Under the pieces are notes generated by a model that was not told the DNA's origin, made no database searches, and saw only the letters and a list, made by a program, of their open reading frames with translations. The translations under genes and the position numbers were made by a program. Shown in pieces: positions 1 to 64,000 of a stretch of 64,000 nt of DNA. Numbering within the stretch: the first letter of the stretch is position 1; each line of letters starts with the position of its first letter. Location of the stretch: IMG/VR virus record IMGVR_UViG_3300035698_016797, positions 64,001-128,000 of that record. One strand, written 5' to 3'. This stretch comes from a virus.

Positions 1-2
1 GA

Positions 3-350
3 TACTCTGGAACCTCGTGCTACTTTCATCACTATGCACAAAGAGTGTGGCCAGGAATGTACGGAAGAGTAACAGGCAGTGGTGTTGTCATACCTCCAGC
101 CGTACACTTATATGCCCACAGCCACGGAACACTGGAAGATTGGACTCATACCCACTCTATTGATGTCGGAGTCGATGTATGGGGCTTAGCACCCATCAGG
201 CTTGACGCTGTAGTAAGTATGGTACAAGAGAGAACCTTAAACAGTCCAGTGATTGATGATTCTGAAACAAAAAGAGAAGTTATGCGCAAGAAAAGACTTG
301 TTCTGAGCGAACGCAACCTCAAATTTCTCAAAAGATGGAGAAACCAATAA
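3..350 (+). CDS. Calcineurin-like metallophosphoesterase, C-terminal part (5' truncated by window edge)
   Basis: The frame is open from base 3 (YSGTSCYFHHYAQRVWPGMYG...). It carries the motifs HLYAHSHGTL and SIDVGVDVWGLAPIRL typical of the C-terminal half of phage phosphoesterases. Confidence 0.7.
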   Translation, partial: YSGTSCYFHHYAQRVWPGMYGRVTGSGVVIPPAVHLYAHSHGTLEDWTHTHSIDVGVDVWGLAPIRLDAVVSMVQERTLNSPVIDDSETKREVMRKKRLVLSERNLKFLKRWRNQ

Positions 351-351
351 G

Positions 352-624
352 ATGTTACAATTTTTAGCAGAACTAATAGGATTACTATCTATGGCACTAT
401 GTATAGTAGGAACCCTGCTCCGTGGAGTGTGGCTTGCAGAACCTATGGCCAAATTCTATTGTGGCAAAATTACCATGAGAGGAGGAAGGATACACTCCCT
501 CTCGTCCAAAATGAAGGAACGTTTAACTAAAGACTTTAAGAGGGGTTCTCTTCTAGTGGCGGCAGCATTAACCGCATTCTTCTTTCTTATAGTTCTCCTT
601 CTTGAGAGGATTCCATCATGGTAG
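352..624 (+). CDS. Hypothetical membrane protein
   Basis: 90 aa with hydrophobic segments at both ends (FLAELIGLLSMALCIVGTLL; LLVAAALTAFFFLIVLLL); tightly packed with neighbours. Confidence 0.6.
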   Translation: MLQFLAELIGLLSMALCIVGTLLRGVWLAEPMAKFYCGKITMRGGRIHSLSSKMKERLTKDFKRGSLLVAAALTAFFFLIVLLLERIPSW

Positions 625-989
625 AAGTGTTAAATAGAAAAGATATTCCAGAACCATTCCACTGGCCCTTGTGGTACGTATACATTGGAAGACCATCACC
701 TCTCGGGAACCCATTTGTTATAGGAAAAGATGGGACGAGAGAGGAAGTCGTTACCAAGTATGCTGAATGGTTGAGTGTAAACCTGGAGAGTGATGAAGCA
801 ATGACTTTAGAACTCTGTAAGCTACTTGAAACATTCCAAAAACATGGAAAGCTGGGATTGGTATGCTGGTGTGCTCCTGAACTATGCCACGGAGACGTTA
901 TAAAACGTATACTCTTGAGCGTAGCTAGAGGATTGTCTACACCAGGAGACTATATCACTGAGAGAAACGATGAACACTCCAAACTATAG
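618..989 (+). CDS. DUF4326-family protein
   Basis: Signature YIGRPSPLGNPF...GTREEVVTKY...LVCWCAPELCHGDVI. Confidence 0.85.
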   Translation: MVEVLNRKDIPEPFHWPLWYVYIGRPSPLGNPFVIGKDGTREEVVTKYAEWLSVNLESDEAMTLELCKLLETFQKHGKLGLVCWCAPELCHGDVIKRILLSVARGLSTPGDYITERNDEHSKL

Positions 990-1269
990 ATCTGGAGACA
1001 AACCTTGTACATATTGTATGTACTGTACCTATTGGAGGCGCTTTATAGAACACTGTCGCTTTGACAGATACAATAACGACAAAAGGAGAACGTGTAACAA
1101 CTTTGCACGAAGAAAACAATTGGACCATCCCGTTGTAAGATTCAGAGTAGTTGCCTTGTTTTTATCTCCTATTGTTGCCACTCTTGCAGTTATAGTTTCC
1201 ATTCCATGCATTTTCTTATACACAACAGTCCGTTGGTCAACATGGGAAATACAACCAGATGAAACATAA
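970..1269 (+). CDS. Hypothetical Cys-rich protein with C-terminal TM segment
   Basis: CTYCMYC...C...C cluster followed by hydrophobic VVALFLSPIVATLAVIVSIPCIFLY; overlaps both neighbours. Confidence 0.5.
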   Translation: MNTPNYRSGDKPCTYCMYCTYWRRFIEHCRFDRYNNDKRRTCNNFARRKQLDHPVVRFRVVALFLSPIVATLAVIVSIPCIFLYTTVRWSTWEIQPDET

Positions 1270-1636
1270 AAACACTGATATTTATGATTACAAAGAAGCT
1301 TCTGTTCCAACCACAGAAAGAAGATGTTTCCAATGTGCAAACATGTTCGGTTTGGATCACGAAGGCAAGCTTGGAGCATACTGTCACCTGGAAAGCAGAT
1401 ATGTATGTGCCGCATTGGGAACGTGTGGTTGCTTTGTAGAAATGCAACCGTTCATTCCATACAATGGGGAGTATGAAAAGACCAGTTACTTCGTTAGACT
1501 CAAGACTGGAGTAGTTTGGGGACCGTGCTGGCCTAACGCTGGTAAGTTCAACCTCCTCAACGGTACTGGTGATGTGATAGAAGAAGAGGATATAGACTCA
1601 ATAAGAAGAACATGTCTCTATCCTAACGAGGTGTAG
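1259..1636 (+). CDS. Hypothetical protein (N-terminal Cys cluster)
   Basis: 125 aa ORF in the co-oriented + strand run; CFQC...C...C...C. Confidence 0.55.
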   Translation: MKHKNTDIYDYKEASVPTTERRCFQCANMFGLDHEGKLGAYCHLESRYVCAALGTCGCFVEMQPFIPYNGEYEKTSYFVRLKTGVVWGPCWPNAGKFNLLNGTGDVIEEEDIDSIRRTCLYPNEV

Positions 1637-1637
1637 A

Positions 1638-1928
1638 ATGAAACACACCATAATGAACGAAGAGCAGAAAATAAGACTGGAACAGTTAAAGTCTAGGCTT
1701 AAAAGCGTAATTAAACATTTTGACATGGCCGGAAAGGGAGACTTAATACATCGTGTTATAGGTCTCAAGTGTGGATGTTATGGATGGATCAATTGTATTC
1801 ATAGATATGAAACCACGGAACCACAACCATGGTCAAAACGTAAATCAATAGATGAAATTCTTGATGCATTTGAAATAATGCTAGTCAAACTGGAAACCAT
1901 GAAGAAGACGGGGATAATAGTAAAATGA
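1638..1928 (+). CDS. Hypothetical protein
   Basis: 96 aa; GAGGTG SD-like element upstream; abuts neighbours. Confidence 0.55.
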   Translation: MKHTIMNEEQKIRLEQLKSRLKSVIKHFDMAGKGDLIHRVIGLKCGCYGWINCIHRYETTEPQPWSKRKSIDEILDAFEIMLVKLETMKKTGIIVK

Positions 1929-2233
1929 GTAACGAACAAGACAAAACCAAAGAACAAGAAGAACTGCCAAAGGCAGACTATTACCTCTTACTGATTTGTG
2001 TAGATGGTAAGCTGGACTGGTTTCAATCTAATAATCTTGGAAAGATTCAAGAACAAATAGATATGGCACAAGAGTTCGCAGCTCTGGACGAACTTTCACA
2101 CGAAATCAAGACTGCCATACATGCCTGTATGTTTACACAGGTTAATGGATTGCCGTTCCCATTTAGACAGTTCGCACCTAGTCATACAGCTCTTGATCTT
2201 GACAACAAGCCTCCAGAAGATGAATGTGTGTGA
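1925..2233 (+). CDS. Hypothetical protein
   Basis: 102 aa; ATGA-type overlap with the upstream gene. Confidence 0.55.
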   Translation: MSNEQDKTKEQEELPKADYYLLLICVDGKLDWFQSNNLGKIQEQIDMAQEFAALDELSHEIKTAIHACMFTQVNGLPFPFRQFAPSHTALDLDNKPPEDECV

Positions 2234-2234
2234 C

Positions 2235-2459
2235 ATGGAAAAAGATAGAAGGTATAGAATCGTCTCTGACTATGGTTTTGGAGACAAGTGTTGGATAGAA
2301 AGAGATCTTACTGAAGAAGAGGCATTAAAAGCCATCAATGATCAAGGCGGATATGACTTCGAAACCCTTGAAGCAGCTCTTGACTACGACTATGGGATCT
2401 ACTCCGTAGAAGATGATAACCTAAACGACGAAGAAGATTGGGACTGGATGGACTCATGA
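2235..2459 (+). CDS. Small acidic hypothetical protein
   Basis: Same frame as ORF 2121..2459; start at ATG 2235 (MEKDRRY) just after the upstream stop is more plausible; Asp/Glu-rich. Confidence 0.5.
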   Translation: MEKDRRYRIVSDYGFGDKCWIERDLTEEEALKAINDQGGYDFETLEAALDYDYGIYSVEDDNLNDEEDWDWMDS

Positions 2460-2773
2460 AATCAAACGAAACAATGATAATGCAAAAAGGTATGGCAATA
2501 ATAACGGTAGTGTTTGTCCAAATATTAGTTATGGCTTCAGATATAGTTCTGATTGCCGCAGGATGTTGTCTGGGATACATCTCTGGATATGCAACTCCCG
2601 ACTTTAAAACCTACTTCACAATCTTTGGACTCGTTACCGCCATAGCTCTCATGTGGATTCCAACCAGAGACAGCGGGGGATTATTTTATTCATGGAAGCC
2701 TAGTAACATTCGTTTATTCTACAAATCCATGCTATCAATACTAAATGAAGAGGTGGAAAATGAGAATGAATAG
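2456..2773 (+). CDS. Hypothetical membrane protein
   Basis: Two or three hydrophobic segments; ATGA overlap at 2456-2459. Confidence 0.55.
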   Translation: MKSNETMIMQKGMAIITVVFVQILVMASDIVLIAAGCCLGYISGYATPDFKTYFTIFGLVTAIALMWIPTRDSGGLFYSWKPSNIRLFYKSMLSILNEEVENENE

Positions 2774-3068
2774 GGAAGAATTGAAAGAGTGGCTCGGAAG
2801 AGCTACCCTGAAGCACTCTCATAAGAAACAGGGAAGAGGATACAATATCATAGACACACGAATCTATGAAGTAGATGGAGAACTATTCTCTCTCCAGTTT
2901 TGTAACGGACACACTTCTCCTGTATTTACGGTAGGGCGTGGTTACATTCACGGGACATACGAACCGACGCCGGTAACTGAGACAGTGACTCAACAAATGT
3001 TTACTGTTACAGAGTTCACAGACGAAGGTGGTAATGAAGTGAGCAGACATGAATTGGAAAATTCCTAA
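2760..3068 (+). CDS. Hypothetical protein
   Basis: GAGGTGG SD before ATG 2760; TAATG coupling to the next gene. Confidence 0.55.
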   Translation: MRMNREELKEWLGRATLKHSHKKQGRGYNIIDTRIYEVDGELFSLQFCNGHTSPVFTVGRGYIHGTYEPTPVTETVTQQMFTVTEFTDEGGNEVSRHELENS

Positions 3069-3382
3069 TGAAATCAGAAAACCGTGGGAATGAAATATTT
3101 TTCAGCATACTCAAGCAAGAATGGCTGTACGTTGATAACAACAGTAGTGTAGGAGACAATTGTAAAACACGAGCATGTGGACGTTGTGGCAAACATCGAA
3201 CGCCAGAAGGACATGATGCATGTCTTGGTACATTGCCCGGTGTTAAGAATGCTTGTTGTGGATATGGCGTAGAAGATGATGCATACGTGCAATTCTTAGA
3301 CGGCAGTACTGTTACAGGAGAGTTGGCTCGTGCTATACACACACAGATGAAGACCAAAAGAGATATGAATACATGTGCTTAG
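3068..3382 (+). CDS. Phage hypothetical protein with Cys/His motif
   Basis: CGRCGK...GHDACLGTLPGVKNACCG motif, which I recognise as a recurring phage hypothetical family; probably metal-binding. Confidence 0.6.
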   Translation: MKSENRGNEIFFSILKQEWLYVDNNSSVGDNCKTRACGRCGKHRTPEGHDACLGTLPGVKNACCGYGVEDDAYVQFLDGSTVTGELARAIHTQMKTKRDMNTCA

Positions 3383-3475
3383 GCGCGTGTGTTTATATCT
3401 TTTTTTTTATTTGTCTATATCCATTATCGCGTTAAATATATACACCGCGTGCTAGTTTTCCCCAAGAATCTTTCC

Positions 3476-3506
3476 CAAAAAGAAGGGGCCACTTAAATGT
3501 GACCCC
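3476..3506 (-). terminator. Rho-independent terminator of the minus-strand replication operon
   Basis: Minus strand reads GGGGTCAC-ATTTAA-GTGGCCCC (8-bp stem including one G-U pair) then TTCTTTTT, about 30 nt after the stop of 3538..4269. Confidence 0.75.
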
Positions 3507-3537
3507 TCCATAGACAACGAATAACATGAAAACTCTA

Positions 3538-4269
3538 CTACATCTTAGTCCTCCAGAATAGATGCTCACCGTTGATAATCCTCTGAGCATCAGAAAATGG
3601 TACTTCAGACCATTTCTCCACCTCTAGGAATTTGATCAAGTCTTTTTGAGTTCTTCCTTTAGACTTAAGGGTGTTTTTTATTGTGTTGACCTGTGCCAAT
3701 GTCGCAACCTTCTGTACGTTGGCAGCAAGTCTGTCCTTTTCCTCCTGTGTTAGTTCCACAGGCTCATCTACAAACGTAGTCTCAGGAGAATCGTCACTGT
3801 CGTAGAGATCCAGTGCGACGCCAAAAAGTGTGGCGCACTTCTTCATAGCGTCTGTGGATGCCTTCTTCAGATCATCTCCAAGTGAGATTATGTTGCTCGT
3901 AGACCTTTTCCTCATGATCTGAGAACCTCCCCACTGCTCCTTGATAATTTCTACCTCATGAGTCGTGGATATGGTTCTCGTTGTGACTACATCGCCTACC
4001 TTTTCCTCTATAACCTGGACCGAAGTCTCAGGAACCTTGATCGTCAGCTGTCCGAGAACAGCAATATGATCAGCGGTGTAGTCAATTTCCCGGTCCTTCA
4101 CGACATACGTCCATTCGTGACCGAAAACTTCATTAAGACGGCGAATCACATTACTTCCTGCAACGTAACTCACCTTCCTTGCATACTCTCCACTGCCTCC
4201 AACATCTCTGTGTTTGATTAGAGGTTCTGGAAACGGAGCATTCAATGCTTTCATCAATGTACTATTCAT
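3538..4269 (-). CDS. Rad52/Rad22-like (Sak-type) single-strand annealing protein
   Basis: LNAPFPEPLIK...SYVAGSNVIRRLNEVFGHEW...DDLKKASTDAMKKCATLFGVALDLY, plus a C-terminal ATLAQVNTI helical domain. Confidence 0.85.
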   Translation of the reverse strand: MNSTLMKALNAPFPEPLIKHRDVGGSGEYARKVSYVAGSNVIRRLNEVFGHEWTYVVKDREIDYTADHIAVLGQLTIKVPETSVQVIEEKVGDVVTTRTISTTHEVEIIKEQWGGSQIMRKRSTSNIISLGDDLKKASTDAMKKCATLFGVALDLYDSDDSPETTFVDEPVELTQEEKDRLAANVQKVATLAQVNTIKNTLKSKGRTQKDLIKFLEVEKWSEVPFSDAQRIINGEHLFWRTKM

Positions 4270-4996
4270 TCGTTCTAACTCCTATTACTATTTGACTCCG
4301 CTCTTTGGCGGATTCTATCTTACTCATAATATAGTTGTACATTTCAAAATTCCAAGTCGTTTCGCACATTTTATTTTCCAACCAGTAAGTTAAAGGAGAT
4401 GAGGGCAGTCGGATAGTGGGATAGTAGGAATAAAATCGCACTTCAGAAAACTTGTTCCTGACAGATGCCACTATGTTCTCCGCAAAGAGGGACGGATACA
4501 CTTTCCCGATTGAGTATCCATAGGTCTCCTCAGGAAGGGTCACGTACAAATGGGCCTGCTGTTTTACAACTTCAGGTATAGGATACAAGTCATTCCCGTG
4601 CAACCAATCCACTATCACGACTGCCCCCAAAAGCTTTTTGATCTCAGGGTCTTCCCACTCTATCTTCTCCAAATGATTAACAATGGATTCTCTATCAGCC
4701 AAAGCGTTGGAGAAAAGATAAAAGACAGATGCTCTTCTGCGGGATTTTATAGGGGTCAATAGTCCCGCAGTATGGTGTGTTATCTCTTCCTTTATGACTT
4801 CGTCCTCAGCCAACCAGGAATATACTGTGTCTACATCTTCTGCAAACGATTCGATACGAGAGTTACAACGAATACAACGCTTGGTTAAAAAATACAAAGA
4901 CTCCTTGTCAGGGAGAAGAGGGTATCTCACACCCTCATACTCCTTGAAAGGAATCTCGTAATGAGCCTTGCATTTTGGACATCTAACTGTCGTCAT
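4262..4996 (-). CDS. Hypothetical protein with N-terminal zinc ribbon
   Basis: CPKC...CIRC pair near the N-terminus; overlaps neighbours in the operon. Confidence 0.6.
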   Translation of the reverse strand: MTTVRCPKCKAHYEIPFKEYEGVRYPLLPDKESLYFLTKRCIRCNSRIESFAEDVDTVYSWLAEDEVIKEEITHHTAGLLTPIKSRRRASVFYLFSNALADRESIVNHLEKIEWEDPEIKKLLGAVVIVDWLHGNDLYPIPEVVKQQAHLYVTLPEETYGYSIGKVYPSLFAENIVASVRNKFSEVRFYSYYPTIRLPSSPLTYWLENKMCETTWNFEMYNYIMSKIESAKERSQIVIGVRTNE

Positions 4997-5270
4997 CGCA
5001 ACTCCTTCTCATACTCACAATCTTCTTTCTGCCTTTAGACTTTCCTTCCTCTTCAAGTTCTTCAAGACGTGCGAGCTGAGCACGAGTCAATGTAATTTCA
5101 CGAAGCCATCCAGAAAGACTTCCTCGCGATATTTTGATACCCATCGCACGCATCTTCTGAATAATCTCCGAATAGCTATTACCCTTCCTTCGAAGAGCTA
5201 TGGCAATACGTTTTGACTCGTCTTTCCTGTTCATATTATCCACCATGTCCTGTTGGAGGTTTTCGCCCAT
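4983..5270 (-). CDS. Small helix-turn-helix DNA-binding protein
   Basis: LRRKGNSYSEIIQKM...ISRGSLSGWLREI fits an HTH pattern. Confidence 0.6.
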   Translation of the reverse strand: MGENLQQDMVDNMNRKDESKRIAIALRRKGNSYSEIIQKMRAMGIKISRGSLSGWLREITLTRAQLARLEELEEEGKSKGRKKIVSMRRSCDDDS

Positions 5271-5685
5271 CAGGACTGTCTTCTATCTCAACGGCACATT
5301 GAGCATCAATGGCTTCAATATCGTTAAGATCAATGGTTGGATTTGCATTCTGTTGCTGTTGAGGCTTCCCCTCTTCAGCACTACCTTCCTCTTGCTCTTT
5401 TGCAGACGTATTATATTGAACCTGTACCTCTTTGAGAGCATCCTGCAATTCCTGCAACGTAACAATGTTACGACGCAAAAGTACAGTACTAAGCGCGGCG
5501 AGTTGCAGATGTGTCTGGGTCAGCATGTAATGGGTCTGACTAATGAACTGGTCAACGTTGGCCTTCCAGAACTCTTCTCCAAACTTCTGCTCTCCACCTG
5601 CGATACGCTCTTCTGCACTCCTCTCTCTGTCTTCAACCTCAATGGTTTCAATTGGCTGAGCCGATTGTGTGTCATTACTTTCCAT
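5236..5685 (-). CDS. Acidic hypothetical protein
   Basis: 149 aa, Glu/Gln-rich, co-oriented, 1 nt from the upstream gene. Confidence 0.55.
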   Translation of the reverse strand: MESNDTQSAQPIETIEVEDRERSAEERIAGGEQKFGEEFWKANVDQFISQTHYMLTQTHLQLAALSTVLLRRNIVTLQELQDALKEVQVQYNTSAKEQEEGSAEEGKPQQQQNANPTIDLNDIEAIDAQCAVEIEDSPDGRKPPTGHGG

Positions 5686-5686
5686 G

Positions 5687-6133
5687 TTACTTTCCTTTTT
5701 GTCCAGGCATCCTAACCTTTTGGTTTACATTTATCTGACTTGTTTCTGTTTGACCCTTTTTGTGTAGTCCAAGCGGATCAGGCTTGTCCGATACGACATC
5801 TACAACAGGTTTCCCTGTCTTTTCGTCCATACGTGCACCGCGAATACCTGCGGCAGCTGCAACGCCTTCCAGACCTGAACGATCTCCATGGTCAACGAAG
5901 TTAACCTTTACAGGTCGTCCATCAACATCTACCAATGTCTGATGTGGATGTAAACTATTGAGAACATCACCAATTCCAGACTTTACAATGGCAGAAGGCT
6001 TAGTCCAAAGACGCCTTGTCTTACCTCCACATTCCGGGCACGCAAAATCATTACGTCCCTTAATGTCATCCATCTTCAAGAATGCACCGCTTACTTTGCC
6101 GCAATCTTTACATTTGAAATCATACAATGGCAT
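5687..6133 (-). CDS. FmdB-family zinc-ribbon protein
   Basis: MPLYDFKCKDCG...FACPECGGKTRRLW signature; GGAG SD. Confidence 0.8.
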   Translation of the reverse strand: MPLYDFKCKDCGKVSGAFLKMDDIKGRNDFACPECGGKTRRLWTKPSAIVKSGIGDVLNSLHPHQTLVDVDGRPVKVNFVDHGDRSGLEGVAAAAGIRGARMDEKTGKPVVDVVSDKPDPLGLHKKGQTETSQINVNQKVRMPGQKGK

Positions 6134-6143
6134 TTCTTTTCTC

Positions 6144-8516
6144 CTATATTGTGCTCAACAGTTGCAGATCATTTACTATGAACGACGACCCGCGTCCTAT
6201 TGAACCGTACAGCAGGTAAACCTTACCGATCTCAATCTGTTCTTTCAACGTCGGGTATTTTGATGGAAATATTATTGCATCCATGTCTCTTTGATCTTTC
6301 GATATGGAAAGGAATGCCATTTCCTGACCTTGGGTCTTACCTTTCTTTACTATATGCTCTCTAAAGTCATTTACAATGCCCGCGAGACATAAATCTTCAC
6401 TTTTTCTATTGAACCCCAGACCATCAACTACATCTGCAATATCAGTAGTGGTCTCACTGCGAATGATTTTCTCGAACGGCGTCATAGGAGAGGCGGTAAG
6501 ATATGCATCCGTCATAGTCTTCTCGTCGTCAAGCATCTCTTCGAAAGTCTGATGCTCTTCACTCTCTATCTCATCCAGGTCACACTGTGTAACCTCTTCT
6601 CTCGTGAGTTCTTTACGTAGCTTTGTGCCTTCAGCCTTACGCTTCTGCTGTTTCTTCATCTTGTCTACGATGGGTCTGAGGTAATGATGCTTGGCAATCA
6701 ACACCTCTCTGTCACTGCCGAAGCAATCCAGGGCACCGGCACGAATCATTGAGTCAACAGCTTGACTGTTCAACGTGTTGAAGTCAGTTTCTATGAGGAA
6801 CTCAGCCATGTTGGTATACTTACCTCTGGCCTTGACAACTTCACGAGCCGCGTACGGACTGACGTTCTTAATGAATGCCAAACCGAACTCAATCTTCTCG
6901 CCATCACGAATCTCGAAGAACGCTTCACTCGTCATGATGGAAGGTCTTATCACATCAATCCCGAAGAACCTTGCCTCTTCCACATACATGCCGACCTTAG
7001 AAACCTGTGAACCACCATACTCTCCGTTGAGAAGTTCACACAGGAACTCGATTTTGTAATGAGCTTTCAGATAAGCGGCCTGGAAAGTGATCTTACCATA
7101 AGAAGCGGCATGACTTTTGTTAAAGCTGTACCTCTGTCCCTTCTCAATGTATCCAAACACCATCTCCGCATCTTCTCTTGTTCTTCCCTTACGTTCCATT
7201 GCACGCTCGATGAACGGTTCTTTGATCTCTGCCATCTTCGATGCAATCTTCTTACCGATAGCTTTCCTCAAGTTGTCCGCCTCTGCGAGTGTGAACCCTG
7301 CAAAGTCCTGAGCCGCTCTCATTGCCTGCTCCTGATACACCATGATGCCATAGGTTTCCTTAAGCGCACCCTCAAGAGACTCGTGCATATATTCGACCGG
7401 TTCATCACCTCTTCTTCTGGCAATGAAGGTCTGGGTGGTGCCTGCATCCATGGTTCCGGGACGAATGATTGCATTCATCACAACCACATCCATGAAGTCT
7501 TCCATGCCCATGGTCCTGCAAAAGTCCTGCACATACTTACGCTCAAGCTGAAAGATGCCTGTGGTATGTCCATCGGCAAACAGCTTTAGAGTGAGAGGAT
7601 CGTTGAGATTGATCTTCTCTATATCTATCTTGGGTTTACCATCGAAAGCAAGGTCTCTGTTGATCCTCTGCACTGCCTTATCAATTACAGTCAAGGTGTT
7701 CAAGCCGAGGAAATCCATCTTGAGGAACCCTGTGTCCTCAATGTCATACATGTCCCATTGGGTTATGTATACGTCTTCCTTCTTTGTTCCAGCTTTGAAG
7801 AACAGAGGCATGTATTCAACCACATCCTTTGGTGTAATCAGAACTCCAGCCGGATGTTTGCCCGGTTGACGAACCTTTCCAGAGAGGAAGCCTGCCATCT
7901 GAAAGAGTTCAGGATACAAGGCTTGCTGTTTCTGAAGGAATTCAGAGCCTTCCACCGCATCTTCAAGTGTCCTACAGGACGCAGGGATAGCCTTAGAGAT
8001 GGTGTCACCAACCTGAACGTAGTTGTCTATCTGTTGTGCCCTTGAGACGTCTCTGATGGACGCTTTCGGCCCCATGGAGCCAAATGTGATGATGTGTGCG
8101 ACTCTATCAGCACCGTAGCGGTCGCGAACGTATTCGATAACGCGTTTTCTTTGCTCTTTACAGAAATCCATATCTAAATCTGGCATAGATATACGCTCTG
8201 GATTGAGGAACCTCTCGAACAGTAGGCCGAAGTAGATTGGATCAAGTGTCGTAATGTCCAGTGCATAGCACAAAATACAGCCAGCACCACTACCACGACC
8301 AGGACCAACTGGGATACCTCTCTGCTTAGCCCACGAAATGATGTCTTCAACGATCAAAAAGTAATCACAGAAGTTCATCGACTCTACAACCCCAAGCTCA
8401 TATTCTTTACGCTTTAAGTACTCTTCTGTTGTAGGGATGCCCTTGGCAATCCATCCCTCTTCAACCCTGAATCTTAGATAGTCAAAATTTAGATTGTTAG
8501 ACATTGCCAACTCCAC
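6144..8516 (-). CDS. dnaE: DNA polymerase III alpha subunit, polymerase/OB part lacking the PHP domain (split DnaE, C-terminal half)
   Basis: GPGRGSGAG, FERFLNPERISMPDLDMDF (catalytic Asp pair), GFLKMDFLGL, FNKSHAASY, C-terminal OB fold. Confidence 0.95.
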   Translation of the reverse strand: MELAMSNNLNFDYLRFRVEEGWIAKGIPTTEEYLKRKEYELGVVESMNFCDYFLIVEDIISWAKQRGIPVGPGRGSGAGCILCYALDITTLDPIYFGLLFERFLNPERISMPDLDMDFCKEQRKRVIEYVRDRYGADRVAHIITFGSMGPKASIRDVSRAQQIDNYVQVGDTISKAIPASCRTLEDAVEGSEFLQKQQALYPELFQMAGFLSGKVRQPGKHPAGVLITPKDVVEYMPLFFKAGTKKEDVYITQWDMYDIEDTGFLKMDFLGLNTLTVIDKAVQRINRDLAFDGKPKIDIEKINLNDPLTLKLFADGHTTGIFQLERKYVQDFCRTMGMEDFMDVVVMNAIIRPGTMDAGTTQTFIARRRGDEPVEYMHESLEGALKETYGIMVYQEQAMRAAQDFAGFTLAEADNLRKAIGKKIASKMAEIKEPFIERAMERKGRTREDAEMVFGYIEKGQRYSFNKSHAASYGKITFQAAYLKAHYKIEFLCELLNGEYGGSQVSKVGMYVEEARFFGIDVIRPSIMTSEAFFEIRDGEKIEFGLAFIKNVSPYAAREVVKARGKYTNMAEFLIETDFNTLNSQAVDSMIRAGALDCFGSDREVLIAKHHYLRPIVDKMKKQQKRKAEGTKLRKELTREEVTQCDLDEIESEEHQTFEEMLDDEKTMTDAYLTASPMTPFEKIIRSETTTDIADVVDGLGFNRKSEDLCLAGIVNDFREHIVKKGKTQGQEMAFLSISKDQRDMDAIIFPSKYPTLKEQIEIGKVYLLYGSIGRGSSFIVNDLQLLSTI

Positions 8517-8724
8517 ATATAGAAAATTCTCTAGTTAATCTGTAACACACCTCTATCATCAGTGCTTTATTCTGAGACGGAACATCATCCCACGGCACAG
8601 AAGATTCGTCTCTTGTTGAATAACCAAACGATGGGGCAAGAGACTCGTACAAATAGTGAAAGCGTTCAGCCAAATATTCCGGGTAAACGTTTCCAGCCTT
8701 ATTTTTGAATCTTTTTTTGGTCAT
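8497..8724 (-). CDS. Small hypothetical protein between the two DnaE halves
   Basis: 75 aa (LAERFHYLYESLAPSFGYSTRDESSVPWDDVP), resembling a recurring phage hypothetical; overlaps both DnaE ORFs. Confidence 0.55.
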   Translation of the reverse strand: MTKKRFKNKAGNVYPEYLAERFHYLYESLAPSFGYSTRDESSVPWDDVPSQNKALMIEVCYRLTREFSICGVGNV

Positions 8725-10351
8725 TTTTCCACCCTATAAATTTGTCATAGTCAGAGGATTGTGTTATGTCAAAACTGGGAAACTTGTACCCTTGAAAGTC
8801 GAGTGCAAAGTCAACCCTATCTGTTATCTCTAATGTAGCGTCTGCCATTTCAGCGGTCAAGCTACCTGTTATCATTTGACCTCTATTCTTAAAGAAGAAG
8901 TCACTTGATGAGAACTCAAGCCCACCACTGTTGCCAGTAGCAACCTTCAGCAAAGTGTTTTGAATAGCGTGGTCTTCTTGCTTTAAGTAGTGACAGTCAT
9001 TAGTCATCACACTCTTAACGCCTTCGTCTTCTGCCATGTTAAGTATCTCTGGGACTAAGTCGTCGTACAAGGGCCAATCAATATGCATTACTTCGTTGTA
9101 AAACCTGTCTCCAAACATTCCTTTCAACATCTGCATGTTAGCTCTGGCCTTATCAATATCACGAGCTTCTTCTGAAAAGTGATATGAAACTGGACTTTTG
9201 TAGCAACCAGACAGTACAATCACACCTTCAGAATGATCCGCAAGCATCTTCTTGTCAATCCTGGGACGATAGTAGAACCCATCTCTCCCGGCAATAGAAC
9301 AGAGCTTCACCAAATTCTGCCAACCCTTCTCTGTCTGAGCAAGCAATACAAGGTGGTAATTACCACGGTTCTCCCGACTTGATGCGTCATCAACGTAGTA
9401 AGCCTCGAACCCATGTATTGGCTTCACTCCTACATCCTTACATGCCTGCTGTTGTTTATAGCATCCAAACATATATCCGTGGTCAGTCAACGCAAATGCT
9501 GGCTGTCCTATGTCGTGAACGTGTTGAGCAATAGCCTCTGGTGACGGAACCCCGTCAAGAAACGAGTATTGTGAGTGAACATGAAGATGAACAAACTCTC
9601 CGTTATCTTCTGGCTTTTCAGGACTATCCTCTTCTATCCACACATGTTTTACCTCGCCCCCATCATCTACGACCTTAAAAGCTTCTGGGTCTGGTCTGGA
9701 AAGTTCTTGTGCCACTACCTTGGCGGCTTCTACTAGCGAAACCTCAGCCTGTTTGTCTTCTTCTTCGAGCTTTTTAGAAAACTCATCAAATGAAACGTGA
9801 TCATAGTCTTCTATTACAATCGGTCGCGTTGCAACATCGTCTTCGAACATTGAGGATGGAACGTATACTGTTTCTGTATCTGTGGATTTATTAAATTCAT
9901 AAACGAGTTCCGTTTTTTTGATTAACTCAACAAAGTTATTAGGAAGATGTGTTGAATGCTTACTCTGAGAATACTTAGCTCCCAACGTGCGAGCCACAGT
10001 TCTTCCGAACTGTTCGGCAGAAACCAATTGTATTACAGAGTTCTTGGGATTAAAAAACACAAACGTCTTCGGCATTAAACCTTCTACGGCAATCCGATCG
10101 GCCAAATAAAAAAAGTATCCCTTCTTACCACCCCTCTTAAGTACAACGGGAATCCTTCTGTGTTCATCCTCGTCTCCAAGATTATAATCTACGATAACCT
10201 CAAAGTGAATACTTTTACCAACCGAAATAAGTCTGTTACCTATCAATCCCATACGGCCAGTAGGTTTGAACGATCCAATATCTGAACCGAAAACGAGGGG
10301 AAGAGTGTGTGACACATACGCATCAATTGTATTTAGATTGAGATCTGCCAT
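8699..10351 (-). CDS. dnaE: Unknown N-terminal domain fused to the DnaE PHP domain (split DnaE, N-terminal half)
   Basis: FVHLHVHSQYSFLDG, ALTDHG, GFEAY, YHLVLLA, LSGC, YYRPRID, TNDCHY all present. AAGGAG SD favours a start at 10351 (MADLN) over 10375. Confidence 0.9.
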   Translation of the reverse strand: MADLNLNTIDAYVSHTLPLVFGSDIGSFKPTGRMGLIGNRLISVGKSIHFEVIVDYNLGDEDEHRRIPVVLKRGGKKGYFFYLADRIAVEGLMPKTFVFFNPKNSVIQLVSAEQFGRTVARTLGAKYSQSKHSTHLPNNFVELIKKTELVYEFNKSTDTETVYVPSSMFEDDVATRPIVIEDYDHVSFDEFSKKLEEEDKQAEVSLVEAAKVVAQELSRPDPEAFKVVDDGGEVKHVWIEEDSPEKPEDNGEFVHLHVHSQYSFLDGVPSPEAIAQHVHDIGQPAFALTDHGYMFGCYKQQQACKDVGVKPIHGFEAYYVDDASSRENRGNYHLVLLAQTEKGWQNLVKLCSIAGRDGFYYRPRIDKKMLADHSEGVIVLSGCYKSPVSYHFSEEARDIDKARANMQMLKGMFGDRFYNEVMHIDWPLYDDLVPEILNMAEDEGVKSVMTNDCHYLKQEDHAIQNTLLKVATGNSGGLEFSSSDFFFKNRGQMITGSLTAEMADATLEITDRVDFALDFQGYKFPSFDITQSSDYDKFIGWKNDQKKIQK

Positions 10352-10377
10352 GCTTAGTACTCCTTTTGTATGCAAGT

Positions 10378-10406
10378 AATGTACGTCGTGTGTTCAAGTA
10401 TATCAA
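10378..10406 (-). promoter_or_regulatory. Sigma70-like promoter upstream of the DnaE PHP gene
   Basis: Minus strand TTGATA-17 bp-TACATT in a short intergenic gap, preceded by a T-run. Confidence 0.45.
10386..10399. repeat. 14-bp intergenic motif TCGTGTGTTCAAGT, copy 1
   Basis: Exact match to 30003-30016; both copies are intergenic and upstream of minus-strand replication genes. Confidence 0.6.
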
Positions 10407-10428
10407 GTCAGTGTGAAAAAAAAATGCA

Positions 10429-10983
10429 CTACGCAGAGACAGAGGTGGCTTCCCATATAGAAAAAATACGCAAAGCTTCTGGTTTGGTTGGTTGCGGAAG
10501 CAGAAAAGTTTCAAACCCGTAGTTTCCAAACGTATCCTTGTATACCCCTGAGAGTTGTTGCTCTAATATTGGGACGTCAGTTCTGTGTCCACGTATACCT
10601 TCTGGGGCTTCCATGATAACGAACTTACGAGCAACCCTCGTTAGTTGAGGAATGGTAGAATCAAAATCTGACTCTGGGATATGCTCTGGTCCATCTTCCC
10701 ATATGATTACGTCATATGATTTTTGACCACACAACTCCTCTATGTTCCTAACGTCACCCTCTACAACATCTATCTCCAAATGTCTAAGGTCTTGTGCATT
10801 CTTAGGATCAAGCTCCAGCACCGTAGGTTTCCACCTTGCCATTGCAAACAAGTCTAGGAATTCAGTCCACTTAGAAGGAACTGCTCCGATATATAACAGT
10901 GTATCAGAATCAAAAACTTCAGGATAATCTTCTTGTAGTTTATCTAAACATGTCATTACTTTGTATTCCTTATCATGAGCCAA
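10429..10983 (-). CDS. Class I SAM-dependent methyltransferase
   Basis: LLYIGA (motif I), VLELD, VVEGDV, YDVIIW..GPEH. Confidence 0.75.
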   Translation of the reverse strand: MAHDKEYKVMTCLDKLQEDYPEVFDSDTLLYIGAVPSKWTEFLDLFAMARWKPTVLELDPKNAQDLRHLEIDVVEGDVRNIEELCGQKSYDVIIWEDGPEHIPESDFDSTIPQLTRVARKFVIMEAPEGIRGHRTDVPILEQQLSGVYKDTFGNYGFETFLLPQPTKPEALRIFSIWEATSVSA

Positions 10984-11531
10984 CCATTTTCACAAGTCTC
11001 TTCTGGTCTTGTCTTGTTGTTAAAAAATACGTATGGTTTGTTAAGACGATGAGCCTCCTCAATATATCTTTTTGGAGAGTCATAATATCCAAGGTCGTGT
11101 ACAAAAATCAAACCATCAGGTTTAGTTATCCTAAAGATCTCATCTGTCCACTCTCCAGAATGGTGGTGGTCTGCGTCTGAAACGACGACGTCGTACGCAT
11201 TCTCTATTGCAGCATAAACGAATTCTTTCTCGGTAACAGGAGCAATAACTCTTGCTCCAAGAAGGGAGACCTCGTCAATAATCTTAGACATTGCAGGATT
11301 ATTATCATGAAAGTTATCAACAGTAGTAAGAGTTCCACTCACGTTATACTTTAGTGCATACAAAATACACTTTGTAAGATACCCATTCCCAATGCCTAAC
11401 TCTAAAACACTCTCTGGTTTTGCAGACAGGATGGTTCCAAAAAGGAAGACACTGTGACACAGGTCAACAGAAACTTCGTTGTCAGAATCAAATGTCGTTA
11501 TGTATTTCATGTACTCAGTTATATTATTCAT
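10956..11531 (-). CDS. Class I SAM-dependent methyltransferase (Methyltransf_24-like)
   Basis: KPESVLELGIGNG, TTVDN, YDVVVSDADH, KPDGLIFVHD. Confidence 0.85.
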   Translation of the reverse strand: MNNITEYMKYITTFDSDNEVSVDLCHSVFLFGTILSAKPESVLELGIGNGYLTKCILYALKYNVSGTLTTVDNFHDNNPAMSKIIDEVSLLGARVIAPVTEKEFVYAAIENAYDVVVSDADHHHSGEWTDEIFRITKPDGLIFVHDLGYYDSPKRYIEEAHRLNKPYVFFNNKTRPEETCENGWLMIRNTK

Positions 11532-12228
11532 GTAACCTCTCCAAATGTTTAGCGTCAGAAATTATCTGTGCTACTCTATTTCTATGTCCACTATTAAACA
11601 GTCCCGCTCCGGCGTAGTGGATTATGTAAGAATCAAACCTGTCTGCACAACCATTCCACTCTTCTGAAAACATGGTCATGTGATTCCATTTAAAGTCTAA
11701 TTCGTGTACGGTAAAACCCTTACTGTGTATTTGATACCCAAAATGAATATCGTCGTAACCAAAATCCATCCAGTAAGTCCCATCAATTGGCGTAAATATA
11801 TCACGATGACACTTGGATGTCAAGAAAACACCGCTGTTTATATACCCTTGTTTCCATCCAACGTCAGTATATCTGCGCTGAACCTTGTGAATTACATCTC
11901 TACGATGAGAAGCTCTTGATCCAACATCCTCAAAGATGGAACCTATAGTATCTTCTGGAACCTCTTTGAAAATATCTGGACATGCAGGACTGACCAATAG
12001 ATCACAATCTAGTGATAGAATTCTATCATAGTCATCATACAGTTTGTACAGGTCCATTATTCTGTAGTGTGCCCGTGGAGGTCTCTCATTAGTCCACACA
12101 GGAGGAGGGCTATCAAGACAACACAAGTCTGCACCACACTTGTAAGCATAAGCCTTCAGGGTAGGCATGGTGACGGAAGACATCTCTTCTATATTAGAAT
12201 CACAACGAGTGGCTATTAAAAGTTTCAC
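11524..12228 (-). CDS. GT-A fold glycosyltransferase (GT8-like)
   Basis: YDRILSLDCD (DxD), YINSGVF, WNHM, IIHYAG; GTG start overlapping the upstream stop. Confidence 0.8.
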   Translation of the reverse strand: MKLLIATRCDSNIEEMSSVTMPTLKAYAYKCGADLCCLDSPPPVWTNERPPRAHYRIMDLYKLYDDYDRILSLDCDLLVSPACPDIFKEVPEDTIGSIFEDVGSRASHRRDVIHKVQRRYTDVGWKQGYINSGVFLTSKCHRDIFTPIDGTYWMDFGYDDIHFGYQIHSKGFTVHELDFKWNHMTMFSEEWNGCADRFDSYIIHYAGAGLFNSGHRNRVAQIISDAKHLERLHE

Positions 12229-13460
12229 TTTGTTTGCCTTTCACAAAGCAACTCGTCAAACTTGTCAGTCAATCGTTTCTGAGTTGCCTTCAATTGTTCG
12301 TTAGTAAAATGCTCTGTACTCCAAAAGTCATTTGAATACTCGTCGGTGTTTGCCCAGTCAGTGTCAGAAAGACTACTATTATATAACTTACATCCTGGAT
12401 AGGGACATAAGATTGTAAATCCAACAACGTCTGGATCAATTCGTTCAACAAAGGCTTCTGTCATGTCTACATCTTCCTGTGTCTCATTTGGCATACCAAG
12501 AAGAAAGAAGGCTCTACGTTTAACACCCTCCTCTTTTGCCCATTCAAATACCTGGGCTATCTTGTCTGTGGACACACCCTTTCCTATATCTTTCAATATC
12601 TTATCGCTACCACTTTCACATCCTATGTTTACCTGATTACAATTAGCCTTTCTTAGCCATTCAAACATTTCTTTGGTTGCAAAATTAGCATGAATCATAG
12701 CCTCCCACTCAGTATCTATGCCCATATTAATCTTGTATTTACAAAGGTCTATTACATACTGTGCGGAAGAATCAAATGTTGCATCGACAAACTTGAAGTA
12801 TGTTAAATCATACTTTTCAATAGCGATTCTGATTTCATTACACAAATCGTGGATTCCGACCCTTCTAATGGGATTTGATTTAGAGTTGTATCTACCAGAC
12901 ATCTTGCACTCTGAACAAAATGCACACTGTATTGGACACCCTCTATTAGCCTGAAAGCTTGCGGTGCGTTGACCATTCATTGACTCACACAAAGAAATAG
13001 TTCTATCATTTTGAATTAAATCTCTATCTGGAGCATACAGGTCTTCCATAGGAAGCTTGCTTCCATACATTACCTTGCTGCGATTTCCATATAATATATG
13101 CAGAAACGCATCCTCTCCCTCTCCTATTACAATCTGGTCAACCCCATCCTGTAAACACTTCTTTCCCATGGCAGTTGTGTGCCAACCTCCAAATACGCAG
13201 TGAACCTTAGGATTGATAGCCTTTATCCTTAGAGACATTGCAACTGCGCGATCAAACGTAGGAGAAGTTGTACTGAACCCTACTATGTCAGACTTTGCCG
13301 CTTCTTGCACTATATAGTCTGCATCATCGAACGTCTCTTGAAAGAAGTTCATTGTAAAAGGCTTGCTATAGTAACTCATCTTGCAATATGAGGCTATGTA
13401 TCCTATGCCGAGAGCTTCCCAAACATTATGATAATATGGTTGTATAAATGTTACTTTCAT
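12225..13460 (-). CDS. Cobalamin-binding radical SAM protein
   Basis: N-terminal B12-binding domain (LGIGYIAS, DIVGFS, VFGGWHTT, IGEGE); RGCPIQCAFC (CxxxCxxC); IGCESGS; FLLGMPNET. Confidence 0.9.
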   Translation of the reverse strand: MKVTFIQPYYHNVWEALGIGYIASYCKMSYYSKPFTMNFFQETFDDADYIVQEAAKSDIVGFSTTSPTFDRAVAMSLRIKAINPKVHCVFGGWHTTAMGKKCLQDGVDQIVIGEGEDAFLHILYGNRSKVMYGSKLPMEDLYAPDRDLIQNDRTISLCESMNGQRTASFQANRGCPIQCAFCSECKMSGRYNSKSNPIRRVGIHDLCNEIRIAIEKYDLTYFKFVDATFDSSAQYVIDLCKYKINMGIDTEWEAMIHANFATKEMFEWLRKANCNQVNIGCESGSDKILKDIGKGVSTDKIAQVFEWAKEEGVKRRAFFLLGMPNETQEDVDMTEAFVERIDPDVVGFTILCPYPGCKLYNSSLSDTDWANTDEYSNDFWSTEHFTNEQLKATQKRLTDKFDELLCERQTK

Positions 13461-14479
13461 CTGACGTATCCAGACCTTTCCATGTACCCCTTGCCAGGAG
13501 TATCTTTGACGGAGTGTGCAGCTCTGTTTATTAACTCAATCACCTTGTCTTGATCTTCAACAATATTCTTCCTTATTGGCAATGCTACGATTCTTGAGAA
13601 AACATAGTCTGTATTTGGAAGACCCCATACAATTGGATCATAGTATACTTTAACCTCTACTCCATTAGATTCAAGGGTATTTACGATAGAATCTCTTACA
13701 GCTGGAGACTTAAGCATGATAGCAAACACGCTGTTGTTTCTTGCAATAGGAGCATGTTGTATCTTAAACGGGAATGTGAATCCATTCATATACTTGTCCA
13801 CTACCTGTTGAGTTTCCTCTCTGTACCTGTCGTAGTTTTTCATTGATTTGAGTGCAACCAGTGCATTAATCTCTCCCATCCTGCCAGACAGCCTTCTCAA
13901 CTCAACGGCAGTTTCTGCTATAGAATCATGGTTTGTTAATATCATTCCACCTTCCATTGCCGTTACCAATTTAGTAAATGAGAATGAAACAACCTCTGCC
14001 AACCCTCTGTGTCCAAGATTTGGGAGATCAAAACCATGTGCGGCATCGTAGATGACTGGTACATCAGTAATCTCATGACATTCACTGCCAAATGTATCTA
14101 CAGCTATAGCCGCGTCTATTCCTCTTGTTTTAATATCGTCAACAATAGGCTCCATCAGCCAGGTGTCCTTATTTATATCACAAAAAACAGGAACGTTATC
14201 CTGGGTGGATTCAATAGCATATATTGTGCTAGGCCATGTAAACGAGGGTACAGCTATTCTCTTTCCCTTCCATCCAGCAGAGTTGATTGCAATAGTTAGT
14301 CCGGTAGTTGCACTTGAACATGCGATAGCATGTTTGACACCATACATAAGACAAAACGTTGATTCCAACTCTTCCATCCTCTCCCCTATGCTAACCCATC
14401 CACTCTCTATGATGGCACGAATCTTGTCATAATCTTCGTCTACTAAGTCAATGTGAGGGACGCTGTATTGATGTTCCAT
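13457..14479 (-). CDS. DegT/DnrJ/EryC1/StrS PLP-dependent NDP-sugar aminotransferase
   Basis: ACSSATTGL, VPSFTW, PVFCDI, YDAAHG, SFSFTK (PLP lysine)...EGGMILT. Confidence 0.9.
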   Translation of the reverse strand: MEHQYSVPHIDLVDEDYDKIRAIIESGWVSIGERMEELESTFCLMYGVKHAIACSSATTGLTIAINSAGWKGKRIAVPSFTWPSTIYAIESTQDNVPVFCDINKDTWLMEPIVDDIKTRGIDAAIAVDTFGSECHEITDVPVIYDAAHGFDLPNLGHRGLAEVVSFSFTKLVTAMEGGMILTNHDSIAETAVELRRLSGRMGEINALVALKSMKNYDRYREETQQVVDKYMNGFTFPFKIQHAPIARNNSVFAIMLKSPAVRDSIVNTLESNGVEVKVYYDPIVWGLPNTDYVFSRIVALPIRKNIVEDQDKVIELINRAAHSVKDTPGKGYMERSGYVR

Positions 14480-14481
14480 AT

Positions 14482-15771
14482 CTATTTCTCCAATTTTATG
14501 AGCGGCCTGCCAGTATCAGACTTGCCTATAATTTCCCAGCTGCTAAACCTTCCAACGTCTGCAATAAATTCTGCCAGTCCATCAAACCCAACAACGTCAA
14601 GCTTTGAAAAAATTGTTGGAGAAGTTTCTACAAAAAACATCTTATTAACCTTACTCCCCAACACTCTCAACGTTTCTTCTACTTCATCTTTACTTCTGGT
14701 GTCTGAAATTTGAACAGAACCTGGAGGAGGAGAGCTAACGAGCCAGTGTAACATACTCAGGGCAGAAACTACATCATAAGACTCCATTGATTTAACATAT
14801 TCCATATTAAAATTTGAAGCATCAAAACTAACAGGCACTTCATGAATTTCTGCCAATGTGTTTGCAAAATTGATCATAGGGACAGATGCATCCATTCCTG
14901 TGGTGTCCATTCCCCACTCCCTATTAAAGTAGAATGGAAACCATCCAACATTACATCCAATGTCAAGATAGGTTGCACCGTTCAAATCAAACTTCATGTG
15001 TTGAAGCATGAGATTTGCTCTGTCTGAACATTTTCTACTAGTTGAAACAAGTTTACCAAAGTCTGGATCATTTTTCTCAGTCTCTGTTCTTAATGTATTT
15101 TGTAGTGGATCAAAAAAGATGGGCTGATGTACGTTCTCTAGGGATTGATACTCTTCGGTTATCATTTTTGCTATTGATTCATCCATTATTTTTCTCCAGT
15201 TATAACCTCTTTGATTGCAGATTTCCATCATTGTGTGTGAAAATCCAGTGTACCATTTGAGATCGTGCTCTGTAAAACTTTTACAATTGAAAAATCCATT
15301 GTTTACAACGGCCATCTTTTCTCCAATAAACGGAAGCCATCCATCAACTCTGTCATCGTTGAAGTCTATTATCTTTGGGTGTCCATTCGTATCTATCATG
15401 CAATGTTTTGACAATGCTGGCCAAAGAACACCGTTCACATACAACTCTCTAACTGTACAGAGATATGTGTAAACTACATGTTTCAATTGATCAAGGGATA
15501 TTTTTTCTGGCAATGGATCGAGCTTTTCAATTACCAAAAACGGATGGCCCTGGATATCTGAACCGTAAGCAATCAAACCTACGACACCGTCAAGTTGAAG
15601 CTCTAAAACCTCCTTCTCTTGGGGAAAGCGCAATCCTTCATTCATTACTTGAACCTTAACAAGGACGTCTTCTCCATCGAGAACTGCCTCAAACATTCTA
15701 CTTGAACCTGAACCCTGTCGTATAAACGGGCGAAGATTAACCAAGTCTGAATATTTTACTTCGTAACTCAT
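14482..15771 (-). CDS. Kinase-fold (probable pseudokinase) / class I methyltransferase fusion
   Basis: N-terminal GSGSS, VLVK, LVIEKL, KIIDF kinase motifs; C-terminal YLDIGCNVGWF, GMD, YDVVSALSMLHW methyltransferase motifs. Confidence 0.75.
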   Translation of the reverse strand: MSYEVKYSDLVNLRPFIRQGSGSSRMFEAVLDGEDVLVKVQVMNEGLRFPQEKEVLELQLDGVVGLIAYGSDIQGHPFLVIEKLDPLPEKISLDQLKHVVYTYLCTVRELYVNGVLWPALSKHCMIDTNGHPKIIDFNDDRVDGWLPFIGEKMAVVNNGFFNCKSFTEHDLKWYTGFSHTMMEICNQRGYNWRKIMDESIAKMITEEYQSLENVHQPIFFDPLQNTLRTETEKNDPDFGKLVSTSRKCSDRANLMLQHMKFDLNGATYLDIGCNVGWFPFYFNREWGMDTTGMDASVPMINFANTLAEIHEVPVSFDASNFNMEYVKSMESYDVVSALSMLHWLVSSPPPGSVQISDTRSKDEVEETLRVLGSKVNKMFFVETSPTIFSKLDVVGFDGLAEFIADVGRFSSWEIIGKSDTGRPLIKLEK

Positions 15772-15773
15772 TC

Positions 15774-16667
15774 TTACGCTCCAAGCATTGTTGTCTCAAC
15801 AATAACCTTTGCCCAATTCTGCCTGTTAAACTTCTGAACAGTATCATACCCATGTGCCCTGATGATGTTTCTTTCTCTCTCATTACACAGGTAATAATCA
15901 ACCTTAGAAGACAACTCTTTAGGACTATCAAACACTTCAAAGTCTTTCCCAGGGGTAAAATCTCTCTCCATATTTGCCCACGGTTGAGTCAACAGAAAAC
16001 CCTTGCTTGCCAAAATTTTGTAAGTTCTATCTGACGTACCAGCATTGTGAAGTACAAAGTTAAGATTGATTATGCTTTTTGCAACTGCAATGGAATGGTC
16101 AATCCCATAGGCGTTATCAATCACACGGAACGGAACCTGTGCAAGATAGGATCTTCTTTGAGAGTCCCTTACGTTTCCAATGAAAGAAACGTCGTGCTCA
16201 TAACCCACATTTGAAAGCCAAAGGTTCGAATCTTCATCATACCCTTCTTGCAAAAAAGACACCTTGCTCGAAATGTGTTGTGCTCTCTGGTATGGTTCTT
16301 CCAATGCAAAGAAGGAGTGGTCTGCAAGAGCAATCTTGGTGATAAGACCACTGTCATAGTTATCCATTGGGTCCATGTACCACAATACAACCTTGGAAAA
16401 CTCTTTACACTTCTCAAAGGTTGCTGAATTTATATGTGCAACATGACTCTTGTCATGATGAGTGCACTTGCTGAACAGAACAATGTCTGGTTTGTACAAT
16501 CTACACTGTTCAATAAGATCCAAGTCTCTTGTATTATTCCCAAACTTAGCTCCTACTGCTCGATAGTCGTACTCAATAACATCATGGCCAAGCCTTCTAA
16601 ATGCAGAAACTTGAGAAACATTTGTGGATTGAGAAGAAAATACTCCAACGAACATTATGTTAGCCAT
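15774..16667 (-). CDS. CgeB-like GT-B glycosyltransferase
   Basis: DVSFIGN, SIINLNF, SDRTYKILASKGFLLT, ELSSKVDYYL...ERNIIRAHGY. Confidence 0.85.
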   Translation of the reverse strand: MANIMFVGVFSSQSTNVSQVSAFRRLGHDVIEYDYRAVGAKFGNNTRDLDLIEQCRLYKPDIVLFSKCTHHDKSHVAHINSATFEKCKEFSKVVLWYMDPMDNYDSGLITKIALADHSFFALEEPYQRAQHISSKVSFLQEGYDEDSNLWLSNVGYEHDVSFIGNVRDSQRRSYLAQVPFRVIDNAYGIDHSIAVAKSIINLNFVLHNAGTSDRTYKILASKGFLLTQPWANMERDFTPGKDFEVFDSPKELSSKVDYYLCNERERNIIRAHGYDTVQKFNRQNWAKVIVETTMLGA

Positions 16668-17571
16668 ATCCAGCCCTTTCTAGGAATTCATTTAGACCTA
16701 TCCATTCAACAGTACAATCAAAAACATAAAGCGGATCAATTACTCTACAATCCCATTGACACACCTCTCTATTGTACAGCCAAAACTTGGATGGTTTAGT
16801 ATGTTGACATGGGCTACAATCTAACTCTTTATAGACTACATTACAACTCTTATGGAACCTTTTGTCATAATTCTTTTTTCTATCAGTGAACGTAAACAAA
16901 ACAACTTGATGAATTCCAAGCAGACTTGCCAAATGGTAAGTGCCAGTGTCTGTAGACACAAACATCTTGCAACCCTTTAAGAGTGCTATTGTATTGGTTA
17001 ATGACATTTCGGTAAGGTCTATTGTACCTTTAACATATTCATCTTTAGAACCTATGCTTGCTACTGACAGGCCAGCCTTGTCAAAACATGAGGCAAGCTC
17101 TTCAAAATATGGATAACTTTTTGCCTCCCACATGTCTCCTGAAGCTTTGTTGTATCCGTTATGAATTACAATTTTAGCATCAGTCCTGGGATCTATATCA
17201 TCAAACAGACCTGGCAATACAAAGTCATCTTCTGAAATCTCGTCTGTTACTATCTGCATGTTGAATGACACCTCAGAAAAGTCTCCTCTTTTAACATCAC
17301 GATTAAGAAGTGTCAATCCATTGATTTGTTTTTCCGCAGCGTCACAACAGTAAGACCTATAGTACCCATCATATTCAGCCGGGTCAATACTGTGGACAAC
17401 AGTAGCAATGCGCTTAAACAAAAAGTTGGTATAATCATAACGCGTCCTAATTACATTCATGACACACACTTCTTTGTCTGGGTTGAGTTTTTTTAACAGT
17501 GCAACTCCAGGCATTGCCTCTACCTGATTCCCAACCCCTTCTCCAACCAAATATAATAGTTTACGAGCCAT
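16660..17571 (-). CDS. GT9-family (heptosyltransferase-like) glycosyltransferase
   Basis: GVGNQV, KSYPYFEELA, FVSTDTGTYHLASLLG..VVLF. Confidence 0.85.
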   Translation of the reverse strand: MARKLLYLVGEGVGNQVEAMPGVALLKKLNPDKEVCVMNVIRTRYDYTNFLFKRIATVVHSIDPAEYDGYYRSYCCDAAEKQINGLTLLNRDVKRGDFSEVSFNMQIVTDEISEDDFVLPGLFDDIDPRTDAKIVIHNGYNKASGDMWEAKSYPYFEELASCFDKAGLSVASIGSKDEYVKGTIDLTEMSLTNTIALLKGCKMFVSTDTGTYHLASLLGIHQVVLFTFTDRKKNYDKRFHKSCNVVYKELDCSPCQHTKPSKFWLYNREVCQWDCRVIDPLYVFDCTVEWIGLNEFLERAGYG

Positions 17572-18496
17572 TGCGTAAATCCTTATCGTCTAACGACCCT
17601 TGAATTTGATCCTTGATTTTGTCTAGGTCTGGATCATTAAACTTTTCACGAACTTCGTCCTCTGGAAAGTCTGTAAGTACCATCTTATCAAACTGTGCAT
17701 TTTTAAACGTTGCGGGTGTTGAATGCAGCCCACGTTCACCTATATAGATTGCCCTGTTAACAGTGGTAAACAAGCGCGTCATACCAGCCATTACACAAGC
17801 CCACTCTTTGGCTCTATCCTGAGAGGTTGTACCCTCTGGAAGATTCCAAGTATCCTTGTACCATTTACGAATGGCATTGTGATCTCTTTTTTGATAGTTG
17901 AACTGTTGGATCATCTCATAATATTCCTGATAGACGTCCCAAATTCTTTCCCACTTATCCTTCCACATTGCAAAACCATACCAATGAGGTCTGCCAATAC
18001 GAACACTATCTAGTGCTCCAATCTTGTCATCCTCTTCAATAAACCATCCTCCCGCAACGCTTGATTGAACAGTTGCTATTTGTGGATGATCCTTAAATTG
18101 TCTCAACAAAATTTTGGTAAGGTAAATCCAATTCTTTGACACTACAACATCGTCTTCTACAACCGCACACGCATCATAACCTCCGTGCAAAAGAATATCA
18201 TTATGAGCCTTACATTGGTTCATAGCTATCCCATAATTCCCATCACGAATCATATCATTTTTGTTTGGGAGAGTACATTCTCTCCACAAGTTAATACAAA
18301 GATCTATGGACTCTTGATTTCCAGAAACGGAACCATCAACAACGTTCTTAGAACCATCTTGTACAAAGAAAAAATCGACATCTTCAAGGTCTGTCTGTCC
18401 CTCAAGAGATTTTAACACCTGCCTTAGATATTTTGGCCTGTCGAATGATATGATTGCAACAGCAAGTCTTGTGTTAAGAATGTTCATACTACACAC
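17561..18496 (-). CDS. GT-A fold (GT2-like) glycosyltransferase
   Basis: IISFDRPKYLRQVLKSL, FVQDG, NYGIA, VVEDDVVVS. Confidence 0.8.
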   Translation of the reverse strand: MCSMNILNTRLAVAIISFDRPKYLRQVLKSLEGQTDLEDVDFFFVQDGSKNVVDGSVSGNQESIDLCINLWRECTLPNKNDMIRDGNYGIAMNQCKAHNDILLHGGYDACAVVEDDVVVSKNWIYLTKILLRQFKDHPQIATVQSSVAGGWFIEEDDKIGALDSVRIGRPHWYGFAMWKDKWERIWDVYQEYYEMIQQFNYQKRDHNAIRKWYKDTWNLPEGTTSQDRAKEWACVMAGMTRLFTTVNRAIYIGERGLHSTPATFKNAQFDKMVLTDFPEDEVREKFNDPDLDKIKDQIQGSLDDKDLRNGS

Positions 18497-19649
18497 CTCT
18501 TACTTCCTTTATTACGTCTGCCATTTTCCGACAGGCGTGTGTCCACGTCCACTTGTTACACATATCCTGTCTGGCATTCCTGCCAATACGACAACCGTTC
18601 TGAGGATCGCTATACAACCCTCTCATTGTAGCGACAAGATGATCCTCATCAACCTCTGCCCATTTGTGTCCAACATAAGCCTTGTTGTGAGGCATGTCTT
18701 CATGGTTGATTCCTTTTAATTCATAATCAATAAGAAGACTGTTTTCGTCAGTCATGTACTCTGTATTACCGCTCCAGTTTACACCTATGGTTGGCAGTCC
18801 AGAAGACATAGCTTCAGAATGCGTAAGAGACCATCCTTCTCCACGGCTTGGAAGCACATAAGCGTCCAGTGCGGTATAGAACGATGACATATCTTCTTCT
18901 TTTAGCATGTCTGTGAACAAAATTATTGGAGGAAGGTCTGCGCCTTGTCCAAACGAAGCTTTGATTTCTGCAATTTCATTCTTAACCTTGCTCACGCTCT
19001 CATTGATTGGATGCTGATAATATACTTTGAGAACTAGAACTACATCCTTCTTTCCTTGAAACGCACTATAGTATGCCTTAATAAGGGCACGAGGATTCTT
19101 ACGTTCTGTCCATTCAAAATTAGAACCAAACGCATACCTTCCTGCAATTGCCTCAACAGCCTCTTCAAGGGGCAAAACATCTGGATTGTATCTGTCAACA
19201 TCCACTCCGTGAGGAACAACATAGATTGGCCTATCAATACCAGACTCTTGGAAGGTTCTCTTGTTAAACTGAGAATACGTTACAACTGCATTCATTGCCC
19301 TCATTGGAAGAACCCACAAAATAGGCAAACGATCAGTCTCAAACGTTGTAACACCAATAAAGTTGTCCACATTGCGCTGAATCATATAGTTTTCTGGAGT
19401 AAGATTGTACGCAACAGTAATATCTTTTTGGTCAATAGGAATGGGGTTGTGCGCCATACCTTCAAGCCTTGAAATAACTCTACGCAAATCGAGCTTTTCT
19501 CCATGCCAAAAACTCTTGTTCATCAGCTTAATGTTGAACTCATTTAGATCGTCAAGTCCAAGGACGTAGTTTCTGGTGGCCTCTCCATACCCGCTTGGGT
19601 CTGTTGCCGCACCCATCCAAATTAGAAATGGTTTCTTTTCTTCTGACAT
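18489..19649 (-). CDS. GT4-family glycosyltransferase
   Basis: SGYGEA, TTFETD, VPHGVD, ERKNP, VLPSRGEGWSLTHSEAMSSGLP. Start at 19649 is TAATG-coupled with a GGAGG SD. Confidence 0.9.
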   Translation of the reverse strand: MSEEKKPFLIWMGAATDPSGYGEATRNYVLGLDDLNEFNIKLMNKSFWHGEKLDLRRVISRLEGMAHNPIPIDQKDITVAYNLTPENYMIQRNVDNFIGVTTFETDRLPILWVLPMRAMNAVVTYSQFNKRTFQESGIDRPIYVVPHGVDVDRYNPDVLPLEEAVEAIAGRYAFGSNFEWTERKNPRALIKAYYSAFQGKKDVVLVLKVYYQHPINESVSKVKNEIAEIKASFGQGADLPPIILFTDMLKEEDMSSFYTALDAYVLPSRGEGWSLTHSEAMSSGLPTIGVNWSGNTEYMTDENSLLIDYELKGINHEDMPHNKAYVGHKWAEVDEDHLVATMRGLYSDPQNGCRIGRNARQDMCNKWTWTHACRKMADVIKEVRGV

Positions 19650-21073
19650 TAGAGTTCCTCCGTTCCATAAGAACTTGGACCAGATACATCCTCGGATATT
19701 CCTGTTTTGGGAGTGTAGTCCAGTGTTAGATTGATTAGATCCTGCCATTCTGAGTTAACTCTCTCCCAAGAATAACCCTTTGCTCTCGCCCTTGAGAGGC
19801 CAGACAGGACTTCACGATACTCATCTCCTACAATCACAGACTCTTTTGGCCAACCATAGTTTTCATTGATATATTTTCCCCACTTGGTCCAAAATACATC
19901 GCTGTCGTTATAATATAACCTGTCAAGACGCATACAGTAGTCAAAAAGATCAACAACCGCACGCTCAATATTGGTTAATGGTTCAGTCATAAACTCAGAA
20001 ACCTTAATCAGCTCTCCAGCACCCTTTACAAAATCTACATGTGCAGAATAGTCCGTGACAACTACCGGAGTTCCACAAGCCATAGCTTCTAGGATTGGAA
20101 GACCCCATCCTTCTCCAGAGGTTGGCAGTGTAAACACGTCAAACGACGCCATAATCTCTGCCAGTCTATGAATTTCAACACCATGCCCAACCTGTAATCC
20201 TCTTGGGTATGCAATCTTACCTGATAATCCGAAACGTTGAATCAATTCATAAATATTCCATCCACAATCGTTGAGTGCCATGTGCATGTAAAAACGAACA
20301 TCTTCTTTTGGTTCTCCATTAACTACATTTACACTCTCACATGCTTGACATTGTTTTGAAATCTCAAACCTAAGCTCTCCACAGTCAGAGCATACTGTAT
20401 ACCCATTAAGGAATAGACGTGCCGTCTTAAACAACCTTGGAAGATACTTCCTTGGCTGATTACGAGCTACACACCCTACAATGAACTTGTTTTCACCTCC
20501 AAATTGCTTCTTCATTTCCTTTCTTGCATCTTCCTCTATGGGTTTGAAGATATCCAGGTCAACTGCATGATTAATGGTTGTTAAGTTTGTTAATCCTGGG
20601 TTTCGTTGTGTAACAACTTTCTTGCCAAAATCACCATACAAAACCGTTACGTCTGCTTTTGCAAAAGTATCAGTCCACTTCTTAGGAATTGGCATTCCAT
20701 CAATAGGAACATACAAGATGAGCTTATACTTGAATTCATTCCTAGCTGGACCAATAGCTGTGTGCTCTACCATCCAAGAATCTCCAACACAAAGAACCAA
20801 GTCAGGCTTGTATTTCTCTACCACCTTGGGGAAGGTGTGAGCTGCATATTTGTCCATCTCCATCCTCATTCTGTCAGTCTGGTCGGTGGTAAAGATTTCG
20901 TACGGAACAATCTCCTCCGTCTCCTTGTGAAACCATCCTATTGTCTTGACTTCATACTCTCCAGTGTTGTACAAATGAAGAGCTACATTCTTGATAATTC
21001 TGGCAAACCCAGTGTGAATACAGCTACTATCTCCAACGAGTAATATTCTTGGTTTTCTTTTCCATTGTTTCAT
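19649..21073 (-). CDS. GT4-family glycosyltransferase with internal CxxC...CxxC insertion
   Basis: HTGFAR, INHAVD, VARNQPRK, TLPTSGEGWGLPILEAMACGTPVV; insert CSDC...CQAC. Confidence 0.9.
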   Translation of the reverse strand: MKQWKRKPRILLVGDSSCIHTGFARIIKNVALHLYNTGEYEVKTIGWFHKETEEIVPYEIFTTDQTDRMRMEMDKYAAHTFPKVVEKYKPDLVLCVGDSWMVEHTAIGPARNEFKYKLILYVPIDGMPIPKKWTDTFAKADVTVLYGDFGKKVVTQRNPGLTNLTTINHAVDLDIFKPIEEDARKEMKKQFGGENKFIVGCVARNQPRKYLPRLFKTARLFLNGYTVCSDCGELRFEISKQCQACESVNVVNGEPKEDVRFYMHMALNDCGWNIYELIQRFGLSGKIAYPRGLQVGHGVEIHRLAEIMASFDVFTLPTSGEGWGLPILEAMACGTPVVVTDYSAHVDFVKGAGELIKVSEFMTEPLTNIERAVVDLFDYCMRLDRLYYNDSDVFWTKWGKYINENYGWPKESVIVGDEYREVLSGLSRARAKGYSWERVNSEWQDLINLTLDYTPKTGISEDVSGPSSYGTEEL

Positions 21074-21083
21074 TGTATGTTTC

Positions 21084-22193
21084 CTACTTTATTGTTAGAT
21101 ATGGAGTGCCTTCTTCTCTAATAGCACTGCTTTCCAGAATGTCTAATGCGTGTTTGTCACCTTTAAATGCATTTCTTACAGCACCACTGCTAACATTAAT
21201 CAGGTGTTCTGAAACACCTCTCTCGTCAGCAAGCTTCTGTACAAGGTTTGCATCATACTTAATAGATTTTTTTGAAGATAAATGAGCGGTCTTTCCTCCA
21301 GCCTTAATGGATTTGATACCACGATCCTTTAGAATTCCTGCAACCCAATCATCAATTCTCTTTTTCTCTCTCTTTAGAGACGTTAAAGCATATGAGATTT
21401 TTAACGAAGCTTCTATGATTGCCTCAAGAGATACGGACCCGTCTTCATTTTCAAATGAGTAAAATTCTTCTCCATTTTGAACCCTCTGAAACTCTGGACA
21501 CTCTTTGCGAAACGGACAGTTCCAACAAAAAGTATTCAGTGTTGCACTAGGAGTGTCGTTACGCAAAATCTGTTCAACTAAAAACTCAAGGTAAACCCTA
21601 TACTCCTGGACCCTGTTGTATGGAACTTCAATACTCTTCCTCAATCCAGTACGTATGTAATAATAAGAGAATACAATTCTCTCTATCTCTGGAAACTTGC
21701 CAGACTCATACACCCACAACGGATACATATTGGTCTGATGACTGGCACGCATCTCTCCAATTGTAGGAACAAATCTTCCGCTCTTATAGTCGATGACCTC
21801 CATTGTGGTTGCATCTTTGAGTCTTAACATGTCTATCTTTCCCAAAATGGTTATACCAGAATCAAACGTGTGCTCCATTTCAACCTCTGTGTCTATAACA
21901 AGAGCATCATCTCTTGGAAATGAAGAAATAGTATCAACAACCATCCTCATTGCCTCTTCAAATTCATCAAAGTCTGCACAATTTTCCTCTCTTTTTGCCA
22001 TGTCAAAAGACTCTTCTACATCAAAATCAAACGGAGGGCGATAGTAAAGCTCAAGCACTTTGTGTGCAAAATTTCCTGCATCCATAGCTACACTTCCAGG
22101 CTGTCTAATTCCGTCTTCGTATTTTACTTTGTACCTCAAGGCACACTGTTCGTATAGAGAAGCCCTTGATGGGCTAATTTTTTCACATTTCAT
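21084..22193 (-). CDS. PD-(D/E)XK nuclease (AddB/Cas4-like, probable Fe-S staple)
   Basis: SPSRASLYEQC, GNFAHKVLE, GKIDML...VIDYKSG, QTNMY, CWNCPFRKEC. Confidence 0.9.
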   Translation of the reverse strand: MKCEKISPSRASLYEQCALRYKVKYEDGIRQPGSVAMDAGNFAHKVLELYYRPPFDFDVEESFDMAKREENCADFDEFEEAMRMVVDTISSFPRDDALVIDTEVEMEHTFDSGITILGKIDMLRLKDATTMEVIDYKSGRFVPTIGEMRASHQTNMYPLWVYESGKFPEIERIVFSYYYIRTGLRKSIEVPYNRVQEYRVYLEFLVEQILRNDTPSATLNTFCWNCPFRKECPEFQRVQNGEEFYSFENEDGSVSLEAIIEASLKISYALTSLKREKKRIDDWVAGILKDRGIKSIKAGGKTAHLSSKKSIKYDANLVQKLADERGVSEHLINVSSGAVRNAFKGDKHALDILESSAIREEGTPYLTIK

Positions 22194-22195
22194 AG

Positions 22196-22852
22196 TTAAT
22201 GCCTTTTATAAAATTTAAGCATAGCATCTTCAAGTAGGGAAGCATATCCCTCATCAGCTAAGCTTTGTAAACCCTTGTCTGTGATTCCAGCTTTTTTTCT
22301 GATACTCTTTGGGATCAGAGCTTCTCTCTGTGGATTTGAAAGTGAAGATGCACTCTTCTCTCCGTTTACAATCGCAATAATAGTTTGCATTGTCTCGGTC
22401 AAGATATATGAATCCGCTTCATTGTCATCCTTAAAAGCTATTCCACACTGTTGATATACCATACTGAGGTACAACTTCTTATCCTTCTTATTTACGGCAC
22501 CATTGCCAAAAAAGAACTTCTTATGATTTGCAGGAGGGATAACATACAACGGCAAAGATCTTCGATGAAAAAGCAGGTCAAGACAGCCAACCAGTTCACC
22601 ATTTTCGCACATCGAAGAACTTCTTCCTTTTGAGTTGTATGAATACCCCTCCCTAACTCCTACAATACCTTTCATGTCTTCAGCGGTTAAGCAGCTGTCA
22701 AACAGTTGTTCAAAAGCTTTGACAATCCAATCAACCCTACCTATACCTCGCATCTTTTTCGTTTCGAGGACAAGAACCTCGTAAGAAAATTCACCCTTGC
22801 GAATGCAGACACCAGTTGCTGTCAATGATTGATCTATGCCAACTATAATCAT
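22196..22852 (-). CDS. RuvC-like Holliday junction resolvase
   Basis: MIIVGIDQSLTATG, VREGYSY, PPANHKKFFFGNG, DDNEADS. Confidence 0.85.
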   Translation of the reverse strand: MIIVGIDQSLTATGVCIRKGEFSYEVLVLETKKMRGIGRVDWIVKAFEQLFDSCLTAEDMKGIVGVREGYSYNSKGRSSSMCENGELVGCLDLLFHRRSLPLYVIPPANHKKFFFGNGAVNKKDKKLYLSMVYQQCGIAFKDDNEADSYILTETMQTIIAIVNGEKSASSLSNPQREALIPKSIRKKAGITDKGLQSLADEGYASLLEDAMLKFYKRH

Positions 22853-23535
22853 TATGCATTAGCTCCTACTTGACTAACGGAGCCATCTTCCTCTACCTTT
22901 GTTACTCCACTTCCGTACATATCTATCACTCCAGTGTCTCCAGTAGTCACCATTGTTTCATAGTATGTAGAGATGCCACGCGAAGAAACATCTTTCATTG
23001 ACTTTGTACCTTTGCGTGTAGCTGTAAAGCTAAGCATGTTTCCAACAGCAATCCCAAGATTTTTTTGAACCTTTGTTAGATCCTGGTTTGCACCAACATA
23101 TGCAAAGGTCCAACGGCCAGTAGCCTGTTTTGCCTTGATAAGTTCAGATAGTTGTTCACTATTGAACCTTTTAGAAGCATTTTCCATTCCATCACTGACT
23201 ATCACAACCAGCACTGACACTCCTTCGTCATTGATGTCAGGAATATTTGCTGACATTCTTGTGATAGTTTCTCCAACCGCATCGTACATGGCGGTGGTTG
23301 TATCTGGAATATATGTTCCCTTATCAAGAGGCTTAACGGTCTTTGGATCAACATTAAAATGCACAACGTTAACCTTCTCACTAAACATTGTCATAACAAG
23401 CCTAGTATCAAGATTCAACGATGCAACCTTGGCCTTTTGCAAGTGCTCATTGAAGCCACTAAGTGCCTCTTCGAGAATACTCGCCATTGAACCACTACTA
23501 TCAAGAACTAATGCTGTATAATTTTTCTTAGCCAT
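22852..23535 (-). CDS. von Willebrand factor A domain protein
   Basis: LVLDSSGSM (MIDAS DxSxS), TAMYDAVG, IVSDGMEN, WTFAYVGAN. Confidence 0.9.
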   Translation of the reverse strand: MAKKNYTALVLDSSGSMASILEEALSGFNEHLQKAKVASLNLDTRLVMTMFSEKVNVVHFNVDPKTVKPLDKGTYIPDTTTAMYDAVGETITRMSANIPDINDEGVSVLVVIVSDGMENASKRFNSEQLSELIKAKQATGRWTFAYVGANQDLTKVQKNLGIAVGNMLSFTATRKGTKSMKDVSSRGISTYYETMVTTGDTGVIDMYGSGVTKVEEDGSVSQVGANA

Positions 23536-23546
23536 TACTCATCTCC

Positions 23547-24005
23547 TTAAAACGGGATGTCATCTGCAAGGTCATCTTCATCGCTCTCTGGAGCAGGCTT
23601 AGCGGGTGCCTTTGCCTCTTCTTTTTCTGGAGGAACATCCATATTAGGATCTGCCTCTCCAAGAATCTTGTAGTCTATTACAAAGAACTCGTGTTCATAC
23701 CTACGATTGCCATCCTTGTCTTCCCACGAACGCGTACGATAAGACGACACTATTCCGATAGGAACATTCGGAGTAAGCTCTTCGGCCATCCTTTCTGCAA
23801 TTTCTCCCCATGCAATTATAGGGACATAAGTACTTCTAAACTTCTTCTCTCCAGAAGTCTGTTCGAGCCAGCTCTCTGTAATCTTTAAATTAACCTTGGT
23901 TAAAATGTTACCACTATCAAAAGTCTTCGTTTCAACTCCCGTTTCATACCTTTTGCTAGGACAAACGGTGCCTTCAAATCTACAAATGTTCTTTTCATCA
24001 GCCAT
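23547..24005 (-). CDS. ssb: Single-stranded DNA-binding protein
   Basis: OB fold with IIAWGEIAE, YRTRSWEDKDGNRRY, and acidic tail ending DDIPF. Confidence 0.92.
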   Translation of the reverse strand: MADEKNICRFEGTVCPSKRYETGVETKTFDSGNILTKVNLKITESWLEQTSGEKKFRSTYVPIIAWGEIAERMAEELTPNVPIGIVSSYRTRSWEDKDGNRRYEHEFFVIDYKILGEADPNMDVPPEKEEAKAPAKPAPESDEDDLADDIPF

Positions 24006-24046
24006 TTTTTAGTCTCCTTATGTATTCCAGGCTTTGTATCTATACT

Positions 24047-25153
24047 TTACTCGCTTGTGATCATATTGCAAGTGATTTTGTTAGAAAAAGACATTAAATT
24101 TTGCAACGTACCACGATCCAAATCTCCCAAATCCTTATCTTCCGGCGGAAGATATTGATACACTGTACAAAAATTCACAATCTGTTTTACATTATTGTGA
24201 GATGCCATAATTCCTTCAGAGTCTCCGTCTAGTGCCATCAAAACACTATGAGAGTGTTCAAGCAACAGTCTTCGCTGTTCAAGCGTGATTACCTTTCCCA
24301 TTAATGCCACAACATTATAGACTCCCATCATCCAACACTTCCACACGTCGGAAAAACCTTCTGCCACAACAACAAACCCTTGTTCTTCTATGTAGGGCAA
24401 AGCGTTGGAAAGATTATATAAGTTATCTCTTTTTTGACTTCCGCTCAATATTTTATACTTGTCTCCAACATAGTATGGATCAAGCACCCTTCCAGACACG
24501 CCAACAATTTCTCTGTCTACATTTCTAAACGGAACAGTTACCCTATCCTCTTTCCATTCGCTCCTATATCTTGGACAAAACCCAACCTGATATGAGGACA
24601 ATACGTCCTTAGAAAAACCTCTTTCAAGGAAGTAGGCGCACTTTCTCCTAGTACACTCTTCTATAAAAGCCTCATTAATATCAGGACACACGTAGTCTCC
24701 TATTCTTTTTCTGTCCCTTAGCATTTCTTTTCGAAATGCCGCAACATCTTCCATGTCTCTATTCCTAGAGACGTAGACCTCTTCGTAGTCATCAAGGCTC
24801 ACCCCTACAAAAGAGGCAACCCAGGCTATCGACTTTGGAAATGACACATCATACAGCTTCATTACCAGAGAGTATACATCTCCGGCATCACTGCACTTAG
24901 TTCTACACATCCATCTCAGAGGTCTTTGTCCTGTCACATCATAGTCTATAGAGAAAGCTGTTGTATTATCTCCTTTATGAATAGGACATGTTCCTCTAAT
25001 CTGGCCATATCTATCCTTTGCAATCATCAATCCAACCTTATCTGCAAGTTTGTATGCGTCTACACGCTTCGCAAGGTCATCAAGCTGGTCTTTTGTTAGT
25101 CTAGTGCTCATTTTATCACTCCAATGACCCTTTTTCTGACTGCGCAATAACAT
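24047..25153 (-). CDS. dnaG: DnaG-like DNA primase
   Basis: CPIH...CRTKC zinc finger, RVTVPF, GVSGR, Toprim VAEGFSD and LDGD; likely start MSTRL. Confidence 0.92.
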   Translation of the reverse strand: MLLRSQKKGHWSDKMSTRLTKDQLDDLAKRVDAYKLADKVGLMIAKDRYGQIRGTCPIHKGDNTTAFSIDYDVTGQRPLRWMCRTKCSDAGDVYSLVMKLYDVSFPKSIAWVASFVGVSLDDYEEVYVSRNRDMEDVAAFRKEMLRDRKRIGDYVCPDINEAFIEECTRRKCAYFLERGFSKDVLSSYQVGFCPRYRSEWKEDRVTVPFRNVDREIVGVSGRVLDPYYVGDKYKILSGSQKRDNLYNLSNALPYIEEQGFVVVAEGFSDVWKCWMMGVYNVVALMGKVITLEQRRLLLEHSHSVLMALDGDSEGIMASHNNVKQIVNFCTVYQYLPPEDKDLGDLDRGTLQNLMSFSNKITCNMITSE

Positions 25154-26702
25154 TAGTGCTAGTGTCTTCTACTCCATATTTTCTTTCCCTTTTACTGTCT
25201 GCACCGTTTGCGCTCCTAACTTCCTTTAGAATGTCTTCTGGGACATTGCATTCTTGATAGGATATTTTTGGACCACTATACATTAGGGGTATTCCCTCAA
25301 AACATGTTGGACCCTGTCTTTGATCTACAACATGTAACATCTGATTAAAGTAAAATTCTGGATCATAACGGTTAACAACAGCAAGTTCTGATTCCGTAAG
25401 CTTCCTAAGCCAAATCAAACATGTGCAAAAACGAAGTAGTCTGTCTGAGTCTGCGAGAAACTTGTCAGCATATTCGGCAGACGTACCATCAACATCCTTT
25501 CCTTTGCCAGACCTGTTAGCCTGTGCCCCTGCAACCACAGGAACATCAAGTTCACGGGCTATGTTTTTAATTGCAGTAGCTATGTATCCAAGTTCTTGGT
25601 ATTCTTTGACATTATTTCCAAACCCACCACCATCTACAACCTTGAGCCAATCATAAACAATGAGACAAGGTTTAGTTTTCATCTCTCCGTTAATCTCTTC
25701 CTCTCCAACGTGCTGAGTCTTAAACTGGCGACACCTACTGATTAACTCCTCTTTCGATAAGCCTTTAACTGCGGAATAAAAGAACGGTGCATTATTAAAC
25801 AGACTAACAACGTCATTAACTTTCTTGGTTTTATCGACGTCGTCTGCAAACTTTCCGTCAAGAATATCCCACTCCTCTACGTCTGCCCACCTTGCAATTG
25901 CCCTTGACAACTGCTCCTCTTCTGACATTTCTGTATCCAAATAAAGAACTGGTATGTTTTGATGACAAGCTACATCTATAGCCATGTTGAGAAAGAATGC
26001 AGACTTCCCTGTCTTCGGACGTGCAAAAACAATGATCAACTGCTTCCTTCTAACTCTGTTTAATACCTCCATCAACTGAGGAAAAAGTCCAACATCAATA
26101 CCTGCACTGTTTGTTCCTCGCGCAAGAATACATCCCTCAACAAACTTTTCAGCCATCTCTCCCAGCTTAACAATATCCTGGTTCCCTCTGTCTGAGGAGA
26201 TGTTTAGAATCATTTTTTCTACGTCTGCTAAAAACTCTCTCCTTGGTACGCGAGATGCGTCGAGAGCTTCTCTCTGAATTTCGCGAGCCTTACGATATGT
26301 GTGTACCCTATCACTTCTTTGTCTTAGGGTTTCGACATACTGATCAAACGATTCTGTTTTTGCAGGAGACTTCTCTATCAACTCAAGATGCTCCATATCT
26401 CCAACCTTCTTTAGGAATGCATCTCCTCTTCCAAGTTCCTTTGCCGCCGACAACATAGACATCGAGTCGTAGAAGGCGTCTTTTCCATCTCTGAGTTGTC
26501 TGTTGTGTAAGTATACCATCGTTTGATAAATGGTTCTGTTGTACAGATTAAAGATATCTTCGGGCTTAATAGACAGTCTCGCCTGTGCCATAAGTACAGG
26601 ATCTTTCATAATTGCCGACAAGAGTGCCCTTTCTGCTCCGGTATCATACATTGATGATTCTTCATCGAAGAATTGTTCTTCTTGTATTATCGTTTTAGCC
26701 AT
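25116..26702 (-). CDS. dnaB: DnaB-like replicative helicase
   Basis: N-terminal AERALLSAI domain, Walker A ARPKTGKS, LDTEM, VYDW, GAQANR. Confidence 0.92.
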   Translation of the reverse strand: MAKTIIQEEQFFDEESSMYDTGAERALLSAIMKDPVLMAQARLSIKPEDIFNLYNRTIYQTMVYLHNRQLRDGKDAFYDSMSMLSAAKELGRGDAFLKKVGDMEHLELIEKSPAKTESFDQYVETLRQRSDRVHTYRKAREIQREALDASRVPRREFLADVEKMILNISSDRGNQDIVKLGEMAEKFVEGCILARGTNSAGIDVGLFPQLMEVLNRVRRKQLIIVFARPKTGKSAFFLNMAIDVACHQNIPVLYLDTEMSEEEQLSRAIARWADVEEWDILDGKFADDVDKTKKVNDVVSLFNNAPFFYSAVKGLSKEELISRCRQFKTQHVGEEEINGEMKTKPCLIVYDWLKVVDGGGFGNNVKEYQELGYIATAIKNIARELDVPVVAGAQANRSGKGKDVDGTSAEYADKFLADSDRLLRFCTCLIWLRKLTESELAVVNRYDPEFYFNQMLHVVDQRQGPTCFEGIPLMYSGPKISYQECNVPEDILKEVRSANGADSKRERKYGVEDTSTNVIAQSEKGSLE

Positions 26703-26713
26703 GTGTTGTTACC

Positions 26714-27409
26714 TTATTTGTTATCGTTTGTATGCTTTGGTGCCAAACTTCCATACTGTACTTCATGTTGACGCATTTGCAAAGTCTTTTTAAGACTGTT
26801 ATCTAATTGTTCTAACACGCTAGCCATCCCATCACACTTAGCACGAAATACCTGAAATGCGTTATGTCGCATCTCTCTTTCTCTCAACTTGGGATATGTA
26901 GCCACAGCCTCAGCTTCTCTTTCTCCAACTGTTTTACCACTACATCTAGTAGAATACAGCTTTAACATTCTCTTAAACTCCACCTTTGACATATCACACA
27001 TCACTCCCCAGTGATTCTCCTTTCCCTTTACAAATACGATATGAGCAGCCAAACACATTTCGTATTCGTGTAGTTTAATCAGTGGGCAATCAAATAGATA
27101 TGCTTGATTCCACCTCATATAATGAATAATTTCTTCGAGAGCATTTCCCTCTTCATAGGAGTCTGGACTTTCCAGAGCAGCTGTTCCAAGTTTCTTAGTT
27201 GCAACATTTGCCAACCTCTTTACTCTGAGCCTGTGTTCCTCTCCGGCAACAGCATGTCTCAAAAGTTCCTCGATCTCTATCTCTTCATGTGCCTCCACAT
27301 CAGATTCTGGAGTCTCAGCTTCGATGTTTTTGATTTTTTCTACCATTTTAGATAGCCTCCATAATTCGCTTGTAAACCAATTTTTCTGTAATCTCTTCGT
27401 TGTAGGCAA
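26714..27409 (-). CDS. Helical hypothetical protein (weak UvsY-like resemblance)
   Basis: Predicted all-alpha with KTVGEREAEAV; lies between RecA and DnaB. Confidence 0.5.
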   Translation of the reverse strand: MPTTKRLQKNWFTSELWRLSKMVEKIKNIEAETPESDVEAHEEIEIEELLRHAVAGEEHRLRVKRLANVATKKLGTAALESPDSYEEGNALEEIIHYMRWNQAYLFDCPLIKLHEYEMCLAAHIVFVKGKENHWGVMCDMSKVEFKRMLKLYSTRCSGKTVGEREAEAVATYPKLREREMRHNAFQVFRAKCDGMASVLEQLDNSLKKTLQMRQHEVQYGSLAPKHTNDNK

Positions 27410-27731
27410 AGGTTATCAGCCTCGCGTGGTTTTCTTTACACCACTCTCTCTTCATAACATCATAGCCTTGTTGTTTTTGAAAGGCAAGTATGTCTTGGTG
27501 AAAATGTCCAACGCGCTCAAAGTGCTGAATTCCATGACACTCAATGGCTATATCCAGTTGCGGAAGAAAAAAGTCTAAGAAAAATGAGTGCTTATTGTTG
27601 AAGTCGTCTACTACTTCAATTTTATGCTCCTGCCACACCTTCTGTAGGGGTAGAATCTTTTTCAGCATTATCAGTAGGATTTTCTGCATCCTGGATGCAT
27701 TCTTTGTCAGTAATGTTCTGTGCTTCGCCAT
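27348..27731 (-). CDS. Small PD-(D/E)XK / DUF559-like endonuclease
   Basis: FFLDFFLP..DIAIECHGIQH...DVMKREWC. Confidence 0.8.
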   Translation of the reverse strand: MAKHRTLLTKNASRMQKILLIMLKKILPLQKVWQEHKIEVVDDFNNKHSFFLDFFLPQLDIAIECHGIQHFERVGHFHQDILAFQKQQGYDVMKREWCKENHARLITFAYNEEITEKLVYKRIMEAI

Positions 27732-28821
27732 ATTCTCTACCTTTGCGTTTCATTATATAATGTTCTATGACCTGTGTGCGCAAATTATCAAATAAATCCA
27801 TCTCTTCCATAAAGAGATTCTTTAGCTGTCTTAATCCCTGAACCTTATGATCTCCGATAGTAATCCAACTACTATCCTTTTGTACAAGGCTGTACTCTGT
27901 GGCGAGTTTCATACAGTCTGCTACGGAATCAATTCCAAGACCATACTCGATGTTAAACTCTGCTGTTCTAAATGGGTTGTCAATCTTGCTTTTGGCAACC
28001 TTACCTTTAACAGTATGTCCAGTAACATCCCCTGTTGGAGTTTTAATTGACCCCGTTCTACGCAAGTCAAGACGCACAGAAAGTGCATGTTTCAAAGCCC
28101 TGCCTCCTGGAGTAGTCTCTGGACTTCCAAACGTAACTCCAATTTTCTCTCGAATCTGATTGGTCACAACACATGCGGTGTTTGATCTCTCTAGCTGTAG
28201 GGGCAGCTTGTTTACCATATCAGTAACAAGCCTTGCCAGTGTGGCAACATGTCTATCTCCAATTTCTCCCTTCATCACAGCCTCTGGAATCAATGCCGCA
28301 ATAGAGTCTAATATCAGAAGACCTATCTCTCCGGTGCTAATGAGATTTAAAACTGCCTTAACAGCATTCTCTCCTGTATCAGGCCGAACAACCAACAGGT
28401 CATTAGTTGAAACCCCTTGTGCACTTGCATACTTAAAGTCGTACGCATGTTCGGCGTCAATAAATGCACACTTCAAACCCTGCATCTGTGCAGATGCTAT
28501 AAGGTGACTACATAATGTAGTTTTACCACAACTCTCAGGACCGAACACTTCAGTAAGACGTCCACGAGGAACTCCCATTGAATATGTTCCATCGGCTCTT
28601 TTTGAAACAGGACCGATAGCGAAGTCCAAAGCTAAAGAACCTGTTGAGATCTGGTCGTAAACTCCCATGGCTCCATCTTCTATACCTATTTGATAGGTTG
28701 TATCAGAATCTTTACAGATAGTATTGAGAGTATTTGTAATAAGTGGAGAAAAAGTTTTCTGCTTAAGCTTTAACTCTTTACCTACGTCTTCAACTGTGGC
28801 AACTTTCTTTCGTCTACCCAT
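27622..28821 (-). CDS. recA: RecA recombinase
   Basis: STGSLALD, GPESCGKTT, FIDAEH, LDSIAAL, TNQIREKIGVTFGSPETTPGGRALK. Confidence 0.97.
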   Translation of the reverse strand: MGRRKKVATVEDVGKELKLKQKTFSPLITNTLNTICKDSDTTYQIGIEDGAMGVYDQISTGSLALDFAIGPVSKRADGTYSMGVPRGRLTEVFGPESCGKTTLCSHLIASAQMQGLKCAFIDAEHAYDFKYASAQGVSTNDLLVVRPDTGENAVKAVLNLISTGEIGLLILDSIAALIPEAVMKGEIGDRHVATLARLVTDMVNKLPLQLERSNTACVVTNQIREKIGVTFGSPETTPGGRALKHALSVRLDLRRTGSIKTPTGDVTGHTVKGKVAKSKIDNPFRTAEFNIEYGLGIDSVADCMKLATEYSLVQKDSSWITIGDHKVQGLRQLKNLFMEEMDLFDNLRTQVIEHYIMKRKGREYGEAQNITDKECIQDAENPTDNAEKDSTPTEGVAGA

Positions 28822-28849
28822 AATTTATCTCCTATATAATATTTGATAC

Positions 28850-28877
28850 AATGTACTACTACTGTATAAAAATTCAA
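28850..28877 (-). promoter_or_regulatory. Sigma70-like promoter upstream of recA
   Basis: Minus strand TTGAAT-16 bp-TACATT in the 57-bp gap; same -10 hexamer as the promoter at 10378. Confidence 0.4.
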
Positions 28878-28878
28878 G

Positions 28879-29946
28879 TTAGTTATTTTTATTTCTTACT
28901 TTTTTCCTATACTCTTCTGTTCTTTTGGACATCAATTCGTGAGCCTTCTTTGCTGTGTCAGAATTACGCAAGTTGTGCAGCCTTTCCTGCTCTGTAATAT
29001 CTTCAAAGATTTGCTCTACTATGTCCATTATCCATTGTGTACCTATGACGGCCATACTAGGCTTGATAGGTCTGTTAATCTTCTCCGAAATCTTGTCAGT
29101 ATGAAGGAATATTGTTTTTAGTAGCCTATAGAGGATTTTGTTCCCATACTTTTTCATATACCGACCCATCAATTTACAATCTTTACCCCATACAGGAAAA
29201 CTGAGGACACTTGTTGTGTCTTGACTGTGTGCAATACCACAGAAATAGAATATCACAAAATCTCTACTGGTCCAGTCTGAGATGTTCTTTTCAAGAGTCT
29301 CTTCTAGTAACATGTATTCTCGATACACAGGGTAAGACTTAAGAGCTTCGTCTGGATCAACCTTAACTCTCTTATCCTTTCCATTAGAAGAAGATTTTTT
29401 AGATTCTAAAGGAGAAGCGACAACGCTCGCTTCCTTCTCTTCAATATGAGTCTCTTCAATATGAGTCTCTTTAAGGGAGGTTAACCCCTGTTTACTTCCC
29501 GAGGTTAACACGGGTTTACTTCCCGAGGTTAATATGGGTTTACTTCCCGAAGTTAACACGGGTTTACTTCCTGATTCCAACTCTTCGTCTGCAAGAGCAG
29601 ATGCGTCTATATTATCCAGTTCAGAATCTCCTTCGTGGAAGAGAGGATGGTCTAAAAAGAAGTATACACAAGACCTGTTATTTCTTCTGTCAACACCTTT
29701 TGGTTTTGTAACTTCTACTAGTGCCACGTTTTCTAGCTCTACTAAATATTTGAGAATAGTAGGTTTTGAAACTCCTAGTGCTTCTGCAAGAGTATTTTGT
29801 TTGGGGAAACAAAATCCATCTCTTCCTGCATATTGGGCGAGTCTACCATATGTAATCTTAGCACCGGCAGATATGATTTTGCTTTCAACAAGACAGTTCG
29901 GAATAAAGATTCCAACAAACTTCCTGTGTGGATTTATCCTATTCAT
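28879..29946 (-). CDS. Phage replication initiator (N-terminal winged HTH)
   Basis: AKITYGRLAQYAG..GFCFPKQNTLAEALGVSKPTILKYLVELE; low-complexity linker with 8-aa repeats; first gene of the replisome operon. Confidence 0.75.
   Translation of the reverse strand: MNRINPHRKFVGIFIPNCLVESKIISAGAKITYGRLAQYAGRDGFCFPKQNTLAEALGVSKPTILKYLVELENVALVEVTKPKGVDRRNNRSCVYFFLDHPLFHEGDSELDNIDASALADEELESGSKPVLTSGSKPILTSGSKPVLTSGSKQGLTSLKETHIEETHIEEKEASVVASPLESKKSSSNGKDKRVKVDPDEALKSYPVYREYMLLEETLEKNISDWTSRDFVIFYFCGIAHSQDTTSVLSFPVWGKDCKLMGRYMKKYGNKILYRLLKTIFLHTDKISEKINRPIKPSMAVIGTQWIMDIVEQIFEDITEQERLHNLRNSDTAKKAHELMSKRTEEYRKKVRNKNN
29436..29470. repeat. 15-bp tandem repeat (TCTCTTCAATATGAG x2.3)
   Basis: Directly visible; encodes ETHIEETHIEE and lies next to the 24-bp array. 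Confidence 0.8.
29477..29572. repeat. Four tandem 24-bp repeats, candidate iterons/origin
   Basis: GAGGTTAACCCCTGTTTACTTCCC / GAGGTTAACACGGGTTTACTTCCC / GAGGTTAATATGGGTTTACTTCCC / GAAGTTAACACGGGTTTACTTCCT. Confidence 0.9.
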
Positions 29947-30002
29947 TTTTTTTTATCTCCTTATGAATACAGGTTGAGTTGGTGGCAAGATATCATATTT
30001 TA

Positions 30003-30016
30003 TCGTGTGTTCAAGT
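30003..30016. repeat. 14-bp intergenic motif TCGTGTGTTCAAGT, copy 2
   Basis: Exact match to 10386-10399; lies in the divergent gap upstream of the initiator gene. Confidence 0.6.
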
Positions 30017-30086
30017 GATGCGATCATGTTTTAAGTGAAAAAATCCCCATGCCAAAGGCATAATATATAACATGGAGGACTCAATA

Positions 30087-30707
30087 ATGAACAATGCTAT
30101 TGTAAAAAACCTGTTTTATGTCTATCTTCTGTCTTTTACCTTGGGATTTTCTGGATGCATCAGCTCACCATTTGCACAACGTAGAATCACAAAAACTGAA
30201 CTTTCTAGCTCAAGAGAAGCTGCTGCCGTAAAAGAACGGTCAGCGTCGGTCGTTCATCATTCCCAAACTATACAGTCAACCTCAAAAAAAACAAGAAAAG
30301 ACTTGAAAATTGATGAAAGTATAGGTAAAGTAGCTCCAGAAACCTATGAAAGAACTGCCAGTAGATTACAATTCATAGAGGGGGAAGCAAAACAAATCGA
30401 AAATAAAGGTCTTGACAACATTAAGTCAAGCAGGCATATTATCTCCATAAATGACGGACAAGTGCAGTTAACATGGTGGGGCAAGCTGATTATAGTAGGA
30501 ATAGTCTCCTTTTTTGTACTTGGATTATTGTCTTGGTTAACCCTAACCCTAAAACAATGGGGGCTACTCAAAGGTATAAGGATGGCTACAGAAGGTACGG
30601 CTGAACTTGTTGGAAAAAAATGGTTAATAGATGACCGAACAGAAAATTCCCATATGTCTCCGTACATGTTTGAGAAGGCAGTGGATAGACAACAGAAAAA
30701 AGCTTAA
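30087..30707 (+). CDS. Lipoprotein with C-terminal transmembrane helix (unimolecular-spanin-like architecture)
   Basis: GGAGG SD then MNNAIVKN-LFYVYLLSFTLG-FSGC lipobox; TM LIIVGIVSFFVLGLLSWLTLTL followed by basic residues. Confidence 0.55.
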   Translation: MNNAIVKNLFYVYLLSFTLGFSGCISSPFAQRRITKTELSSSREAAAVKERSASVVHHSQTIQSTSKKTRKDLKIDESIGKVAPETYERTASRLQFIEGEAKQIENKGLDNIKSSRHIISINDGQVQLTWWGKLIIVGIVSFFVLGLLSWLTLTLKQWGLLKGIRMATEGTAELVGKKWLIDDRTENSHMSPYMFEKAVDRQQKKA

Positions 30708-30732
30708 TAATGTAAACAGAGGAGTGTTCAAT

Positions 30733-31992
30733 ATGCAAACTGATGAAAAAAGGTTTGAAGACTACATCGAAGAGGTTGAATTCCTTATGAGACCGGTCGA
30801 AGAAGGAGGCAAGGGTTTGGGACGTATCCTCTTAGCTCGCGAACTGGGTATACATCCAAGCAGAGCACAGAGATGGATGATTAAGGTTGCAAGTCTACAA
30901 AACGGTAGCGACACAGAAGTTATGCTGGAAGTCGTACAGCTTGCACAAAGTAAACAAAAACTACAAGATAAAAATCGCATTCAAGGTAAGGTTTTTAGGG
31001 AAAGTGCAAGAATAGGAAACTCTATAGAGGCTTATACTAAACAGTTGATTGATGTGATTACCGCAAATCAGATTCATACAACCACAGAATTCCAGAGTGA
31101 AAACTCTTCGGCAGTAGGGATTGTTCATGTGTCTGATGCTCATTTTAATGAACTTGTGGATATGTGTAGCAATAAATACAACTTTAGAGTTGCGTCGGCA
31201 CGTTTTAAGAAACTTGCAACAAAGGTTCTTCAGTGTGCTGAAGCGTTTGGGATTACAAACCTTCTGTTGGCAATGACTGGTGATATGATGAATTCAGACC
31301 GAAGGCTTGATGAACTCCTGTCCATGACTACCAACAGAACTAATGCAACGTTTCTTGCTGTAGATATTCTTCAACAGTTTATCGTTCACCTAAACTCTAA
31401 GTGTAATGTTACAGTTGCCTATGTTACAGGTAACGAGTCACGTATACAAAAAGATATAGGGTGGAGCAAAATGGTTGCTACGGACAATTACGACACAACC
31501 ATTTTTAACATCCTCAAGTATTATTTCAACAACTCAGATGGAATTGACTTTATAGACGGAGATCCAAGGGAACTCGTAGTGAATGTTGCTGGCAAAAATA
31601 TCCTCATGATACATGGCCATGGCAATGTAATAAAGGGTGATGTTGAAAAAAGCGTTGAACAAATTAAGGGAAGATATGCTTCTCATGGCACTAATATCGA
31701 CTATGTTATCTTTGGACATAAACACTCTGCGTGTATAGGAGACGTGTTTGCAAGAGCAGGTTCGGTTGTAGGAGGAAATGCCTATAGCGAAATGGGTCTT
31801 AACCTTAGCAGCAGGGCGAGTCAAAATCTCTACGTTGTTAATGAGGACGGATCTCTTGATGGGATGAAAATTGACCTTCAAACGTATGACGAAAACGATC
31901 GTTATGACATAGAAGAAAGTCTTGAATCATATAACCCCAAAAGCGAAAACAAGATTGTTGATCACAACACAGTCTTTCAAGTAGTAGTATAG
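30733..31992 (+). CDS. HTH plus calcineurin-like metallophosphoesterase
   Basis: LARELGIHPSRAQRW; HVSDAH, TGDMM, GNES, IHGHG, FGHKH. AGAGGAG SD before ATG 30733. Confidence 0.85.
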   Translation: MQTDEKRFEDYIEEVEFLMRPVEEGGKGLGRILLARELGIHPSRAQRWMIKVASLQNGSDTEVMLEVVQLAQSKQKLQDKNRIQGKVFRESARIGNSIEAYTKQLIDVITANQIHTTTEFQSENSSAVGIVHVSDAHFNELVDMCSNKYNFRVASARFKKLATKVLQCAEAFGITNLLLAMTGDMMNSDRRLDELLSMTTNRTNATFLAVDILQQFIVHLNSKCNVTVAYVTGNESRIQKDIGWSKMVATDNYDTTIFNILKYYFNNSDGIDFIDGDPRELVVNVAGKNILMIHGHGNVIKGDVEKSVEQIKGRYASHGTNIDYVIFGHKHSACIGDVFARAGSVVGGNAYSEMGLNLSSRASQNLYVVNEDGSLDGMKIDLQTYDENDRYDIEESLESYNPKSENKIVDHNTVFQVVV

Positions 31993-32001
31993 GAAGTTAA
32001 C

Positions 32002-32277
32002 ATGGCATTTTATCAAACAGGCGAAAGTGCTGGAGGCATTAAGGTAAACCCTAAACATCTGCAAGGATTGATGGGAAATTTAAAAGAATTCTTTGGATGT
32101 TTTAGAATTTATGGAGTGACTCCAAACGGAGATTACGTATTCTTGAATGAAGAAAAATCCAACATGGAAACAGGTGCCTTGAATGATTTAGCAGGTACAG
32201 TTCTACAAAATTTGTTTACCAGGGTTGGATGTGAAGAAGGAGAAGGAGAAGACGAAGAAGAGGAAATGTCAAGCTAA
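32002..32277 (+). CDS. Small acidic hypothetical protein
   Basis: 91 aa, AGGA SD, Glu-rich tail; stop codon overlaps the convergent protease stop. Confidence 0.6.
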   Translation: MAFYQTGESAGGIKVNPKHLQGLMGNLKEFFGCFRIYGVTPNGDYVFLNEEKSNMETGALNDLAGTVLQNLFTRVGCEEGEGEDEEEEMSS

Positions 32278-32984
32278 GCTCTCTGTTTGAGTATCTTATA
32301 AATTGTGTTTTTAACACTTGATCTATTGACAGGCTGTAACTGGTTTAGGAAGTCCTTTCTGGTTACAGACCTGTCATAGCTTTTTGCCAGAGCGGCAATT
32401 CCAGACACAAATGCAGCAGAAACACTGTGACCACTCATTTCTTTTTCATTCCCAAACGGCCATGCAGAAGTGAGAGTGTGTGGTGCCACTAGGTTGTAAT
32501 ATATATCGGTTTGCTCAAACGATGCAACTGCTATCACGAATGGATATATGGATGGATATGTTCCATTAGAAGACGCACTAACAACTATGGTCCCGTTATG
32601 ATCCAATCTCTCTAGCATTTCTTTAATCTCTGGATCTTCAATAGTGTAGGCTAAGCTTAAGTTTATAACGTCTGGTTGTAATTTTAACGCCCACTCTATT
32701 CCATTACGTAACCATTCAACCCTTCCGCTACTAGTCTGAGAAACGTGTGCAATATTAAGAGTACACTCCTGTGCCAACTGACATATGGTTCCAGCAACGT
32801 GAGTACAGTGACTCTCTGCATAAAACTCTCTTCCAGGAACAAACCTCTTAACGATTCCAACGTTTTGTCTTATCATGGGATGTGCGGTATCTATTGCGGA
32901 GTCACATATTAGAACAGAAGAGTCTCTCCCTTTGGAATCTATCCATTCTATTGGAACCGACTTTAAACTATACTCCTGGTGCAT
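32274..32984 (-). CDS. Subtilisin-like (S8) serine protease
   Basis: ICDSAID (Asp), SHCTHVAGTI (His), VINLSL, SGHSVSAAFVSGIAAL (Ser). Start at 32984 preferred over 33071. Confidence 0.85.
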   Translation of the reverse strand: MHQEYSLKSVPIEWIDSKGRDSSVLICDSAIDTAHPMIRQNVGIVKRFVPGREFYAESHCTHVAGTICQLAQECTLNIAHVSQTSSGRVEWLRNGIEWALKLQPDVINLSLAYTIEDPEIKEMLERLDHNGTIVVSASSNGTYPSIYPFVIAVASFEQTDIYYNLVAPHTLTSAWPFGNEKEMSGHSVSAAFVSGIAALAKSYDRSVTRKDFLNQLQPVNRSSVKNTIYKILKQRA

Positions 32985-34284
32985 TTTGATCTGATCCTTC
33001 AAAATTATCCTCCACCACAAATTGAGCATCAGTAACCCACACCTCATGTCTTCCTCCAAAGTTATCCTCAAGGATTACTAGAGCCTTTCCTAACACTTCT
33101 GCCCCTAGACACTGTTCTACCCAATTGCCGTCCTCAGACAAGCCTGCTGCAATATTAAAGCTTACTGGTTGTCCATGTAGTCCTGTTGGTAGATCCCATT
33201 CATCAGTAGTGGAATAACAATTTGCAGATGCTGGGTCATTAAGGTATGGAATGTCTCCTCCTCCGCCAGACATTTCAGAATCGTCATAAAACTCTCCGCT
33301 TGGATCTACAGTGTTATATCTAAGCTCTCCACTAGGATTTTTGGTTAGAAATTCGTGATAATAATTTCCAGGAGAACCAACATTTCCATCATCATCACTG
33401 AATGGTGATTGAATTACGCTACTATAAAGATCTCTGTATGGAATTTGTACATTGACTTCAAACCCATCTCCAAAATCTTCATCATCTACGTCTCTGTCTT
33501 CGTGATATTGCCATCTTTCCCAGTCCGAATGTATCACAGTTTGATATTCAATTGTTGGATAGATGTAATATTTATCTGCATATCCATATCTTCTTGCGAT
33601 GTTGTCTTCAACTGGACCATCACTTGATTCATAATGATAATCCTCTCTTCCCGCTGCATACTTACGTGGTATTGTCCATTCACAATTGGGAGGAAACGCA
33701 TCAGGAGACCAGTTCCAAGTACTGACTCCGCTTGGGTCATTAGCAGCCCTTAAGGCGTGATCTCTTATCATCTCAATATCATCTTGCCAATATTCTATTG
33801 GAAGGGTTCTCCCAAGATTTACCCAATAGAAGAAGTTGTCCTTTGTTTCTCTGTACGGTCCATGTGTGTGCATTTCTCTACTTGCATCATATTTTATCCC
33901 AGTTTTTCCAATAACACTGATTTGATCGTCATTATTTTCTGAACTATCCCACGGCTGTATATATATACGTCTCCAAAATTCACGGATGTAGAAAAACCAT
34001 TTTGGTGTTCCTATAATTTTCATGTTGTCAGGAATATTTGAATCAAATTCTTTGACTCTTTCAGACCATGTGTCTTCAAGTTTGAACCTGTAGTTTTGGA
34101 CACCCTTGTACGCCTGTCCACCACTTGAACTAGTAGGATCATGTCCAAGCATAAAGAAATGAACATGTCCTCTGTGTTTATAGGGATTACTTTGCCATCC
34201 AGAAGAGTATGTATACGTTCTAAAAATCCACTGATCGTGAAAAATATAATACAGCGGGAAAAACCTTAATCCTTGTCCTATCAT
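32968..34284 (-). CDS. Putative virion/tail-associated protein
   Basis: 438 aa, Trp/Tyr/Asp-rich, in the tail operon; three PSG motifs. Confidence 0.55.
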   Translation of the reverse strand: MIGQGLRFFPLYYIFHDQWIFRTYTYSSGWQSNPYKHRGHVHFFMLGHDPTSSSGGQAYKGVQNYRFKLEDTWSERVKEFDSNIPDNMKIIGTPKWFFYIREFWRRIYIQPWDSSENNDDQISVIGKTGIKYDASREMHTHGPYRETKDNFFYWVNLGRTLPIEYWQDDIEMIRDHALRAANDPSGVSTWNWSPDAFPPNCEWTIPRKYAAGREDYHYESSDGPVEDNIARRYGYADKYYIYPTIEYQTVIHSDWERWQYHEDRDVDDEDFGDGFEVNVQIPYRDLYSSVIQSPFSDDDGNVGSPGNYYHEFLTKNPSGELRYNTVDPSGEFYDDSEMSGGGGDIPYLNDPASANCYSTTDEWDLPTGLHGQPVSFNIAAGLSEDGNWVEQCLGAEVLGKALVILEDNFGGRHEVWVTDAQFVVEDNFEGSDQNAPGV

Positions 34285-34293
34285 AATAATCTC

Positions 34294-34722
34294 CTATGTT
34301 GTTGGTGGAGGGATTGGTGCTGGCAAATTTGTAGATACGTATAAGTGCGATACATAGTTTGGTTTTAGCAGGTGATCAACGTTCCTCATTAATCCAATGA
34401 GGTGAAACTCTTTAATGTGGTCAGGCTCATTACTCGGGGCACCAAGATATGAGGATATTCCTTCGTATCTTGGTTCTACGACCTTGCTGAAATTCCAGAA
34501 TGGATGTGGTTGTATCCACATTGTCATTGCAGAACTAGATGCATTTCCATCTGCAAGGAGTGGTGGGCTTGGACTTCCGGCATCAACATCTATAGCTACT
34601 ACCTTGTGAAATCTCACAAACTGCATATCTTCTCCACTAATGCTTGCATATGGAGATACTCCCATAATCCTTCCGGTATATGTAATGTCTCCTTGTGCCA
34701 TTTTACAGCTCCTCGTATCCAT
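34294..34722 (-). CDS. Hypothetical protein (tail operon)
   Basis: 142 aa, overlaps the end of the 1751-aa gene; Pro-rich C-terminus. Confidence 0.55.
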   Translation of the reverse strand: MDTRSCKMAQGDITYTGRIMGVSPYASISGEDMQFVRFHKVVAIDVDAGSPSPPLLADGNASSSAMTMWIQPHPFWNFSKVVEPRYEGISSYLGAPSNEPDHIKEFHLIGLMRNVDHLLKPNYVSHLYVSTNLPAPIPPPTT

Positions 34723-37700
34723 CTCCGAACTTTAAGTACTTTATTTCCTCGTGATACAAAAAGTTTGATGGACTCATCTCTCCATCGTAAGTTTCTGATT
34801 CACTAGGTGTCATCCACGACCCTCTTACAAATATATTCTTAGAGGTATCATCGTTGCGAAACTCTATCATAATTTGTACGTCTGCTTCTGCCGATACATT
34901 TTGAAGTTCACTTGGAACATATGTAAGTGGAAGTTCTATTGATTTTGCATTCCCAAATTTGCTTGATTCCACATTGTTTATGTCTCCAGAGGGATTCCAC
35001 CAAGAAGAATTGCGATCCCACACGTTTACCCACGTCCTATCCTCAAGTGTTGCTGTTTTCACCAGAACATTTCCACTATTACTATCATTGTAGTACATTC
35101 TTTTTACATATGTACCATAATACAAATCCTCAACTACGCATGGATTCATAGTATTTGCAGTATCTATTTCAACCTGTTCATCTGTCCAGATTTCTCCATC
35201 TATGGACGTTTGACTGTAGATTTTACTACCACCAGCAACATATCTTGTATAGTACATTTGATAACCACTTGGGGTCATTATAGCATATGGAGTGTTTAAT
35301 ACGTCAGAAGATTCTATGACGGGACTTCCTCCATTCTCTGCTGTGAAATATGTCCCATCCTCAGAGGTGGAATAGAAAATTCCGCTTGGACTAGTAGAGT
35401 TACAATACCACATGTGATATGAACTTCCATCATATACTACAGAAGGACTGTACACTCCGTTTCCAATGTTTGTCTCAAGTATGTCAGACCAAGCATCTCC
35501 ATCTAATGATTGTGTGTATGCAATACGGTTTTGAGATCCATTGTATACGGTAAGCCACATTTTGAAAATACCACCGGAATACATCACAAAAGGTGTATAT
35601 GCAGAGGCATATCCAGTTTCGCTTTCCAGTGTTGTTACTGCATCTTTTGGAAACGCCTGTTCATATTCCCCAAAATTCTCAGGAGTTTTTCCTCTTGCGT
35701 GTAGTATAACGTTTTCATTAAAAGTATTAGGTTTTGAATACCACATGTAATATTGGTGTTCTTCTGTGATTGCAACAACAGGACGCGATCTATCTATTCC
35801 ATATGGAACCCAAATGGTTGGGTTTTCTATCTCGTGATCACTGTGGGTAACAGGTCTATCTGTTGGGAATGTCACACTTTCAGATGTTGCCCAAACTGGA
35901 GTCTTATCATTGAGAGAGTACCATATGTTATAAAGAGAAGCCTCTTGTAACGACTCGTCTGCATACATGGTGTAATCAATATCTATTTCAGACAATGATG
36001 GGTAGACATCAATGGAGGTAATTAATGGCCTAGGCTCTTCTAGTGGAGCAATACTCCATGTGTTATAAGCCCTGGTTCTCCATTGATAGGTGGTATTGAA
36101 CTCTGCAACTCCAGAAGGTAATGTATCTGTCATTGTAGGGTATGTGTTGTTGATAAAAAAGTCCTCTCTATCCCCTGGCATATCATCCTTGTCAAGGATA
36201 TACGTACACATAACTGACTCTTGAGCCTGTATTGTTGTTTCTGTAGATCCCAAAAAACTCTCGTCGTTATTTGCTGTAAACCCTTCATCCCATGGCTGTC
36301 CTTCTCCGTCTCCAAAGCCTTCCCACTGTTTGTCAAAGTCTTGCATAGACAAATCAACTTCTCCGTCTGGAGGATTCATGCTTTCCCTATTTGGTCCGCC
36401 AACAATTCTGTCACCATCGCTGGTAAATAAATAATCTCTCAATGGCAACCCACTCTGGGAACTGAACGCAGAGGTAAAATCTAATTGAAATTGATGATAA
36501 ACTTCATATCTTTCATCGTACGAGACTTGATAGTCATCGTTGGCGTCAAAAGCATCGTCTCCATAAGGCATACTTTCCACCCTAAATCTAAATATTCCAT
36601 TGGCAGTAAGGTTCCCTATGTATCCATTGTTATAGTATCCCTGATCAATAAGGTCTTTTCTTATATCCTTTTCTGCCTCATCTCTTACATTCCTCCAATA
36701 AGGAATTTCAACATTGCGCATTCCATCTATTAGTTCACGCTTCTCTGCAACAACTTCATCCCTACTAACTCCTGGAACTATTTCCTTTTCCCACCATGCG
36801 GTTATTCCTACAAAATCATCTGGAACACCGCTTGCATTTGGAGGATCATAGAAATTATAGATACCGGAAGGAGATGGTTTAATCATCATTTCATCAATTT
36901 CTTTTTCAAGTCTGTCGATCTCTCCAGAAAGGTGAAGAGGTGGGTCCATTTTTTCAAGAGAGTCTGTTTCTTCATCATAAACATATTCTTGTATGTGTCC
37001 GGTCATCCTTCTCAGTTCCAGTTCCGCCTTGTTAAGCACTGGATTATGACGCTTGTTCCAGTTAAAAATTGGAGCAGTCAAACCATTCAAAAGTTTAGAT
37101 GGACACACCTCCATGCGAATACGATATTTATCTCCCGGCGTCAAATCTTCTGTTGCAATAAGCCAATTCACAGTGTGCTCGTTTGACCCTTCAACAGAGG
37201 ACAGGCTGTATCTTTCCCCGGTAACATTCCCATCGTTAATTTGTGTAAACGTTTCTCCATCGGTCGAATACCATAAATTTGTGACATGATAGTCGTCTCC
37301 TTGAGAATCATCAAGCCTAAAATTGATAACCAGAGTCTTGCTCCATGGCTCATAAGATGTGGAAGTTATGTTTGCAGGGTTTGACGCATGTCTATCCACA
37401 AAAAACTTGTTACTATATACCCACGTAGAGAATGTTCGAGAAACGCTATCGTATTGACGTATGCGCAGTCGGTAGTCATATCCCTCTTCTAACAGTTGTT
37501 TGTTTATGATGTCCCAGTATGCGTGCCAACGATTTGGTTGCACTAATTTAGCGTCTGCCTCTGATACATATTCAGAATCTTCAGAATTTACATCGTAATA
37601 ATCAGTGTGTTCTGTGTCGCTCAGATATTTTGACACCTGCAAGTGAATCATTGATGTATCACTGACCGTTGCCTGCCAATGTAGTGTATTATAGGCATCC

Positions 37701-39958
37701 CACCCAGACTGTAGGTAAATTATTCTCAAAGGCTCAAGAGGATTGATGGTAACAAAGTTCCCATACAGAGCAAAGTTTCCTTTTTCCCATCTAAACAGCG
37801 GTGTTGGTCTTTTAAGGTGCCCACTACTTTCTGCTGGAGAATATCCTACAACATAATCTTCTTTACCTTCAAACATGGTTCCAACAACAGGAATATAGTC
37901 TCTTGATCTTATGAAGTTGGCATGAATATTTGAGTTTACAATAAAATCATGTGCAGGAGGGTTATAATCAGAGGTTGATTTCTTAGCCATGTTGACTTCT
38001 GCATTCAAAAAAGGATATACACCGCTGGACAATGCTTTTGGAGCATCCAACTGAAAAGTTGTTCTTTGAAAATTCTCATATTCCGGTAATGGCTTTGGGA
38101 AAATCGTGTCAGCCTTTACTGGACTTCCAAAGATAAATTGATATCCACGCTCAAATCTTGGAGTGTGTGCTCTAAATCCAGCGTAGAAGTTGTTTGTTAA
38201 TGGGTAAATCCAATCTTCAATTGGCTTATAATCAGACGTTGCATATGTGTATATTTGGTAAGGGTCAGTTCTTTCACTAGAAAAACGACTGCCACTACAG
38301 GCAACGCATGGAGTTCTTTCGTACAATCCAGATGCAACCTGAACCAAACCAGAGACTTCCCATCCTTGTCCATCACATGTGGTGCAGTGTTTTCTGTCTG
38401 CTAATGCTTTGAATCTGAACCTAAGATGCCCAAATCTTGTTCCAGCTTTTGCAAAATCAACATCCGTAGCCTCGATGTGCCATCCATCAGGGCCATAATA
38501 GTCAATTCTTTTGGCCATAGGAGGATCTTCTGCATCAAAATCTTGAAACGTTAATTCTCCTGGAGAATGACTCCACCAGTCTCCGGCGTCCCATCCTACA
38601 GGGATTCCCCACTCGTCAAACTCTTGAGTTAAAGGACTGATGATTGCGTCTGCATTGTTATTAGGGGACATTTCCAAACCATATGTATATGTAAGGTGGA
38701 TAGGAGATGAGGAGTGACCATAAGATGGTCCCCTATCTATGGCTCCATCTTTATCTCTCAATGCACTGGTGAGAAGCCCTTCGCTGTAATGTTTCCACCC
38801 TATAATCTCGTTTATATCAACCTTATATACTCCAGAATAATCTGTAGCAAAAGGTCTAAGTTCACAGCCTACTGGCATCTGTTCCTCTGATAGAGGTGAC
38901 TCTACATATTTGGCAACCAATCCATAAATTGGAAACTCTATATCAAAAGATCCAATTCCTCCAGAAGATCCTCCAATCGTAGAGTTGTCCATCGAGAATG
39001 GTCCATAAAAGACTTCAAGGCCGGGTCCAATAGAGTCGTACGGAGTAAAATGTATAGAATAATCATCAGACTCAACAAGCTGTTCGTCTCTACCACTTCT
39101 CCAAACTATGGTCCTTTGTTCTCCCTGTATAACCCTCAACAAGGGGTTAAGAAGGCTCATTTTTGTACTTGTTGAACCGGTATTTCCACCAGTATAATTT
39201 GCGTGAATATATACATCTTCACCATCAAGGTCTGTAACCGTAAATGTTATGTAGACATCTCCATACACATTACCTGTGACATATACTTCGTCAATAGTTA
39301 TTGATGGCGGAAAGTTTTGGTAATTAACAAAACCATTTACACGAGTCCAATTTCCATAATCATAACCATCATATGCTCTCACCTTCCAAAAGTATGAGAT
39401 CCCAGAATTAACAAAGACGTTTGTTTTTGTGTTTGGACTTGAATAATTTTGTGGAATTTCAAGATCGTATACTTCATCAAAGGGATCTACGAATGTTGGA
39501 TCAGTTGAAACCAAAACTTCATAGATAATAGACTGACCACTGTTTGGATCTGCTGCATTTTTCCATTGAAGATATGCAGTGTCTGCGTTGTGAAGCTCTT
39601 CCGCAATGGGATCATAAACAAAATATTGAATACCAGATGAATATTCAAAAGTTTCCCACCAACTACCGTTTTCTGAAATTGCAATCTCAACAGACAATAA
39701 ACCCTGGAAATTAGTTCCCATTGGAACACCAAGTGGGTATTGAAAGAATTCGTCAGAAGAAACTTTCGTTCCAGACTGATACAATCCAGTTTGCCCAGTC
39801 TCTTCGCTTGTGATACGGATAGAGAAACGCGCTTGCGTAACATCTTCCGGTACAGTCCACGAAATGATTGGGGTTGAGCTAGAAGTAGCCGTTGGACAAG
39901 CTTTTGAAAGCTCCAATGAAGGACCAACGGCAATGTTAAGATCTAATACCTGTGCCAT
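34703..39958 (-). CDS. Giant multidomain tail/baseplate protein (FN3/Ig repeats, Zn finger, C-terminal GH-like beta-propeller)
   Basis: FN3 pattern LQWKNAAD...YEVLVSTD...YFWKVRAYD; Ig modules; CTTCDGQG; repeated P-x-V...Y-x-M-[WY]-[YL] blades. Confidence 0.7.
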   Translation of the reverse strand: MAQVLDLNIAVGPSLELSKACPTATSSSTPIISWTVPEDVTQARFSIRITSEETGQTGLYQSGTKVSSDEFFQYPLGVPMGTNFQGLLSVEIAISENGSWWETFEYSSGIQYFVYDPIAEELHNADTAYLQWKNAADPNSGQSIIYEVLVSTDPTFVDPFDEVYDLEIPQNYSSPNTKTNVFVNSGISYFWKVRAYDGYDYGNWTRVNGFVNYQNFPPSITIDEVYVTGNVYGDVYITFTVTDLDGEDVYIHANYTGGNTGSTSTKMSLLNPLLRVIQGEQRTIVWRSGRDEQLVESDDYSIHFTPYDSIGPGLEVFYGPFSMDNSTIGGSSGGIGSFDIEFPIYGLVAKYVESPLSEEQMPVGCELRPFATDYSGVYKVDINEIIGWKHYSEGLLTSALRDKDGAIDRGPSYGHSSSPIHLTYTYGLEMSPNNNADAIISPLTQEFDEWGIPVGWDAGDWWSHSPGELTFQDFDAEDPPMAKRIDYYGPDGWHIEATDVDFAKAGTRFGHLRFRFKALADRKHCTTCDGQGWEVSGLVQVASGLYERTPCVACSGSRFSSERTDPYQIYTYATSDYKPIEDWIYPLTNNFYAGFRAHTPRFERGYQFIFGSPVKADTIFPKPLPEYENFQRTTFQLDAPKALSSGVYPFLNAEVNMAKKSTSDYNPPAHDFIVNSNIHANFIRSRDYIPVVGTMFEGKEDYVVGYSPAESSGHLKRPTPLFRWEKGNFALYGNFVTINPLEPLRIIYLQSGWDAYNTLHWQATVSDTSMIHLQVSKYLSDTEHTDYYDVNSEDSEYVSEADAKLVQPNRWHAYWDIINKQLLEEGYDYRLRIRQYDSVSRTFSTWVYSNKFFVDRHASNPANITSTSYEPWSKTLVINFRLDDSQGDDYHVTNLWYSTDGETFTQINDGNVTGERYSLSSVEGSNEHTVNWLIATEDLTPGDKYRIRMEVCPSKLLNGLTAPIFNWNKRHNPVLNKAELELRRMTGHIQEYVYDEETDSLEKMDPPLHLSGEIDRLEKEIDEMMIKPSPSGIYNFYDPPNASGVPDDFVGITAWWEKEIVPGVSRDEVVAEKRELIDGMRNVEIPYWRNVRDEAEKDIRKDLIDQGYYNNGYIGNLTANGIFRFRVESMPYGDDAFDANDDYQVSYDERYEVYHQFQLDFTSAFSSQSGLPLRDYLFTSDGDRIVGGPNRESMNPPDGEVDLSMQDFDKQWEGFGDGEGQPWDEGFTANNDESFLGSTETTIQAQESVMCTYILDKDDMPGDREDFFINNTYPTMTDTLPSGVAEFNTTYQWRTRAYNTWSIAPLEEPRPLITSIDVYPSLSEIDIDYTMYADESLQEASLYNIWYSLNDKTPVWATSESVTFPTDRPVTHSDHEIENPTIWVPYGIDRSRPVVAITEEHQYYMWYSKPNTFNENVILHARGKTPENFGEYEQAFPKDAVTTLESETGYASAYTPFVMYSGGIFKMWLTVYNGSQNRIAYTQSLDGDAWSDILETNIGNGVYSPSVVYDGSSYHMWYCNSTSPSGIFYSTSEDGTYFTAENGGSPVIESSDVLNTPYAIMTPSGYQMYYTRYVAGGSKIYSQTSIDGEIWTDEQVEIDTANTMNPCVVEDLYYGTYVKRMYYNDSNSGNVLVKTATLEDRTWVNVWDRNSSWWNPSGDINNVESSKFGNAKSIELPLTYVPSELQNVSAEADVQIMIEFRNDDTSKNIFVRGSWMTPSESETYDGEMSPSNFLYHEEIKYLKFGDGYEEL

Positions 39959-39969
39959 TTTGGTTCCTC

Positions 39970-42753
39970 TTACGTGTCAATGTTGTAGTATTTGCCTTCA
40001 ATCTCTGCTGAGAAAACTTTGCGACCCACGGTTGTTGCAGGATAACTGCTGCCTCCAGTTCCTCCAATAACCCATACAACACGACCATAAAAAACCGTCC
40101 TAGCACTAACGTCAAATCCAAATGATGCATTTTTCCAGGTGGACAAGATTGTTCTTGCTGCCGTCTTGGTGCAAAACGAATCAAACGTGTAACTTTCCTT
40201 TACTTCCATGGCTGATTTGTCATATGTTTCAGTAGCGGTTCCAACCTGAATATCCCATGGCCTATTAACATCTAATACTTGGTCTATTGTTCCATCGTTG
40301 TCGTTGTCATACCCTCTAGCTAAAAACTTAAGCTTACCATCTTCAAGAATTGCATCTCCCTCATTAACAAGTTTTACATCAATCCATGTATAGTCTGGAA
40401 AGAGAGGAGTGTCATCTGCTACAATGGTACTGTCTCTGAAAATCAAAGTACCAAAACCATCGTTTGTTAACCTTTTGTAGGTGTGATGGTAATAGTCGAG
40501 AGATAGACGTCCAGAAGGAACAAACGCATATTCGTCTCCATGGGCCGTTGTTCCGTTTGAAAATTCCACTAAACCTCTGTCTTTATCAAGAGTATAGTTG
40601 GCCGCAACCTTTCCAGAAGGAGAAGCTGACGTTGGATACCCATGCACATATGTTGCAACCTTGTTTACTACAGCACCTGATGGGGTTACATACATAGCTG
40701 GGTCAAGATAATCAACAAGATCATCAGTAGATGCGGTAAACAGTCTAGTATAATCCTGAGCAACCCTATCTGCCTCGTTTACGTAATGAGTATAGTCTGA
40801 AGTTACCACACCACTTGGATCTTGCAAAAATGTTACTTGCCCAGCGTCTAAATCTACGTCTATTTCTGTGTCATAGTAGTCGTAAATCATTCTTAAGGCT
40901 CCGCTATAGGACTGTCCGGTTGGGTATTTGTGTAGCCACACCTCTCCAACTGTTTCGTCAACGTGGTAATTGGAAAAAGTTCTTTCGTGCTTTTCTCCAG
41001 CCTTAAATTTGAAGCCAGACGCAGCTGTAGAGGCATCGGAATAAAGAATTAAACAAATTCTTGAAATCCCACGAATTGTAGGAATTTCAAACCCTCCATT
41101 TACGTCTGCGTTGACAGAGTATCCTGTTGAAAGCTCTATTACTTGGTTGCCTTTTCCACTATATGCATACAGCTCTGTTAACTTGGAAGAGTCTAGTAGT
41201 GTATATGTAGTCTCTCCTCTGGCTCCAAGAACTGCTTGTGTTGCACCGGCAGCAGTCGCATCATATAAGGCTACATGGTCTCCTGTGTATGGAGACATAT
41301 TATTGTAAGGAGGACCATAGCTGTTAGGATCAAGATAGAAGTGTTCAAACTCTAAGTCTACGTCTCCGTATCCAGTATTGTCTATTATCCAATACCTAAA
41401 GTTCCCAATGTATGAACTTTCAAGATTAGAATAATCCTTTGTTGCATCATCGGTCCAATCTACAGTGGTAGCTCGTCCTTCAGAGTCATAAACCACAGCA
41501 CCACTAGAGATCTGAACAGCATCATAGCTGGTAGTACTCGCTCCATTCATTGCAATACACAAAGATTCATCAAGATCTCCGTCTTGATCAACAGGATAAG
41601 AGTGAGTGGTTGGATAAAAAATGTCATCCCATCTGCGGGTGAACGTTCCAGCTAAAGATTGGGTTTCACTAACAACACTTGTACTTCCTTGTTGTGTTAC
41701 CTCAATTATTACGTGGTCATATTCCGAGCTTGGTTCTCTTAATAGACGGTTGTCGCATTCAAAAACACGAGTGTTACATCTAATAGTTTTTGTCGCAACC
41801 GTAGTGTTGGTCGCAGCATCTCTAAATGTAACACTGATATCAGAGTCCGCATCATAGTCATAATCTGTGCCTGTTAACGTTACAGTGGCACTTGTTTTGT
41901 ATGTTATCCAAGATCTTACGTCTGATTGGTCATCAATATCCCCATCAATATAAATTTCAAGATCAAGATAGTCTTCAGCATAGATGTCAAGAATAACAGT
42001 CCTGTCTGGAGAAAAAGACCCATCTGTGGCTATATCTATGCCCGTGTAGACAGTTTCATCAGAAACTGTGCCGTTGATTTTAAGATAAGTATTTGCTGGA
42101 GCAGTTGTATGCATCAAAATGGTATCACTAGCCGTAGTACTCGTGTTATAGTATGCATCTCTCAACTTTACATATACACTCTTAGATTCTTCGGTCAGGG
42201 TTGTGAGTGTGATCCCAGCCGTTCCAGATGGAGCGGTGTAAGCTTGCCAACTTGCACCTGAAAACGCGCTTGTTTCTGCTGTTTTATAATATGTGGCATT
42301 TCCACTTGCTGTTACGGCAAACGATAACGATTGAACGTTTGTATATGGATCAAGTGAAAACGATACTCCAGAAGGGTCTGCCGTATAAATATTGAACGGA
42401 TCTGTTGTGTAATATCCACTGCTTGCAACACCACTGGCATCTGTAAGCATAAGTCTGAACAACATTTCTTCAGAAGAATATCCGTCAAGGTCTGTTTTTA
42501 CGTCCCATCTTAACAGTGTACTTCTTCCTGGACTAGACACGTATGAGGGCATAGCCAGTCCCGTTGTAGAGCTGTCTAGGGTTCCATCGTACCAAACTCC
42601 AGAAGCACTACTAAATGCATACTGAAAACCACTTGCTGACACATCACATGCCAACTGTAGATCGTGCTGGAGTTTGAACGATACTTCTGCAACAGGACTT
42701 TCAAGATATGTTGTCATTAATCCTGCAATGTCGTTAATAACTGGTACTGCCAT
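39970..42753 (-). CDS. Tail/baseplate protein with Ig-like, CUB-like and repeated small beta modules
   Basis: 927 aa, Ser/Thr/Asp-rich, beta-rich; YTLDKDRGLVEF-type repeats; 11 [AP]SG motifs. Confidence 0.65.
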   Translation of the reverse strand: MAVPVINDIAGLMTTYLESPVAEVSFKLQHDLQLACDVSASGFQYAFSSASGVWYDGTLDSSTTGLAMPSYVSSPGRSTLLRWDVKTDLDGYSSEEMLFRLMLTDASGVASSGYYTTDPFNIYTADPSGVSFSLDPYTNVQSLSFAVTASGNATYYKTAETSAFSGASWQAYTAPSGTAGITLTTLTEESKSVYVKLRDAYYNTSTTASDTILMHTTAPANTYLKINGTVSDETVYTGIDIATDGSFSPDRTVILDIYAEDYLDLEIYIDGDIDDQSDVRSWITYKTSATVTLTGTDYDYDADSDISVTFRDAATNTTVATKTIRCNTRVFECDNRLLREPSSEYDHVIIEVTQQGSTSVVSETQSLAGTFTRRWDDIFYPTTHSYPVDQDGDLDESLCIAMNGASTTSYDAVQISSGAVVYDSEGRATTVDWTDDATKDYSNLESSYIGNFRYWIIDNTGYGDVDLEFEHFYLDPNSYGPPYNNMSPYTGDHVALYDATAAGATQAVLGARGETTYTLLDSSKLTELYAYSGKGNQVIELSTGYSVNADVNGGFEIPTIRGISRICLILYSDASTAASGFKFKAGEKHERTFSNYHVDETVGEVWLHKYPTGQSYSGALRMIYDYYDTEIDVDLDAGQVTFLQDPSGVVTSDYTHYVNEADRVAQDYTRLFTASTDDLVDYLDPAMYVTPSGAVVNKVATYVHGYPTSASPSGKVAANYTLDKDRGLVEFSNGTTAHGDEYAFVPSGRLSLDYYHHTYKRLTNDGFGTLIFRDSTIVADDTPLFPDYTWIDVKLVNEGDAILEDGKLKFLARGYDNDNDGTIDQVLDVNRPWDIQVGTATETYDKSAMEVKESYTFDSFCTKTAARTILSTWKNASFGFDVSARTVFYGRVVWVIGGTGGSSYPATTVGRKVFSAEIEGKYYNIDT

Positions 42754-42771
42754 AGCCTTATCTCCTTATCC

Positions 42772-43878
42772 TTATGCGCTCAATTTTACAGATAGCGCAT
42801 CATATGGTGTGATTGTTACAATTTGAGGCTTGAGTACTCCGTCAACGTAGAAATTGCGAGGAGTGTAGGAGTCGTCACGATTTATCCATTTTGAGTACAA
42901 TGAACCTGGAAAAACCTTGTCTCCAATTGCCTGATAAACATATCCTCCACTAGCTGCGCTAACTTGTGTTAAGGTTTGACCTGTAACGTTGCGAACATTA
43001 ACCAGCGGAGAGTACGCTGCATAAACAGGATATGTGGTACTGTTAAATTCTGAAGGAAAAGTTATCAAACCTCTTCTAAAATCTATTTGATACTCTGAAT
43101 CTTCTACAAATTGAGGAACAGCCCCCTGAATAATTGGGTTTCCACTAAGATCTTCAGAGTCATCTCCTGGGTAATCATAAGTTCCCTTAAAGACATCTGG
43201 ATTTAAGTATAGATGTCCAAAAATCCAGTTTTCTCTCTCTCCAATAAAATACTTAGTTGTTTCTGCCTCATATGTGTAGTCTGCGGAAACTCCCGAAGCC
43301 GGACTGCTTAGAGTGAGCATTCCAGACGCAGGAGTTGTAGTATATGTACTTTGGTCCATCACTTCATCGGAAGAATCATAGATGATTACACTAAACATCA
43401 TATTTCCACCATCGTACCAATCGTCTTGATATCCCGCGTATGTTGTGGTTGATTCCGTTCCCTGTCTCCAGTATCTCATATAGGCACCAGATGGGTATGC
43501 AGAGCTGAAAATTGCACCACTTGGAGTTAGAGAGTATCCCGACGCAGCTATTTGTACGCCACTAGCACTAAAAATTGCAGGTACAAAAGAAGTTCCGCTT
43601 GGACTTGTCAATATATCAGTATGCCCACTTGTAACGGTTTGTTCAGCTGTACTGTTTGGTATGAGAACGCTCTCTTGCACTCCAGAAGCATAGTTGATTG
43701 GAATTAAATCTTCTGAAGCTATCCACTTTACCCCTGTTAGTTGAGGCCAGTCTTCAGGAACCAAAGGTTTGTCTTCAACTCCTATTAATTCGTCATTTGT
43801 TGATTGTTGTATATCATTATCTCCAGCCTCAGAATAGCCAGTAGGCAATTGATATACTTTAATTTTTGGTGTAGCCAT
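42772..43878 (-). CDS. Tail/baseplate protein
   Basis: 368 aa; YQIDFRRGLITF-type modules; 9 [AP]SG motifs. Confidence 0.65.
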   Translation of the reverse strand: MATPKIKVYQLPTGYSEAGDNDIQQSTNDELIGVEDKPLVPEDWPQLTGVKWIASEDLIPINYASGVQESVLIPNSTAEQTVTSGHTDILTSPSGTSFVPAIFSASGVQIAASGYSLTPSGAIFSSAYPSGAYMRYWRQGTESTTTYAGYQDDWYDGGNMMFSVIIYDSSDEVMDQSTYTTTPASGMLTLSSPASGVSADYTYEAETTKYFIGERENWIFGHLYLNPDVFKGTYDYPGDDSEDLSGNPIIQGAVPQFVEDSEYQIDFRRGLITFPSEFNSTTYPVYAAYSPLVNVRNVTGQTLTQVSAASGGYVYQAIGDKVFPGSLYSKWINRDDSYTPRNFYVDGVLKPQIVTITPYDALSVKLSA

Positions 43879-43889
43879 AACCTTTCTCC

Positions 43890-46800
43890 TTAAACGTTGG
43901 GTTCTATACTACTATCTCTTTCTTTCAAATAAACTACAACAGTAGGAACCCCAAAGCATATTCCTTGTCTGCCTGACGCAATCGCGCCAACCTCAACACC
44001 GACTGAAAATCCTGTATATTTTAGTCCTCCAGTACGGTCCCATTTCACAATATGCTCTCCATCGGCCCAATATTCGTGTTTAGTTTTTGCCGCTGCGTAC
44101 ACAGTAAAGTTCCCAGAAATAATTGATTGAGGCAATCCGTAGAATGTCACCTCTCCACTCACCATTCCTGTTATATATGATCCAGAAGGACTAGTTTGGT
44201 ATGTTCCTCCGAAATATTGATTTGTTATTGCTTCCTCTGTCCATCCCCCAGCAGGAAGTTCATTACCTTTTATATGTGACATTCCAAAATCTCCATACAA
44301 AGGATCATTGTTGGTAACTGTCCAATTCAGGTTGTATTTATTGTTGCTATTTGTAGGAAGCTTTACGGACTGACCCATGGATGGAAGTTGACCGAACGAT
44401 GTCGGGATTCCATCTGGAGTTGAAGTTCCAGCAGGCTCATATCCTGCAATAAAATTGACAGAATCCTTTTCAAGTTGATAAGATGGACCACCTCCAACAG
44501 CGGTAACATCTATATTGATTGGCATTCCTACTCCAGTAAAATATTCGACCTGTACAAAACCAGGAATGGTCATAACTTTAAAATCATTTGGATCAAGGTC
44601 GTTGTTTAAGTCCCATATGTTTCCCCCTGCGGTTCCATCTGGGTTCTTAAAATATCTTGGTAACACTATTTCGTTCTTTGCTGGATCAAAAAAGTAACGA
44701 CCACCAGTAACGGCAAAATATGTCAAGTTTGTATTTGGATCTACTTCGGAGGCTGTGTTCCAATAAAAGTCTGATGATGTTCTTGAAGAAGACTCGGTCA
44801 TCGGAAGGTGTACCGTATCGTAGACTCCAGCATTAACAGATAAAATCCTAGACGGAAAGTCTGGCATGGCAAAGGCGTCCATTCCTATAACATATGGAGT
44901 GGAAAACACAGAGGCAGAATCTGTAACCTTCATATAGCTTGGCTTTGACTCGTATCCATACACTTCAAGTTTTGCACAAGATGAAAGATAAAAGTATTTC
45001 CACACCCTCCACTCTACATAGCCGGAAGTGTCAGTCGGACCACCAGCTAGGTCAAATGTTGTTTCAGTGTTAGCTACAACCGTATCGGTAAACGCCGGAG
45101 ACGTAAAATTGCCAGATGCCGTGGTCATTTCAAACGTTGCACTTGTCCAATCATCATCCTCTACTTCGTACCCAGAAGGCATTTCATATTGTCCACTTGT
45201 AGACACCAAAGAACCTACAGGTAACCCAGAGCTTCCAACCATATACCTCTTAAATCTTCGAGGTTTTGGACGATATCTTACATATCGTGCACGAGGAGAT
45301 ACGAAGTGATATCCGCTAATAGCAGCGCCCGCACTCGTTGAATCTCCACCATTAACCCAATATCCCTTGAAGAATGTTGGCAATTCTGAACCAGTTTCTG
45401 CCACTTTTACTCCAGAAGTATCATACTTTGTCCAGGTCCACTCGTTGCCACTTTCAGACCAGCTTGTACTCACTATGGTTTTCCACCTAGACTCTTCATC
45501 TCCAAGCACATCTATGTCAAAACCATGCTTATAATCATCAAGAATTGAAGGTGTGGGATTTACAGAAATAGCTTTTATAAATACATCATCATCAAATGGC
45601 TCTTCATAGGTAACTGTTTCAATTCCATCACCACCTTCATAGATTGCCCCAGTGGCAGGCAAGGTTGTCAAATCCGACCCACAAACAGAGCATATTGTGG
45701 AAGTTATAGATGGTGCCGTGGCAGACTTTCCAGCTCCCTGTACATATTGTGAAAATTCAGAGACTGTCATGTTGCGATGTCCAACATAACATTCTGAAGC
45801 TCCACACACAGCATTTGCACAGTTCCACTTTCCAGGATGACGACGCCAATCGCGTCTTATATTCTCTATTGGAAGAGGGATTAGATCAATTTGAAAATTT
45901 GGAACTTCAGAAGTTTGTTTTAGTACATACCAATATCCACTCGCAGATGGAGTCCCAGAATTTTCAGCAGTGTCTGTGGCTGTAATAATTTGCTTTGGAT
46001 GATAGGTATAATAGTCTGAATTTTCAGGGTCTCCAGAGGCTGATGGAGGAGTATACCAATCACTTACAGCCGAAATACGACCAGATGCAGCCGTACTGAG
46101 ATTATATTCATCTCCATAAACCAATGTTGGAAGATTGTTGTCAGCAGCAAGTTTTGGGTGATGCCACGGATCGTTTAACCATGCACCATGGGTAGAGTTC
46201 CAATATCTATAGTTGATAGCTCCACTAGGGTCGCTGTCTCCATCAAAAAATGCTGGATTTGTTCTGTCAGAACGATTTTGATTATGTAGTTCATCATAGG
46301 ATATCCCAGCAGAAGTTGTAAATGCTCTAGGTATTCTTTTGTCATACCTTTCTTTTACCACATCTGTGATGTCAAGGACTCTTGTTGCCCATCCTCCATT
46401 GTTGTTACCAGAACCTCCAGAAGAGTAGGAAGAAGGACTAGTGGAAGATGTGCTTGATGTTTTTAGCTTAAACCCATCACCACTCTGAACAATAACCTCT
46501 CCTCCTTCAGCCCAGGATGTGTCCGACACCTTTTCTTCTACCACTGGGCCAGTTCTTTGATACCACATTTTTCCATTCATACCACTCAAGTCTTGAAAGT
46601 TTGTAATTGGTTGTACCCAATTGTTAAGGTATAGAGAAAGTAATCTTTGACTAAACATGGTAAAATCATATCCAACACCATCAACATCAAGATCTCCACA
46701 CTTAAATGTTAGCTTCATCTTGTCTCTGTCAATCTTGTCGCTGAATTCCTGAAATGTAAAATCTTTCCACAGCTGATCTTCAGTATACTTTTGTACCATA

Positions 46801-49800
46801 TCTTGACCTAGACCATCCCATTCAAGGGCAGATGCCCACTCTTGAGTTGGCCCATTAAATCCAAAAGATGAATCGTGGTGATGAGCAATTGTTCCCATGA
46901 TGTCATCAAACATACTGGAACGAGCAGATGTGTATGGGTGATATCCCTCACTTCCTCCTGCTCCATCTGCGTATTCGCTATCATATCCATCAATCCACTT
47001 TGGTTTTGTCTTTGAATCTTTTGTCAAATCAAAAGTTCCATGTAACCATATGTCCTCATGGTCAGTCATGAACGGATGATAATGTCTATTTCTTTTTCCC
47101 CCAGACCAAACTACTCCTATAGGAGGCTTGCTTGGTTCTGTTGCTGGAGATATTATTGCGTAAGCCTTTACAACTTCCTTGTCCAGTGGAAGATATCCAT
47201 GTAAAAAGAAAAATGCGTTAGATTCTATTTTGTCTCCAGTGTATCCCCAAGCTCCACCGTGGTCTTCTTGAAAAGAATCATCAAAGTGGGCATCTGAAGC
47301 ACCTCCTCCACGAGAAATTCCTCCAATATACTGATTAATACGCCACCAACATGTTCCAGTAGGAACGTACTCTCTAATCATGATAGGAGGAAAGCCACCG
47401 TCCCAATATTGTTGATATTGATCACACCCAAGACTGTTTGCCGCAATAATCTGAACCGGTAAAGATCCAGGCTTCATATGATAGTCACGATCAACAGATG
47501 GATTATATCTATTTTTGTGTCCTTGTTGTTTTGAAGGAAAGTAATCTCCATGTGCATGTTTTCCAACGTAATAACCATACATGGGTTCAACTTTATTGCG
47601 CAAATTTTTCAACTGATCAATTGTAACCATGTCGAGACCAGGGATACTAGTCCCATATGGGGCTATAACATCGTCTGAATATGTACCACCATCCAGCCTC
47701 TCATTAGAGTATCCTGTCATTCCACTTGAGTTTTCGTCAGGCCCACGATCCAACATATCAGAAGATTGAACACCCTCGTCGCGAGAGTAAATTTGTGTAG
47801 TGTCTGCAATGGTTTCATTTTTGTCCGCAATATCCTCGTCTGTTGGAATAAACCCAGGAAATGAATATCCCTCAAACCTTCCGCTTGGTTCCGGCAAACC
47901 TTCCTTCAGTAAATTTCCACTTGGATCTGCATATTTGAACACGGAATATTCTGACTCAGAGTTTGCAGAGTTTGTAGGACCGAGAGAATACCCTCCACCA
48001 CCACTGTTTAATGCCCCAAGCTTCCCAACCACCTGTCTTACGGTAGAACTGTTTACTATGGTTGGATTTTTCCAATACATACCATCCTTGTTAATAGTCT
48101 GTCCTGGCAATCCCCAAATTGTGACATTTCCTCTAGCTTTGACGTTTGGAAAGTGAGACCAATTCCCACCAGAACCAAGCTCTTCTCCGCACGATTTACA
48201 TGTTGGAAAATTTTCAGACTCCCAATCTGTAACTATTTGTGTTATATTTACATACCCAGATGCATCCATAAGTCCAGATGGATTTGGATTCCCACCCATA
48301 TCATATCCTACATCATCCCAGGAGCAGCTTCCACATCTTAAAAAACTTCTTTCTGTTGGAAGCTGTCCGGTAGGAGGATTTCTTGGGGCGATACTTCTTC
48401 CGGTATCTCCGTCTTCAAGGTTTGAGAAGAGTGCCAAATCTGCACGACTATCACTAGAGTAGATATATGCACTACGTATTGTTGCACCTTTAGAATGAGT
48501 TGGAGAAATAATGCTATTCCCAACTATACCATAAATTGGAGTGGCATCATTGTATTCGTCAGGTTTGTTTGACATTCTTGGACCTTCCGGTACTGTTGGG
48601 AACACTCCAGAAGCAAATTGTTCCAAGTTTCCCAAAGCCCTTCCGTCGTCAATAAATTCTCCAGACTTATCAATCCAATATCCCATGTAAAAGCCTTTGT
48701 CTGATTTGGAGTGCTTTTCCTCTCCCCCTTTGTTGCCTCTGGTAAAGTCTTCAATACCACCACCTTCTGCCTTTACGGCCAAAACCTCTTCTCCCATCTT
48801 TGAGCGATCTTTATATTCTGGATGTCTTCCTCCAAAGAATTCACGATCATTTGTAACCTGACATATAAATTCTGAGGGAGATTTGTAGTCATCATAAAGT
48901 TTGACCAACCAAGGAACTCCACTTGGATAACATGATGGAGAATTCACGGTTCCGTCATTGGCCATGTATATAGCACCACTTCCGCTGTCATATTGTTCAA
49001 TGTGGGCAAAGAGGTTTGCATCATAATGTCCACTTGCAGACCATTTTGACCTGTCATAGTAAAAATAGACGTGTAAATTGCTAGATGGTACATCTGGAAT
49101 AGTTTTTACATAGCAGTTAAGGGCACCGCTTGGCGCTACAGCCGCAAAGATACCGCTAGGACTTGTCCCGGACACCGTTGCGGTCATAGTGTCACCTACT
49201 ATCCTATACTCCTCTAAGGCACTGCTACAGGCTTCTAGTCCACCTTGTCTGAATGGGGTAAGAACATTATCATAAAGAAGCTTGTAGTTGAAGTCATATT
49301 CTTTTGCTCTGCGAGGAATTTCTGAATATGGACAGTTGTGTGTATAGTACCTACAATACTCTTCTCCTCCAACTCCTGAGAAGGTTCCTTCTTTTAACCC
49401 TCCTATCATACGAATTCCATATGCTGGGTTACATTTTTCTGGCTTGTAACATGGCATCACATTTCTATTGAAGCGTGCAGAACTCATCAAGTTTCTGTCT
49501 CCAAAGAATTGACTATCAACTCCACCAAAATTTTCAGTATCCTTGGTATCAAATGAAAATCTTCCAGTGCCTCTTTTGATTTGCTTGTAGTCGTCGTACA
49601 GAAGATTTCTTCCTTCATCGTTATATATCTCTCTGCCCATTGCTGGAATTTTTCTATAGGTATATTCGACTCTCCAGCGCATGTCTGTATCTCCCATCTG
49701 TCTTGGGAGTGTTGTTGGATTGTTTAAGGCATAAAGAGATCCGAGTCCCATTCCACCCCACATTAAACTTCCACCACCTAGAGGAGTCATTGATCCAGAA

Positions 49801-51134
49801 AATATAGCCTTAGAGTTTGTTAAATTACGACCACCTCCTGCTGCATCATAGTTGTCAATAGTTGTCCACATTGACGCGAACTCATCTGGAGTCTGTGCCT
49901 CTGCCTCATACAGTGCTATTTCTTGTGCTCCTGCGGCATGATAGTGAGGACATGTTCCACTATACCCAGAGTCCTGCATACAGTATGTTGGGTTTACGAC
50001 ATTTTCAGGTTCATTAGATCCAAGTTCAGAAGCCAACGTGCACCCTATGGTTCCGGCAGCACTCCCTCTAAAAAACGAACATCCTTTATGAACAATTTCG
50101 GAGTCTGAGAAGTTTGTTCCTATTATTTTTAGTCTTAACTTTCCAGGAGACCCCTTGTATGTAGGGGTTGGTTGTCTTATTGCTGTTCCAACAGTTGATG
50201 CTGAATACTGTTCAAAACGCGTTCCAGAAGCAGATGCCATTGTGAGTGCACTAATTCTACTGATTAAGATATAGTTCAAACCTTTTGACCAAGCTGCCCC
50301 ATGGGTATAGTCAATGATTCCATCAATGGTGGCATAGATCGGAGACCCAACTGTGGCTATGTATGTGGGAATAACTTGTGTGCTGTAAATGTTGGCTGGT
50401 TCGAAATATTCTTTTGGAGCCATCATATTTACAGTGTCGGTTGGAATGTTAGCGTGCTCCCCACCCTTGGTAGACTCAGCCTCTACGCGATTTCTATAGA
50501 GTCTTACTCCTTTATTGCGTCCTGGATATTTAAACTGAAAACGCTTTTTATAGGCGCTTGTGCGAGTGAACGTACTGAATCCACTGGCTGATGCCCTGTT
50601 GTCTTTCCAGTCATTAGCTTCTAAAAACTCTTGTGTAAAAATGTCACCAGTTTCTATGTTCTGATAATTCCACAGAGTTTCGTTCCAAGAGTGCGTTGTT
50701 CCACCAATTTTTTTCAGATCGAACTTTCCAGATGGTTGGATTACAGTTAGGCTTGATGGATGAAATAATTCTGGCTCTACCGTTTGATCATCACTTTCTC
50801 TGGTTCCCTTATAGGTGTATGTTGTAAACAGCCATGGAGAATCAACCTCTGGAAACGCATACAGGTGTGCATTTTTATCAGAGACTGCTGCAAAGCGAAC
50901 GTCTGGTTGAAACTTGTCCATCCAGTTTGTCCACTTTTGATATCCAGAGGGGCTTGCGCCGTCTCTAGTCATGTTGATGTACTTTCCACCATAAAAGTTT
51001 TCTCTGGCCTGACCATATTGACCACGAACCATATAAGACCTATCCGCAGGCGGAAGATCAAATTGAAAACCCGTACGATCTGGGTAATTGCTAAAAAAAT
51101 CGTTTGGCATTGCCTTTATTCCTATGCTTCCCAA
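43890..51134 (-). CDS. Giant (2414 aa) tail-tip/baseplate protein with Cys clusters
   Basis: Uninterrupted ORF downstream of the hub gene; Gly/Ser/Trp-rich; several CxxC pairs; 21 [AP]SG motifs. Confidence 0.65.
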   Translation of the reverse strand: MGSIGIKAMPNDFFSNYPDRTGFQFDLPPADRSYMVRGQYGQARENFYGGKYINMTRDGASPSGYQKWTNWMDKFQPDVRFAAVSDKNAHLYAFPEVDSPWLFTTYTYKGTRESDDQTVEPELFHPSSLTVIQPSGKFDLKKIGGTTHSWNETLWNYQNIETGDIFTQEFLEANDWKDNRASASGFSTFTRTSAYKKRFQFKYPGRNKGVRLYRNRVEAESTKGGEHANIPTDTVNMMAPKEYFEPANIYSTQVIPTYIATVGSPIYATIDGIIDYTHGAAWSKGLNYILISRISALTMASASGTRFEQYSASTVGTAIRQPTPTYKGSPGKLRLKIIGTNFSDSEIVHKGCSFFRGSAAGTIGCTLASELGSNEPENVVNPTYCMQDSGYSGTCPHYHAAGAQEIALYEAEAQTPDEFASMWTTIDNYDAAGGGRNLTNSKAIFSGSMTPLGGGSLMWGGMGLGSLYALNNPTTLPRQMGDTDMRWRVEYTYRKIPAMGREIYNDEGRNLLYDDYKQIKRGTGRFSFDTKDTENFGGVDSQFFGDRNLMSSARFNRNVMPCYKPEKCNPAYGIRMIGGLKEGTFSGVGGEEYCRYYTHNCPYSEIPRRAKEYDFNYKLLYDNVLTPFRQGGLEACSSALEEYRIVGDTMTATVSGTSPSGIFAAVAPSGALNCYVKTIPDVPSSNLHVYFYYDRSKWSASGHYDANLFAHIEQYDSGSGAIYMANDGTVNSPSCYPSGVPWLVKLYDDYKSPSEFICQVTNDREFFGGRHPEYKDRSKMGEEVLAVKAEGGGIEDFTRGNKGGEEKHSKSDKGFYMGYWIDKSGEFIDDGRALGNLEQFASGVFPTVPEGPRMSNKPDEYNDATPIYGIVGNSIISPTHSKGATIRSAYIYSSDSRADLALFSNLEDGDTGRSIAPRNPPTGQLPTERSFLRCGSCSWDDVGYDMGGNPNPSGLMDASGYVNITQIVTDWESENFPTCKSCGEELGSGGNWSHFPNVKARGNVTIWGLPGQTINKDGMYWKNPTIVNSSTVRQVVGKLGALNSGGGGYSLGPTNSANSESEYSVFKYADPSGNLLKEGLPEPSGRFEGYSFPGFIPTDEDIADKNETIADTTQIYSRDEGVQSSDMLDRGPDENSSGMTGYSNERLDGGTYSDDVIAPYGTSIPGLDMVTIDQLKNLRNKVEPMYGYYVGKHAHGDYFPSKQQGHKNRYNPSVDRDYHMKPGSLPVQIIAANSLGCDQYQQYWDGGFPPIMIREYVPTGTCWWRINQYIGGISRGGGASDAHFDDSFQEDHGGAWGYTGDKIESNAFFFLHGYLPLDKEVVKAYAIISPATEPSKPPIGVVWSGGKRNRHYHPFMTDHEDIWLHGTFDLTKDSKTKPKWIDGYDSEYADGAGGSEGYHPYTSARSSMFDDIMGTIAHHHDSSFGFNGPTQEWASALEWDGLGQDMVQKYTEDQLWKDFTFQEFSDKIDRDKMKLTFKCGDLDVDGVGYDFTMFSQRLLSLYLNNWVQPITNFQDLSGMNGKMWYQRTGPVVEEKVSDTSWAEGGEVIVQSGDGFKLKTSSTSSTSPSSYSSGGSGNNNGGWATRVLDITDVVKERYDKRIPRAFTTSAGISYDELHNQNRSDRTNPAFFDGDSDPSGAINYRYWNSTHGAWLNDPWHHPKLAADNNLPTLVYGDEYNLSTAASGRISAVSDWYTPPSASGDPENSDYYTYHPKQIITATDTAENSGTPSASGYWYVLKQTSEVPNFQIDLIPLPIENIRRDWRRHPGKWNCANAVCGASECYVGHRNMTVSEFSQYVQGAGKSATAPSITSTICSVCGSDLTTLPATGAIYEGGDGIETVTYEEPFDDDVFIKAISVNPTPSILDDYKHGFDIDVLGDEESRWKTIVSTSWSESGNEWTWTKYDTSGVKVAETGSELPTFFKGYWVNGGDSTSAGAAISGYHFVSPRARYVRYRPKPRRFKRYMVGSSGLPVGSLVSTSGQYEMPSGYEVEDDDWTSATFEMTTASGNFTSPAFTDTVVANTETTFDLAGGPTDTSGYVEWRVWKYFYLSSCAKLEVYGYESKPSYMKVTDSASVFSTPYVIGMDAFAMPDFPSRILSVNAGVYDTVHLPMTESSSRTSSDFYWNTASEVDPNTNLTYFAVTGGRYFFDPAKNEIVLPRYFKNPDGTAGGNIWDLNNDLDPNDFKVMTIPGFVQVEYFTGVGMPINIDVTAVGGGPSYQLEKDSVNFIAGYEPAGTSTPDGIPTSFGQLPSMGQSVKLPTNSNNKYNLNWTVTNNDPLYGDFGMSHIKGNELPAGGWTEEAITNQYFGGTYQTSPSGSYITGMVSGEVTFYGLPQSIISGNFTVYAAAKTKHEYWADGEHIVKWDRTGGLKYTGFSVGVEVGAIASGRQGICFGVPTVVVYLKERDSSIEPNV

Positions 51135-51532
51135 GGTTGCTGTGGTACTGCTGTACCAGGATGATATACTGCAAATGCAAACCCTCCGTGTGCATTATCT
51201 CTGTGATCGTGCAATCCCATTGCACCAGGAATAACTCCTCCATCATAATCACTTGTATGTCTATGTATATTGTATCCTTCCGTAGCAACCTCTGGTGCCT
51301 TAATCCTTAACCCTGCTTCGTGAACTCTCGCCTGATACTGATTATAATACAAAACTGCCTGCACATCGTTCCATGCAATTGGAGTTTGAGACCCATCATG
51401 AAAGTGAATTGCGGCAGAATCCCACCAAAAACGATCTTCAGCTTCTTGATCTGTCATCATATTCATAATCTGCCTCATCTTTGTGAGTTTAGCAGCAAGC
51501 TGAGATGGTGTATATTTTACGCTTCTAGCCAT
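51122..51532 (-). CDS. Small tail-tip protein with HxH motifs (spike-like)
   Basis: IHRHT and LHDHR in the C-terminal half; directly after the hub gene. Confidence 0.5.
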   Translation of the reverse strand: MARSVKYTPSQLAAKLTKMRQIMNMMTDQEAEDRFWWDSAAIHFHDGSQTPIAWNDVQAVLYYNQYQARVHEAGLRIKAPEVATEGYNIHRHTSDYDGGVIPGAMGLHDHRDNAHGGFAFAVYHPGTAVPQQPWEA

Positions 51533-51543
51533 GGGTATTCTCC

Positions 51544-54500
51544 TTATCCAATGATGGATGCTCCGTCGCCTCGCTTATTCATGTCTGGATCGTTATAGAT
51601 ATTACCCTGCAAACTTGTAGAATATGCAGTTTTATGAGTTCCAAATACCCATTGGTTCAACAATGTGTGAATATAGCGTTCGCTATCCTTGTCACTTTCC
51701 TTCTTTTGTCCAAGACGAAATTCTTCTGTACTCAACTCAAGAGTTGTAGTAAATGGTCCAGAAAAATTGTGAACCATCCTAACAATTGAAGAGTATACTC
51801 CACTTGCCAATGCGATATACCCAAGCCCATTACCAAGGTCATAGTTTGATCCTCTAACGGTAATGTTTCCAGTAACCTGAATGTCGTTCCTTTTTTCCAG
51901 TTCACGAACGGCATGTTTGATTAGGCGATATCTGTCGTCTCGCTGAACCCATTGAATCTTCTTTGGAAATGCATCTGCCTTACCAATATCAGTAGTGTCT
52001 AGTCCTGACCCCTCCTGCTCTCTATATTTTAGCTGTTCAATTGTTTGTATTGCCCCAAGAGAATAATAGTATCCATTTGCCTGATATTCTGCCAATAATC
52101 CAGATGGATCTGCCCATTTATAAGTATCACGCTCTGGTATGGGTAAATTTCTACTGTCCCAAGGGTGTATTTGCCACTTATATTCATTCATTATGCCACT
52201 TTTTATTACAGGTCTAGTCGAAACATTAAATTCGGTTCCGGTTGCATACTTCTTATATACCTCAAAAACTGGTCTTCCGTCCCAAATACTTGATTGTGCC
52301 TTGTATGTGATTCCTTCAACTACAATTTCTTTTGGATTGGTTCCTAGCCTTTGGCCAGAATCATATCCAGAAAGGTTAACTGGAAATCTGTCGTAGTATT
52401 TTTTTCTGTGGAAATAGCATGTTATCCAAGCTCTTGGAGGTCTCCAGTACGACAGGGTTCCACTGTCAGAAGATGTATCATAAACAGTTGAGAATCCCCT
52501 GTCATTATGTTTACATATGTGACTAATTTTTTCATTACTAATTTTGAGATCCTGAGTTTTTATAACCTTCATAGCCTTGCTACATACAATCGCCTGACGA
52601 TGGCTAAATACAACATCTCCTTTGACGTGGTCAATAGAAGCCTGTACCCCTGGCTGTACAGAAGAGCTGGTTAAATATCTAATCTTTAAGTTGTCTGGGA
52701 AAATTCTCTTTTGGTCATCCGTTCCTCCACCGGTACTGCTCAATTCTCCAGCTAATGGATGCGGAATTACTCCAACAGCCTTCCATGTACTGCCGGAATC
52801 CGATTCGCTTGCAGCTTGGCTAACTTCTATCTGGACTTGTGCAGGATATGAATATGTTAACTCTCTAACCATTTCTTCCCACGTTCTATTTCCTATGCTC
52901 TTTGCTGACGCTCCTTCTATCTTTACTTTAGACGGAGGTAAGTCAATCAGATTAGAAAGAATATTTCGAATCTTAAAACGTGGCTCTTGTCCAACTCCTC
53001 TACATGCAGGGCACATATTTATCCAAGGAACTGGATGTGTTGATGGTTCATATTCTTTGGCCGTAGTGTTCCATTCAAAGACATAATCAAATGGTGAAAG
53101 TTGTGAAACGCCGGAAGCTGCCGTTCCATCACTATCACGAGATTGTCCGAACCATTCGTCTTCTTTTCCTGCCCATCCAGAAGCAGATGCTACAGCACCA
53201 GTTCCTCCACAATGAGAACATGCTCCAGGCCATGGCATCCAAGCCTCATATCTCAATCCTAAAATACTAGCATATTTTTTTTCTCTGGAATTCGCAAGAA
53301 ACGGATCATATGGAAAGATGTCGTCCAGCTTTGTGTATCCCTGTTTTTCAGATTCTCCTTTGTATGAATCTGTTGCTGTTGCTATCAGCTCTGCCATCCC
53401 TCCCCACTCTGTAGTGCTTGGATATGTCATTGTGTGTTTAATATTGACGGTTGCAGCATCGTAACCACTCGTAACGTCCCATCCTGGATACAGAGGGCAA
53501 CCAACAATACAATATCTTCCACTAGCATTCGCCAATGCATATGTAGGCATGGAGTATCTGTACCCATCCCAATTGTAGTTGTTTAAATAGTAAACACTAC
53601 TGGCTGTTGGAGTCATTGTCATATCTTTATGGTCTGGATGTATGTATGAGTGTCCACTATACCATTCAATCGGAGATCCAAACAGGCGGAATACGGTTGC
53701 AAGCTCGCTTGTTTTTTTGACAGAGTTGTCCTTAATTACATTGACTGACCCTGAATGTTCACCAGTAGTATCTAAGACCAAATCGTAAATGTAATCTTTG
53801 TTAGGATTGGCAGAGTCCGCCGTGGCATAGTGTAAAGGTCTCAAATCTCCTTGATTAGAATTTGATAGTGAAACTTTTGTGATTACCAAACCGTCCATTC
53901 CTGGATCATACACAATTTTGTATGTTCCGGCAGAAGATATTGTCTGATAAATAGCTTCGGCTACAGAGGTGTTTTCAAACCTTAGCATTTTTGGAACAAA
54001 GCTTGCCAAATCTGAGGTGTTAGAAAAGTCAATAGAGGAATATGTAAACCAAGTAAGAGGAGTATATTCGGCATCAAATTCGAAGATTTGCTTTGCTGCA
54101 CTGGCAAAAATATCCTCAATAATTTCTGCAACTGTCATGTTTTCCTCTTTTACGACCAAGTTCTTTTCGTCCCAGTTCATTTCTCTTGGATCATCATAAG
54201 ATTCGTTATAAATTTTAGTTACAGTTTCATCGTTAAGTCTTGATTTCATGCATTTACATGTAACTGTGTACTGAGAACCCTTCCCACCTTTTTGATGTGC
54301 AACATTAGATACAATCCCCTGAAAGATTATGCTCATGTCAACATCTCCCCATGAGCTTGCGACGCCTCCGGCACTTGTGGCTTTTGCAACAACTTCTTGC
54401 CCAATACTTGGAACAGTAAGACTTCCTTTGGCTTCATACGTAGTAGTATTACTGTCTGTAATGGTAAATGTCATAGTTCCTGGGACTGCATCTGATGTGA

Positions 54501-54645
54501 CCGTTATAGAACTAACGTTACAGTCTAATTCTTCTCCTCCAGCTGGGGAAGCTCCAAGAACAAGAGTTCCAGAGACAAAGCTTTGAACTCTAATCAAGTA
54601 TGGTGTTAGCGGTGATTGTACTTCCGTATTTGCATCAACTGTCAT
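51544..54645 (-). CDS. Baseplate hub / tail-tip protein
   Basis: N-terminal IIFQGIVSNV...YTVTCKCMKSRL pattern typical of hub (gp27/Tal-like) proteins; third gene after the tape measure. Confidence 0.65.
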   Translation of the reverse strand: MTVDANTEVQSPLTPYLIRVQSFVSGTLVLGASPAGGEELDCNVSSITVTSDAVPGTMTFTITDSNTTTYEAKGSLTVPSIGQEVVAKATSAGGVASSWGDVDMSIIFQGIVSNVAHQKGGKGSQYTVTCKCMKSRLNDETVTKIYNESYDDPREMNWDEKNLVVKEENMTVAEIIEDIFASAAKQIFEFDAEYTPLTWFTYSSIDFSNTSDLASFVPKMLRFENTSVAEAIYQTISSAGTYKIVYDPGMDGLVITKVSLSNSNQGDLRPLHYATADSANPNKDYIYDLVLDTTGEHSGSVNVIKDNSVKKTSELATVFRLFGSPIEWYSGHSYIHPDHKDMTMTPTASSVYYLNNYNWDGYRYSMPTYALANASGRYCIVGCPLYPGWDVTSGYDAATVNIKHTMTYPSTTEWGGMAELIATATDSYKGESEKQGYTKLDDIFPYDPFLANSREKKYASILGLRYEAWMPWPGACSHCGGTGAVASASGWAGKEDEWFGQSRDSDGTAASGVSQLSPFDYVFEWNTTAKEYEPSTHPVPWINMCPACRGVGQEPRFKIRNILSNLIDLPPSKVKIEGASAKSIGNRTWEEMVRELTYSYPAQVQIEVSQAASESDSGSTWKAVGVIPHPLAGELSSTGGGTDDQKRIFPDNLKIRYLTSSSVQPGVQASIDHVKGDVVFSHRQAIVCSKAMKVIKTQDLKISNEKISHICKHNDRGFSTVYDTSSDSGTLSYWRPPRAWITCYFHRKKYYDRFPVNLSGYDSGQRLGTNPKEIVVEGITYKAQSSIWDGRPVFEVYKKYATGTEFNVSTRPVIKSGIMNEYKWQIHPWDSRNLPIPERDTYKWADPSGLLAEYQANGYYYSLGAIQTIEQLKYREQEGSGLDTTDIGKADAFPKKIQWVQRDDRYRLIKHAVRELEKRNDIQVTGNITVRGSNYDLGNGLGYIALASGVYSSIVRMVHNFSGPFTTTLELSTEEFRLGQKKESDKDSERYIHTLLNQWVFGTHKTAYSTSLQGNIYNDPDMNKRGDGASIIG

Positions 54646-54657
54646 AACCTTTTCCTC

Positions 54658-55557
54658 TTAATATTGGGCAGTAAACGATACTGCCGTTCCTTTTCCGTTT
54701 CTTCCGGGAGACACACCTACGCTCGATCCATCAATGAACAGGTCTAAAAATAATTCATCCCCAGAATCTAAACTATCTACAACTTTTATATCAACCTTTC
54801 CGTCCGTAAATCCATTGGATATATCCACCAATGCTGCGTTGCCCAAGCTCCCAGAGGGAGGAGATACACAACCCGCTCCTGGCCCAGCCGTTCCCTGTAC
54901 GGCGAAACTTCTTCTGTTCCACCCTGAAAAGTAAAGCTCAGAACCATTTGCAAACGTATATGTTTGTTCTGCTATCCTTGGTATCTCTGCTGTGATTGTA
55001 ACAACTCCTCCATCAAGAATGTAGTCATTTGCATTGCTGCTGATTTTAACCTTTTTAGATGGTACTTCTGCTTCTATTAAAGTTGCACTATACTTAATAA
55101 GATTAGGCCAAAGAGTCTCTTCTATTGTAAGAGATTGAGGTCTCGCATAAACTCTTCCGCCGCCATTATTCAATAAACCACTTGGAAGAGGAACACACCT
55201 GTTGTCCTCAAGGGTTCCCCAACTTGACATTGCAGTGGGAGCTACACCTTCTGATGCTGTTGAAAGGGCACTATATAGGGCTTCATATGCAGATTTTAAA
55301 GAGTTGTATTTAGATTCATCTGTTCCAGTTCCTCCTGATGGAAGAATCTCAGCGTTGATTGTAAACGTTCCATTGATAGTATAGACAGCCTTAGATCTTC
55401 CAACATTGGCTTCGTTATAAACAAACCCAACCTGCATACTTGCAAGATAATATCCCCACAATGGATCATAAACCTCGCTTCTCACATCTGGAGTAACAGG
55501 AGGCGTTGGGTTTATGTCCAGAGATCGTATGTGTCCATAATGTATTGGTAAAGACAT
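54658..55557 (-). CDS. Putative distal tail / tail-tip protein
   Basis: 299 aa, beta-rich; second gene after the tape measure. Confidence 0.5.
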   Translation of the reverse strand: MSLPIHYGHIRSLDINPTPPVTPDVRSEVYDPLWGYYLASMQVGFVYNEANVGRSKAVYTINGTFTINAEILPSGGTGTDESKYNSLKSAYEALYSALSTASEGVAPTAMSSWGTLEDNRCVPLPSGLLNNGGGRVYARPQSLTIEETLWPNLIKYSATLIEAEVPSKKVKISSNANDYILDGGVVTITAEIPRIAEQTYTFANGSELYFSGWNRRSFAVQGTAGPGAGCVSPPSGSLGNAALVDISNGFTDGKVDIKVVDSLDSGDELFLDLFIDGSSVGVSPGRNGKGTAVSFTAQY

Positions 55558-55566
55558 GTTTTATCC

Positions 55567-56316
55567 TTATAGTATCTGTGGAGGTGCAATCATTTCCGCT
55601 GTCATGTGTGCAATTTTATTTTCAACATCCCATCTCACAGAACCTTTGGTTATCATACACTCGTGAATATCAGTTTCTGTAGGCTCCAAGGCTTCTGGTA
55701 TTGCCTCTGAAAGGTCAAACGTTAAAGGATACCCAGAAGGAGATGTGGCGCTATCAGAAGAAAGTCTTTGTTCCAACGTTGAAACCAATCCACTAGGATA
55801 AGCATCATTACTATTGACCACATAGTCTCCTGTAACAGTAACCTTAAGCATGTCGTGTCCCAGTTGTTGCCTTTGCCATCCGTCTACGGAGAATGCCGCG
55901 TCTTGTGCCCTTCTGATTTTAGATGGAGTTATAGAAATCTTTGGGTTCCACAGGGTGTATCCCCACCATCCTATTGATGCAGCTGTACTTCCCGAGTTGT
56001 CGTTGTCAAATTCGAGAGTTACTTTTCCCCAATCTCTCCACACACCTCCGTCATAAGAGATTCCCTTCAGGATCATATTGTTTAAAACTGCGTGTGGAAG
56101 AGTTAGGGTTCCGACTCCAACGTTTGATCCCTTCATCGCATCAAGATCTGCGGCGGTCATTTCTGACGTTTGTAGGGTTCCTGTTACAGAAATTGACATA
56201 GTATTTCTGGCGGAGCCAGAGCCTTCCCATGCAAACTTGTGCTGTATGTAATACATGATACGAGACAACGTGCACGTACCACTATCATTTGTAAAGGACA
56301 TGTTGCTAAGTGCCAT
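55567..56316 (-). CDS. Putative distal tail protein
   Basis: 249 aa, immediately downstream of the tape measure; AAGGA SD. Confidence 0.5.
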   Translation of the reverse strand: MALSNMSFTNDSGTCTLSRIMYYIQHKFAWEGSGSARNTMSISVTGTLQTSEMTAADLDAMKGSNVGVGTLTLPHAVLNNMILKGISYDGGVWRDWGKVTLEFDNDNSGSTAASIGWWGYTLWNPKISITPSKIRRAQDAAFSVDGWQRQQLGHDMLKVTVTGDYVVNSNDAYPSGLVSTLEQRLSSDSATSPSGYPLTFDLSEAIPEALEPTETDIHECMITKGSVRWDVENKIAHMTAEMIAPPQIL

Positions 56317-56326
56317 AACCTGTTCC

Positions 56327-59300
56327 TTATCCTATAGACTGATCTTGTACAATCTGACCAGTCTGCAACTGATCCCTGGTGTCCTGAGCCTGAATGATCA
56401 ACGCTCTTAGTTCCGTTAGCATCTCAGTGACGCTGTCATCAATAGAAACCTCAACGTTTCCTTCGTGTTCAACATGAGCACTACTTATATTACCCTCAGA
56501 ACCGCTTATTGTTTTCATATTTTCTACGGCAAGCTTAAATTCTTCTGCAACTTGCCTGAATTGATTTACTACTGGAGCAAATTGAGCATCATTTGCGCGA
56601 GCAAAATCACTAGTACTGACATTTCTACCAGAACCATTTGCAAACCCTGGGACACCCATCTTTTCAAAGGTGTCTACGTCTCCAGCAGACAAAACTCTTT
56701 CTTGCCCATGAAGTAGTGCCAGTTGTGCCATATTTCTACTACCAGGAAGTCTTCCGCGACTACCATTTTTGAATTGTCTGCCACCAGCCATTTTTTTAGC
56801 TTCATCAACAGTTAATTCTCCACTTCTAAACTTGGCTAAAACTCCAAGTCCTTCATTGCTTGGTCTGCCATGTAGAACATTTGGTTTTTTAGGTACTTTT
56901 GCATATGGGTCTGATTTTATTCCCGGATCACCAATTTTAGACTTTTTAATTACTATATGATAACCTCTATCTCTTAAATCTTGAATATATTTAGCCTGAT
57001 CTTTCCAAGACATGGCATCAAGCATTGCCTTTTCGACATGAACCTTGCGTTTAGGACGTATAACTTTAGCTTTTGACCCACTCATAACTTGAGGGTTGGC
57101 TATGTTTATTTCTCTCTGCTTTGGCCTTGTAGAGATCGCCATTAAAGATTTGCTACTAGAGGTAGTTTTTGAAGTTTCAAGTTCTGACTTTTCTTGCTTC
57201 AACAATTCTAGCTGTTTCTGCTTTTGAAGCTCTTCTTTTAGCCAAACATCTCCCTGCTTTCTATTTTTAGGGTCGCCATAACGTGCACGACTCTGCATGG
57301 TTTGAACAAATTCACCAGTGGCAATATTATACTCTCTTCCCTCTCCATCAGTCTTCAGAAGAATACTTCTATTTAACGCTTTAATTCTTTGTTCAAGAGA
57401 GGAAATTTTCTCTCCCCTATTAAGGTCTGAATAGCGAGATTTTTCATACGACAGAAAGCTATTTCCCCCTTTGTGAAAGTCTTCAAGGGTTGCATCTGGA
57501 TATGTTTTTTGGAAAGACTCCAACGTTCTAAGAGCACCAGACTTTTTCAGAGAGTCTTTCATCTCTTTAAGCTCTTTGATGCGGTTTTCAGATTGTCTGG
57601 CTTGTTTTGTAGGTCTGCCTCCTGGGCCAACCTCTTGCGATCTGTTTTGATGGAACGCAGATGCTTCTTTGAGCCATTTTGCGACTTGAGTGGGAGCTTC
57701 ATTGTAGAGTTGATTGTTGTAGAACTTGGTAAATCCTGGATCGGCCTTCATAGCCTTGAAAAGTTCTTCATTCTTGAATTCCAAGTCGCTCATTAGTTTG
57801 ACGGCACGAGTAGGCTCACGCCTTTTGACATGTTCTGCAATTTTATCTTTGATAGCCTGAACGTGATGACGCCAGTCTCCATAGACTCTTTTATTTCTGT
57901 CGTCGTCTCCTTCTAAATTTCCAACTGTTGTTGCCCTTTTGAGAGATAGGGGTTCAAGCTCTTTAAGTTTTTCTACAAACCTTTTCTTCTCATCAGGAAG
58001 AGGCATACTTCCAGTAACAAGACGACTCATCCAACTTTCGTACATTGCAAAACGATCACCATCTGTATACTTTTCCGTATCCATAAGTTTGGAAATAAGA
58101 GAGCCTGCTGTTCCTTTTCTGGAAATCTTAGAAAGATGTTGTCCAACATTGGGCCAGTCAAATTGTGGATATATATCAGTGGCGGCAAATGCACTCTTAT
58201 AGTTCGTAGGAATGGCGTTATTCCCCAATTGATTAGAGAGAAACTTGCTCATTCCAGAGTCATATCTTGTTTTTCTATTACCGGCTCCAAGCTTTCGTAA
58301 CTCCTCTAAAAATTCAAAGACGTTTCCAGCGTTGGCGCTTGTGTCTGTTCCACGTTTTGTAAGGGTTGAGCTTGTAAGATTAGCCTTCATAAGTTGGCCA
58401 AGACGATGTCCATAATTAGCCCTCATGGAATCTTTTGAATCTCCACGAGCTAAGCCTTCCCCAATACCAAAGTCAACACCGGCAGATCCAAAGATCGTCA
58501 TACCGCCCCTGTTGAGAAATGAGCTGTTTCCGTCTTCGGCAGTAGCGGCAATCATTCTGTCGGCAGTTGAAATAGTTCCAACGGAATCTTCCTTGTCACT
58601 CTTAAATAGATTTCCAACACCACGCCCACTTTCTTTTAAAGTTTTTAGAGCTAGGGGAAGACCAAGATTGGCTACCGTGGTTCCAACACCTCTCATCAAC
58701 TGTCCTGTTCCATGGGTTGCACCACGGGCGCTTAGAAGACTTGCGTTTCCACCTTTGTCTCCACCAGCAAGAGCTTCCATTCCAACTCCACCAACGTTAA
58801 TAAGAGATCCAATTGCAGATGTTGTAAACGCTGTGGTTGCAGCAGCAGATCCAAGAGCCTTGCCTGCAAGTTTTCCGGCAGATCCAAGAACCTTTCCAGC
58901 TCCACGTCCTACGTTACCAGCATGTCTGCCCATTGTTGGCATTGCAGCCTTCCCATTAACGAGGGCGTTTCCTATTTGACCCTTGGCAGCTGTTAATGCC
59001 TTTCCAATTCCTCCACGAGCAGATCCAAGAGCATCACCGATTCCTTTCGCCATAGGGCCGACCTTGCCGGTTGAAGCTCTTAGGGTAGAGCCTGCAAGTT
59101 CGGTAGCCTTTTTGAAAGAGCCAGGATTAAGTTTGTTGAGAATGGAAGAGTCTAGTCCAAACATTCCAGATTCCCAAGCAGTAGATCTAAGTTTTCCAAA
59201 AGTGGATTTGTCGTCATCCATCCATGCTGCACCAATATTACTAGCATGGTTGACAGCGGACATTCCTATTCCAGCCGTCCCAAGTCCTACACTGGAATTT

Positions 59301-62300
59301 TTGCCAATAACCTTTTTAAGACCACTAATTCCCATTGCTCCAGTAGAACCAATTCCACTTAGATTCCCAACCATTTGTGCGTATAGATTATTTTTGTCAA
59401 AACTTTCACCTTCTCTAAGGTTTTTTAAGTCCATTGCTGTACTAATGTTTTCATGAAGTTCGTATGCGTGTTTTCCAGCCTCAAATGCTCCTCCAACAGC
59501 AACTACTCCTCCAAGCCCAAACTTATTAGCACCAATAGATTCGGCCATTCCTTCTGACAATTTGAACTTTTCTCTCCAGCCCACTCCAAACGGTATTTTG
59601 CTTCCAGTTTCAAATCCTGGAACACCAAGTCTTTCATAAGAGTCAACTTCGTTTGCTGAAAGAACTCTTTCCTGTCCATGTAATACAGACAGTAATGGTT
59701 GAGATCTTCCCAGTGGAATTCTTCCGTTAGTAGATTTGTAAGATCTTCCTGTCCCTCTTGCTTCATGAGGAAGTCCCATGTTTCCAACGTTTTGCCCCGT
59801 GATAACATCTCTTACAGTTCCCCTGTCTCCCATTGATGCACGAAGCATCATTGACATCATTTTGACAAGTTCTACCATTCCGCTTTTTTCATCATTTCCC
59901 GCACCGGCTATCTGTTTTTTGGTAAGCGCATCCCATTGACGAAAGGAGTCTGGACTCATTCCTCCAGAGCCTCCTATACCAGCCGCAAGCTTTTGACCCA
60001 GAGCTTCAATTTCTGAAATCTCTACAGGTGCAGCTTTTGCTCTCGCTGCAACCAACATTGTAGTTGCTGCTGCAAAGATGATTTCAGCGGCATTCATTTG
60101 TAGCTTACTTGCCTCTGCAAGAGCAATGCTTTCCTCATTTCTTGCCATTTTGTCTACGAGAGCACCTATCAGAGTACTTGTCTTGGCAAGTTGCTTTAGT
60201 CCTGGATCTGAAAAGATTCCCTCAAGAGATTTTCCAGAAGACTTAAGTGCTTGAATGTAACCATATGCTGCCTTTTCTTGACCGGACGCCATTGCGAAAT
60301 TCTTTCGCATTGCAGGATCACTTTCTCTATTAACATTCTTAATTGCCTTTCCAGCCTGTGCTATTGCACCTCTCATGGTTGCAGTGACAGCTTCTGGCAG
60401 ACGTCCTTCAAATTGATTCATCACCTGAGCTGCAACAACCGCGATTTCTTTCATTTCACCAGTCACAGTCTTAGTCATATTTACTTGTGCCTGAAAAACT
60501 CCTGAACCAAGCATTTTTGCTGCACTGTATTCTGCACGAGAACGCTTCTGTAGCTGTACCTGTTTAGCCATTGCACTAAGCATTTTCAATTGAGCATTAG
60601 CTTTTTGCTCTGCGAGCTTGGCAAGTTCTGCTTCAAACTTTGCTCCCATTTGAGAAAGTTTGTTTACTTCAGCCTGTGCGGCTGAGATGTTTTCGTGAAG
60701 TTGATATCTGTCTCTTAAAGCCTTTAGGTCTCCCTCTTGCTTTCTAATACTTGCAAGTTGATTGGCAACTGTACTGATTGTGATGTTCAGCGCCCTCATA
60801 TTTGAGATTTCGCTAGAGGCAACACCCTTGATTATCTTTTGATAACTGTTTAGGTATTGGGTAAATTCCTTATAGTTTTTGAAGAAGTTATCAAGCTCAA
60901 CTCTTGATGCAATGATGCTGTCCTTATATCTTTCTTGGGCATCTGCACTCTGTACAAGAACCTGTCTCATATTAGAGAATTCTTTGATGGATTTATTCAA
61001 CGCATTAAGCTGAGTTCTTGCAGCCTTAATCTTCTGTTCAAGATTTCCCATCTCATCTTTTGCACCATCAGACTTGTTGGCCATATTTCTATATTCTGTA
61101 ATAGACTTTGTAAGACCTTGAATTTCTTCTTTCAGTTCTTGGGCATTTCTTTTCCTTCTCTGGATTTGTCTCAACAGAGATGTTGCAACGGCATCCATGG
61201 GTGCCTGAAGAGCATTGAGTTGCTGACGAGTATTACTGAACAGAGAGTTTACTTCAGAATTTATGCGACGAGCAGCATCTGTTGTTAACTGGAAATCTTT
61301 AACAAGAGCTTTTCCAACTTGGATACGAGAAAGCTTCCCAGCTTGACCATGAACCTTCTTAAGCCCTTCACTGGCCTTTACAGAGAGATCAGTTACTTCT
61401 TTAATGCTCGATCTAAGCTGTGTGTACGCCTGCTTCTCAAGTATTGATTGTGCAAGCAGTAATGCCTCTGTTAATTTGTTGCTACCAAGCCTTGCTCTTT
61501 CCTGTGCGTCTGATACGTCATTAAATTCGGCAACCAATTTCTCCGTAGAGTAGTCGAGGTTTGCCATTTGGAAAATCTGATTCATCCAGTCTGCATACGA
61601 CTGGAATGTTTTTAGTGCGCCATCTGCACCCTCTCCCATGTCATAAAATCCCTTTGCTGTTTGTTTCGCGCTTTGAGATACTGCGCGAGCATACAGAGTG
61701 GGAAGTTCAAGGATCAATTGACGTTGCTTTTCGTTCATTGCCATACTGGCCATTCCAGCAGAGAACATGTCCGAAATGCTTCCTTCTGGTTTCTGTGCCA
61801 TTTTTCCCATCATGGCAATTGTACTACCAAGGCTTTCAACGTTTAGTTTTGCATTTTCAATATTATTGATTGCAGTCTGAAACTCTGGACCAATAGCACC
61901 AATCAATTTTGGCAGACTTTCCATACTTTTTGATGTTAACTGAATCTGACGACGCAACTCTGGAAGCGTGTCTGTTTGAAAAAGTGTGAACTGTTGAAGT
62001 TTAAGAGGGTGCTCCATCTGCATCTTCATTATGCTGTAATTGTCTATTATACTTTGGAACAAAGTCTTCGATGTTGTCCCGAATCTTTTCAGAGCTTTAA
62101 GAGGTGTTCTGAGAAGTCCAGAACCAAGCGTATCTAGGGATATAATCACATCTTCATACTTTTTGAGGTCAATATCTGGTGCTTGAACCGACAAGGCTTT
62201 CAACGCACCTTTTCTAACCGTAGTAGTATCGCTATCCTTGTTTACCTCGAAGTTAATATTGCTAGTATCTCCAGCACCTTCTCCTGTAAACTTTCCATTT

Positions 62301-64000
62301 TTACCAAGGAATTTTGTTCTCTGTACAGTAAATGCTCTCATTCCTTCAGAAGCTTTGCGAGTCATATCTTCAAACAGGATGAATTGTTCAGCTCTTTCCT
62401 CAAGAACCTTTTTCACACCAGGAGACATCCTAAAGGATAATCCCTTGAAAGATTGTGATATTTTCTTTCTAGCCAATTCGCTAACAACTTGCTGTTCACT
62501 AGAGTGTTTGGCAAGCGTGCTGAGGGCAATCTTCTCTTCTTTAGTAAGGGTGTTCATCATGGTACTGGCAGATTTAATACCTCTCATTGCCATATAAACA
62601 GCAGTTCCCTGGTCTTCTATTGCCCTATAAACGTGTTCTGATTGTTTGTCTACCTGGGTTCTAATTGTAGATTGAGCATCGCTCATCTTGATGATGCTTT
62701 GGTCTATGCGTGCACGCTTCTCTAACAAACTTCTTCCCATACCAAGGGGTCCATCTTTAAGAGCTTTCTCGGGACCAACCTTCGCAATCTTTGCATCAAT
62801 ACTGCGTCTTTCCAATTCAAGCTTGTCAAGTCCCTTGTTGTATCCTTTCATTTGCCCAACAAGACTGTCGAATAGGGTTCCTCCAAACATTCCTGTGCTC
62901 TGGAAGAATGCAGACGTAGAGGCTTTTGATCTCAATTGCTTGCGAGTTTTATCCCTTTTCTCACTGTTCCCAAATGCAGATTCTGCTGCATCTGCATTGA
63001 TTCCATTATACAGTGCTGGGGCACCAATCTTTCTTGCACCGGGAAGAAGTCTACTTAGAGCATCTTCTGCATCCTTAAAATTTTGCATATCAATTGGAGT
63101 GATAGGCTGAGAATTTTTCATCAAATCGCTAATGCGCATATATACACTTAATGATGCATCAAGAGTTTTAAGACGTTCCTGTTCTAGTCCAATAATCCTA
63201 CGGGTAAGAGCTTCGCTGCCAGTGATTCTTTTCCCAATATCACCAATAGCTCTTCTTGAAAGAGTTAACGTTGCCAAGATTGCCAAACCGGCGGCAACCC
63301 ATCCTTGCTTGAACTGGAAGGCTGTTTTGGTTGATTTTACAAGCATCTTATTGATGCCACCAATTGCACTTCCAACTTTTTCGCTACTGCCCACCATGTT
63401 TCCTACCATGGTTCCAAAAATAGCTTGATTCATTACAATAGAACCTGTCGCGTTAGCAACATCTCCCATCATGGTTCTTCCACTTGGGCTAAACATATCC
63501 TTTTGCGTTTGAGCAAACGTTTTCATCGCTATACCGGTCATCGTTAATTGTAAACGATACCTATTGAAAAACATGTGTGTCTGTTCTCCAACTTCTGCAA
63601 TCTTGTTCTTTTGTTTGTCCCAGGCTTTGCCCATTCCAGAGAAGTAAATCTGTTCTTTTTCGAGTCTAGCTTTGGCTGTTTCTCCAGCACCTCTTTTAAG
63701 TTCTTGCTCTTGTTCTGGTGATGTACCTTCTCCTCTTGCAGATCTTGCGGCAAGTCTGGCTTGAAGAATATCATTGGTCATCGTTTCGCTAGTCTCGTTT
63801 TGGCCGAGAAACTTTCCAAACCCCGTACCTTTACCTCCAAAACCTGTTCTTGCAAAACCTGTAATTCCTTGCTCTTTTCTCCACTTAGACATTCGGCTAT
63901 TCATAGCCTTATTTACACCCTGTCTTTCTCCTCCATGTGCAACAAATTGATCTAGGCCAGAAAATCTAAATGCTCTAGCTCCAACTGCTCCAATACCTCC
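56327..64000 (-). CDS. Tail tape measure protein (5' truncated, >2557 aa)
   Basis: Ala/Lys/Gln coiled-coil regions, Gly/Ala-rich amphipathic segments and HGQERVLS motifs. The frame stays open for 32 more codons upstream of ATG 63904 to the window edge. Confidence 0.85.
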   Translation of the reverse strand, partial: GGIGAVGARAFRFSGLDQFVAHGGERQGVNKAMNSRMSKWRKEQGITGFARTGFGGKGTGFGKFLGQNETSETMTNDILQARLAARSARGEGTSPEQEQELKRGAGETAKARLEKEQIYFSGMGKAWDKQKNKIAEVGEQTHMFFNRYRLQLTMTGIAMKTFAQTQKDMFSPSGRTMMGDVANATGSIVMNQAIFGTMVGNMVGSSEKVGSAIGGINKMLVKSTKTAFQFKQGWVAAGLAILATLTLSRRAIGDIGKRITGSEALTRRIIGLEQERLKTLDASLSVYMRISDLMKNSQPITPIDMQNFKDAEDALSRLLPGARKIGAPALYNGINADAAESAFGNSEKRDKTRKQLRSKASTSAFFQSTGMFGGTLFDSLVGQMKGYNKGLDKLELERRSIDAKIAKVGPEKALKDGPLGMGRSLLEKRARIDQSIIKMSDAQSTIRTQVDKQSEHVYRAIEDQGTAVYMAMRGIKSASTMMNTLTKEEKIALSTLAKHSSEQQVVSELARKKISQSFKGLSFRMSPGVKKVLEERAEQFILFEDMTRKASEGMRAFTVQRTKFLGKNGKFTGEGAGDTSNINFEVNKDSDTTTVRKGALKALSVQAPDIDLKKYEDVIISLDTLGSGLLRTPLKALKRFGTTSKTLFQSIIDNYSIMKMQMEHPLKLQQFTLFQTDTLPELRRQIQLTSKSMESLPKLIGAIGPEFQTAINNIENAKLNVESLGSTIAMMGKMAQKPEGSISDMFSAGMASMAMNEKQRQLILELPTLYARAVSQSAKQTAKGFYDMGEGADGALKTFQSYADWMNQIFQMANLDYSTEKLVAEFNDVSDAQERARLGSNKLTEALLLAQSILEKQAYTQLRSSIKEVTDLSVKASEGLKKVHGQAGKLSRIQVGKALVKDFQLTTDAARRINSEVNSLFSNTRQQLNALQAPMDAVATSLLRQIQRRKRNAQELKEEIQGLTKSITEYRNMANKSDGAKDEMGNLEQKIKAARTQLNALNKSIKEFSNMRQVLVQSADAQERYKDSIIASRVELDNFFKNYKEFTQYLNSYQKIIKGVASSEISNMRALNITISTVANQLASIRKQEGDLKALRDRYQLHENISAAQAEVNKLSQMGAKFEAELAKLAEQKANAQLKMLSAMAKQVQLQKRSRAEYSAAKMLGSGVFQAQVNMTKTVTGEMKEIAVVAAQVMNQFEGRLPEAVTATMRGAIAQAGKAIKNVNRESDPAMRKNFAMASGQEKAAYGYIQALKSSGKSLEGIFSDPGLKQLAKTSTLIGALVDKMARNEESIALAEASKLQMNAAEIIFAAATTMLVAARAKAAPVEISEIEALGQKLAAGIGGSGGMSPDSFRQWDALTKKQIAGAGNDEKSGMVELVKMMSMMLRASMGDRGTVRDVITGQNVGNMGLPHEARGTGRSYKSTNGRIPLGRSQPLLSVLHGQERVLSANEVDSYERLGVPGFETGSKIPFGVGWREKFKLSEGMAESIGANKFGLGGVVAVGGAFEAGKHAYELHENISTAMDLKNLREGESFDKNNLYAQMVGNLSGIGSTGAMGISGLKKVIGKNSSVGLGTAGIGMSAVNHASNIGAAWMDDDKSTFGKLRSTAWESGMFGLDSSILNKLNPGSFKKATELAGSTLRASTGKVGPMAKGIGDALGSARGGIGKALTAAKGQIGNALVNGKAAMPTMGRHAGNVGRGAGKVLGSAGKLAGKALGSAAATTAFTTSAIGSLINVGGVGMEALAGGDKGGNASLLSARGATHGTGQLMRGVGTTVANLGLPLALKTLKESGRGVGNLFKSDKEDSVGTISTADRMIAATAEDGNSSFLNRGGMTIFGSAGVDFGIGEGLARGDSKDSMRANYGHRLGQLMKANLTSSTLTKRGTDTSANAGNVFEFLEELRKLGAGNRKTRYDSGMSKFLSNQLGNNAIPTNYKSAFAATDIYPQFDWPNVGQHLSKISRKGTAGSLISKLMDTEKYTDGDRFAMYESWMSRLVTGSMPLPDEKKRFVEKLKELEPLSLKRATTVGNLEGDDDRNKRVYGDWRHHVQAIKDKIAEHVKRREPTRAVKLMSDLEFKNEELFKAMKADPGFTKFYNNQLYNEAPTQVAKWLKEASAFHQNRSQEVGPGGRPTKQARQSENRIKELKEMKDSLKKSGALRTLESFQKTYPDATLEDFHKGGNSFLSYEKSRYSDLNRGEKISSLEQRIKALNRSILLKTDGEGREYNIATGEFVQTMQSRARYGDPKNRKQGDVWLKEELQKQKQLELLKQEKSELETSKTTSSSKSLMAISTRPKQREINIANPQVMSGSKAKVIRPKRKVHVEKAMLDAMSWKDQAKYIQDLRDRGYHIVIKKSKIGDPGIKSDPYAKVPKKPNVLHGRPSNEGLGVLAKFRSGELTVDEAKKMAGGRQFKNGSRGRLPGSRNMAQLALLHGQERVLSAGDVDTFEKMGVPGFANGSGRNVSTSDFARANDAQFAPVVNQFRQVAEEFKLAVENMKTISGSEGNISSAHVEHEGNVEVSIDDSVTEMLTELRALIIQAQDTRDQLQTGQIVQDQSIG

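Follow-up and report, generated by a model that had tools for sequence, protein, structure and literature searches.

A sugar-gene cassette in the replication module

The phage under study, here called G0, is uncultured and has a 181 kb genome, of which the window analysed is a stretch of 64,000 nt. On the minus strand, positions 10429-21073 hold 11 head-to-tail ORFs that lie within the replication module, between a nuclease gene and a split PolIII gene (Table 1). Pfam annotation assigns this cassette 5-6 glycosyltransferases, one sugar aminotransferase, one B12 radical-SAM enzyme and 2-3 methyltransferases. In map order, the genes encode an unknown 184-aa protein with only a faint methyltransferase match, a Methyltransf_24 protein, a weak GT8-like protein, a B12-binding radical SAM enzyme, a DegT/DnrJ/EryC1 aminotransferase (E 2e-42), a 429-aa protein with a methyltransferase domain, a Glyco_trans_1_2 protein, a GT9 protein, a weak GT2-like protein and two GT4 proteins. 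The GT9 domain, which protein heptosyltransferases of the TibC/AAH type also have, lies in a 303-aa protein (PF01075, 40.4 bits; cut-off 22) that weakly matches LPS heptosyltransferases I and II and matches no solved GT9 structure by sequence. None of the 11 proteins has a transmembrane-like segment (the top Kyte-Doolittle 19-residue mean is 1.30, with none above 1.6), and none falls in a Pfam family of lipid-carrier transferases, flippases or polymerases of a Wzx/Wzy or ABC-type surface polysaccharide or seroconversion locus. The first-pass annotation of this DNA had described a soluble, 11-gene glycan-building cassette here, and the domain matches and hydropathy profiles bear that description out.

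Table 1. Features of the window, in map order, with their supporting matches or [AP]SG counts.
Feature	Coordinates	Strand	Basis or [AP]SG count
PHP (N-terminal) half of split PolIII-alpha polymerase, island border	8699..10375	-	phrog_405
Lineage-specific fill, eight genes (184-aa protein through GT9)	10429..17571	-	Pfam, NCBIfam
GT2-like protein, 311 aa	17561..18496	-	weak PF00535 and GNT-I matches
GT4-B, 419-aa GT-B glycosyltransferase, second of conserved pair	18489..19748	-	Pfam
GT4-A, 474-aa GT-B glycosyltransferase, first of conserved pair	19649..21073	-	Pfam
PD-(D/E)XK nuclease, fixed island border	21084..22193	-	PF12705, 86 bits
438-aa tail-module protein	32968..34284	-	3 (0.27 expected)
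1,751-aa tail-module protein	34703..39958	-	7 (1.2 expected)
927-aa tail-module protein	39970..42753	-	11 (0.74 expected)
368-aa tail-module protein	42772..43878	-	9 (0.44 expected)
2,414-aa tail-module protein	43890..51134	-	21 (2.8 expected)
1,033-aa tail-module protein	51544..54645	-	5 (0.9 expected)
299-aa and 249-aa proteins, directly downstream of giant ORF	54658..56316	-	3 (0.5 expected) and 2 (0.25 expected)
5,506-aa ORF, tape-measure position; C-terminal 2,557 codons in window, continues past window	56327..64000	-	no excess

Among relatives, the only conserved part of the cassette is the two GT4 genes (18489-21073). By domain score and motif, both products are members of the GT4 / GT-B retaining glycosyltransferases: GT4-A scores 52.3 bits for Glycos_transf_1 and 47.9 bits for Glyco_trans_1_4, and GT4-B 40.8 and 43.1 bits, all above the cut-offs of 26.4 and 27, respectively. 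The E-X7-E nucleotide-sugar motif is invariant in each (E321 and E329 of GT4-A across 36 sequences; E304 and E312 of GT4-B across 6 homologues), and GT4-A carries a conserved CxxC...CxxC insert. GT4-A has 160 homologues, many on contigs of 145-185 kb; within the comparison set it is found in G1, G2, G3, G7, L033 and L066 and is missing from G5 and G6, and GT4-B is 40-54% identical to its counterparts in G1, G2, G3, G7, L033, L034 and L066. The best solved relative of both profiles is the chlorovirus NY-2A protein B736L (PDB 3OY2; E 1e-16 for GT4-A, 4e-10 for GT4-B). Neither protein matches a characterised protein glycosyltransferase above noise; the GtfA equivalog TIGR02918 was rejected at 23.3 bits, against a cut-off of 574.6. 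The pair sits in the replication module, where a DNA-modifying enzyme would be expected, a placement that counts against a role in protein glycosylation.

Glycan loci are usually variable, and the nine other cassette genes are, by homology searches, the lineage-specific fill of a hypervariable sugar island. The eight genes from the 184-aa protein through GT9, whose NCBIfam matches are all under the curated cut-offs, have no homologues in G1, G2, G3, G5, G6 or G7. The 311-aa GT2-like protein is common only to the nearest relatives, L033 and L066, where it is 45% identical to same-position genes, and it was not found in G1, G2, G3, G5 or G7. Thus 9 of the 11 genes lack a homologue in five whole related genomes, which hold quite different sugar genes in their place; island contents elsewhere include FnlA/B/C-like genes (L033), a GDP-mannose 4,6-dehydratase and an RmlD-like gene (G2), two methyltransferases (G1) and a radical-SAM enzyme (G3). 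The island's borders are fixed. The nuclease gene adjoins GT4-A in L033, L034, L066 and G1 and lies directly against the polymerase gene in G5, and the PHP domain of the polymerase half is also found in its L033 and L066 homologues.

A three-residue tag in the tail module

Further along the window lies a set of tail-module genes next to a giant ORF in the tape-measure position. Homologues of this ORF, 3,991-6,192 aa long, occur in all relatives. In the eight proteins encoded at 32968-56316, the tripeptide [AP]SG occurs 61 times, against 7.1 +/- 2.6 (maximum 17) in 5,000 within-protein shuffles, an excess of about nine-fold. An unbiased scan of all tripeptides in these proteins ranks PSG first (z 17) and ASG second (z 12), and PTG, ATG, PDG, PNG and GSG are not enriched. 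The excess is restricted to presumed virion proteins: across the rest of the G0 proteome PSG occurs 10 times (7.7 expected) and ASG 15 times (14.2 expected), and the whole 5,506-aa ORF, which serves as an internal negative control, has 4 copies against 6.2 expected. The tail proteins contain no internal repeats. Within the motif, serine is encoded by 43 TCN and 41 AGY codons; the use of both codon families shows that selection acts at the protein level and not on a DNA word.

These counts agree with the first-pass annotation, which had noted an enrichment in presumed external tail proteins that spares the tape measure and the cytoplasmic proteins. The signal also extends beyond the span given there, to three proteins of Laminin-G/Ig type whose genes precede that of the terminase (genome positions 151421-164073; 8, 6 and 9 copies). 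The major head protein (genome positions 143814-144695) has one copy. The label 'tail operon' is favoured by gene order and weak fold matches; family searches on the module returned no family matches. From gene order and these folds, we presume that the tagged proteins are external. An S8 subtilase gene closes the operon; in addition, the tagged late proteins of G0 include a GT2-domain protein, and G0 has a second radical-SAM gene.

Predicted structures place the tags at a consistent position. In the AF2 model of the 368-aa protein (core pLDDT ~90), whose fold matches (Z <= 6.5) are mostly Ig-like domains of phage neck, baseplate and tailspike proteins, 9 of 9 tags fall in tight turns that immediately precede a strand or link two strands. 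The N-terminal 330 residues of the 927-aa protein are modelled as Ig-like sandwiches (pLDDT there ~90), with 5 of 6 tags in turns or at strand ends; taken together, the confident parts of the two models have 14 of 15 tags at such positions. Other turn spellings are not over-represented in the tail proteins of either G0 or its relative G3 (PDG, PNG, PGG and GSG), which argues that the excess is not a general turn preference. In every relative, G5 among them, the tail proteins hold ~1.5 times more Ser-Gly than expected, and ordinary turn composition therefore accounts for part of the signal.

Tags and the GT4 pair across relatives

The comparison set comprises seven whole related genomes and two partial relatives, and every genome with a clear tag excess has the GT4 pair. 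G3, which has 62% GC and tail proteins only ~35% identical to those of G0, again has ASG (z 13.8) and PSG (z 8.8) as its top two tripeptides, and is an independent replicate of the excess. A relative of 155,956 bp has 15 tags against 1.4 expected and proved to carry the GT4 pair, so that the association withstood an attempt at falsification. This relative also carries two GT2s, two radical-SAM enzymes and one methyltransferase.

The idea that phage glycosyltransferases act on the tag would have been undermined by an equal excess in relatives that lack them, and two such relatives, G5 and G6, have no clear excess. The complete genome of G5 has no GT1- or GT2-family match, and, apart from the two GT4s, no G0 gene that has homologues in G1, G2 and G3 lacks one in G5. 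G5 has no tag excess (7 against 4.8 expected) and has replaced 9 of the 9 tag sites common to at least three genomes, with the fold kept. It belongs within the clade, as sister to G1 with a support of 1.0 in trees that include the distant G6. G6 itself, very distant and without glycosyltransferases, has a mild excess of [AP][ST]G (14 against 7.7).

A different departure is seen in G7, where the GT4 pair is retained and PSG is wholly absent. Its [AP]TG count is 19 against 8.0 expected, and at the conserved tag sites it reads KTG, PTG, GTG, PTS, PTG, PTS and ATD, with Thr in place of Ser. G2, its sister of the same GC content, retains PSG. The hydroxyl is thus kept where the enzymes are kept. 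In G1, G2 and G7 the GT4 pair is present and the excess is only 2.4- to 3-fold, which indicates that the pair is not sufficient for a high tag load. Nor does tag load track island size: G3 is as tag-rich as G0 and has few accessory genes beside the pair. Judged from these genomes, the phyletic link between the GT4 pair and the tag comes down to a single loss, in G5, and a single change from Ser to Thr, in G7.

The sites themselves turn over. Between G0 and G3, 41 [AP]SG sites are found only in G0, 48 only in G3, and 19 are common; in the 2,414-aa protein, 17 of 21 sites are not in G3, whose counterpart has 22 of its own. At the same turns relatives have PEG, PDN, TNG and similar spellings, and the third-position Gly is often conserved where the tag is missing. 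Tagged serines are more conserved than other serines (0.67 versus 0.28 in the 368-aa family, 0.56 versus 0.39 in the 927-aa family). From these alignments, the majority of tags arose independently in different lineages, at pre-existing beta-turns.

Interpretation

The best reading of these patterns is a cytoplasmic, sequon-directed O-glycosylation of virion proteins, which, on comparative evidence, we think could equally well prove right or wrong. Specifically, phages of this clade (175-195 kb, with a giant tape-measure-type gene) would O-glycosylate their own virion proteins in the cytoplasm. The conserved core would be the two soluble GT-B (GT4) enzymes, always between the PD-(D/E)XK nuclease and split PolIII genes, and the acceptor would be the Ser hydroxyl of [Ala/Pro]-Ser-Gly, or Thr in one lineage. 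Tail-tip, fibre and decoration proteins would display the tags on tight beta-turns along the edges of their Ig-like or lectin-like sandwich modules. In G0, extension and decoration of the glycan would fall to the enzymes of the island: three to four further transferases, a 4-aminotransferase, a B12 radical-SAM enzyme and two to three SAM methyltransferases. From this gene content, a glycan with branches and with amino and methyl groups, carried at dozens of sites, is plausible. Because the cassette has no dehydratase, we propose that the keto-sugar precursor comes from the host, and we propose further that the coat becomes denser or sparser over evolution, as existing turns acquire or shed tags in different lineages. 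The excess, its confinement to virion proteins, the selection on protein sequence, the turn positions, the turnover and the phyletic link to the GT4 pair are results of the comparison; modification of the serine, the enzyme responsible and the nature of the glycan are inferred from them.

In a fuller version, the GT4 pair would recognise [Ala/Pro]-[Ser/Thr]-Gly as its sequon where folded virion proteins form beta-turns, the island would supply lineage-specific glycans, and phages would tune the coat by gain and loss of sequons; sequon and enzymes would have moved jointly from Ser to Thr in one lineage, and a further lineage would have dispensed with enzymes and sequons alike. This version is tentative and falls a little short of an even chance. 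That phage glycosyltransferases act on the tag had been suggested by the first-pass annotation. The comparative test favours this idea in an altered form: the tag tracks the GT4 pair and not the whole cassette of 11 genes, and in G7 it has Thr and no PSG.

It is also possible, though rather unlikely, that [A/P]SG is simply a favoured beta-turn spelling of Ig- and lectin-like modules, amplified by drift or by selection for folding or solubility, with the glycosyltransferases unrelated. The turn and strand-end positions of the tags in both models, the Gly often retained at untagged sites, the Ser-Gly bias that reaches even GT-free G5 and the weak excess in G1, G2 and G7 despite their GT4 pair are all what such a spelling would produce. 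It sits poorly, however, with the lack of enrichment of the classical turns PDG, PNG and PGG, with two lineages that each gained more than 40 sites, at different places, and with G5, which swapped all its conserved tags yet kept the fold. The change to Thr in G7, where PSG is absent while the sister of equal GC keeps it, also tells against it, since many unlinked sites that change in concert suggest that one reader acts on them all.

Alternatively, the pair and island could glycosylate phage DNA, or the nucleotide pool, as a defence against restriction, leaving the tail tag to some other cause. The position of the cassette between nuclease and DNA polymerase genes, the weak matches in it to PF20706 ('GT4 in conflict systems') and, in the account that PMC12619734 gives of Pyle et al. 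2024, the existence of phage glycosyltransferases that hypermodify DNA with diverse glycans all lend themselves to this idea, which we nonetheless hold to be improbable. No ThyA-like hydroxymethylase was found (PF00303 is unmatched in the complete G0 genome, with controls matched in 10 of 14 genomes), and the GT4 pair is alone in its phyletic pattern; the TET/JBP dioxygenase profile PF12851 has no match in G0 and none in control genomes either. Genomes with the pair show an extreme purge of palindromes (in G0, CTGCAG 0 versus 46 expected and GAGCTC 0 versus 29; in G1, GATC 1 versus 408), and GT-free G5 is much alike, a persistence not expected of DNA shielded by bulky sugars. An aminotransferase, C- and O-methyltransferases and 5-6 transferases would also make an unusually large enzyme set if the target were a DNA base. 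Slightly less probable again is a reading by some other enzyme (a host glycosyl- or phosphotransferase, the phage S8 protease or a radical-SAM enzyme), or a cassette that remodels a host surface glycan or small molecule. The subtilase at the end of the tail operon is a candidate, but tag-free G5 and G6 encode it too; further candidates are the radical-SAM and GT2 genes in the late region of G0, but these are confined to G0 whereas the tag is clade-wide. The GT9 match resembles LPS heptosyltransferases, yet the cassette has no membrane-linked step, flippase or lipid-carrier transferase, and the hosts differ widely (GC 30-65%) although the tag is common to their phages. The missing hydroxymethylase route, the missing membrane export genes and the palindrome purge thus give no sign that the cassette is aimed at DNA or the host envelope, the outcome that the first-pass annotation had named as fatal to its proposal.

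Cytoplasmic O-glycosylation of the virion, if correct, would provide the first sequon described for phage virion glycosylation: a three-residue tag readable straight from sequence, with a proposed enzyme core of only two genes. The clade offers natural controls, in a lineage without enzymes and tags and a lineage with a Ser-to-Thr switch. Sugar-coated phages would become predictable from metagenomes, the variable sugar islands in the replication modules of large phages would be explained, and protein engineering and glycoengineering would gain a compact cytoplasmic O-glycosylation tag. If it is wrong, the concerted Ser-to-Thr change and the more than 40 independent gains in each of two lineages need another explanation.

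Relation to known systems

Virion glycosylation by phage-encoded glycosyltransferases has been described in a few mycobacteriophages (Freeman et al. 2023, Cell Host Microbe, via PMC12619734), with glycans reported on the C-termini of capsid and tail-tube subunits (PMC12619734). The likeness lies in the phage's own soluble glycosyltransferases, sometimes with methyltransferases there, and in structural proteins that are decorated in the cytoplasm, as we propose here. The G0 tag differs from the mycobacteriophage sites so described in being a three-residue internal motif, scattered in tail-tip, fibre and decoration proteins and not C-terminal, and the transferase genes differ in their location, next to a hypervariable sugar island within the replication module. 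In the literature searched, we found no defined sequon or short acceptor motif for phage virion glycosylation.

Chloroviruses glycosylate their own major capsid protein without the host secretory machinery and produce an unusual methylated glycan; B736L, whose role is itself unproven, is a GT-B enzyme of the retaining type with a GDP-sugar as its ligand, and the glycans are N-linked to Asn with no common sequence pattern recognised (PMC4691112). Both systems have virus-encoded soluble transferases, and B736L is, among proteins of solved structure, the best match to both GT4 profiles. The chlorovirus system differs in its eukaryote host and Asn linkage, where a Ser acceptor is proposed here.

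In Gram-positive bacteria, the GtfA/GtfB pair transfers O-GlcNAc to serine-rich-repeat adhesins, after which GT8 and GT2 enzymes extend the glycan; the acceptor is a long, disordered Ser-rich repeat. The system proposed here would resemble this one in its two adjacent GT-B proteins, a Ser acceptor on a surface protein, a cytoplasmic location and stepwise extension by soluble transferases. Sequence similarity to GtfA/GtfB covers no more than the nucleotide-sugar motif (PDB 4PQG and 5E9T, E about 1e-4 to 5e-3), and, unlike a disordered repeat, the acceptor here would be a turn in a folded domain. Finally, enveloped animal viruses gain and lose the N-X-S/T sequons of their glycan shields, which are read by host machinery. 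By analogy, the number of [AP]SG motifs varies by lineage and their positions drift, as in such shields; here, in contrast, the reader would be encoded by the phage itself.

Excess of the [AP]SG tripeptide in tail proteins

In eight tail proteins of the phage under study (G0), the tripeptide [AP]SG (Ala or Pro, then Ser-Gly) occurs 61 times, compared with 7.1 ± 2.6 in 5,000 shuffles; PSG and ASG rank first and second among all tripeptides in these proteins and nothing else comes close. The tripeptides [AP]TG, PDG, PNG and GSG stand at expectation in the same proteins, and neither the giant ORF at the tape-measure position nor the rest of the G0 proteome shows the excess. This bears out the pattern proposed in the first-pass annotation, and it extends to three more late proteins, with domains of the Laminin-G or Ig type, that are encoded upstream of the terminase gene (8, 6 and 9 copies). 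The tag serines are encoded about equally by TCN and AGY, and the tail proteins contain no internal repeats; it is thus the peptide that is selected, at many separate positions. A DNA word is ruled out by the use of both serine codon families, and spread by domain duplication by the lack of internal repeats.

At the level of single codons, TCA encodes 3 of 84 tag serines in 13 structural proteins, compared with 20% of the serine codons in the same proteins, and AGT and AGC are over-used. Two further genes of the late operon encode a radical-SAM protein (371 aa) and a protein of 899 aa whose GT2 domain spans residues 451-601 (44 bits). Tag-rich proteins of the Laminin-G/Ig type (918, 842 and 1,163 aa) flank them, and the whole group is found in G0 only.

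Genome layout and tail module

The G0 record is complete (181,030 bp, with terminal repeats), and the window covers its bases 64001-128000. Beyond the first 3.5 kb of the window, nearly all genes are on the minus strand. The gene sequence runs from terminase through head genes and the giant ORF to a row of large proteins, the usual layout of a long-tailed phage. Searches of PHROGs and Pfam returned no informative match for these large proteins, and the label 'tail' therefore depends on gene order; from this order and from weak structural similarity to neck, baseplate and tailspike domains of phages, we infer that they are tail proteins. The model of one of them (368 aa; window 42772-43878) gave no Foldseek match with E <= 0.001, and its best VIA-align Z, 6.5, is under the level for a safe fold match. 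No family match was found for the giant ORF, and homologues of 3,991-6,192 aa occur in all relatives. If it acts as a tape measure, with ~1.5 Å for each residue, a tail of some 0.8-0.9 µm would result, in the range of Thermus phage P74-26, to which the longest known tail is attributed (PMC10034513).

Features of the G0 genome, with positions in the window and in the whole record
Feature	Window	Whole record	Remarks
Split PolIII-alpha polymerase	6144-8516 + 8699-10375
Sugar cassette	10429-21073		11 genes
PD-(D/E)XK nuclease, SSB, primase, DnaB, RecA	21084-28821
Metallophosphoesterase	30631-31992 (+)		453 aa
S8 subtilase	32274-33071
Row of very large proteins	32968-56316		no family match
Giant ORF	56327-64000	120327-136847	5,506 aa; extends past window
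Major head protein		143814-144695	outside window
Large terminase subunit (TerL)		149695-151419	outside window
Late radical-SAM and GT2-domain proteins		154226-158025	L025:6226-10025

Between the tail and replication modules lies a metallophosphoesterase with an N-terminal HTH. It has >490 relatives of ~50% identity on marine metagenome contigs that have no other gene in common with G0. We rejected it as a link from the tail genes to the sugar genes: among the 80 loci listed, all from unrelated marine phages, it is the one shared gene.

The GT4 pair and a hypervariable sugar island

The cassette is composed as first described: it encodes a DegT-type aminotransferase, a B12-binding radical-SAM enzyme, two clear methyltransferases and one faint one, and transferases of the GT4 (two), GT9 and Glyco_trans_1_2 types, together with weak GT2-like and GT8-like proteins. 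Every NCBIfam match to the cassette enzymes is far under cut-off, and the sugar cannot be named; none of the 11 proteins has a membrane segment. The two GT4 genes (GT4-A and GT4-B, together at window 18489-21073) are the sole cassette genes with homologues in the related genomes G1, G2, G3 and G7, where they always lie between the nuclease and the polymerase halves. The GT2-like gene is common to the two nearest relatives only, and the remaining eight are unique to G0 among the genomes compared. Relatives carry other sugar genes at the same spot, so that the GT4 pair forms the anchor of a hypervariable sugar island. With ~160 homologues, of which many come from contigs of 145-185 kb, GT4-A belongs to the core genes of a large clade.

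An insert between the two Rossmann halves of GT4-A (window 19649-21073) carries a cluster of four Cys (CxxC ... CxxCGS), conserved in most of 36 homologues; from its sequence, it may be a zinc ribbon. The G3 protein (38423-40228, 601 aa) contains a Hint (intein) domain. TerL is 1,009 aa in G1, 1,110 aa in G3 and 574 aa in G0, which suggests that the long versions contain inteins too. All relatives have PolIII-alpha as two separate ORFs, and in G2 ~9 kb including sugar genes separates the halves (20.5-33.8 kb).

Related genomes

A megablast search with 19.6 kb against 50,697 phage records found no near-identical DNA, and the 368-aa protein as a single query of IMG/VR found no close relative. 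An alignment of this protein recovered two relatives from IMG/VR, and a major-capsid alignment no further ones; the homologues of the 368-aa protein show 45-60% identity and lie on contigs of up to 178 kb. Six related genomes were taken whole from IMG/VR and a MAG (G1, G2, G3, G5, G6 and G7), and one fragment (G4) and partial contigs (L001/L065/L066, L033 and L034) were included. Gene order is conserved among the relatives; P0016, a distant homologue of the 368-aa protein with 0 tags, is on a contig with a different gene order.

Public MAGs assigned to Melioribacteraceae, Victivallaceae and 'Candidatus Njordarchaeia' contain whole clade contigs (L148, which is G1; L149, which is G6; and L001). 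This placement is probably a binning artefact, and it may hint at the hosts; the bacterial-type replication genes of the phage argue against an archaeal one.

Tag counts in homologous tail proteins, GT4 status and island content of G0 and its relatives
Genome	Size	GC	[AP]SG observed / expected	GT4 pair	Tag rank	Other genes at island spot
G0			61 / 7.1	present	PSG, ASG first and second
G3	156 kb	62%	67 / 11.7	present	PSG, ASG first and second	radical-SAM enzyme
L001 contig			15 / 1.4	present	PSG, ASG not ranked
G2	194 kb	65%	19 / 6.4	present	PSG first	GDP-mannose 4,6-dehydratase, RmlD-like reductase
G1	178 kb	30%	10 / 3.8	present	PSG third	two methyltransferases
G7	185 kb	65%	5 / 5.3	present	not enriched
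G5	175 kb	44%	7 / about 4.9	absent	not enriched
G6	183 kb	57%	8 / 4.4	absent	not enriched; three homologous proteins only
L033						FnlA/B/C-like enzymes, GT2, methyltransferase
L066						two GT2s, two radical-SAM enzymes, methyltransferase

A proposed link between the tag and the GT4 pair

The GT4 genes are the sole G0 genes retained in G1, G2 and G3 yet absent in G5. The G5 genome is complete, gives no match to the GT1 or GT2 families, and has its nuclease and polymerase genes directly side by side. G5 and G1 come out as fully supported sisters in all three kinds of tree (head-plus-replication, tail, and those with the distant G6); with a root on or close to the long branch of G6, the absence of the GT4 pair from G5 is a secondary loss. 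All nine sites with the tag in three or more genomes differ in G5, where the spellings are DIG, PKG, PKD, DGK, MEQ, TTG, TDQ and PSD. Walking along the tag-rich L001 contig, whose transferase status was beforehand unknown, led to a GT4 pair and a rich island.

A simple rule by which the GT4 pair means PSG excess is broken by G7, which was examined blind: the pair is present and PSG is wholly absent. At conserved sites G7 instead has Thr (KTG, PTG, GTG, PTS, PTG, PTS, ATD), and [AP]TG occurs 19 times against 8.0 expected, with 7 of the 19 sites aligned to [AP]SG of G0. PSG is kept in G2, the sister of G7 with equal GC content. We replaced the rule with a Ser/Thr reading, in which the hydroxyl is retained where the enzymes are retained and changes in concert. 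That the tag goes with all 11 cassette genes was rejected, since only the pair is conserved in G1, G2, G3 and G7; the co-loss in G5, the L001 walk and the Thr switch in G7 speak for a link to the GT4 pair.

Individual sites turn over. Between G0 and G3, 19 aligned tag sites are common to both, 41 are unique to G0 and 48 to G3, with sharing partly hidden by alignment error at 30-35% identity; at G0 tag sites the relatives often keep Gly, with PEG, PDN or TNG. Tagged serines are nonetheless more conserved than other serines in the nearer family (0.67 vs 0.28 and 0.56 vs 0.39), and the pattern is therefore one of a conserved core with many lineage-specific gains.

Alternative explanations

The main rival is that the tag is a structural turn motif. 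In the AF2 model of the 368-aa protein (pLDDT ~90 for residues 40-215), each of the nine tags falls in a loop of 2-6 residues, immediately ahead of a strand or between two, and in the confident N-terminal 330 residues of a 927-aa tail-module protein, five of six are at strand ends or hairpin turns and one is inside a strand. The proposed link between tag and enzymes stands on one co-loss (G5) and one Ser-to-Thr switch (G7), both read from comparison of genomes; we consider a purely structural motif less likely than our best reading. The place of the GT4 pair in the replication module suggests another role, modification of DNA. However, the complete G0 genome has no ThyA-like hydroxymethylase, no other gene matches the GT4 phyletic pattern, and palindromes are drastically purged in GT4-bearing genomes, much as in GT4-free G5. 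In G0, CTGCAG (0 of 46 expected), GAGCTC (0 of 29) and ATCGAT (0 of 17) are missing; G1 has 1 GATC of 408 expected, and G5 has no AAGCTT (58 expected) or CTAG (108 expected). This purge indirectly disfavours bulky protection of the DNA. A search for TET/JBP dioxygenases (PF12851) gave no match in G0, nor in any control genome.

Our best reading, to which we give about even weight, is that the conserved GT4 pair of the phage O-glycosylates virion proteins at a sequon, accompanied by a glycan island specific to each lineage. The original interpretation is partly supported, by evidence that is comparative throughout: its link to phage transferases is upheld for the GT4 pair and not for the cassette as a unit. 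Over whole genomes, the purge of restriction-type palindromes is extreme in G0 and likewise in G1, G3 and G5.

Comparison with known systems

A full-text literature search found no phage virion sequon. According to the summary in PMC12619734, the virion glycans of mycobacteriophages sit at the C-termini of the capsid and tail-tube subunits, a pattern that differs from the distribution of the tag in G0. The nearest solved structure to both GT4 profiles is chlorovirus B736L, a retaining GT-B enzyme that binds GDP-mannose and whose role is unproven; its source virus glycosylates its own capsid protein (PMC4691112). The chlorovirus glycans are N-linked and follow no recognised pattern (PMC4691112), whereas those proposed for G0 would be O-linked on [AP]SG. 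With GtfA/GtfB, the GT4 pair shares a likeness of logic only.

What the first reader, a model, noticed from the sequence alone, without database searches (positions are those of the whole stretch)
32968..56316. Extreme enrichment of the tripeptide [A/P]-S-G restricted to tail-tip/baseplate proteins
Manual counts: 438 aa: 3; 1751 aa: 7; 927 aa: 11; 368 aa: 9; 2414 aa: 21; 1033 aa: 5; 299 aa: 3; 249 aa: 2, giving about 61 in about 7,700 aa. The tape measure has 2 in 2525 aa, and I found 1 (GT9, KASGD) in roughly 10,000 aa of replication, glycan and accessory proteins. Common contexts are SASG, AASG, SPSG, DPSG and TPSG, often in insertions that look like loops. The codons differ, so this is protein-level selection and not DNA repetition.
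Basis: seen in the sequence. Interest (0 to 1): 0.85.

Follow-up and report, generated by a model that had tools for sequence, protein, structure and literature searches.

The report
Ala/Pro-Ser-Gly tag on phage virion proteins
The outer tail and other exposed proteins of this uncultured 181-kb phage carry the tripeptide Ala/Pro-Ser-Gly about eight times too often. An unrelated phage that shares a conserved pair of sugar-transferase genes shows the same excess, so the tripeptide is probably where the phage attaches its own sugar coat, though no chemistry shows this yet.

Summary
All eight counts reproduce exactly: 61 [A/P]SG against 7.1 expected from composition (Poisson P about 1e-35). PSG and ASG are the two most over-represented of all 8,000 tripeptides.

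The motif acts at protein level (47 different 9-mers encode 91 copies). It is strict at every position: Thr, Asp or Asn cannot replace Ser, only Ala or Pro precede it, and only Gly follows.

It is not confined to the tail tip. Five more proteins outside the window are enriched. The 5,506-aa tape measure, portal, terminase and all non-virion genes are not.

It is not a property of the folds. Orthologues in relatives range from 0.5x to 7.5x, sister lineages gained the motif at different loop positions, and it persists from about 29% to 65% GC.

All enriched genomes whose full sequence could be checked carry a conserved, soluble GT4 glycosyltransferase pair beside a hypervariable sugar cassette. 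A contractile-tailed phage sharing almost nothing but that pair shows the same motif in its virion proteins (56 against 11.8).

Best reading, at about 50%: a serine acceptor site for phage-encoded cytoplasmic O-glycosylation. One relative, G006, keeps the pair but has no excess. This scan has noted an analogous [S/T]-G-S tag on other phage DNA.

The parts
32968..34284 (-). 438-aa distal tail-module protein, 3 [A/P]SG (0.27 expected)
   Evidence: no Pfam or PHROG family
34703..39958 (-). 1,751-aa tail protein, 7 [A/P]SG (1.16 expected)
   Evidence: in the five-way orthologue alignment only 1 of 16 motif columns is shared by all five
39970..42753 (-). 927-aa central-fibre-like protein, 11 [A/P]SG (0.74 expected); the N-terminal 330 residues are tandem FN3/Ig-like domains
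   Evidence: AlphaFold model with pLDDT 82-92 over residues 1-330; Foldseek matches to FN3 arrays, T5 pb4 and lambda gpJ; motifs at 50, 106, 127, 149 and 175 lie at strand/loop boundaries
42772..43878 (-). 368-aa protein with the highest density, 9 [A/P]SG (0.44 expected)
   Evidence: low-confidence model (pLDDT 46) places the four close-packed motifs in turns before short strands
43890..51134 (-). 2,414-aa giant tail protein, 21 [A/P]SG (2.81 expected)
   Evidence: 12 sites unique to this phage, 13 unique to its sister L016, 9 shared with L016; the G001 orthologue has 1
51544..54645 (-). 1,033-aa tail protein, 5 [A/P]SG (0.91 expected)
   Evidence: orthologues in G001 and G002 have 0
54658..55557 (-). 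299-aa tail protein, 3 [A/P]SG (0.49 expected)
55567..56316 (-). 249-aa tail protein, 2 [A/P]SG (0.25 expected)
56327..64000 (-). Tape-measure-like ORF, 5,506 aa in all, running off the window end; internal negative control
   Evidence: 4 observed vs 6.2 expected over the whole ORF
18489..19748 (-). GT4 glycosyltransferase (419 aa), first of the conserved pair; candidate motif-reading or extending enzyme
   Evidence: Pfam Glycos_transf_1 / GT4-conflict; orthologues in G001, G002, G003, G006 and G014 and a 382-aa GT4 beside the GT4-474 orthologue on the L016 contig; E-x7-E signature kept and no membrane segment
19649..21073 (-). GT4 glycosyltransferase (474 aa), second of the conserved pair
   Evidence: Pfam; orthologues found; the G003 orthologue carries an intein inside the catalytic motif
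10429..18496 (-). Nine-gene variable glycan cassette found only in this phage: 184-aa ORF of unknown function, methyltransferase, GT8-like, B12-radical SAM, DegT aminotransferase, methyltransferase fusion, CgeB-like GT, GT9, GT2-like
   Evidence: Pfam; absent from G001 and G002; the same slot holds different sugar genes in L016 and G002; all products soluble

Best explanation
[A/P]-S-G is a short linear motif under lineage-specific positive selection on the outward-facing virion proteins of this phage. Most likely its serine is the acceptor for a phage-encoded O-glycosylation system that works in the cytoplasm. In this model the conserved pair of soluble GT4 (GT-B) transferases (window 18489-21073) puts the first sugar or sugars on Ser in exposed turns of folded or folding virion proteins. 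A hypervariable neighbouring cassette then supplies unusual nucleotide sugars and further transferases that elaborate the glycan. In this phage the cassette holds DegT, B12-radical SAM, methyltransferases, GT8-like, CgeB-like, GT9 and GT2-like genes. A second island outside the window holds an 899-aa GT2 and a radical SAM enzyme. The result would be a sugar coat on the distal tail and other exposed parts. SHOWN: the excess, its strictness at all three positions, its confinement to virion-module proteins, its gain and loss among relatives, its recurrence in an unrelated phage carrying the same GT4 pair, and the solubility and catalytic signatures of the enzymes.
For: 1) Strict motif. In 14 virion-module proteins PSG is 55/4.8 and ASG 36/6.0, while PTG 5/4.0, ATG 6/5.3, PDG 4/3.6, PNG 0/2.5 and every other xSG are at about 1-2x. 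Non-[AP] xSG is 1.09x. 2) Not fold-driven. Orthologous tail modules range from 8.6x here through 7.5x (L016), 6.0x (L017), 5.3x (G003) and 2.8x (G001, G002) down to 1.0-1.3x (G006, G009, G005, G007) and 0.5x (G004). Non-enriched relatives favour the generic turn P-D-G instead. 3) Ongoing independent gain. In the 2,414-aa family this phage and its sister share 9 sites and have 12 and 13 private ones, often made from xSG, PxG or xxG. Even the most conserved PSG columns are only xxG in outgroups. 4) It persists from roughly 29% to 65% GC, so it is not a mutational or host-composition effect. 5) Location. Virion-module proteins only: the rest of the genome is 18 observed vs about 22 expected. G003 shows the same partition. 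Sites fall at loop/strand boundaries of FN3-like domains and in less conserved, gappier segments. 6) Enzyme link. All enriched genomes checked (G000, G001, G002, G003, L016) carry the GT4 pair, and complete outgroups lacking it are at 0.5-2.4x. The myovirus G014 shares with this phage only RecA, two DegT-like genes, a GT9-like fragment and the GT4 pair (38-40% identity, same order). Its structural block nevertheless has 56 vs 11.8 (P 2e-20), with PSG and ASG again the top two tripeptides, the same strictness, and the rest of its genome at 7 vs 6.2. Its enriched proteins include a tail sheath and a tail fibre. 7) The system fits a soluble acceptor. No protein of either island has a membrane segment, and both GT4s keep E-x7-E. 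The slot next to the pair holds different sugar-nucleotide pathways in different phages, as expected for a surface glycan under diversifying selection. 8) No thymidylate-synthase-type hydroxymethylase, and in this phage no C5 DNA methylase, which argues against DNA as the acceptor. 9) Precedent: phage-encoded virion glycosylation exists in mycobacteriophages (Freeman et al. 2023, cited in PMC12582341). The GtfA/GtfB system is a conserved priming pair plus variable extra transferases acting on serines in the cytoplasm (PMC6973325).
Against: No chemical evidence exists: the phage is uncultured and no mass spectrometry is available. G006 keeps an apparently intact GT4 pair yet has no excess anywhere (48 vs 43 genome-wide). 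Within the tail-protein clade the association with the GT4 pair can be explained by a single evolutionary event (tree), so G014 is the only independent replicate. The GT4 pair sits in the replication module, not among structural genes. Its matches to solved protein O-GlcNAc transferases cover only the generic GT-B core (E about 3e-3), and it lacks DUF1975. No known bacterial O-glycosylation sequon resembles [A/P]-S-G (review PMC12645811). About 40% of sites replace a pre-existing turn glycine context, so a structural contribution is real. Solvent exposure could not be computed because no coordinates were available, and one of the two models was poor.
Confidence: 0.5

Rival explanations
1. A purely structural or biophysical preference. 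[A/P]-S-G would be a favoured exposed turn, with a Ser-capped ST-turn replacing the Asx-turn P-D-G. Some lineages would select it for virion stability, surface charge or protease resistance, with no modification of the serine. The glycosyltransferases would serve another purpose.
For: Motifs lie in turns or at loop/strand boundaries. In about 40% of cases the glycine already exists in relatives. Relatives use P-D-G where this phage uses P-S-G. G006 has the GT4 pair but no motif.
Against: A turn propensity would also favour Thr, Asp and Asn at the centre and other small residues at -1, and none of these is enriched. D-G overall is not depleted (1.25x), so avoidance of labile D-G or N-G is not the driver. 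Identical folds in G004, G006 and G009 do without the motif. The same tripeptide recurs in unrelated folds of a myovirus that shares the GT4 pair. It is absent from non-virion proteins of the same genomes.
Confidence: 0.2
2. The motif is read by something other than a glycosyltransferase. Candidates are another Ser-directed modification (phosphorylation, acylation, ADP-ribosylation) by a phage or host enzyme, or a docking site for a chaperone, decoration protein or the conserved tail-module S8 protease.
For: The strictness of the motif and its turnover point to recognition by a macromolecule but do not identify it. An S8 subtilase gene is conserved at the end of the tail module. G006 uncouples the GT4 pair from the motif.
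Against: A host enzyme would have to be shared by hosts spanning about 29-65% GC. The only recognisable enzymes shared by this phage and G014 are the GT4 pair, DegT-like and GT9-like proteins and RecA. Cleavage at 21 sites in one structural protein is implausible. No kinase or ADP-ribosyltransferase domain appeared in the roughly 70 ORFs of this genome scanned against Pfam or PHROGs; the rest of the genome was not scanned.
Confidence: 0.2
3. Chance, composition or a DNA-level repeat artefact.
For: These proteins are somewhat rich in Ser and Gly.
Against: P about 1e-35 after composition correction; top two of 8,000 tripeptides; 47 different 9-mers; replicated in G003, L016, L017 and G014.
Confidence: 0.01

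Closest known systems
Virion glycosylation of mycobacteriophages by phage-encoded glycosyltransferases (Freeman et al. 2023, Cell Host Microbe 31:1216; known here only through citing papers PMC12582341 and PMC11256854, because the paper itself is not held)
   Same: The phage carries its own glycosyltransferases and virion structural proteins are the proposed acceptors. Glycosylation must happen in the cytoplasm before or during assembly.
   Different: From my own recollection, not checked here: those glycans sit on C-terminal regions of capsid and tail-tube subunits, with no defined short sequon. Here a strict tripeptide is scattered over dozens of loops, mainly in distal tail proteins. The enzymes are a GT4 pair plus a hypervariable cassette, and nothing has been shown chemically.
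GtfA/GtfB priming pair of serine-rich-repeat adhesins (PMC6973325)
   Same: Two adjacent GT-B/GT4-type proteins are conserved, while the downstream transferases vary between strains and give different glycans. Soluble enzymes O-glycosylate serines in the cytoplasm. The phage GT4-419 has weak matches to Gtf1/GtfA structures 4pqg and 5e9t.
   Different: No DUF1975 domain was detected. Both phage proteins keep the catalytic E-x7-E, whereas GtfB is a non-catalytic chaperone. The acceptors are isolated tripeptides in folded beta domains, not long Ser-rich repeats. There is no accessory Sec export.
Bacterial autotransporter heptosyltransferases (TibC/Aah, GT9-like; PMC4358343)
   Same: A cytoplasmic GT-B enzyme hyper-glycosylates many serines that protrude from loops of a beta-rich surface protein. 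This phage's cassette contains a GT9.
   Different: The GT9 is absent from the enriched relatives G001, G002 and G003, so it cannot be the shared reader. It is 303 aa against about 400 aa for TibC. The iron-finger and dodecamer features were not tested.
Ser-Gly attachment site of eukaryotic proteoglycans (xylosyltransferase; PMC4598785)
   Same: The acceptor is a serine followed by glycine with a small residue before it. This illustrates why a transferase that must reach a Ser in a tight turn may demand Gly at +1.
   Different: That is a eukaryotic Golgi enzyme of another family, with acidic flanks preferred. No homologue was sought or found here. This is an analogy only.
[S/T]-G-S enrichment in outer virion proteins of other phage lineages, noted earlier in this scan (e1-5726875, e1-5362825 and others; AI notes, no chemistry)
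   Same: A lineage-specific Ser/Gly tripeptide is enriched only in outer virion proteins and co-occurs with a conserved pair of phage glycosyltransferase genes.
   Different: The tripeptide differs: [ST]GS is not enriched here (15 vs 16.7). The phage lineage differs, and the GT4 here shares no short words with those windows. G012 and G013, which carry distant homologues of this GT4, favour yet another tripeptide, SGN.

Membership tests
GtfA/GtfB-type O-GlcNAc priming pair (GT4) | Two adjacent GT-B/GT4 paralogues conserved as a pair | tested here: met
   Pfam Glycos_transf_1 on both; the pair is conserved in the same order in G001, G002, G003, G006, L016 and G014
GtfA/GtfB-type O-GlcNAc priming pair (GT4) | DUF1975 domain mediating pair and substrate contact | tested here: not met
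   Pfam scans of both proteins at E <= 1e-3 list no DUF1975
GtfA/GtfB-type O-GlcNAc priming pair (GT4) | One partner is catalytically inactive (a GtfB-like chaperone) | tested here: not met
   Both keep the GEGW/F...E-A-M (E-x7-E) signature in all orthologues
GtfA/GtfB-type O-GlcNAc priming pair (GT4) | Variable set of extra transferases next to the conserved pair | tested here: met
   Different cassettes in G000, L016, G002, G001 and G003
Phage-encoded virion glycosylation (mycobacteriophage type) | Glycan covalently attached to virion proteins, shown by mass spectrometry or glycan staining | not testable with these tools
   Uncultured phage; no proteomic data
Phage-encoded virion glycosylation (mycobacteriophage type) | Glycosyltransferases encoded by the phage itself | tested here: met
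Bacterial autotransporter heptosyltransferases (BAHT) | A GT9-like enzyme present wherever the hyper-glycosylated substrate occurs | tested here: not met
   PF01075 found only in G000, not in G001 or G002; no BLASTP match to the G000 GT9 in G003, and PF01075 itself was not searched there
Generic type I / Asx-ST beta-turn | Central residue interchangeable among Asp, Asn, Ser and Thr | tested here: not met
   PSG 55/4.8 against PDG 4/3.6, PNG 0/2.5 and PTG 5/4.0
DNA base glycosylation (T4-type or TET-type) | dNMP hydroxymethylase, or C5-methylase plus TET/JBP dioxygenase, in the genome | tested here: not met
   No PF00303 in G000, G001 or G002. No PF00145 in G000. No PF12851, but that family's control rang nowhere, so that part is inconclusive

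The most novel reading that the evidence does not exclude
[A/P]-S-G is a true three-residue O-glycosylation sequon read by a portable phage GT4 pair. Phages of quite different architecture that acquire this pair then evolve the sequon into exposed loops of their virion proteins, and they swap the neighbouring sugar cassettes the way bacteria swap O-antigen loci. Together with SGN in G012 and G013 and the [S/T]-G-S tags seen elsewhere in this scan, this would mean that sequon-directed virion sugar coats are widespread among large environmental phages, with each transferase lineage having its own Ser-Gly code.
Probability: 0.4. Interest if true: 0.85.

Novelty: new variant of a known kind. Interest (0 to 1): 0.72.

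Why it matters
Protein glycosylation of phage particles is known from only a few cultured phages, and my literature searches found no defined acceptor motif for it. A strict, countable tripeptide tied to a specific transferase pair would do three things. It would make virion glycosylation predictable from sequence. It would give a simple testable pair of enzyme and acceptor domain that can be expressed without culturing the phage. It would also explain why many large environmental phages carry sugar-biosynthesis islands. A sugar coat on tail tips would bear on host recognition, on stability and stickiness of virions in the environment, and on how phage surfaces evolve. Even if the serine is not glycosylated, parallel evolution of one tripeptide into dozens of loops of unrelated proteins is an unusually clean case of selection on a short linear motif in viruses.

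Tried and rejected
- DNA-level repeat: rejected (47 distinct 9-mers).
- Composition artefact: rejected by shuffles.
- Conserved turn of a repeated fold: rejected.
- Avoidance of labile Asp-Gly or Asn-Gly: rejected. D-G is 1.25x, and the excess is limited to A/P at -1.
- The 899-aa GT2 between motif-rich genes as the shared reader: rejected. It is an orphan, finding only itself among 5.8 billion proteins, with no PDB sequence match. It is absent from G001, G002 and G003. Atlas feature hits to GT2/capsule-synthesis proteins are a lead only.
- GT9, DegT or B12-radical SAM as the shared reader: rejected, because they are specific to this phage.
- [ST]GS, the tag seen elsewhere in this scan: not enriched here.
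- Unbiased phyletic search for genes present in enriched genomes but absent from G006: gave only the portal (a divergence artefact), the 918-aa protein, a MazZ-like diphosphohydrolase, a reverse transcriptase, RecA and a weak JAB-like ORF. None is a plausible reader.
- Scans for close relatives of the portal and the GT2 in viral and metagenome contigs: found nothing.
- No cultured phage relative: best terminase match 28% identity, and no hit for the tail protein.
- Flanks of 80 GT4-homologue loci: uninformative, because they are mostly non-structural.
- Solvent accessibility: could not be computed, since model coordinates are not exposed. The 368-aa model was poor.
- Whole records behind L016 and L017: could not be searched, so the GT4 status of L017 is unknown.
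- Freeman et al. 2023: not held in the library.

Full report
WHAT IS THERE. The window is the middle third of a single 181,030-bp phage contig with direct terminal repeats. It encodes replication genes (Pol III alpha, PHP, DnaB, primase, SSB, RecA). It also holds an 11-gene glycan island (window 10429-21073), an S8 peptidase, eight large tail-module proteins without any Pfam or PHROG family, and the start of a 5,506-aa tape-measure-like ORF. No cultured phage is close: the best terminase match is 28% identical and the tail protein has no hit.

CHECK OF THE OBSERVATION. All eight counts are exact. There are 61 [A/P]SG against 7.07 expected from each protein's composition, and shuffles reach the observed count in 0-2.3% of trials. 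The Poisson probability is 1.2e-35. PSG (34 vs 3.3) and ASG (27 vs 3.8) are the two most over-represented of all 8,000 tripeptides. The next ones are extensions of the same motif: -2 A/T/P, -1 S/A/D, +1 V/Y, +2 L/Y. Ninety-one copies in the whole virion module use 47 different 9-mers and both serine codon families, so the signal is at protein level.

Genome-wide, the excess is not confined to the tail tip. Proteins of 244, 165, 918, 842 and 1,163 aa outside the window are enriched too. The tape measure (4 vs 6.2), portal, terminase, the 899-aa GT2 and all non-virion genes are not. The rest of the genome is 18 observed against about 22 expected.

STRICTNESS. In the 14 enriched proteins PSG is 55/4.8 and ASG 36/6.0. 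PTG (5/4.0), ATG (6/5.3), PDG (4/3.6), PNG (0/2.5), all other xSG, and PSx and ASx with x other than Gly are near expectation. All of the S-G dipeptide excess is due to [A/P]SG: the remaining xSG is 1.09x. D-G is not depleted. A generic turn preference, or avoidance of labile D-G and N-G, does not explain this.

NOT A PROPERTY OF THE FOLDS. I recovered homologous tail modules from twelve other phages. For eleven of these I had DNA and could count motif load (the contig behind P0011 came without sequence). Load ranges from 7.5x (L016), 6.0x (L017) and 5.3x (G003) through 2.8x (G001, G002) and 2.4x (G008) to 1.0-1.3x (G005, G006, G007, G009) and 0.5x (G004). The 2,414-aa protein has 21 sites, while its orthologues have 22 (L016), 22 (G003), 1 (G001), 1 (L017), 3 (G002) and 2 (G006). 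G003 is 62% GC against 41% here and about 29% for G001, yet ASG and PSG are again its top two tripeptides. G003 also shows the same partition into enriched virion proteins and a flat remainder.

In five-way alignments this phage and its sister L016 share 9 sites in the giant protein and have 12 and 13 private ones. New sites often arise from xSG, PxG or xxG, or lie in insertions. The three most conserved PSG columns of the 927-aa family are only xxG in outgroups. Flanks of the sites are less conserved and gappier than background.

The confident part of the 927-aa model (pLDDT 82-92) is a tandem FN3/Ig-like array like those of siphophage central fibres. Five of its six motifs lie at loop/strand boundaries or hairpin turns. 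Non-enriched relatives favour P-D-G instead.

WHAT TRAVELS WITH IT. Synteny with G001 is tight and exposes two islands unique to this phage. One is the nine-gene cassette at window 10429-18496. The other, outside the window, holds a radical SAM enzyme, an orphan 899-aa GT2 and two motif-rich ConA-like lectin-fold proteins. Neither island is needed for the trait, because G003 lacks them.

What all enriched genomes with known content share is an adjacent pair of GT4 transferases (window 18489-21073). They are found in G001, G002, G003 and L016. Complete outgroups without the pair are at 0.5, 1.3 and 2.4x. On a tree of the 927-aa family the GT4-bearing genomes form one clade (support 84/96). This association alone could therefore reflect one event, and G006, sister to G002, keeps the pair yet has no excess.

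The slot beside the pair is hypervariable. Here it holds DegT, B12-radical SAM, methyltransferases and four transferases. L016 has a dehydratase, 2-epimerase and reductase set. G002 has GDP-mannose 4,6-dehydratase with reductases and a CgeB-like transferase. G001 has two methyltransferases, G003 a radical SAM enzyme, and G006 nothing recognisable. No protein of these islands has a membrane segment, and both GT4s keep E-x7-E. In G003 an intein sits inside that catalytic motif.

INDEPENDENT REPLICATE. The GT4 family is far wider than the tail family: 245 proteins and 334 viral contigs. I fetched six genomes that carry homologues but lack the 927-aa family. G014 has the closest pair (38-40% identity, same order). 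It otherwise shares only RecA, two DegT-like genes and a GT9-like fragment with this phage (6 of 113 ORFs). It is a contractile-tailed phage with a tail sheath, tail fibre/spike and virion structural proteins.

G014's structural block has [A/P]SG at 56 against 11.8 (P 2e-20). PSG and ASG are the top two tripeptides, the strictness is the same, and the context is the same (PSG-F/Y/V). The rest of its genome is 7 against 6.2. Genomes with more distant homologues (33-34%; G012, G013) instead favour SGN in their large proteins (23/4.3 and 19/3.9), and those at 27-29% show nothing clear.

INTERPRETATION. The motif behaves like a site read by a macromolecule. It is strict and short. It is placed in exposed turns, confined to virion proteins, gained repeatedly, independent of base composition, and shared by unrelated proteins in phages that share one enzyme pair. 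The most economical reader is that GT4 pair, acting in the cytoplasm on Ser, with the variable cassette elaborating the glycan.

This layout mirrors the GtfA/GtfB system, a conserved priming pair with variable further transferases (PMC6973325). It also mirrors loop-serine hyper-glycosylation by TibC (PMC4358343). Phage virion glycosylation has a precedent in mycobacteriophages (cited in PMC12582341). A demand for Gly after the serine and a small residue before it recalls the Ser-Gly rule of proteoglycan xylosylation (PMC4598785), by analogy only.

DNA as the acceptor is unlikely: there is no thymidylate-synthase-type hydroxymethylase, this phage has no C5 methylase, and there is no TET hit, although that search's control was silent. 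Membership in the GtfA/B family is not claimed, because DUF1975 is absent and both partners look catalytic.

WHAT REMAINS OPEN. Nothing shows that the serine is modified. G006 is an unexplained exception. The pair lies in the replication module. Exposure could not be computed, and there is only one independent replicate. I put the glycosylation-sequon reading at about 0.5, an unmodified structural preference at about 0.2, and another reader or modification at about 0.2.

RELATION TO EARLIER NOTES. Sibling first-reader notes on this genome proposed the same sequon idea (e1-5773136, e1-5773125). The scan has also recorded an analogous [S/T]-G-S tag, tied to a glycosyltransferase pair, in other phage lineages. 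I tested that tripeptide here and it is not enriched. This is therefore a different code in a different lineage, which fits the idea that each transferase lineage has its own.

Noticed in passing
window 56327-64000 and beyond (genome 120327-136847): The tape-measure-like ORF is 5,506 aa, and its orthologues are 5,587, 5,162 and 4,943 aa. At the usual 1.5 angstrom per residue (my own rule of thumb) that implies a tail of roughly 0.8 micrometre.
   Followed up: partly
G003:C1:38423-40228 (L065:18423-20000; protein P0037): The GT4-474 orthologue of G003 carries an insertion of about 164 residues that begins with Cys, ends with His-Asn and is followed by Cys. It has a Hint-domain hit (PF13403) and lies exactly inside the E-x7-E catalytic motif: an intein in a glycosyltransferase.
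   Followed up: partly
G014:C1:16264-23346 (L199:16264 to L200:3346): A 2,360-aa protein with about 310 tandem Gly-Tyr-Ser triplets (collagen-like), so Ser-Gly recurs every third residue. It lies inside that phage's glycan cassette, next to a GT9-like gene.
   Followed up: no
G012:C1:104117-114318 and G013:C1:39444-51850 (L170-L171, L186-L187): Large proteins of two phages with distant homologues of this GT4 are enriched in a different tripeptide, Ser-Gly-Asn (23 vs 4.3 and 19 vs 3.9), with no fixed residue before it.
   Followed up: partly
window 10429-18496 versus L082:11430-17684 and L028:3171-12432: The slot next to the conserved GT4 pair holds non-homologous sugar-nucleotide pathways in different relatives: a DegT/B12-radical SAM set, an FnlABC-like set, and a GDP-mannose dehydratase set. 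The pattern resembles O-antigen locus diversification.
   Followed up: yes
genome 168377-168916 (L084:877-1416, minus strand): A 179-aa protein matching the N-terminal domain of dATP/dGTP diphosphohydrolase (PF18909, E 1e-28), a MazZ-like enzyme of nucleotide-pool editing. It is present in G001, G002 and G003 but not G006, which hints at a modified DNA base.
   Followed up: no
window 32274-33071, minus strand: An S8 subtilase gene ends the tail module and overlaps the 438-aa ORF by about 100 bases. It is conserved at this position on the L016, L017 and P0011 contigs, and BLAST homologues exist in G001 and G002.
   Followed up: no
all 91 motif copies in the genome: The serine codon TCA is used in 3 of 91 motif serines, against 21% of serines in the same proteins. 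The other serine codons are near background.
   Followed up: no
genome 158041-160569 and 144710-145207 (L002:11041-13569, L001:16710-17207): The 842-aa lectin-fold protein, which is unique to this phage, matches at 46% identity the G001 orthologue of the 165-aa protein encoded next to the major capsid protein here. It may therefore be an extended head-decoration paralogue.
   Followed up: no
G002:C1:100394-115882: The tape measure of G002 has 12 ASG and 2 PSG against 5.5 expected, unlike the tape measures of the other relatives. The cause was not examined; it may be an Ala-rich repeat.
   Followed up: no
protein P0010 (L017) and P0013 (L003): Public records label these phage contigs as 'Candidatus Njordarchaeia archaeon' and 'Melioribacteraceae bacterium' MAG contigs. 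The bacterial-type RecA, DnaB, DnaG and Pol III genes argue for a bacterial host and for mis-binning of at least the archaeal label.
   Followed up: no
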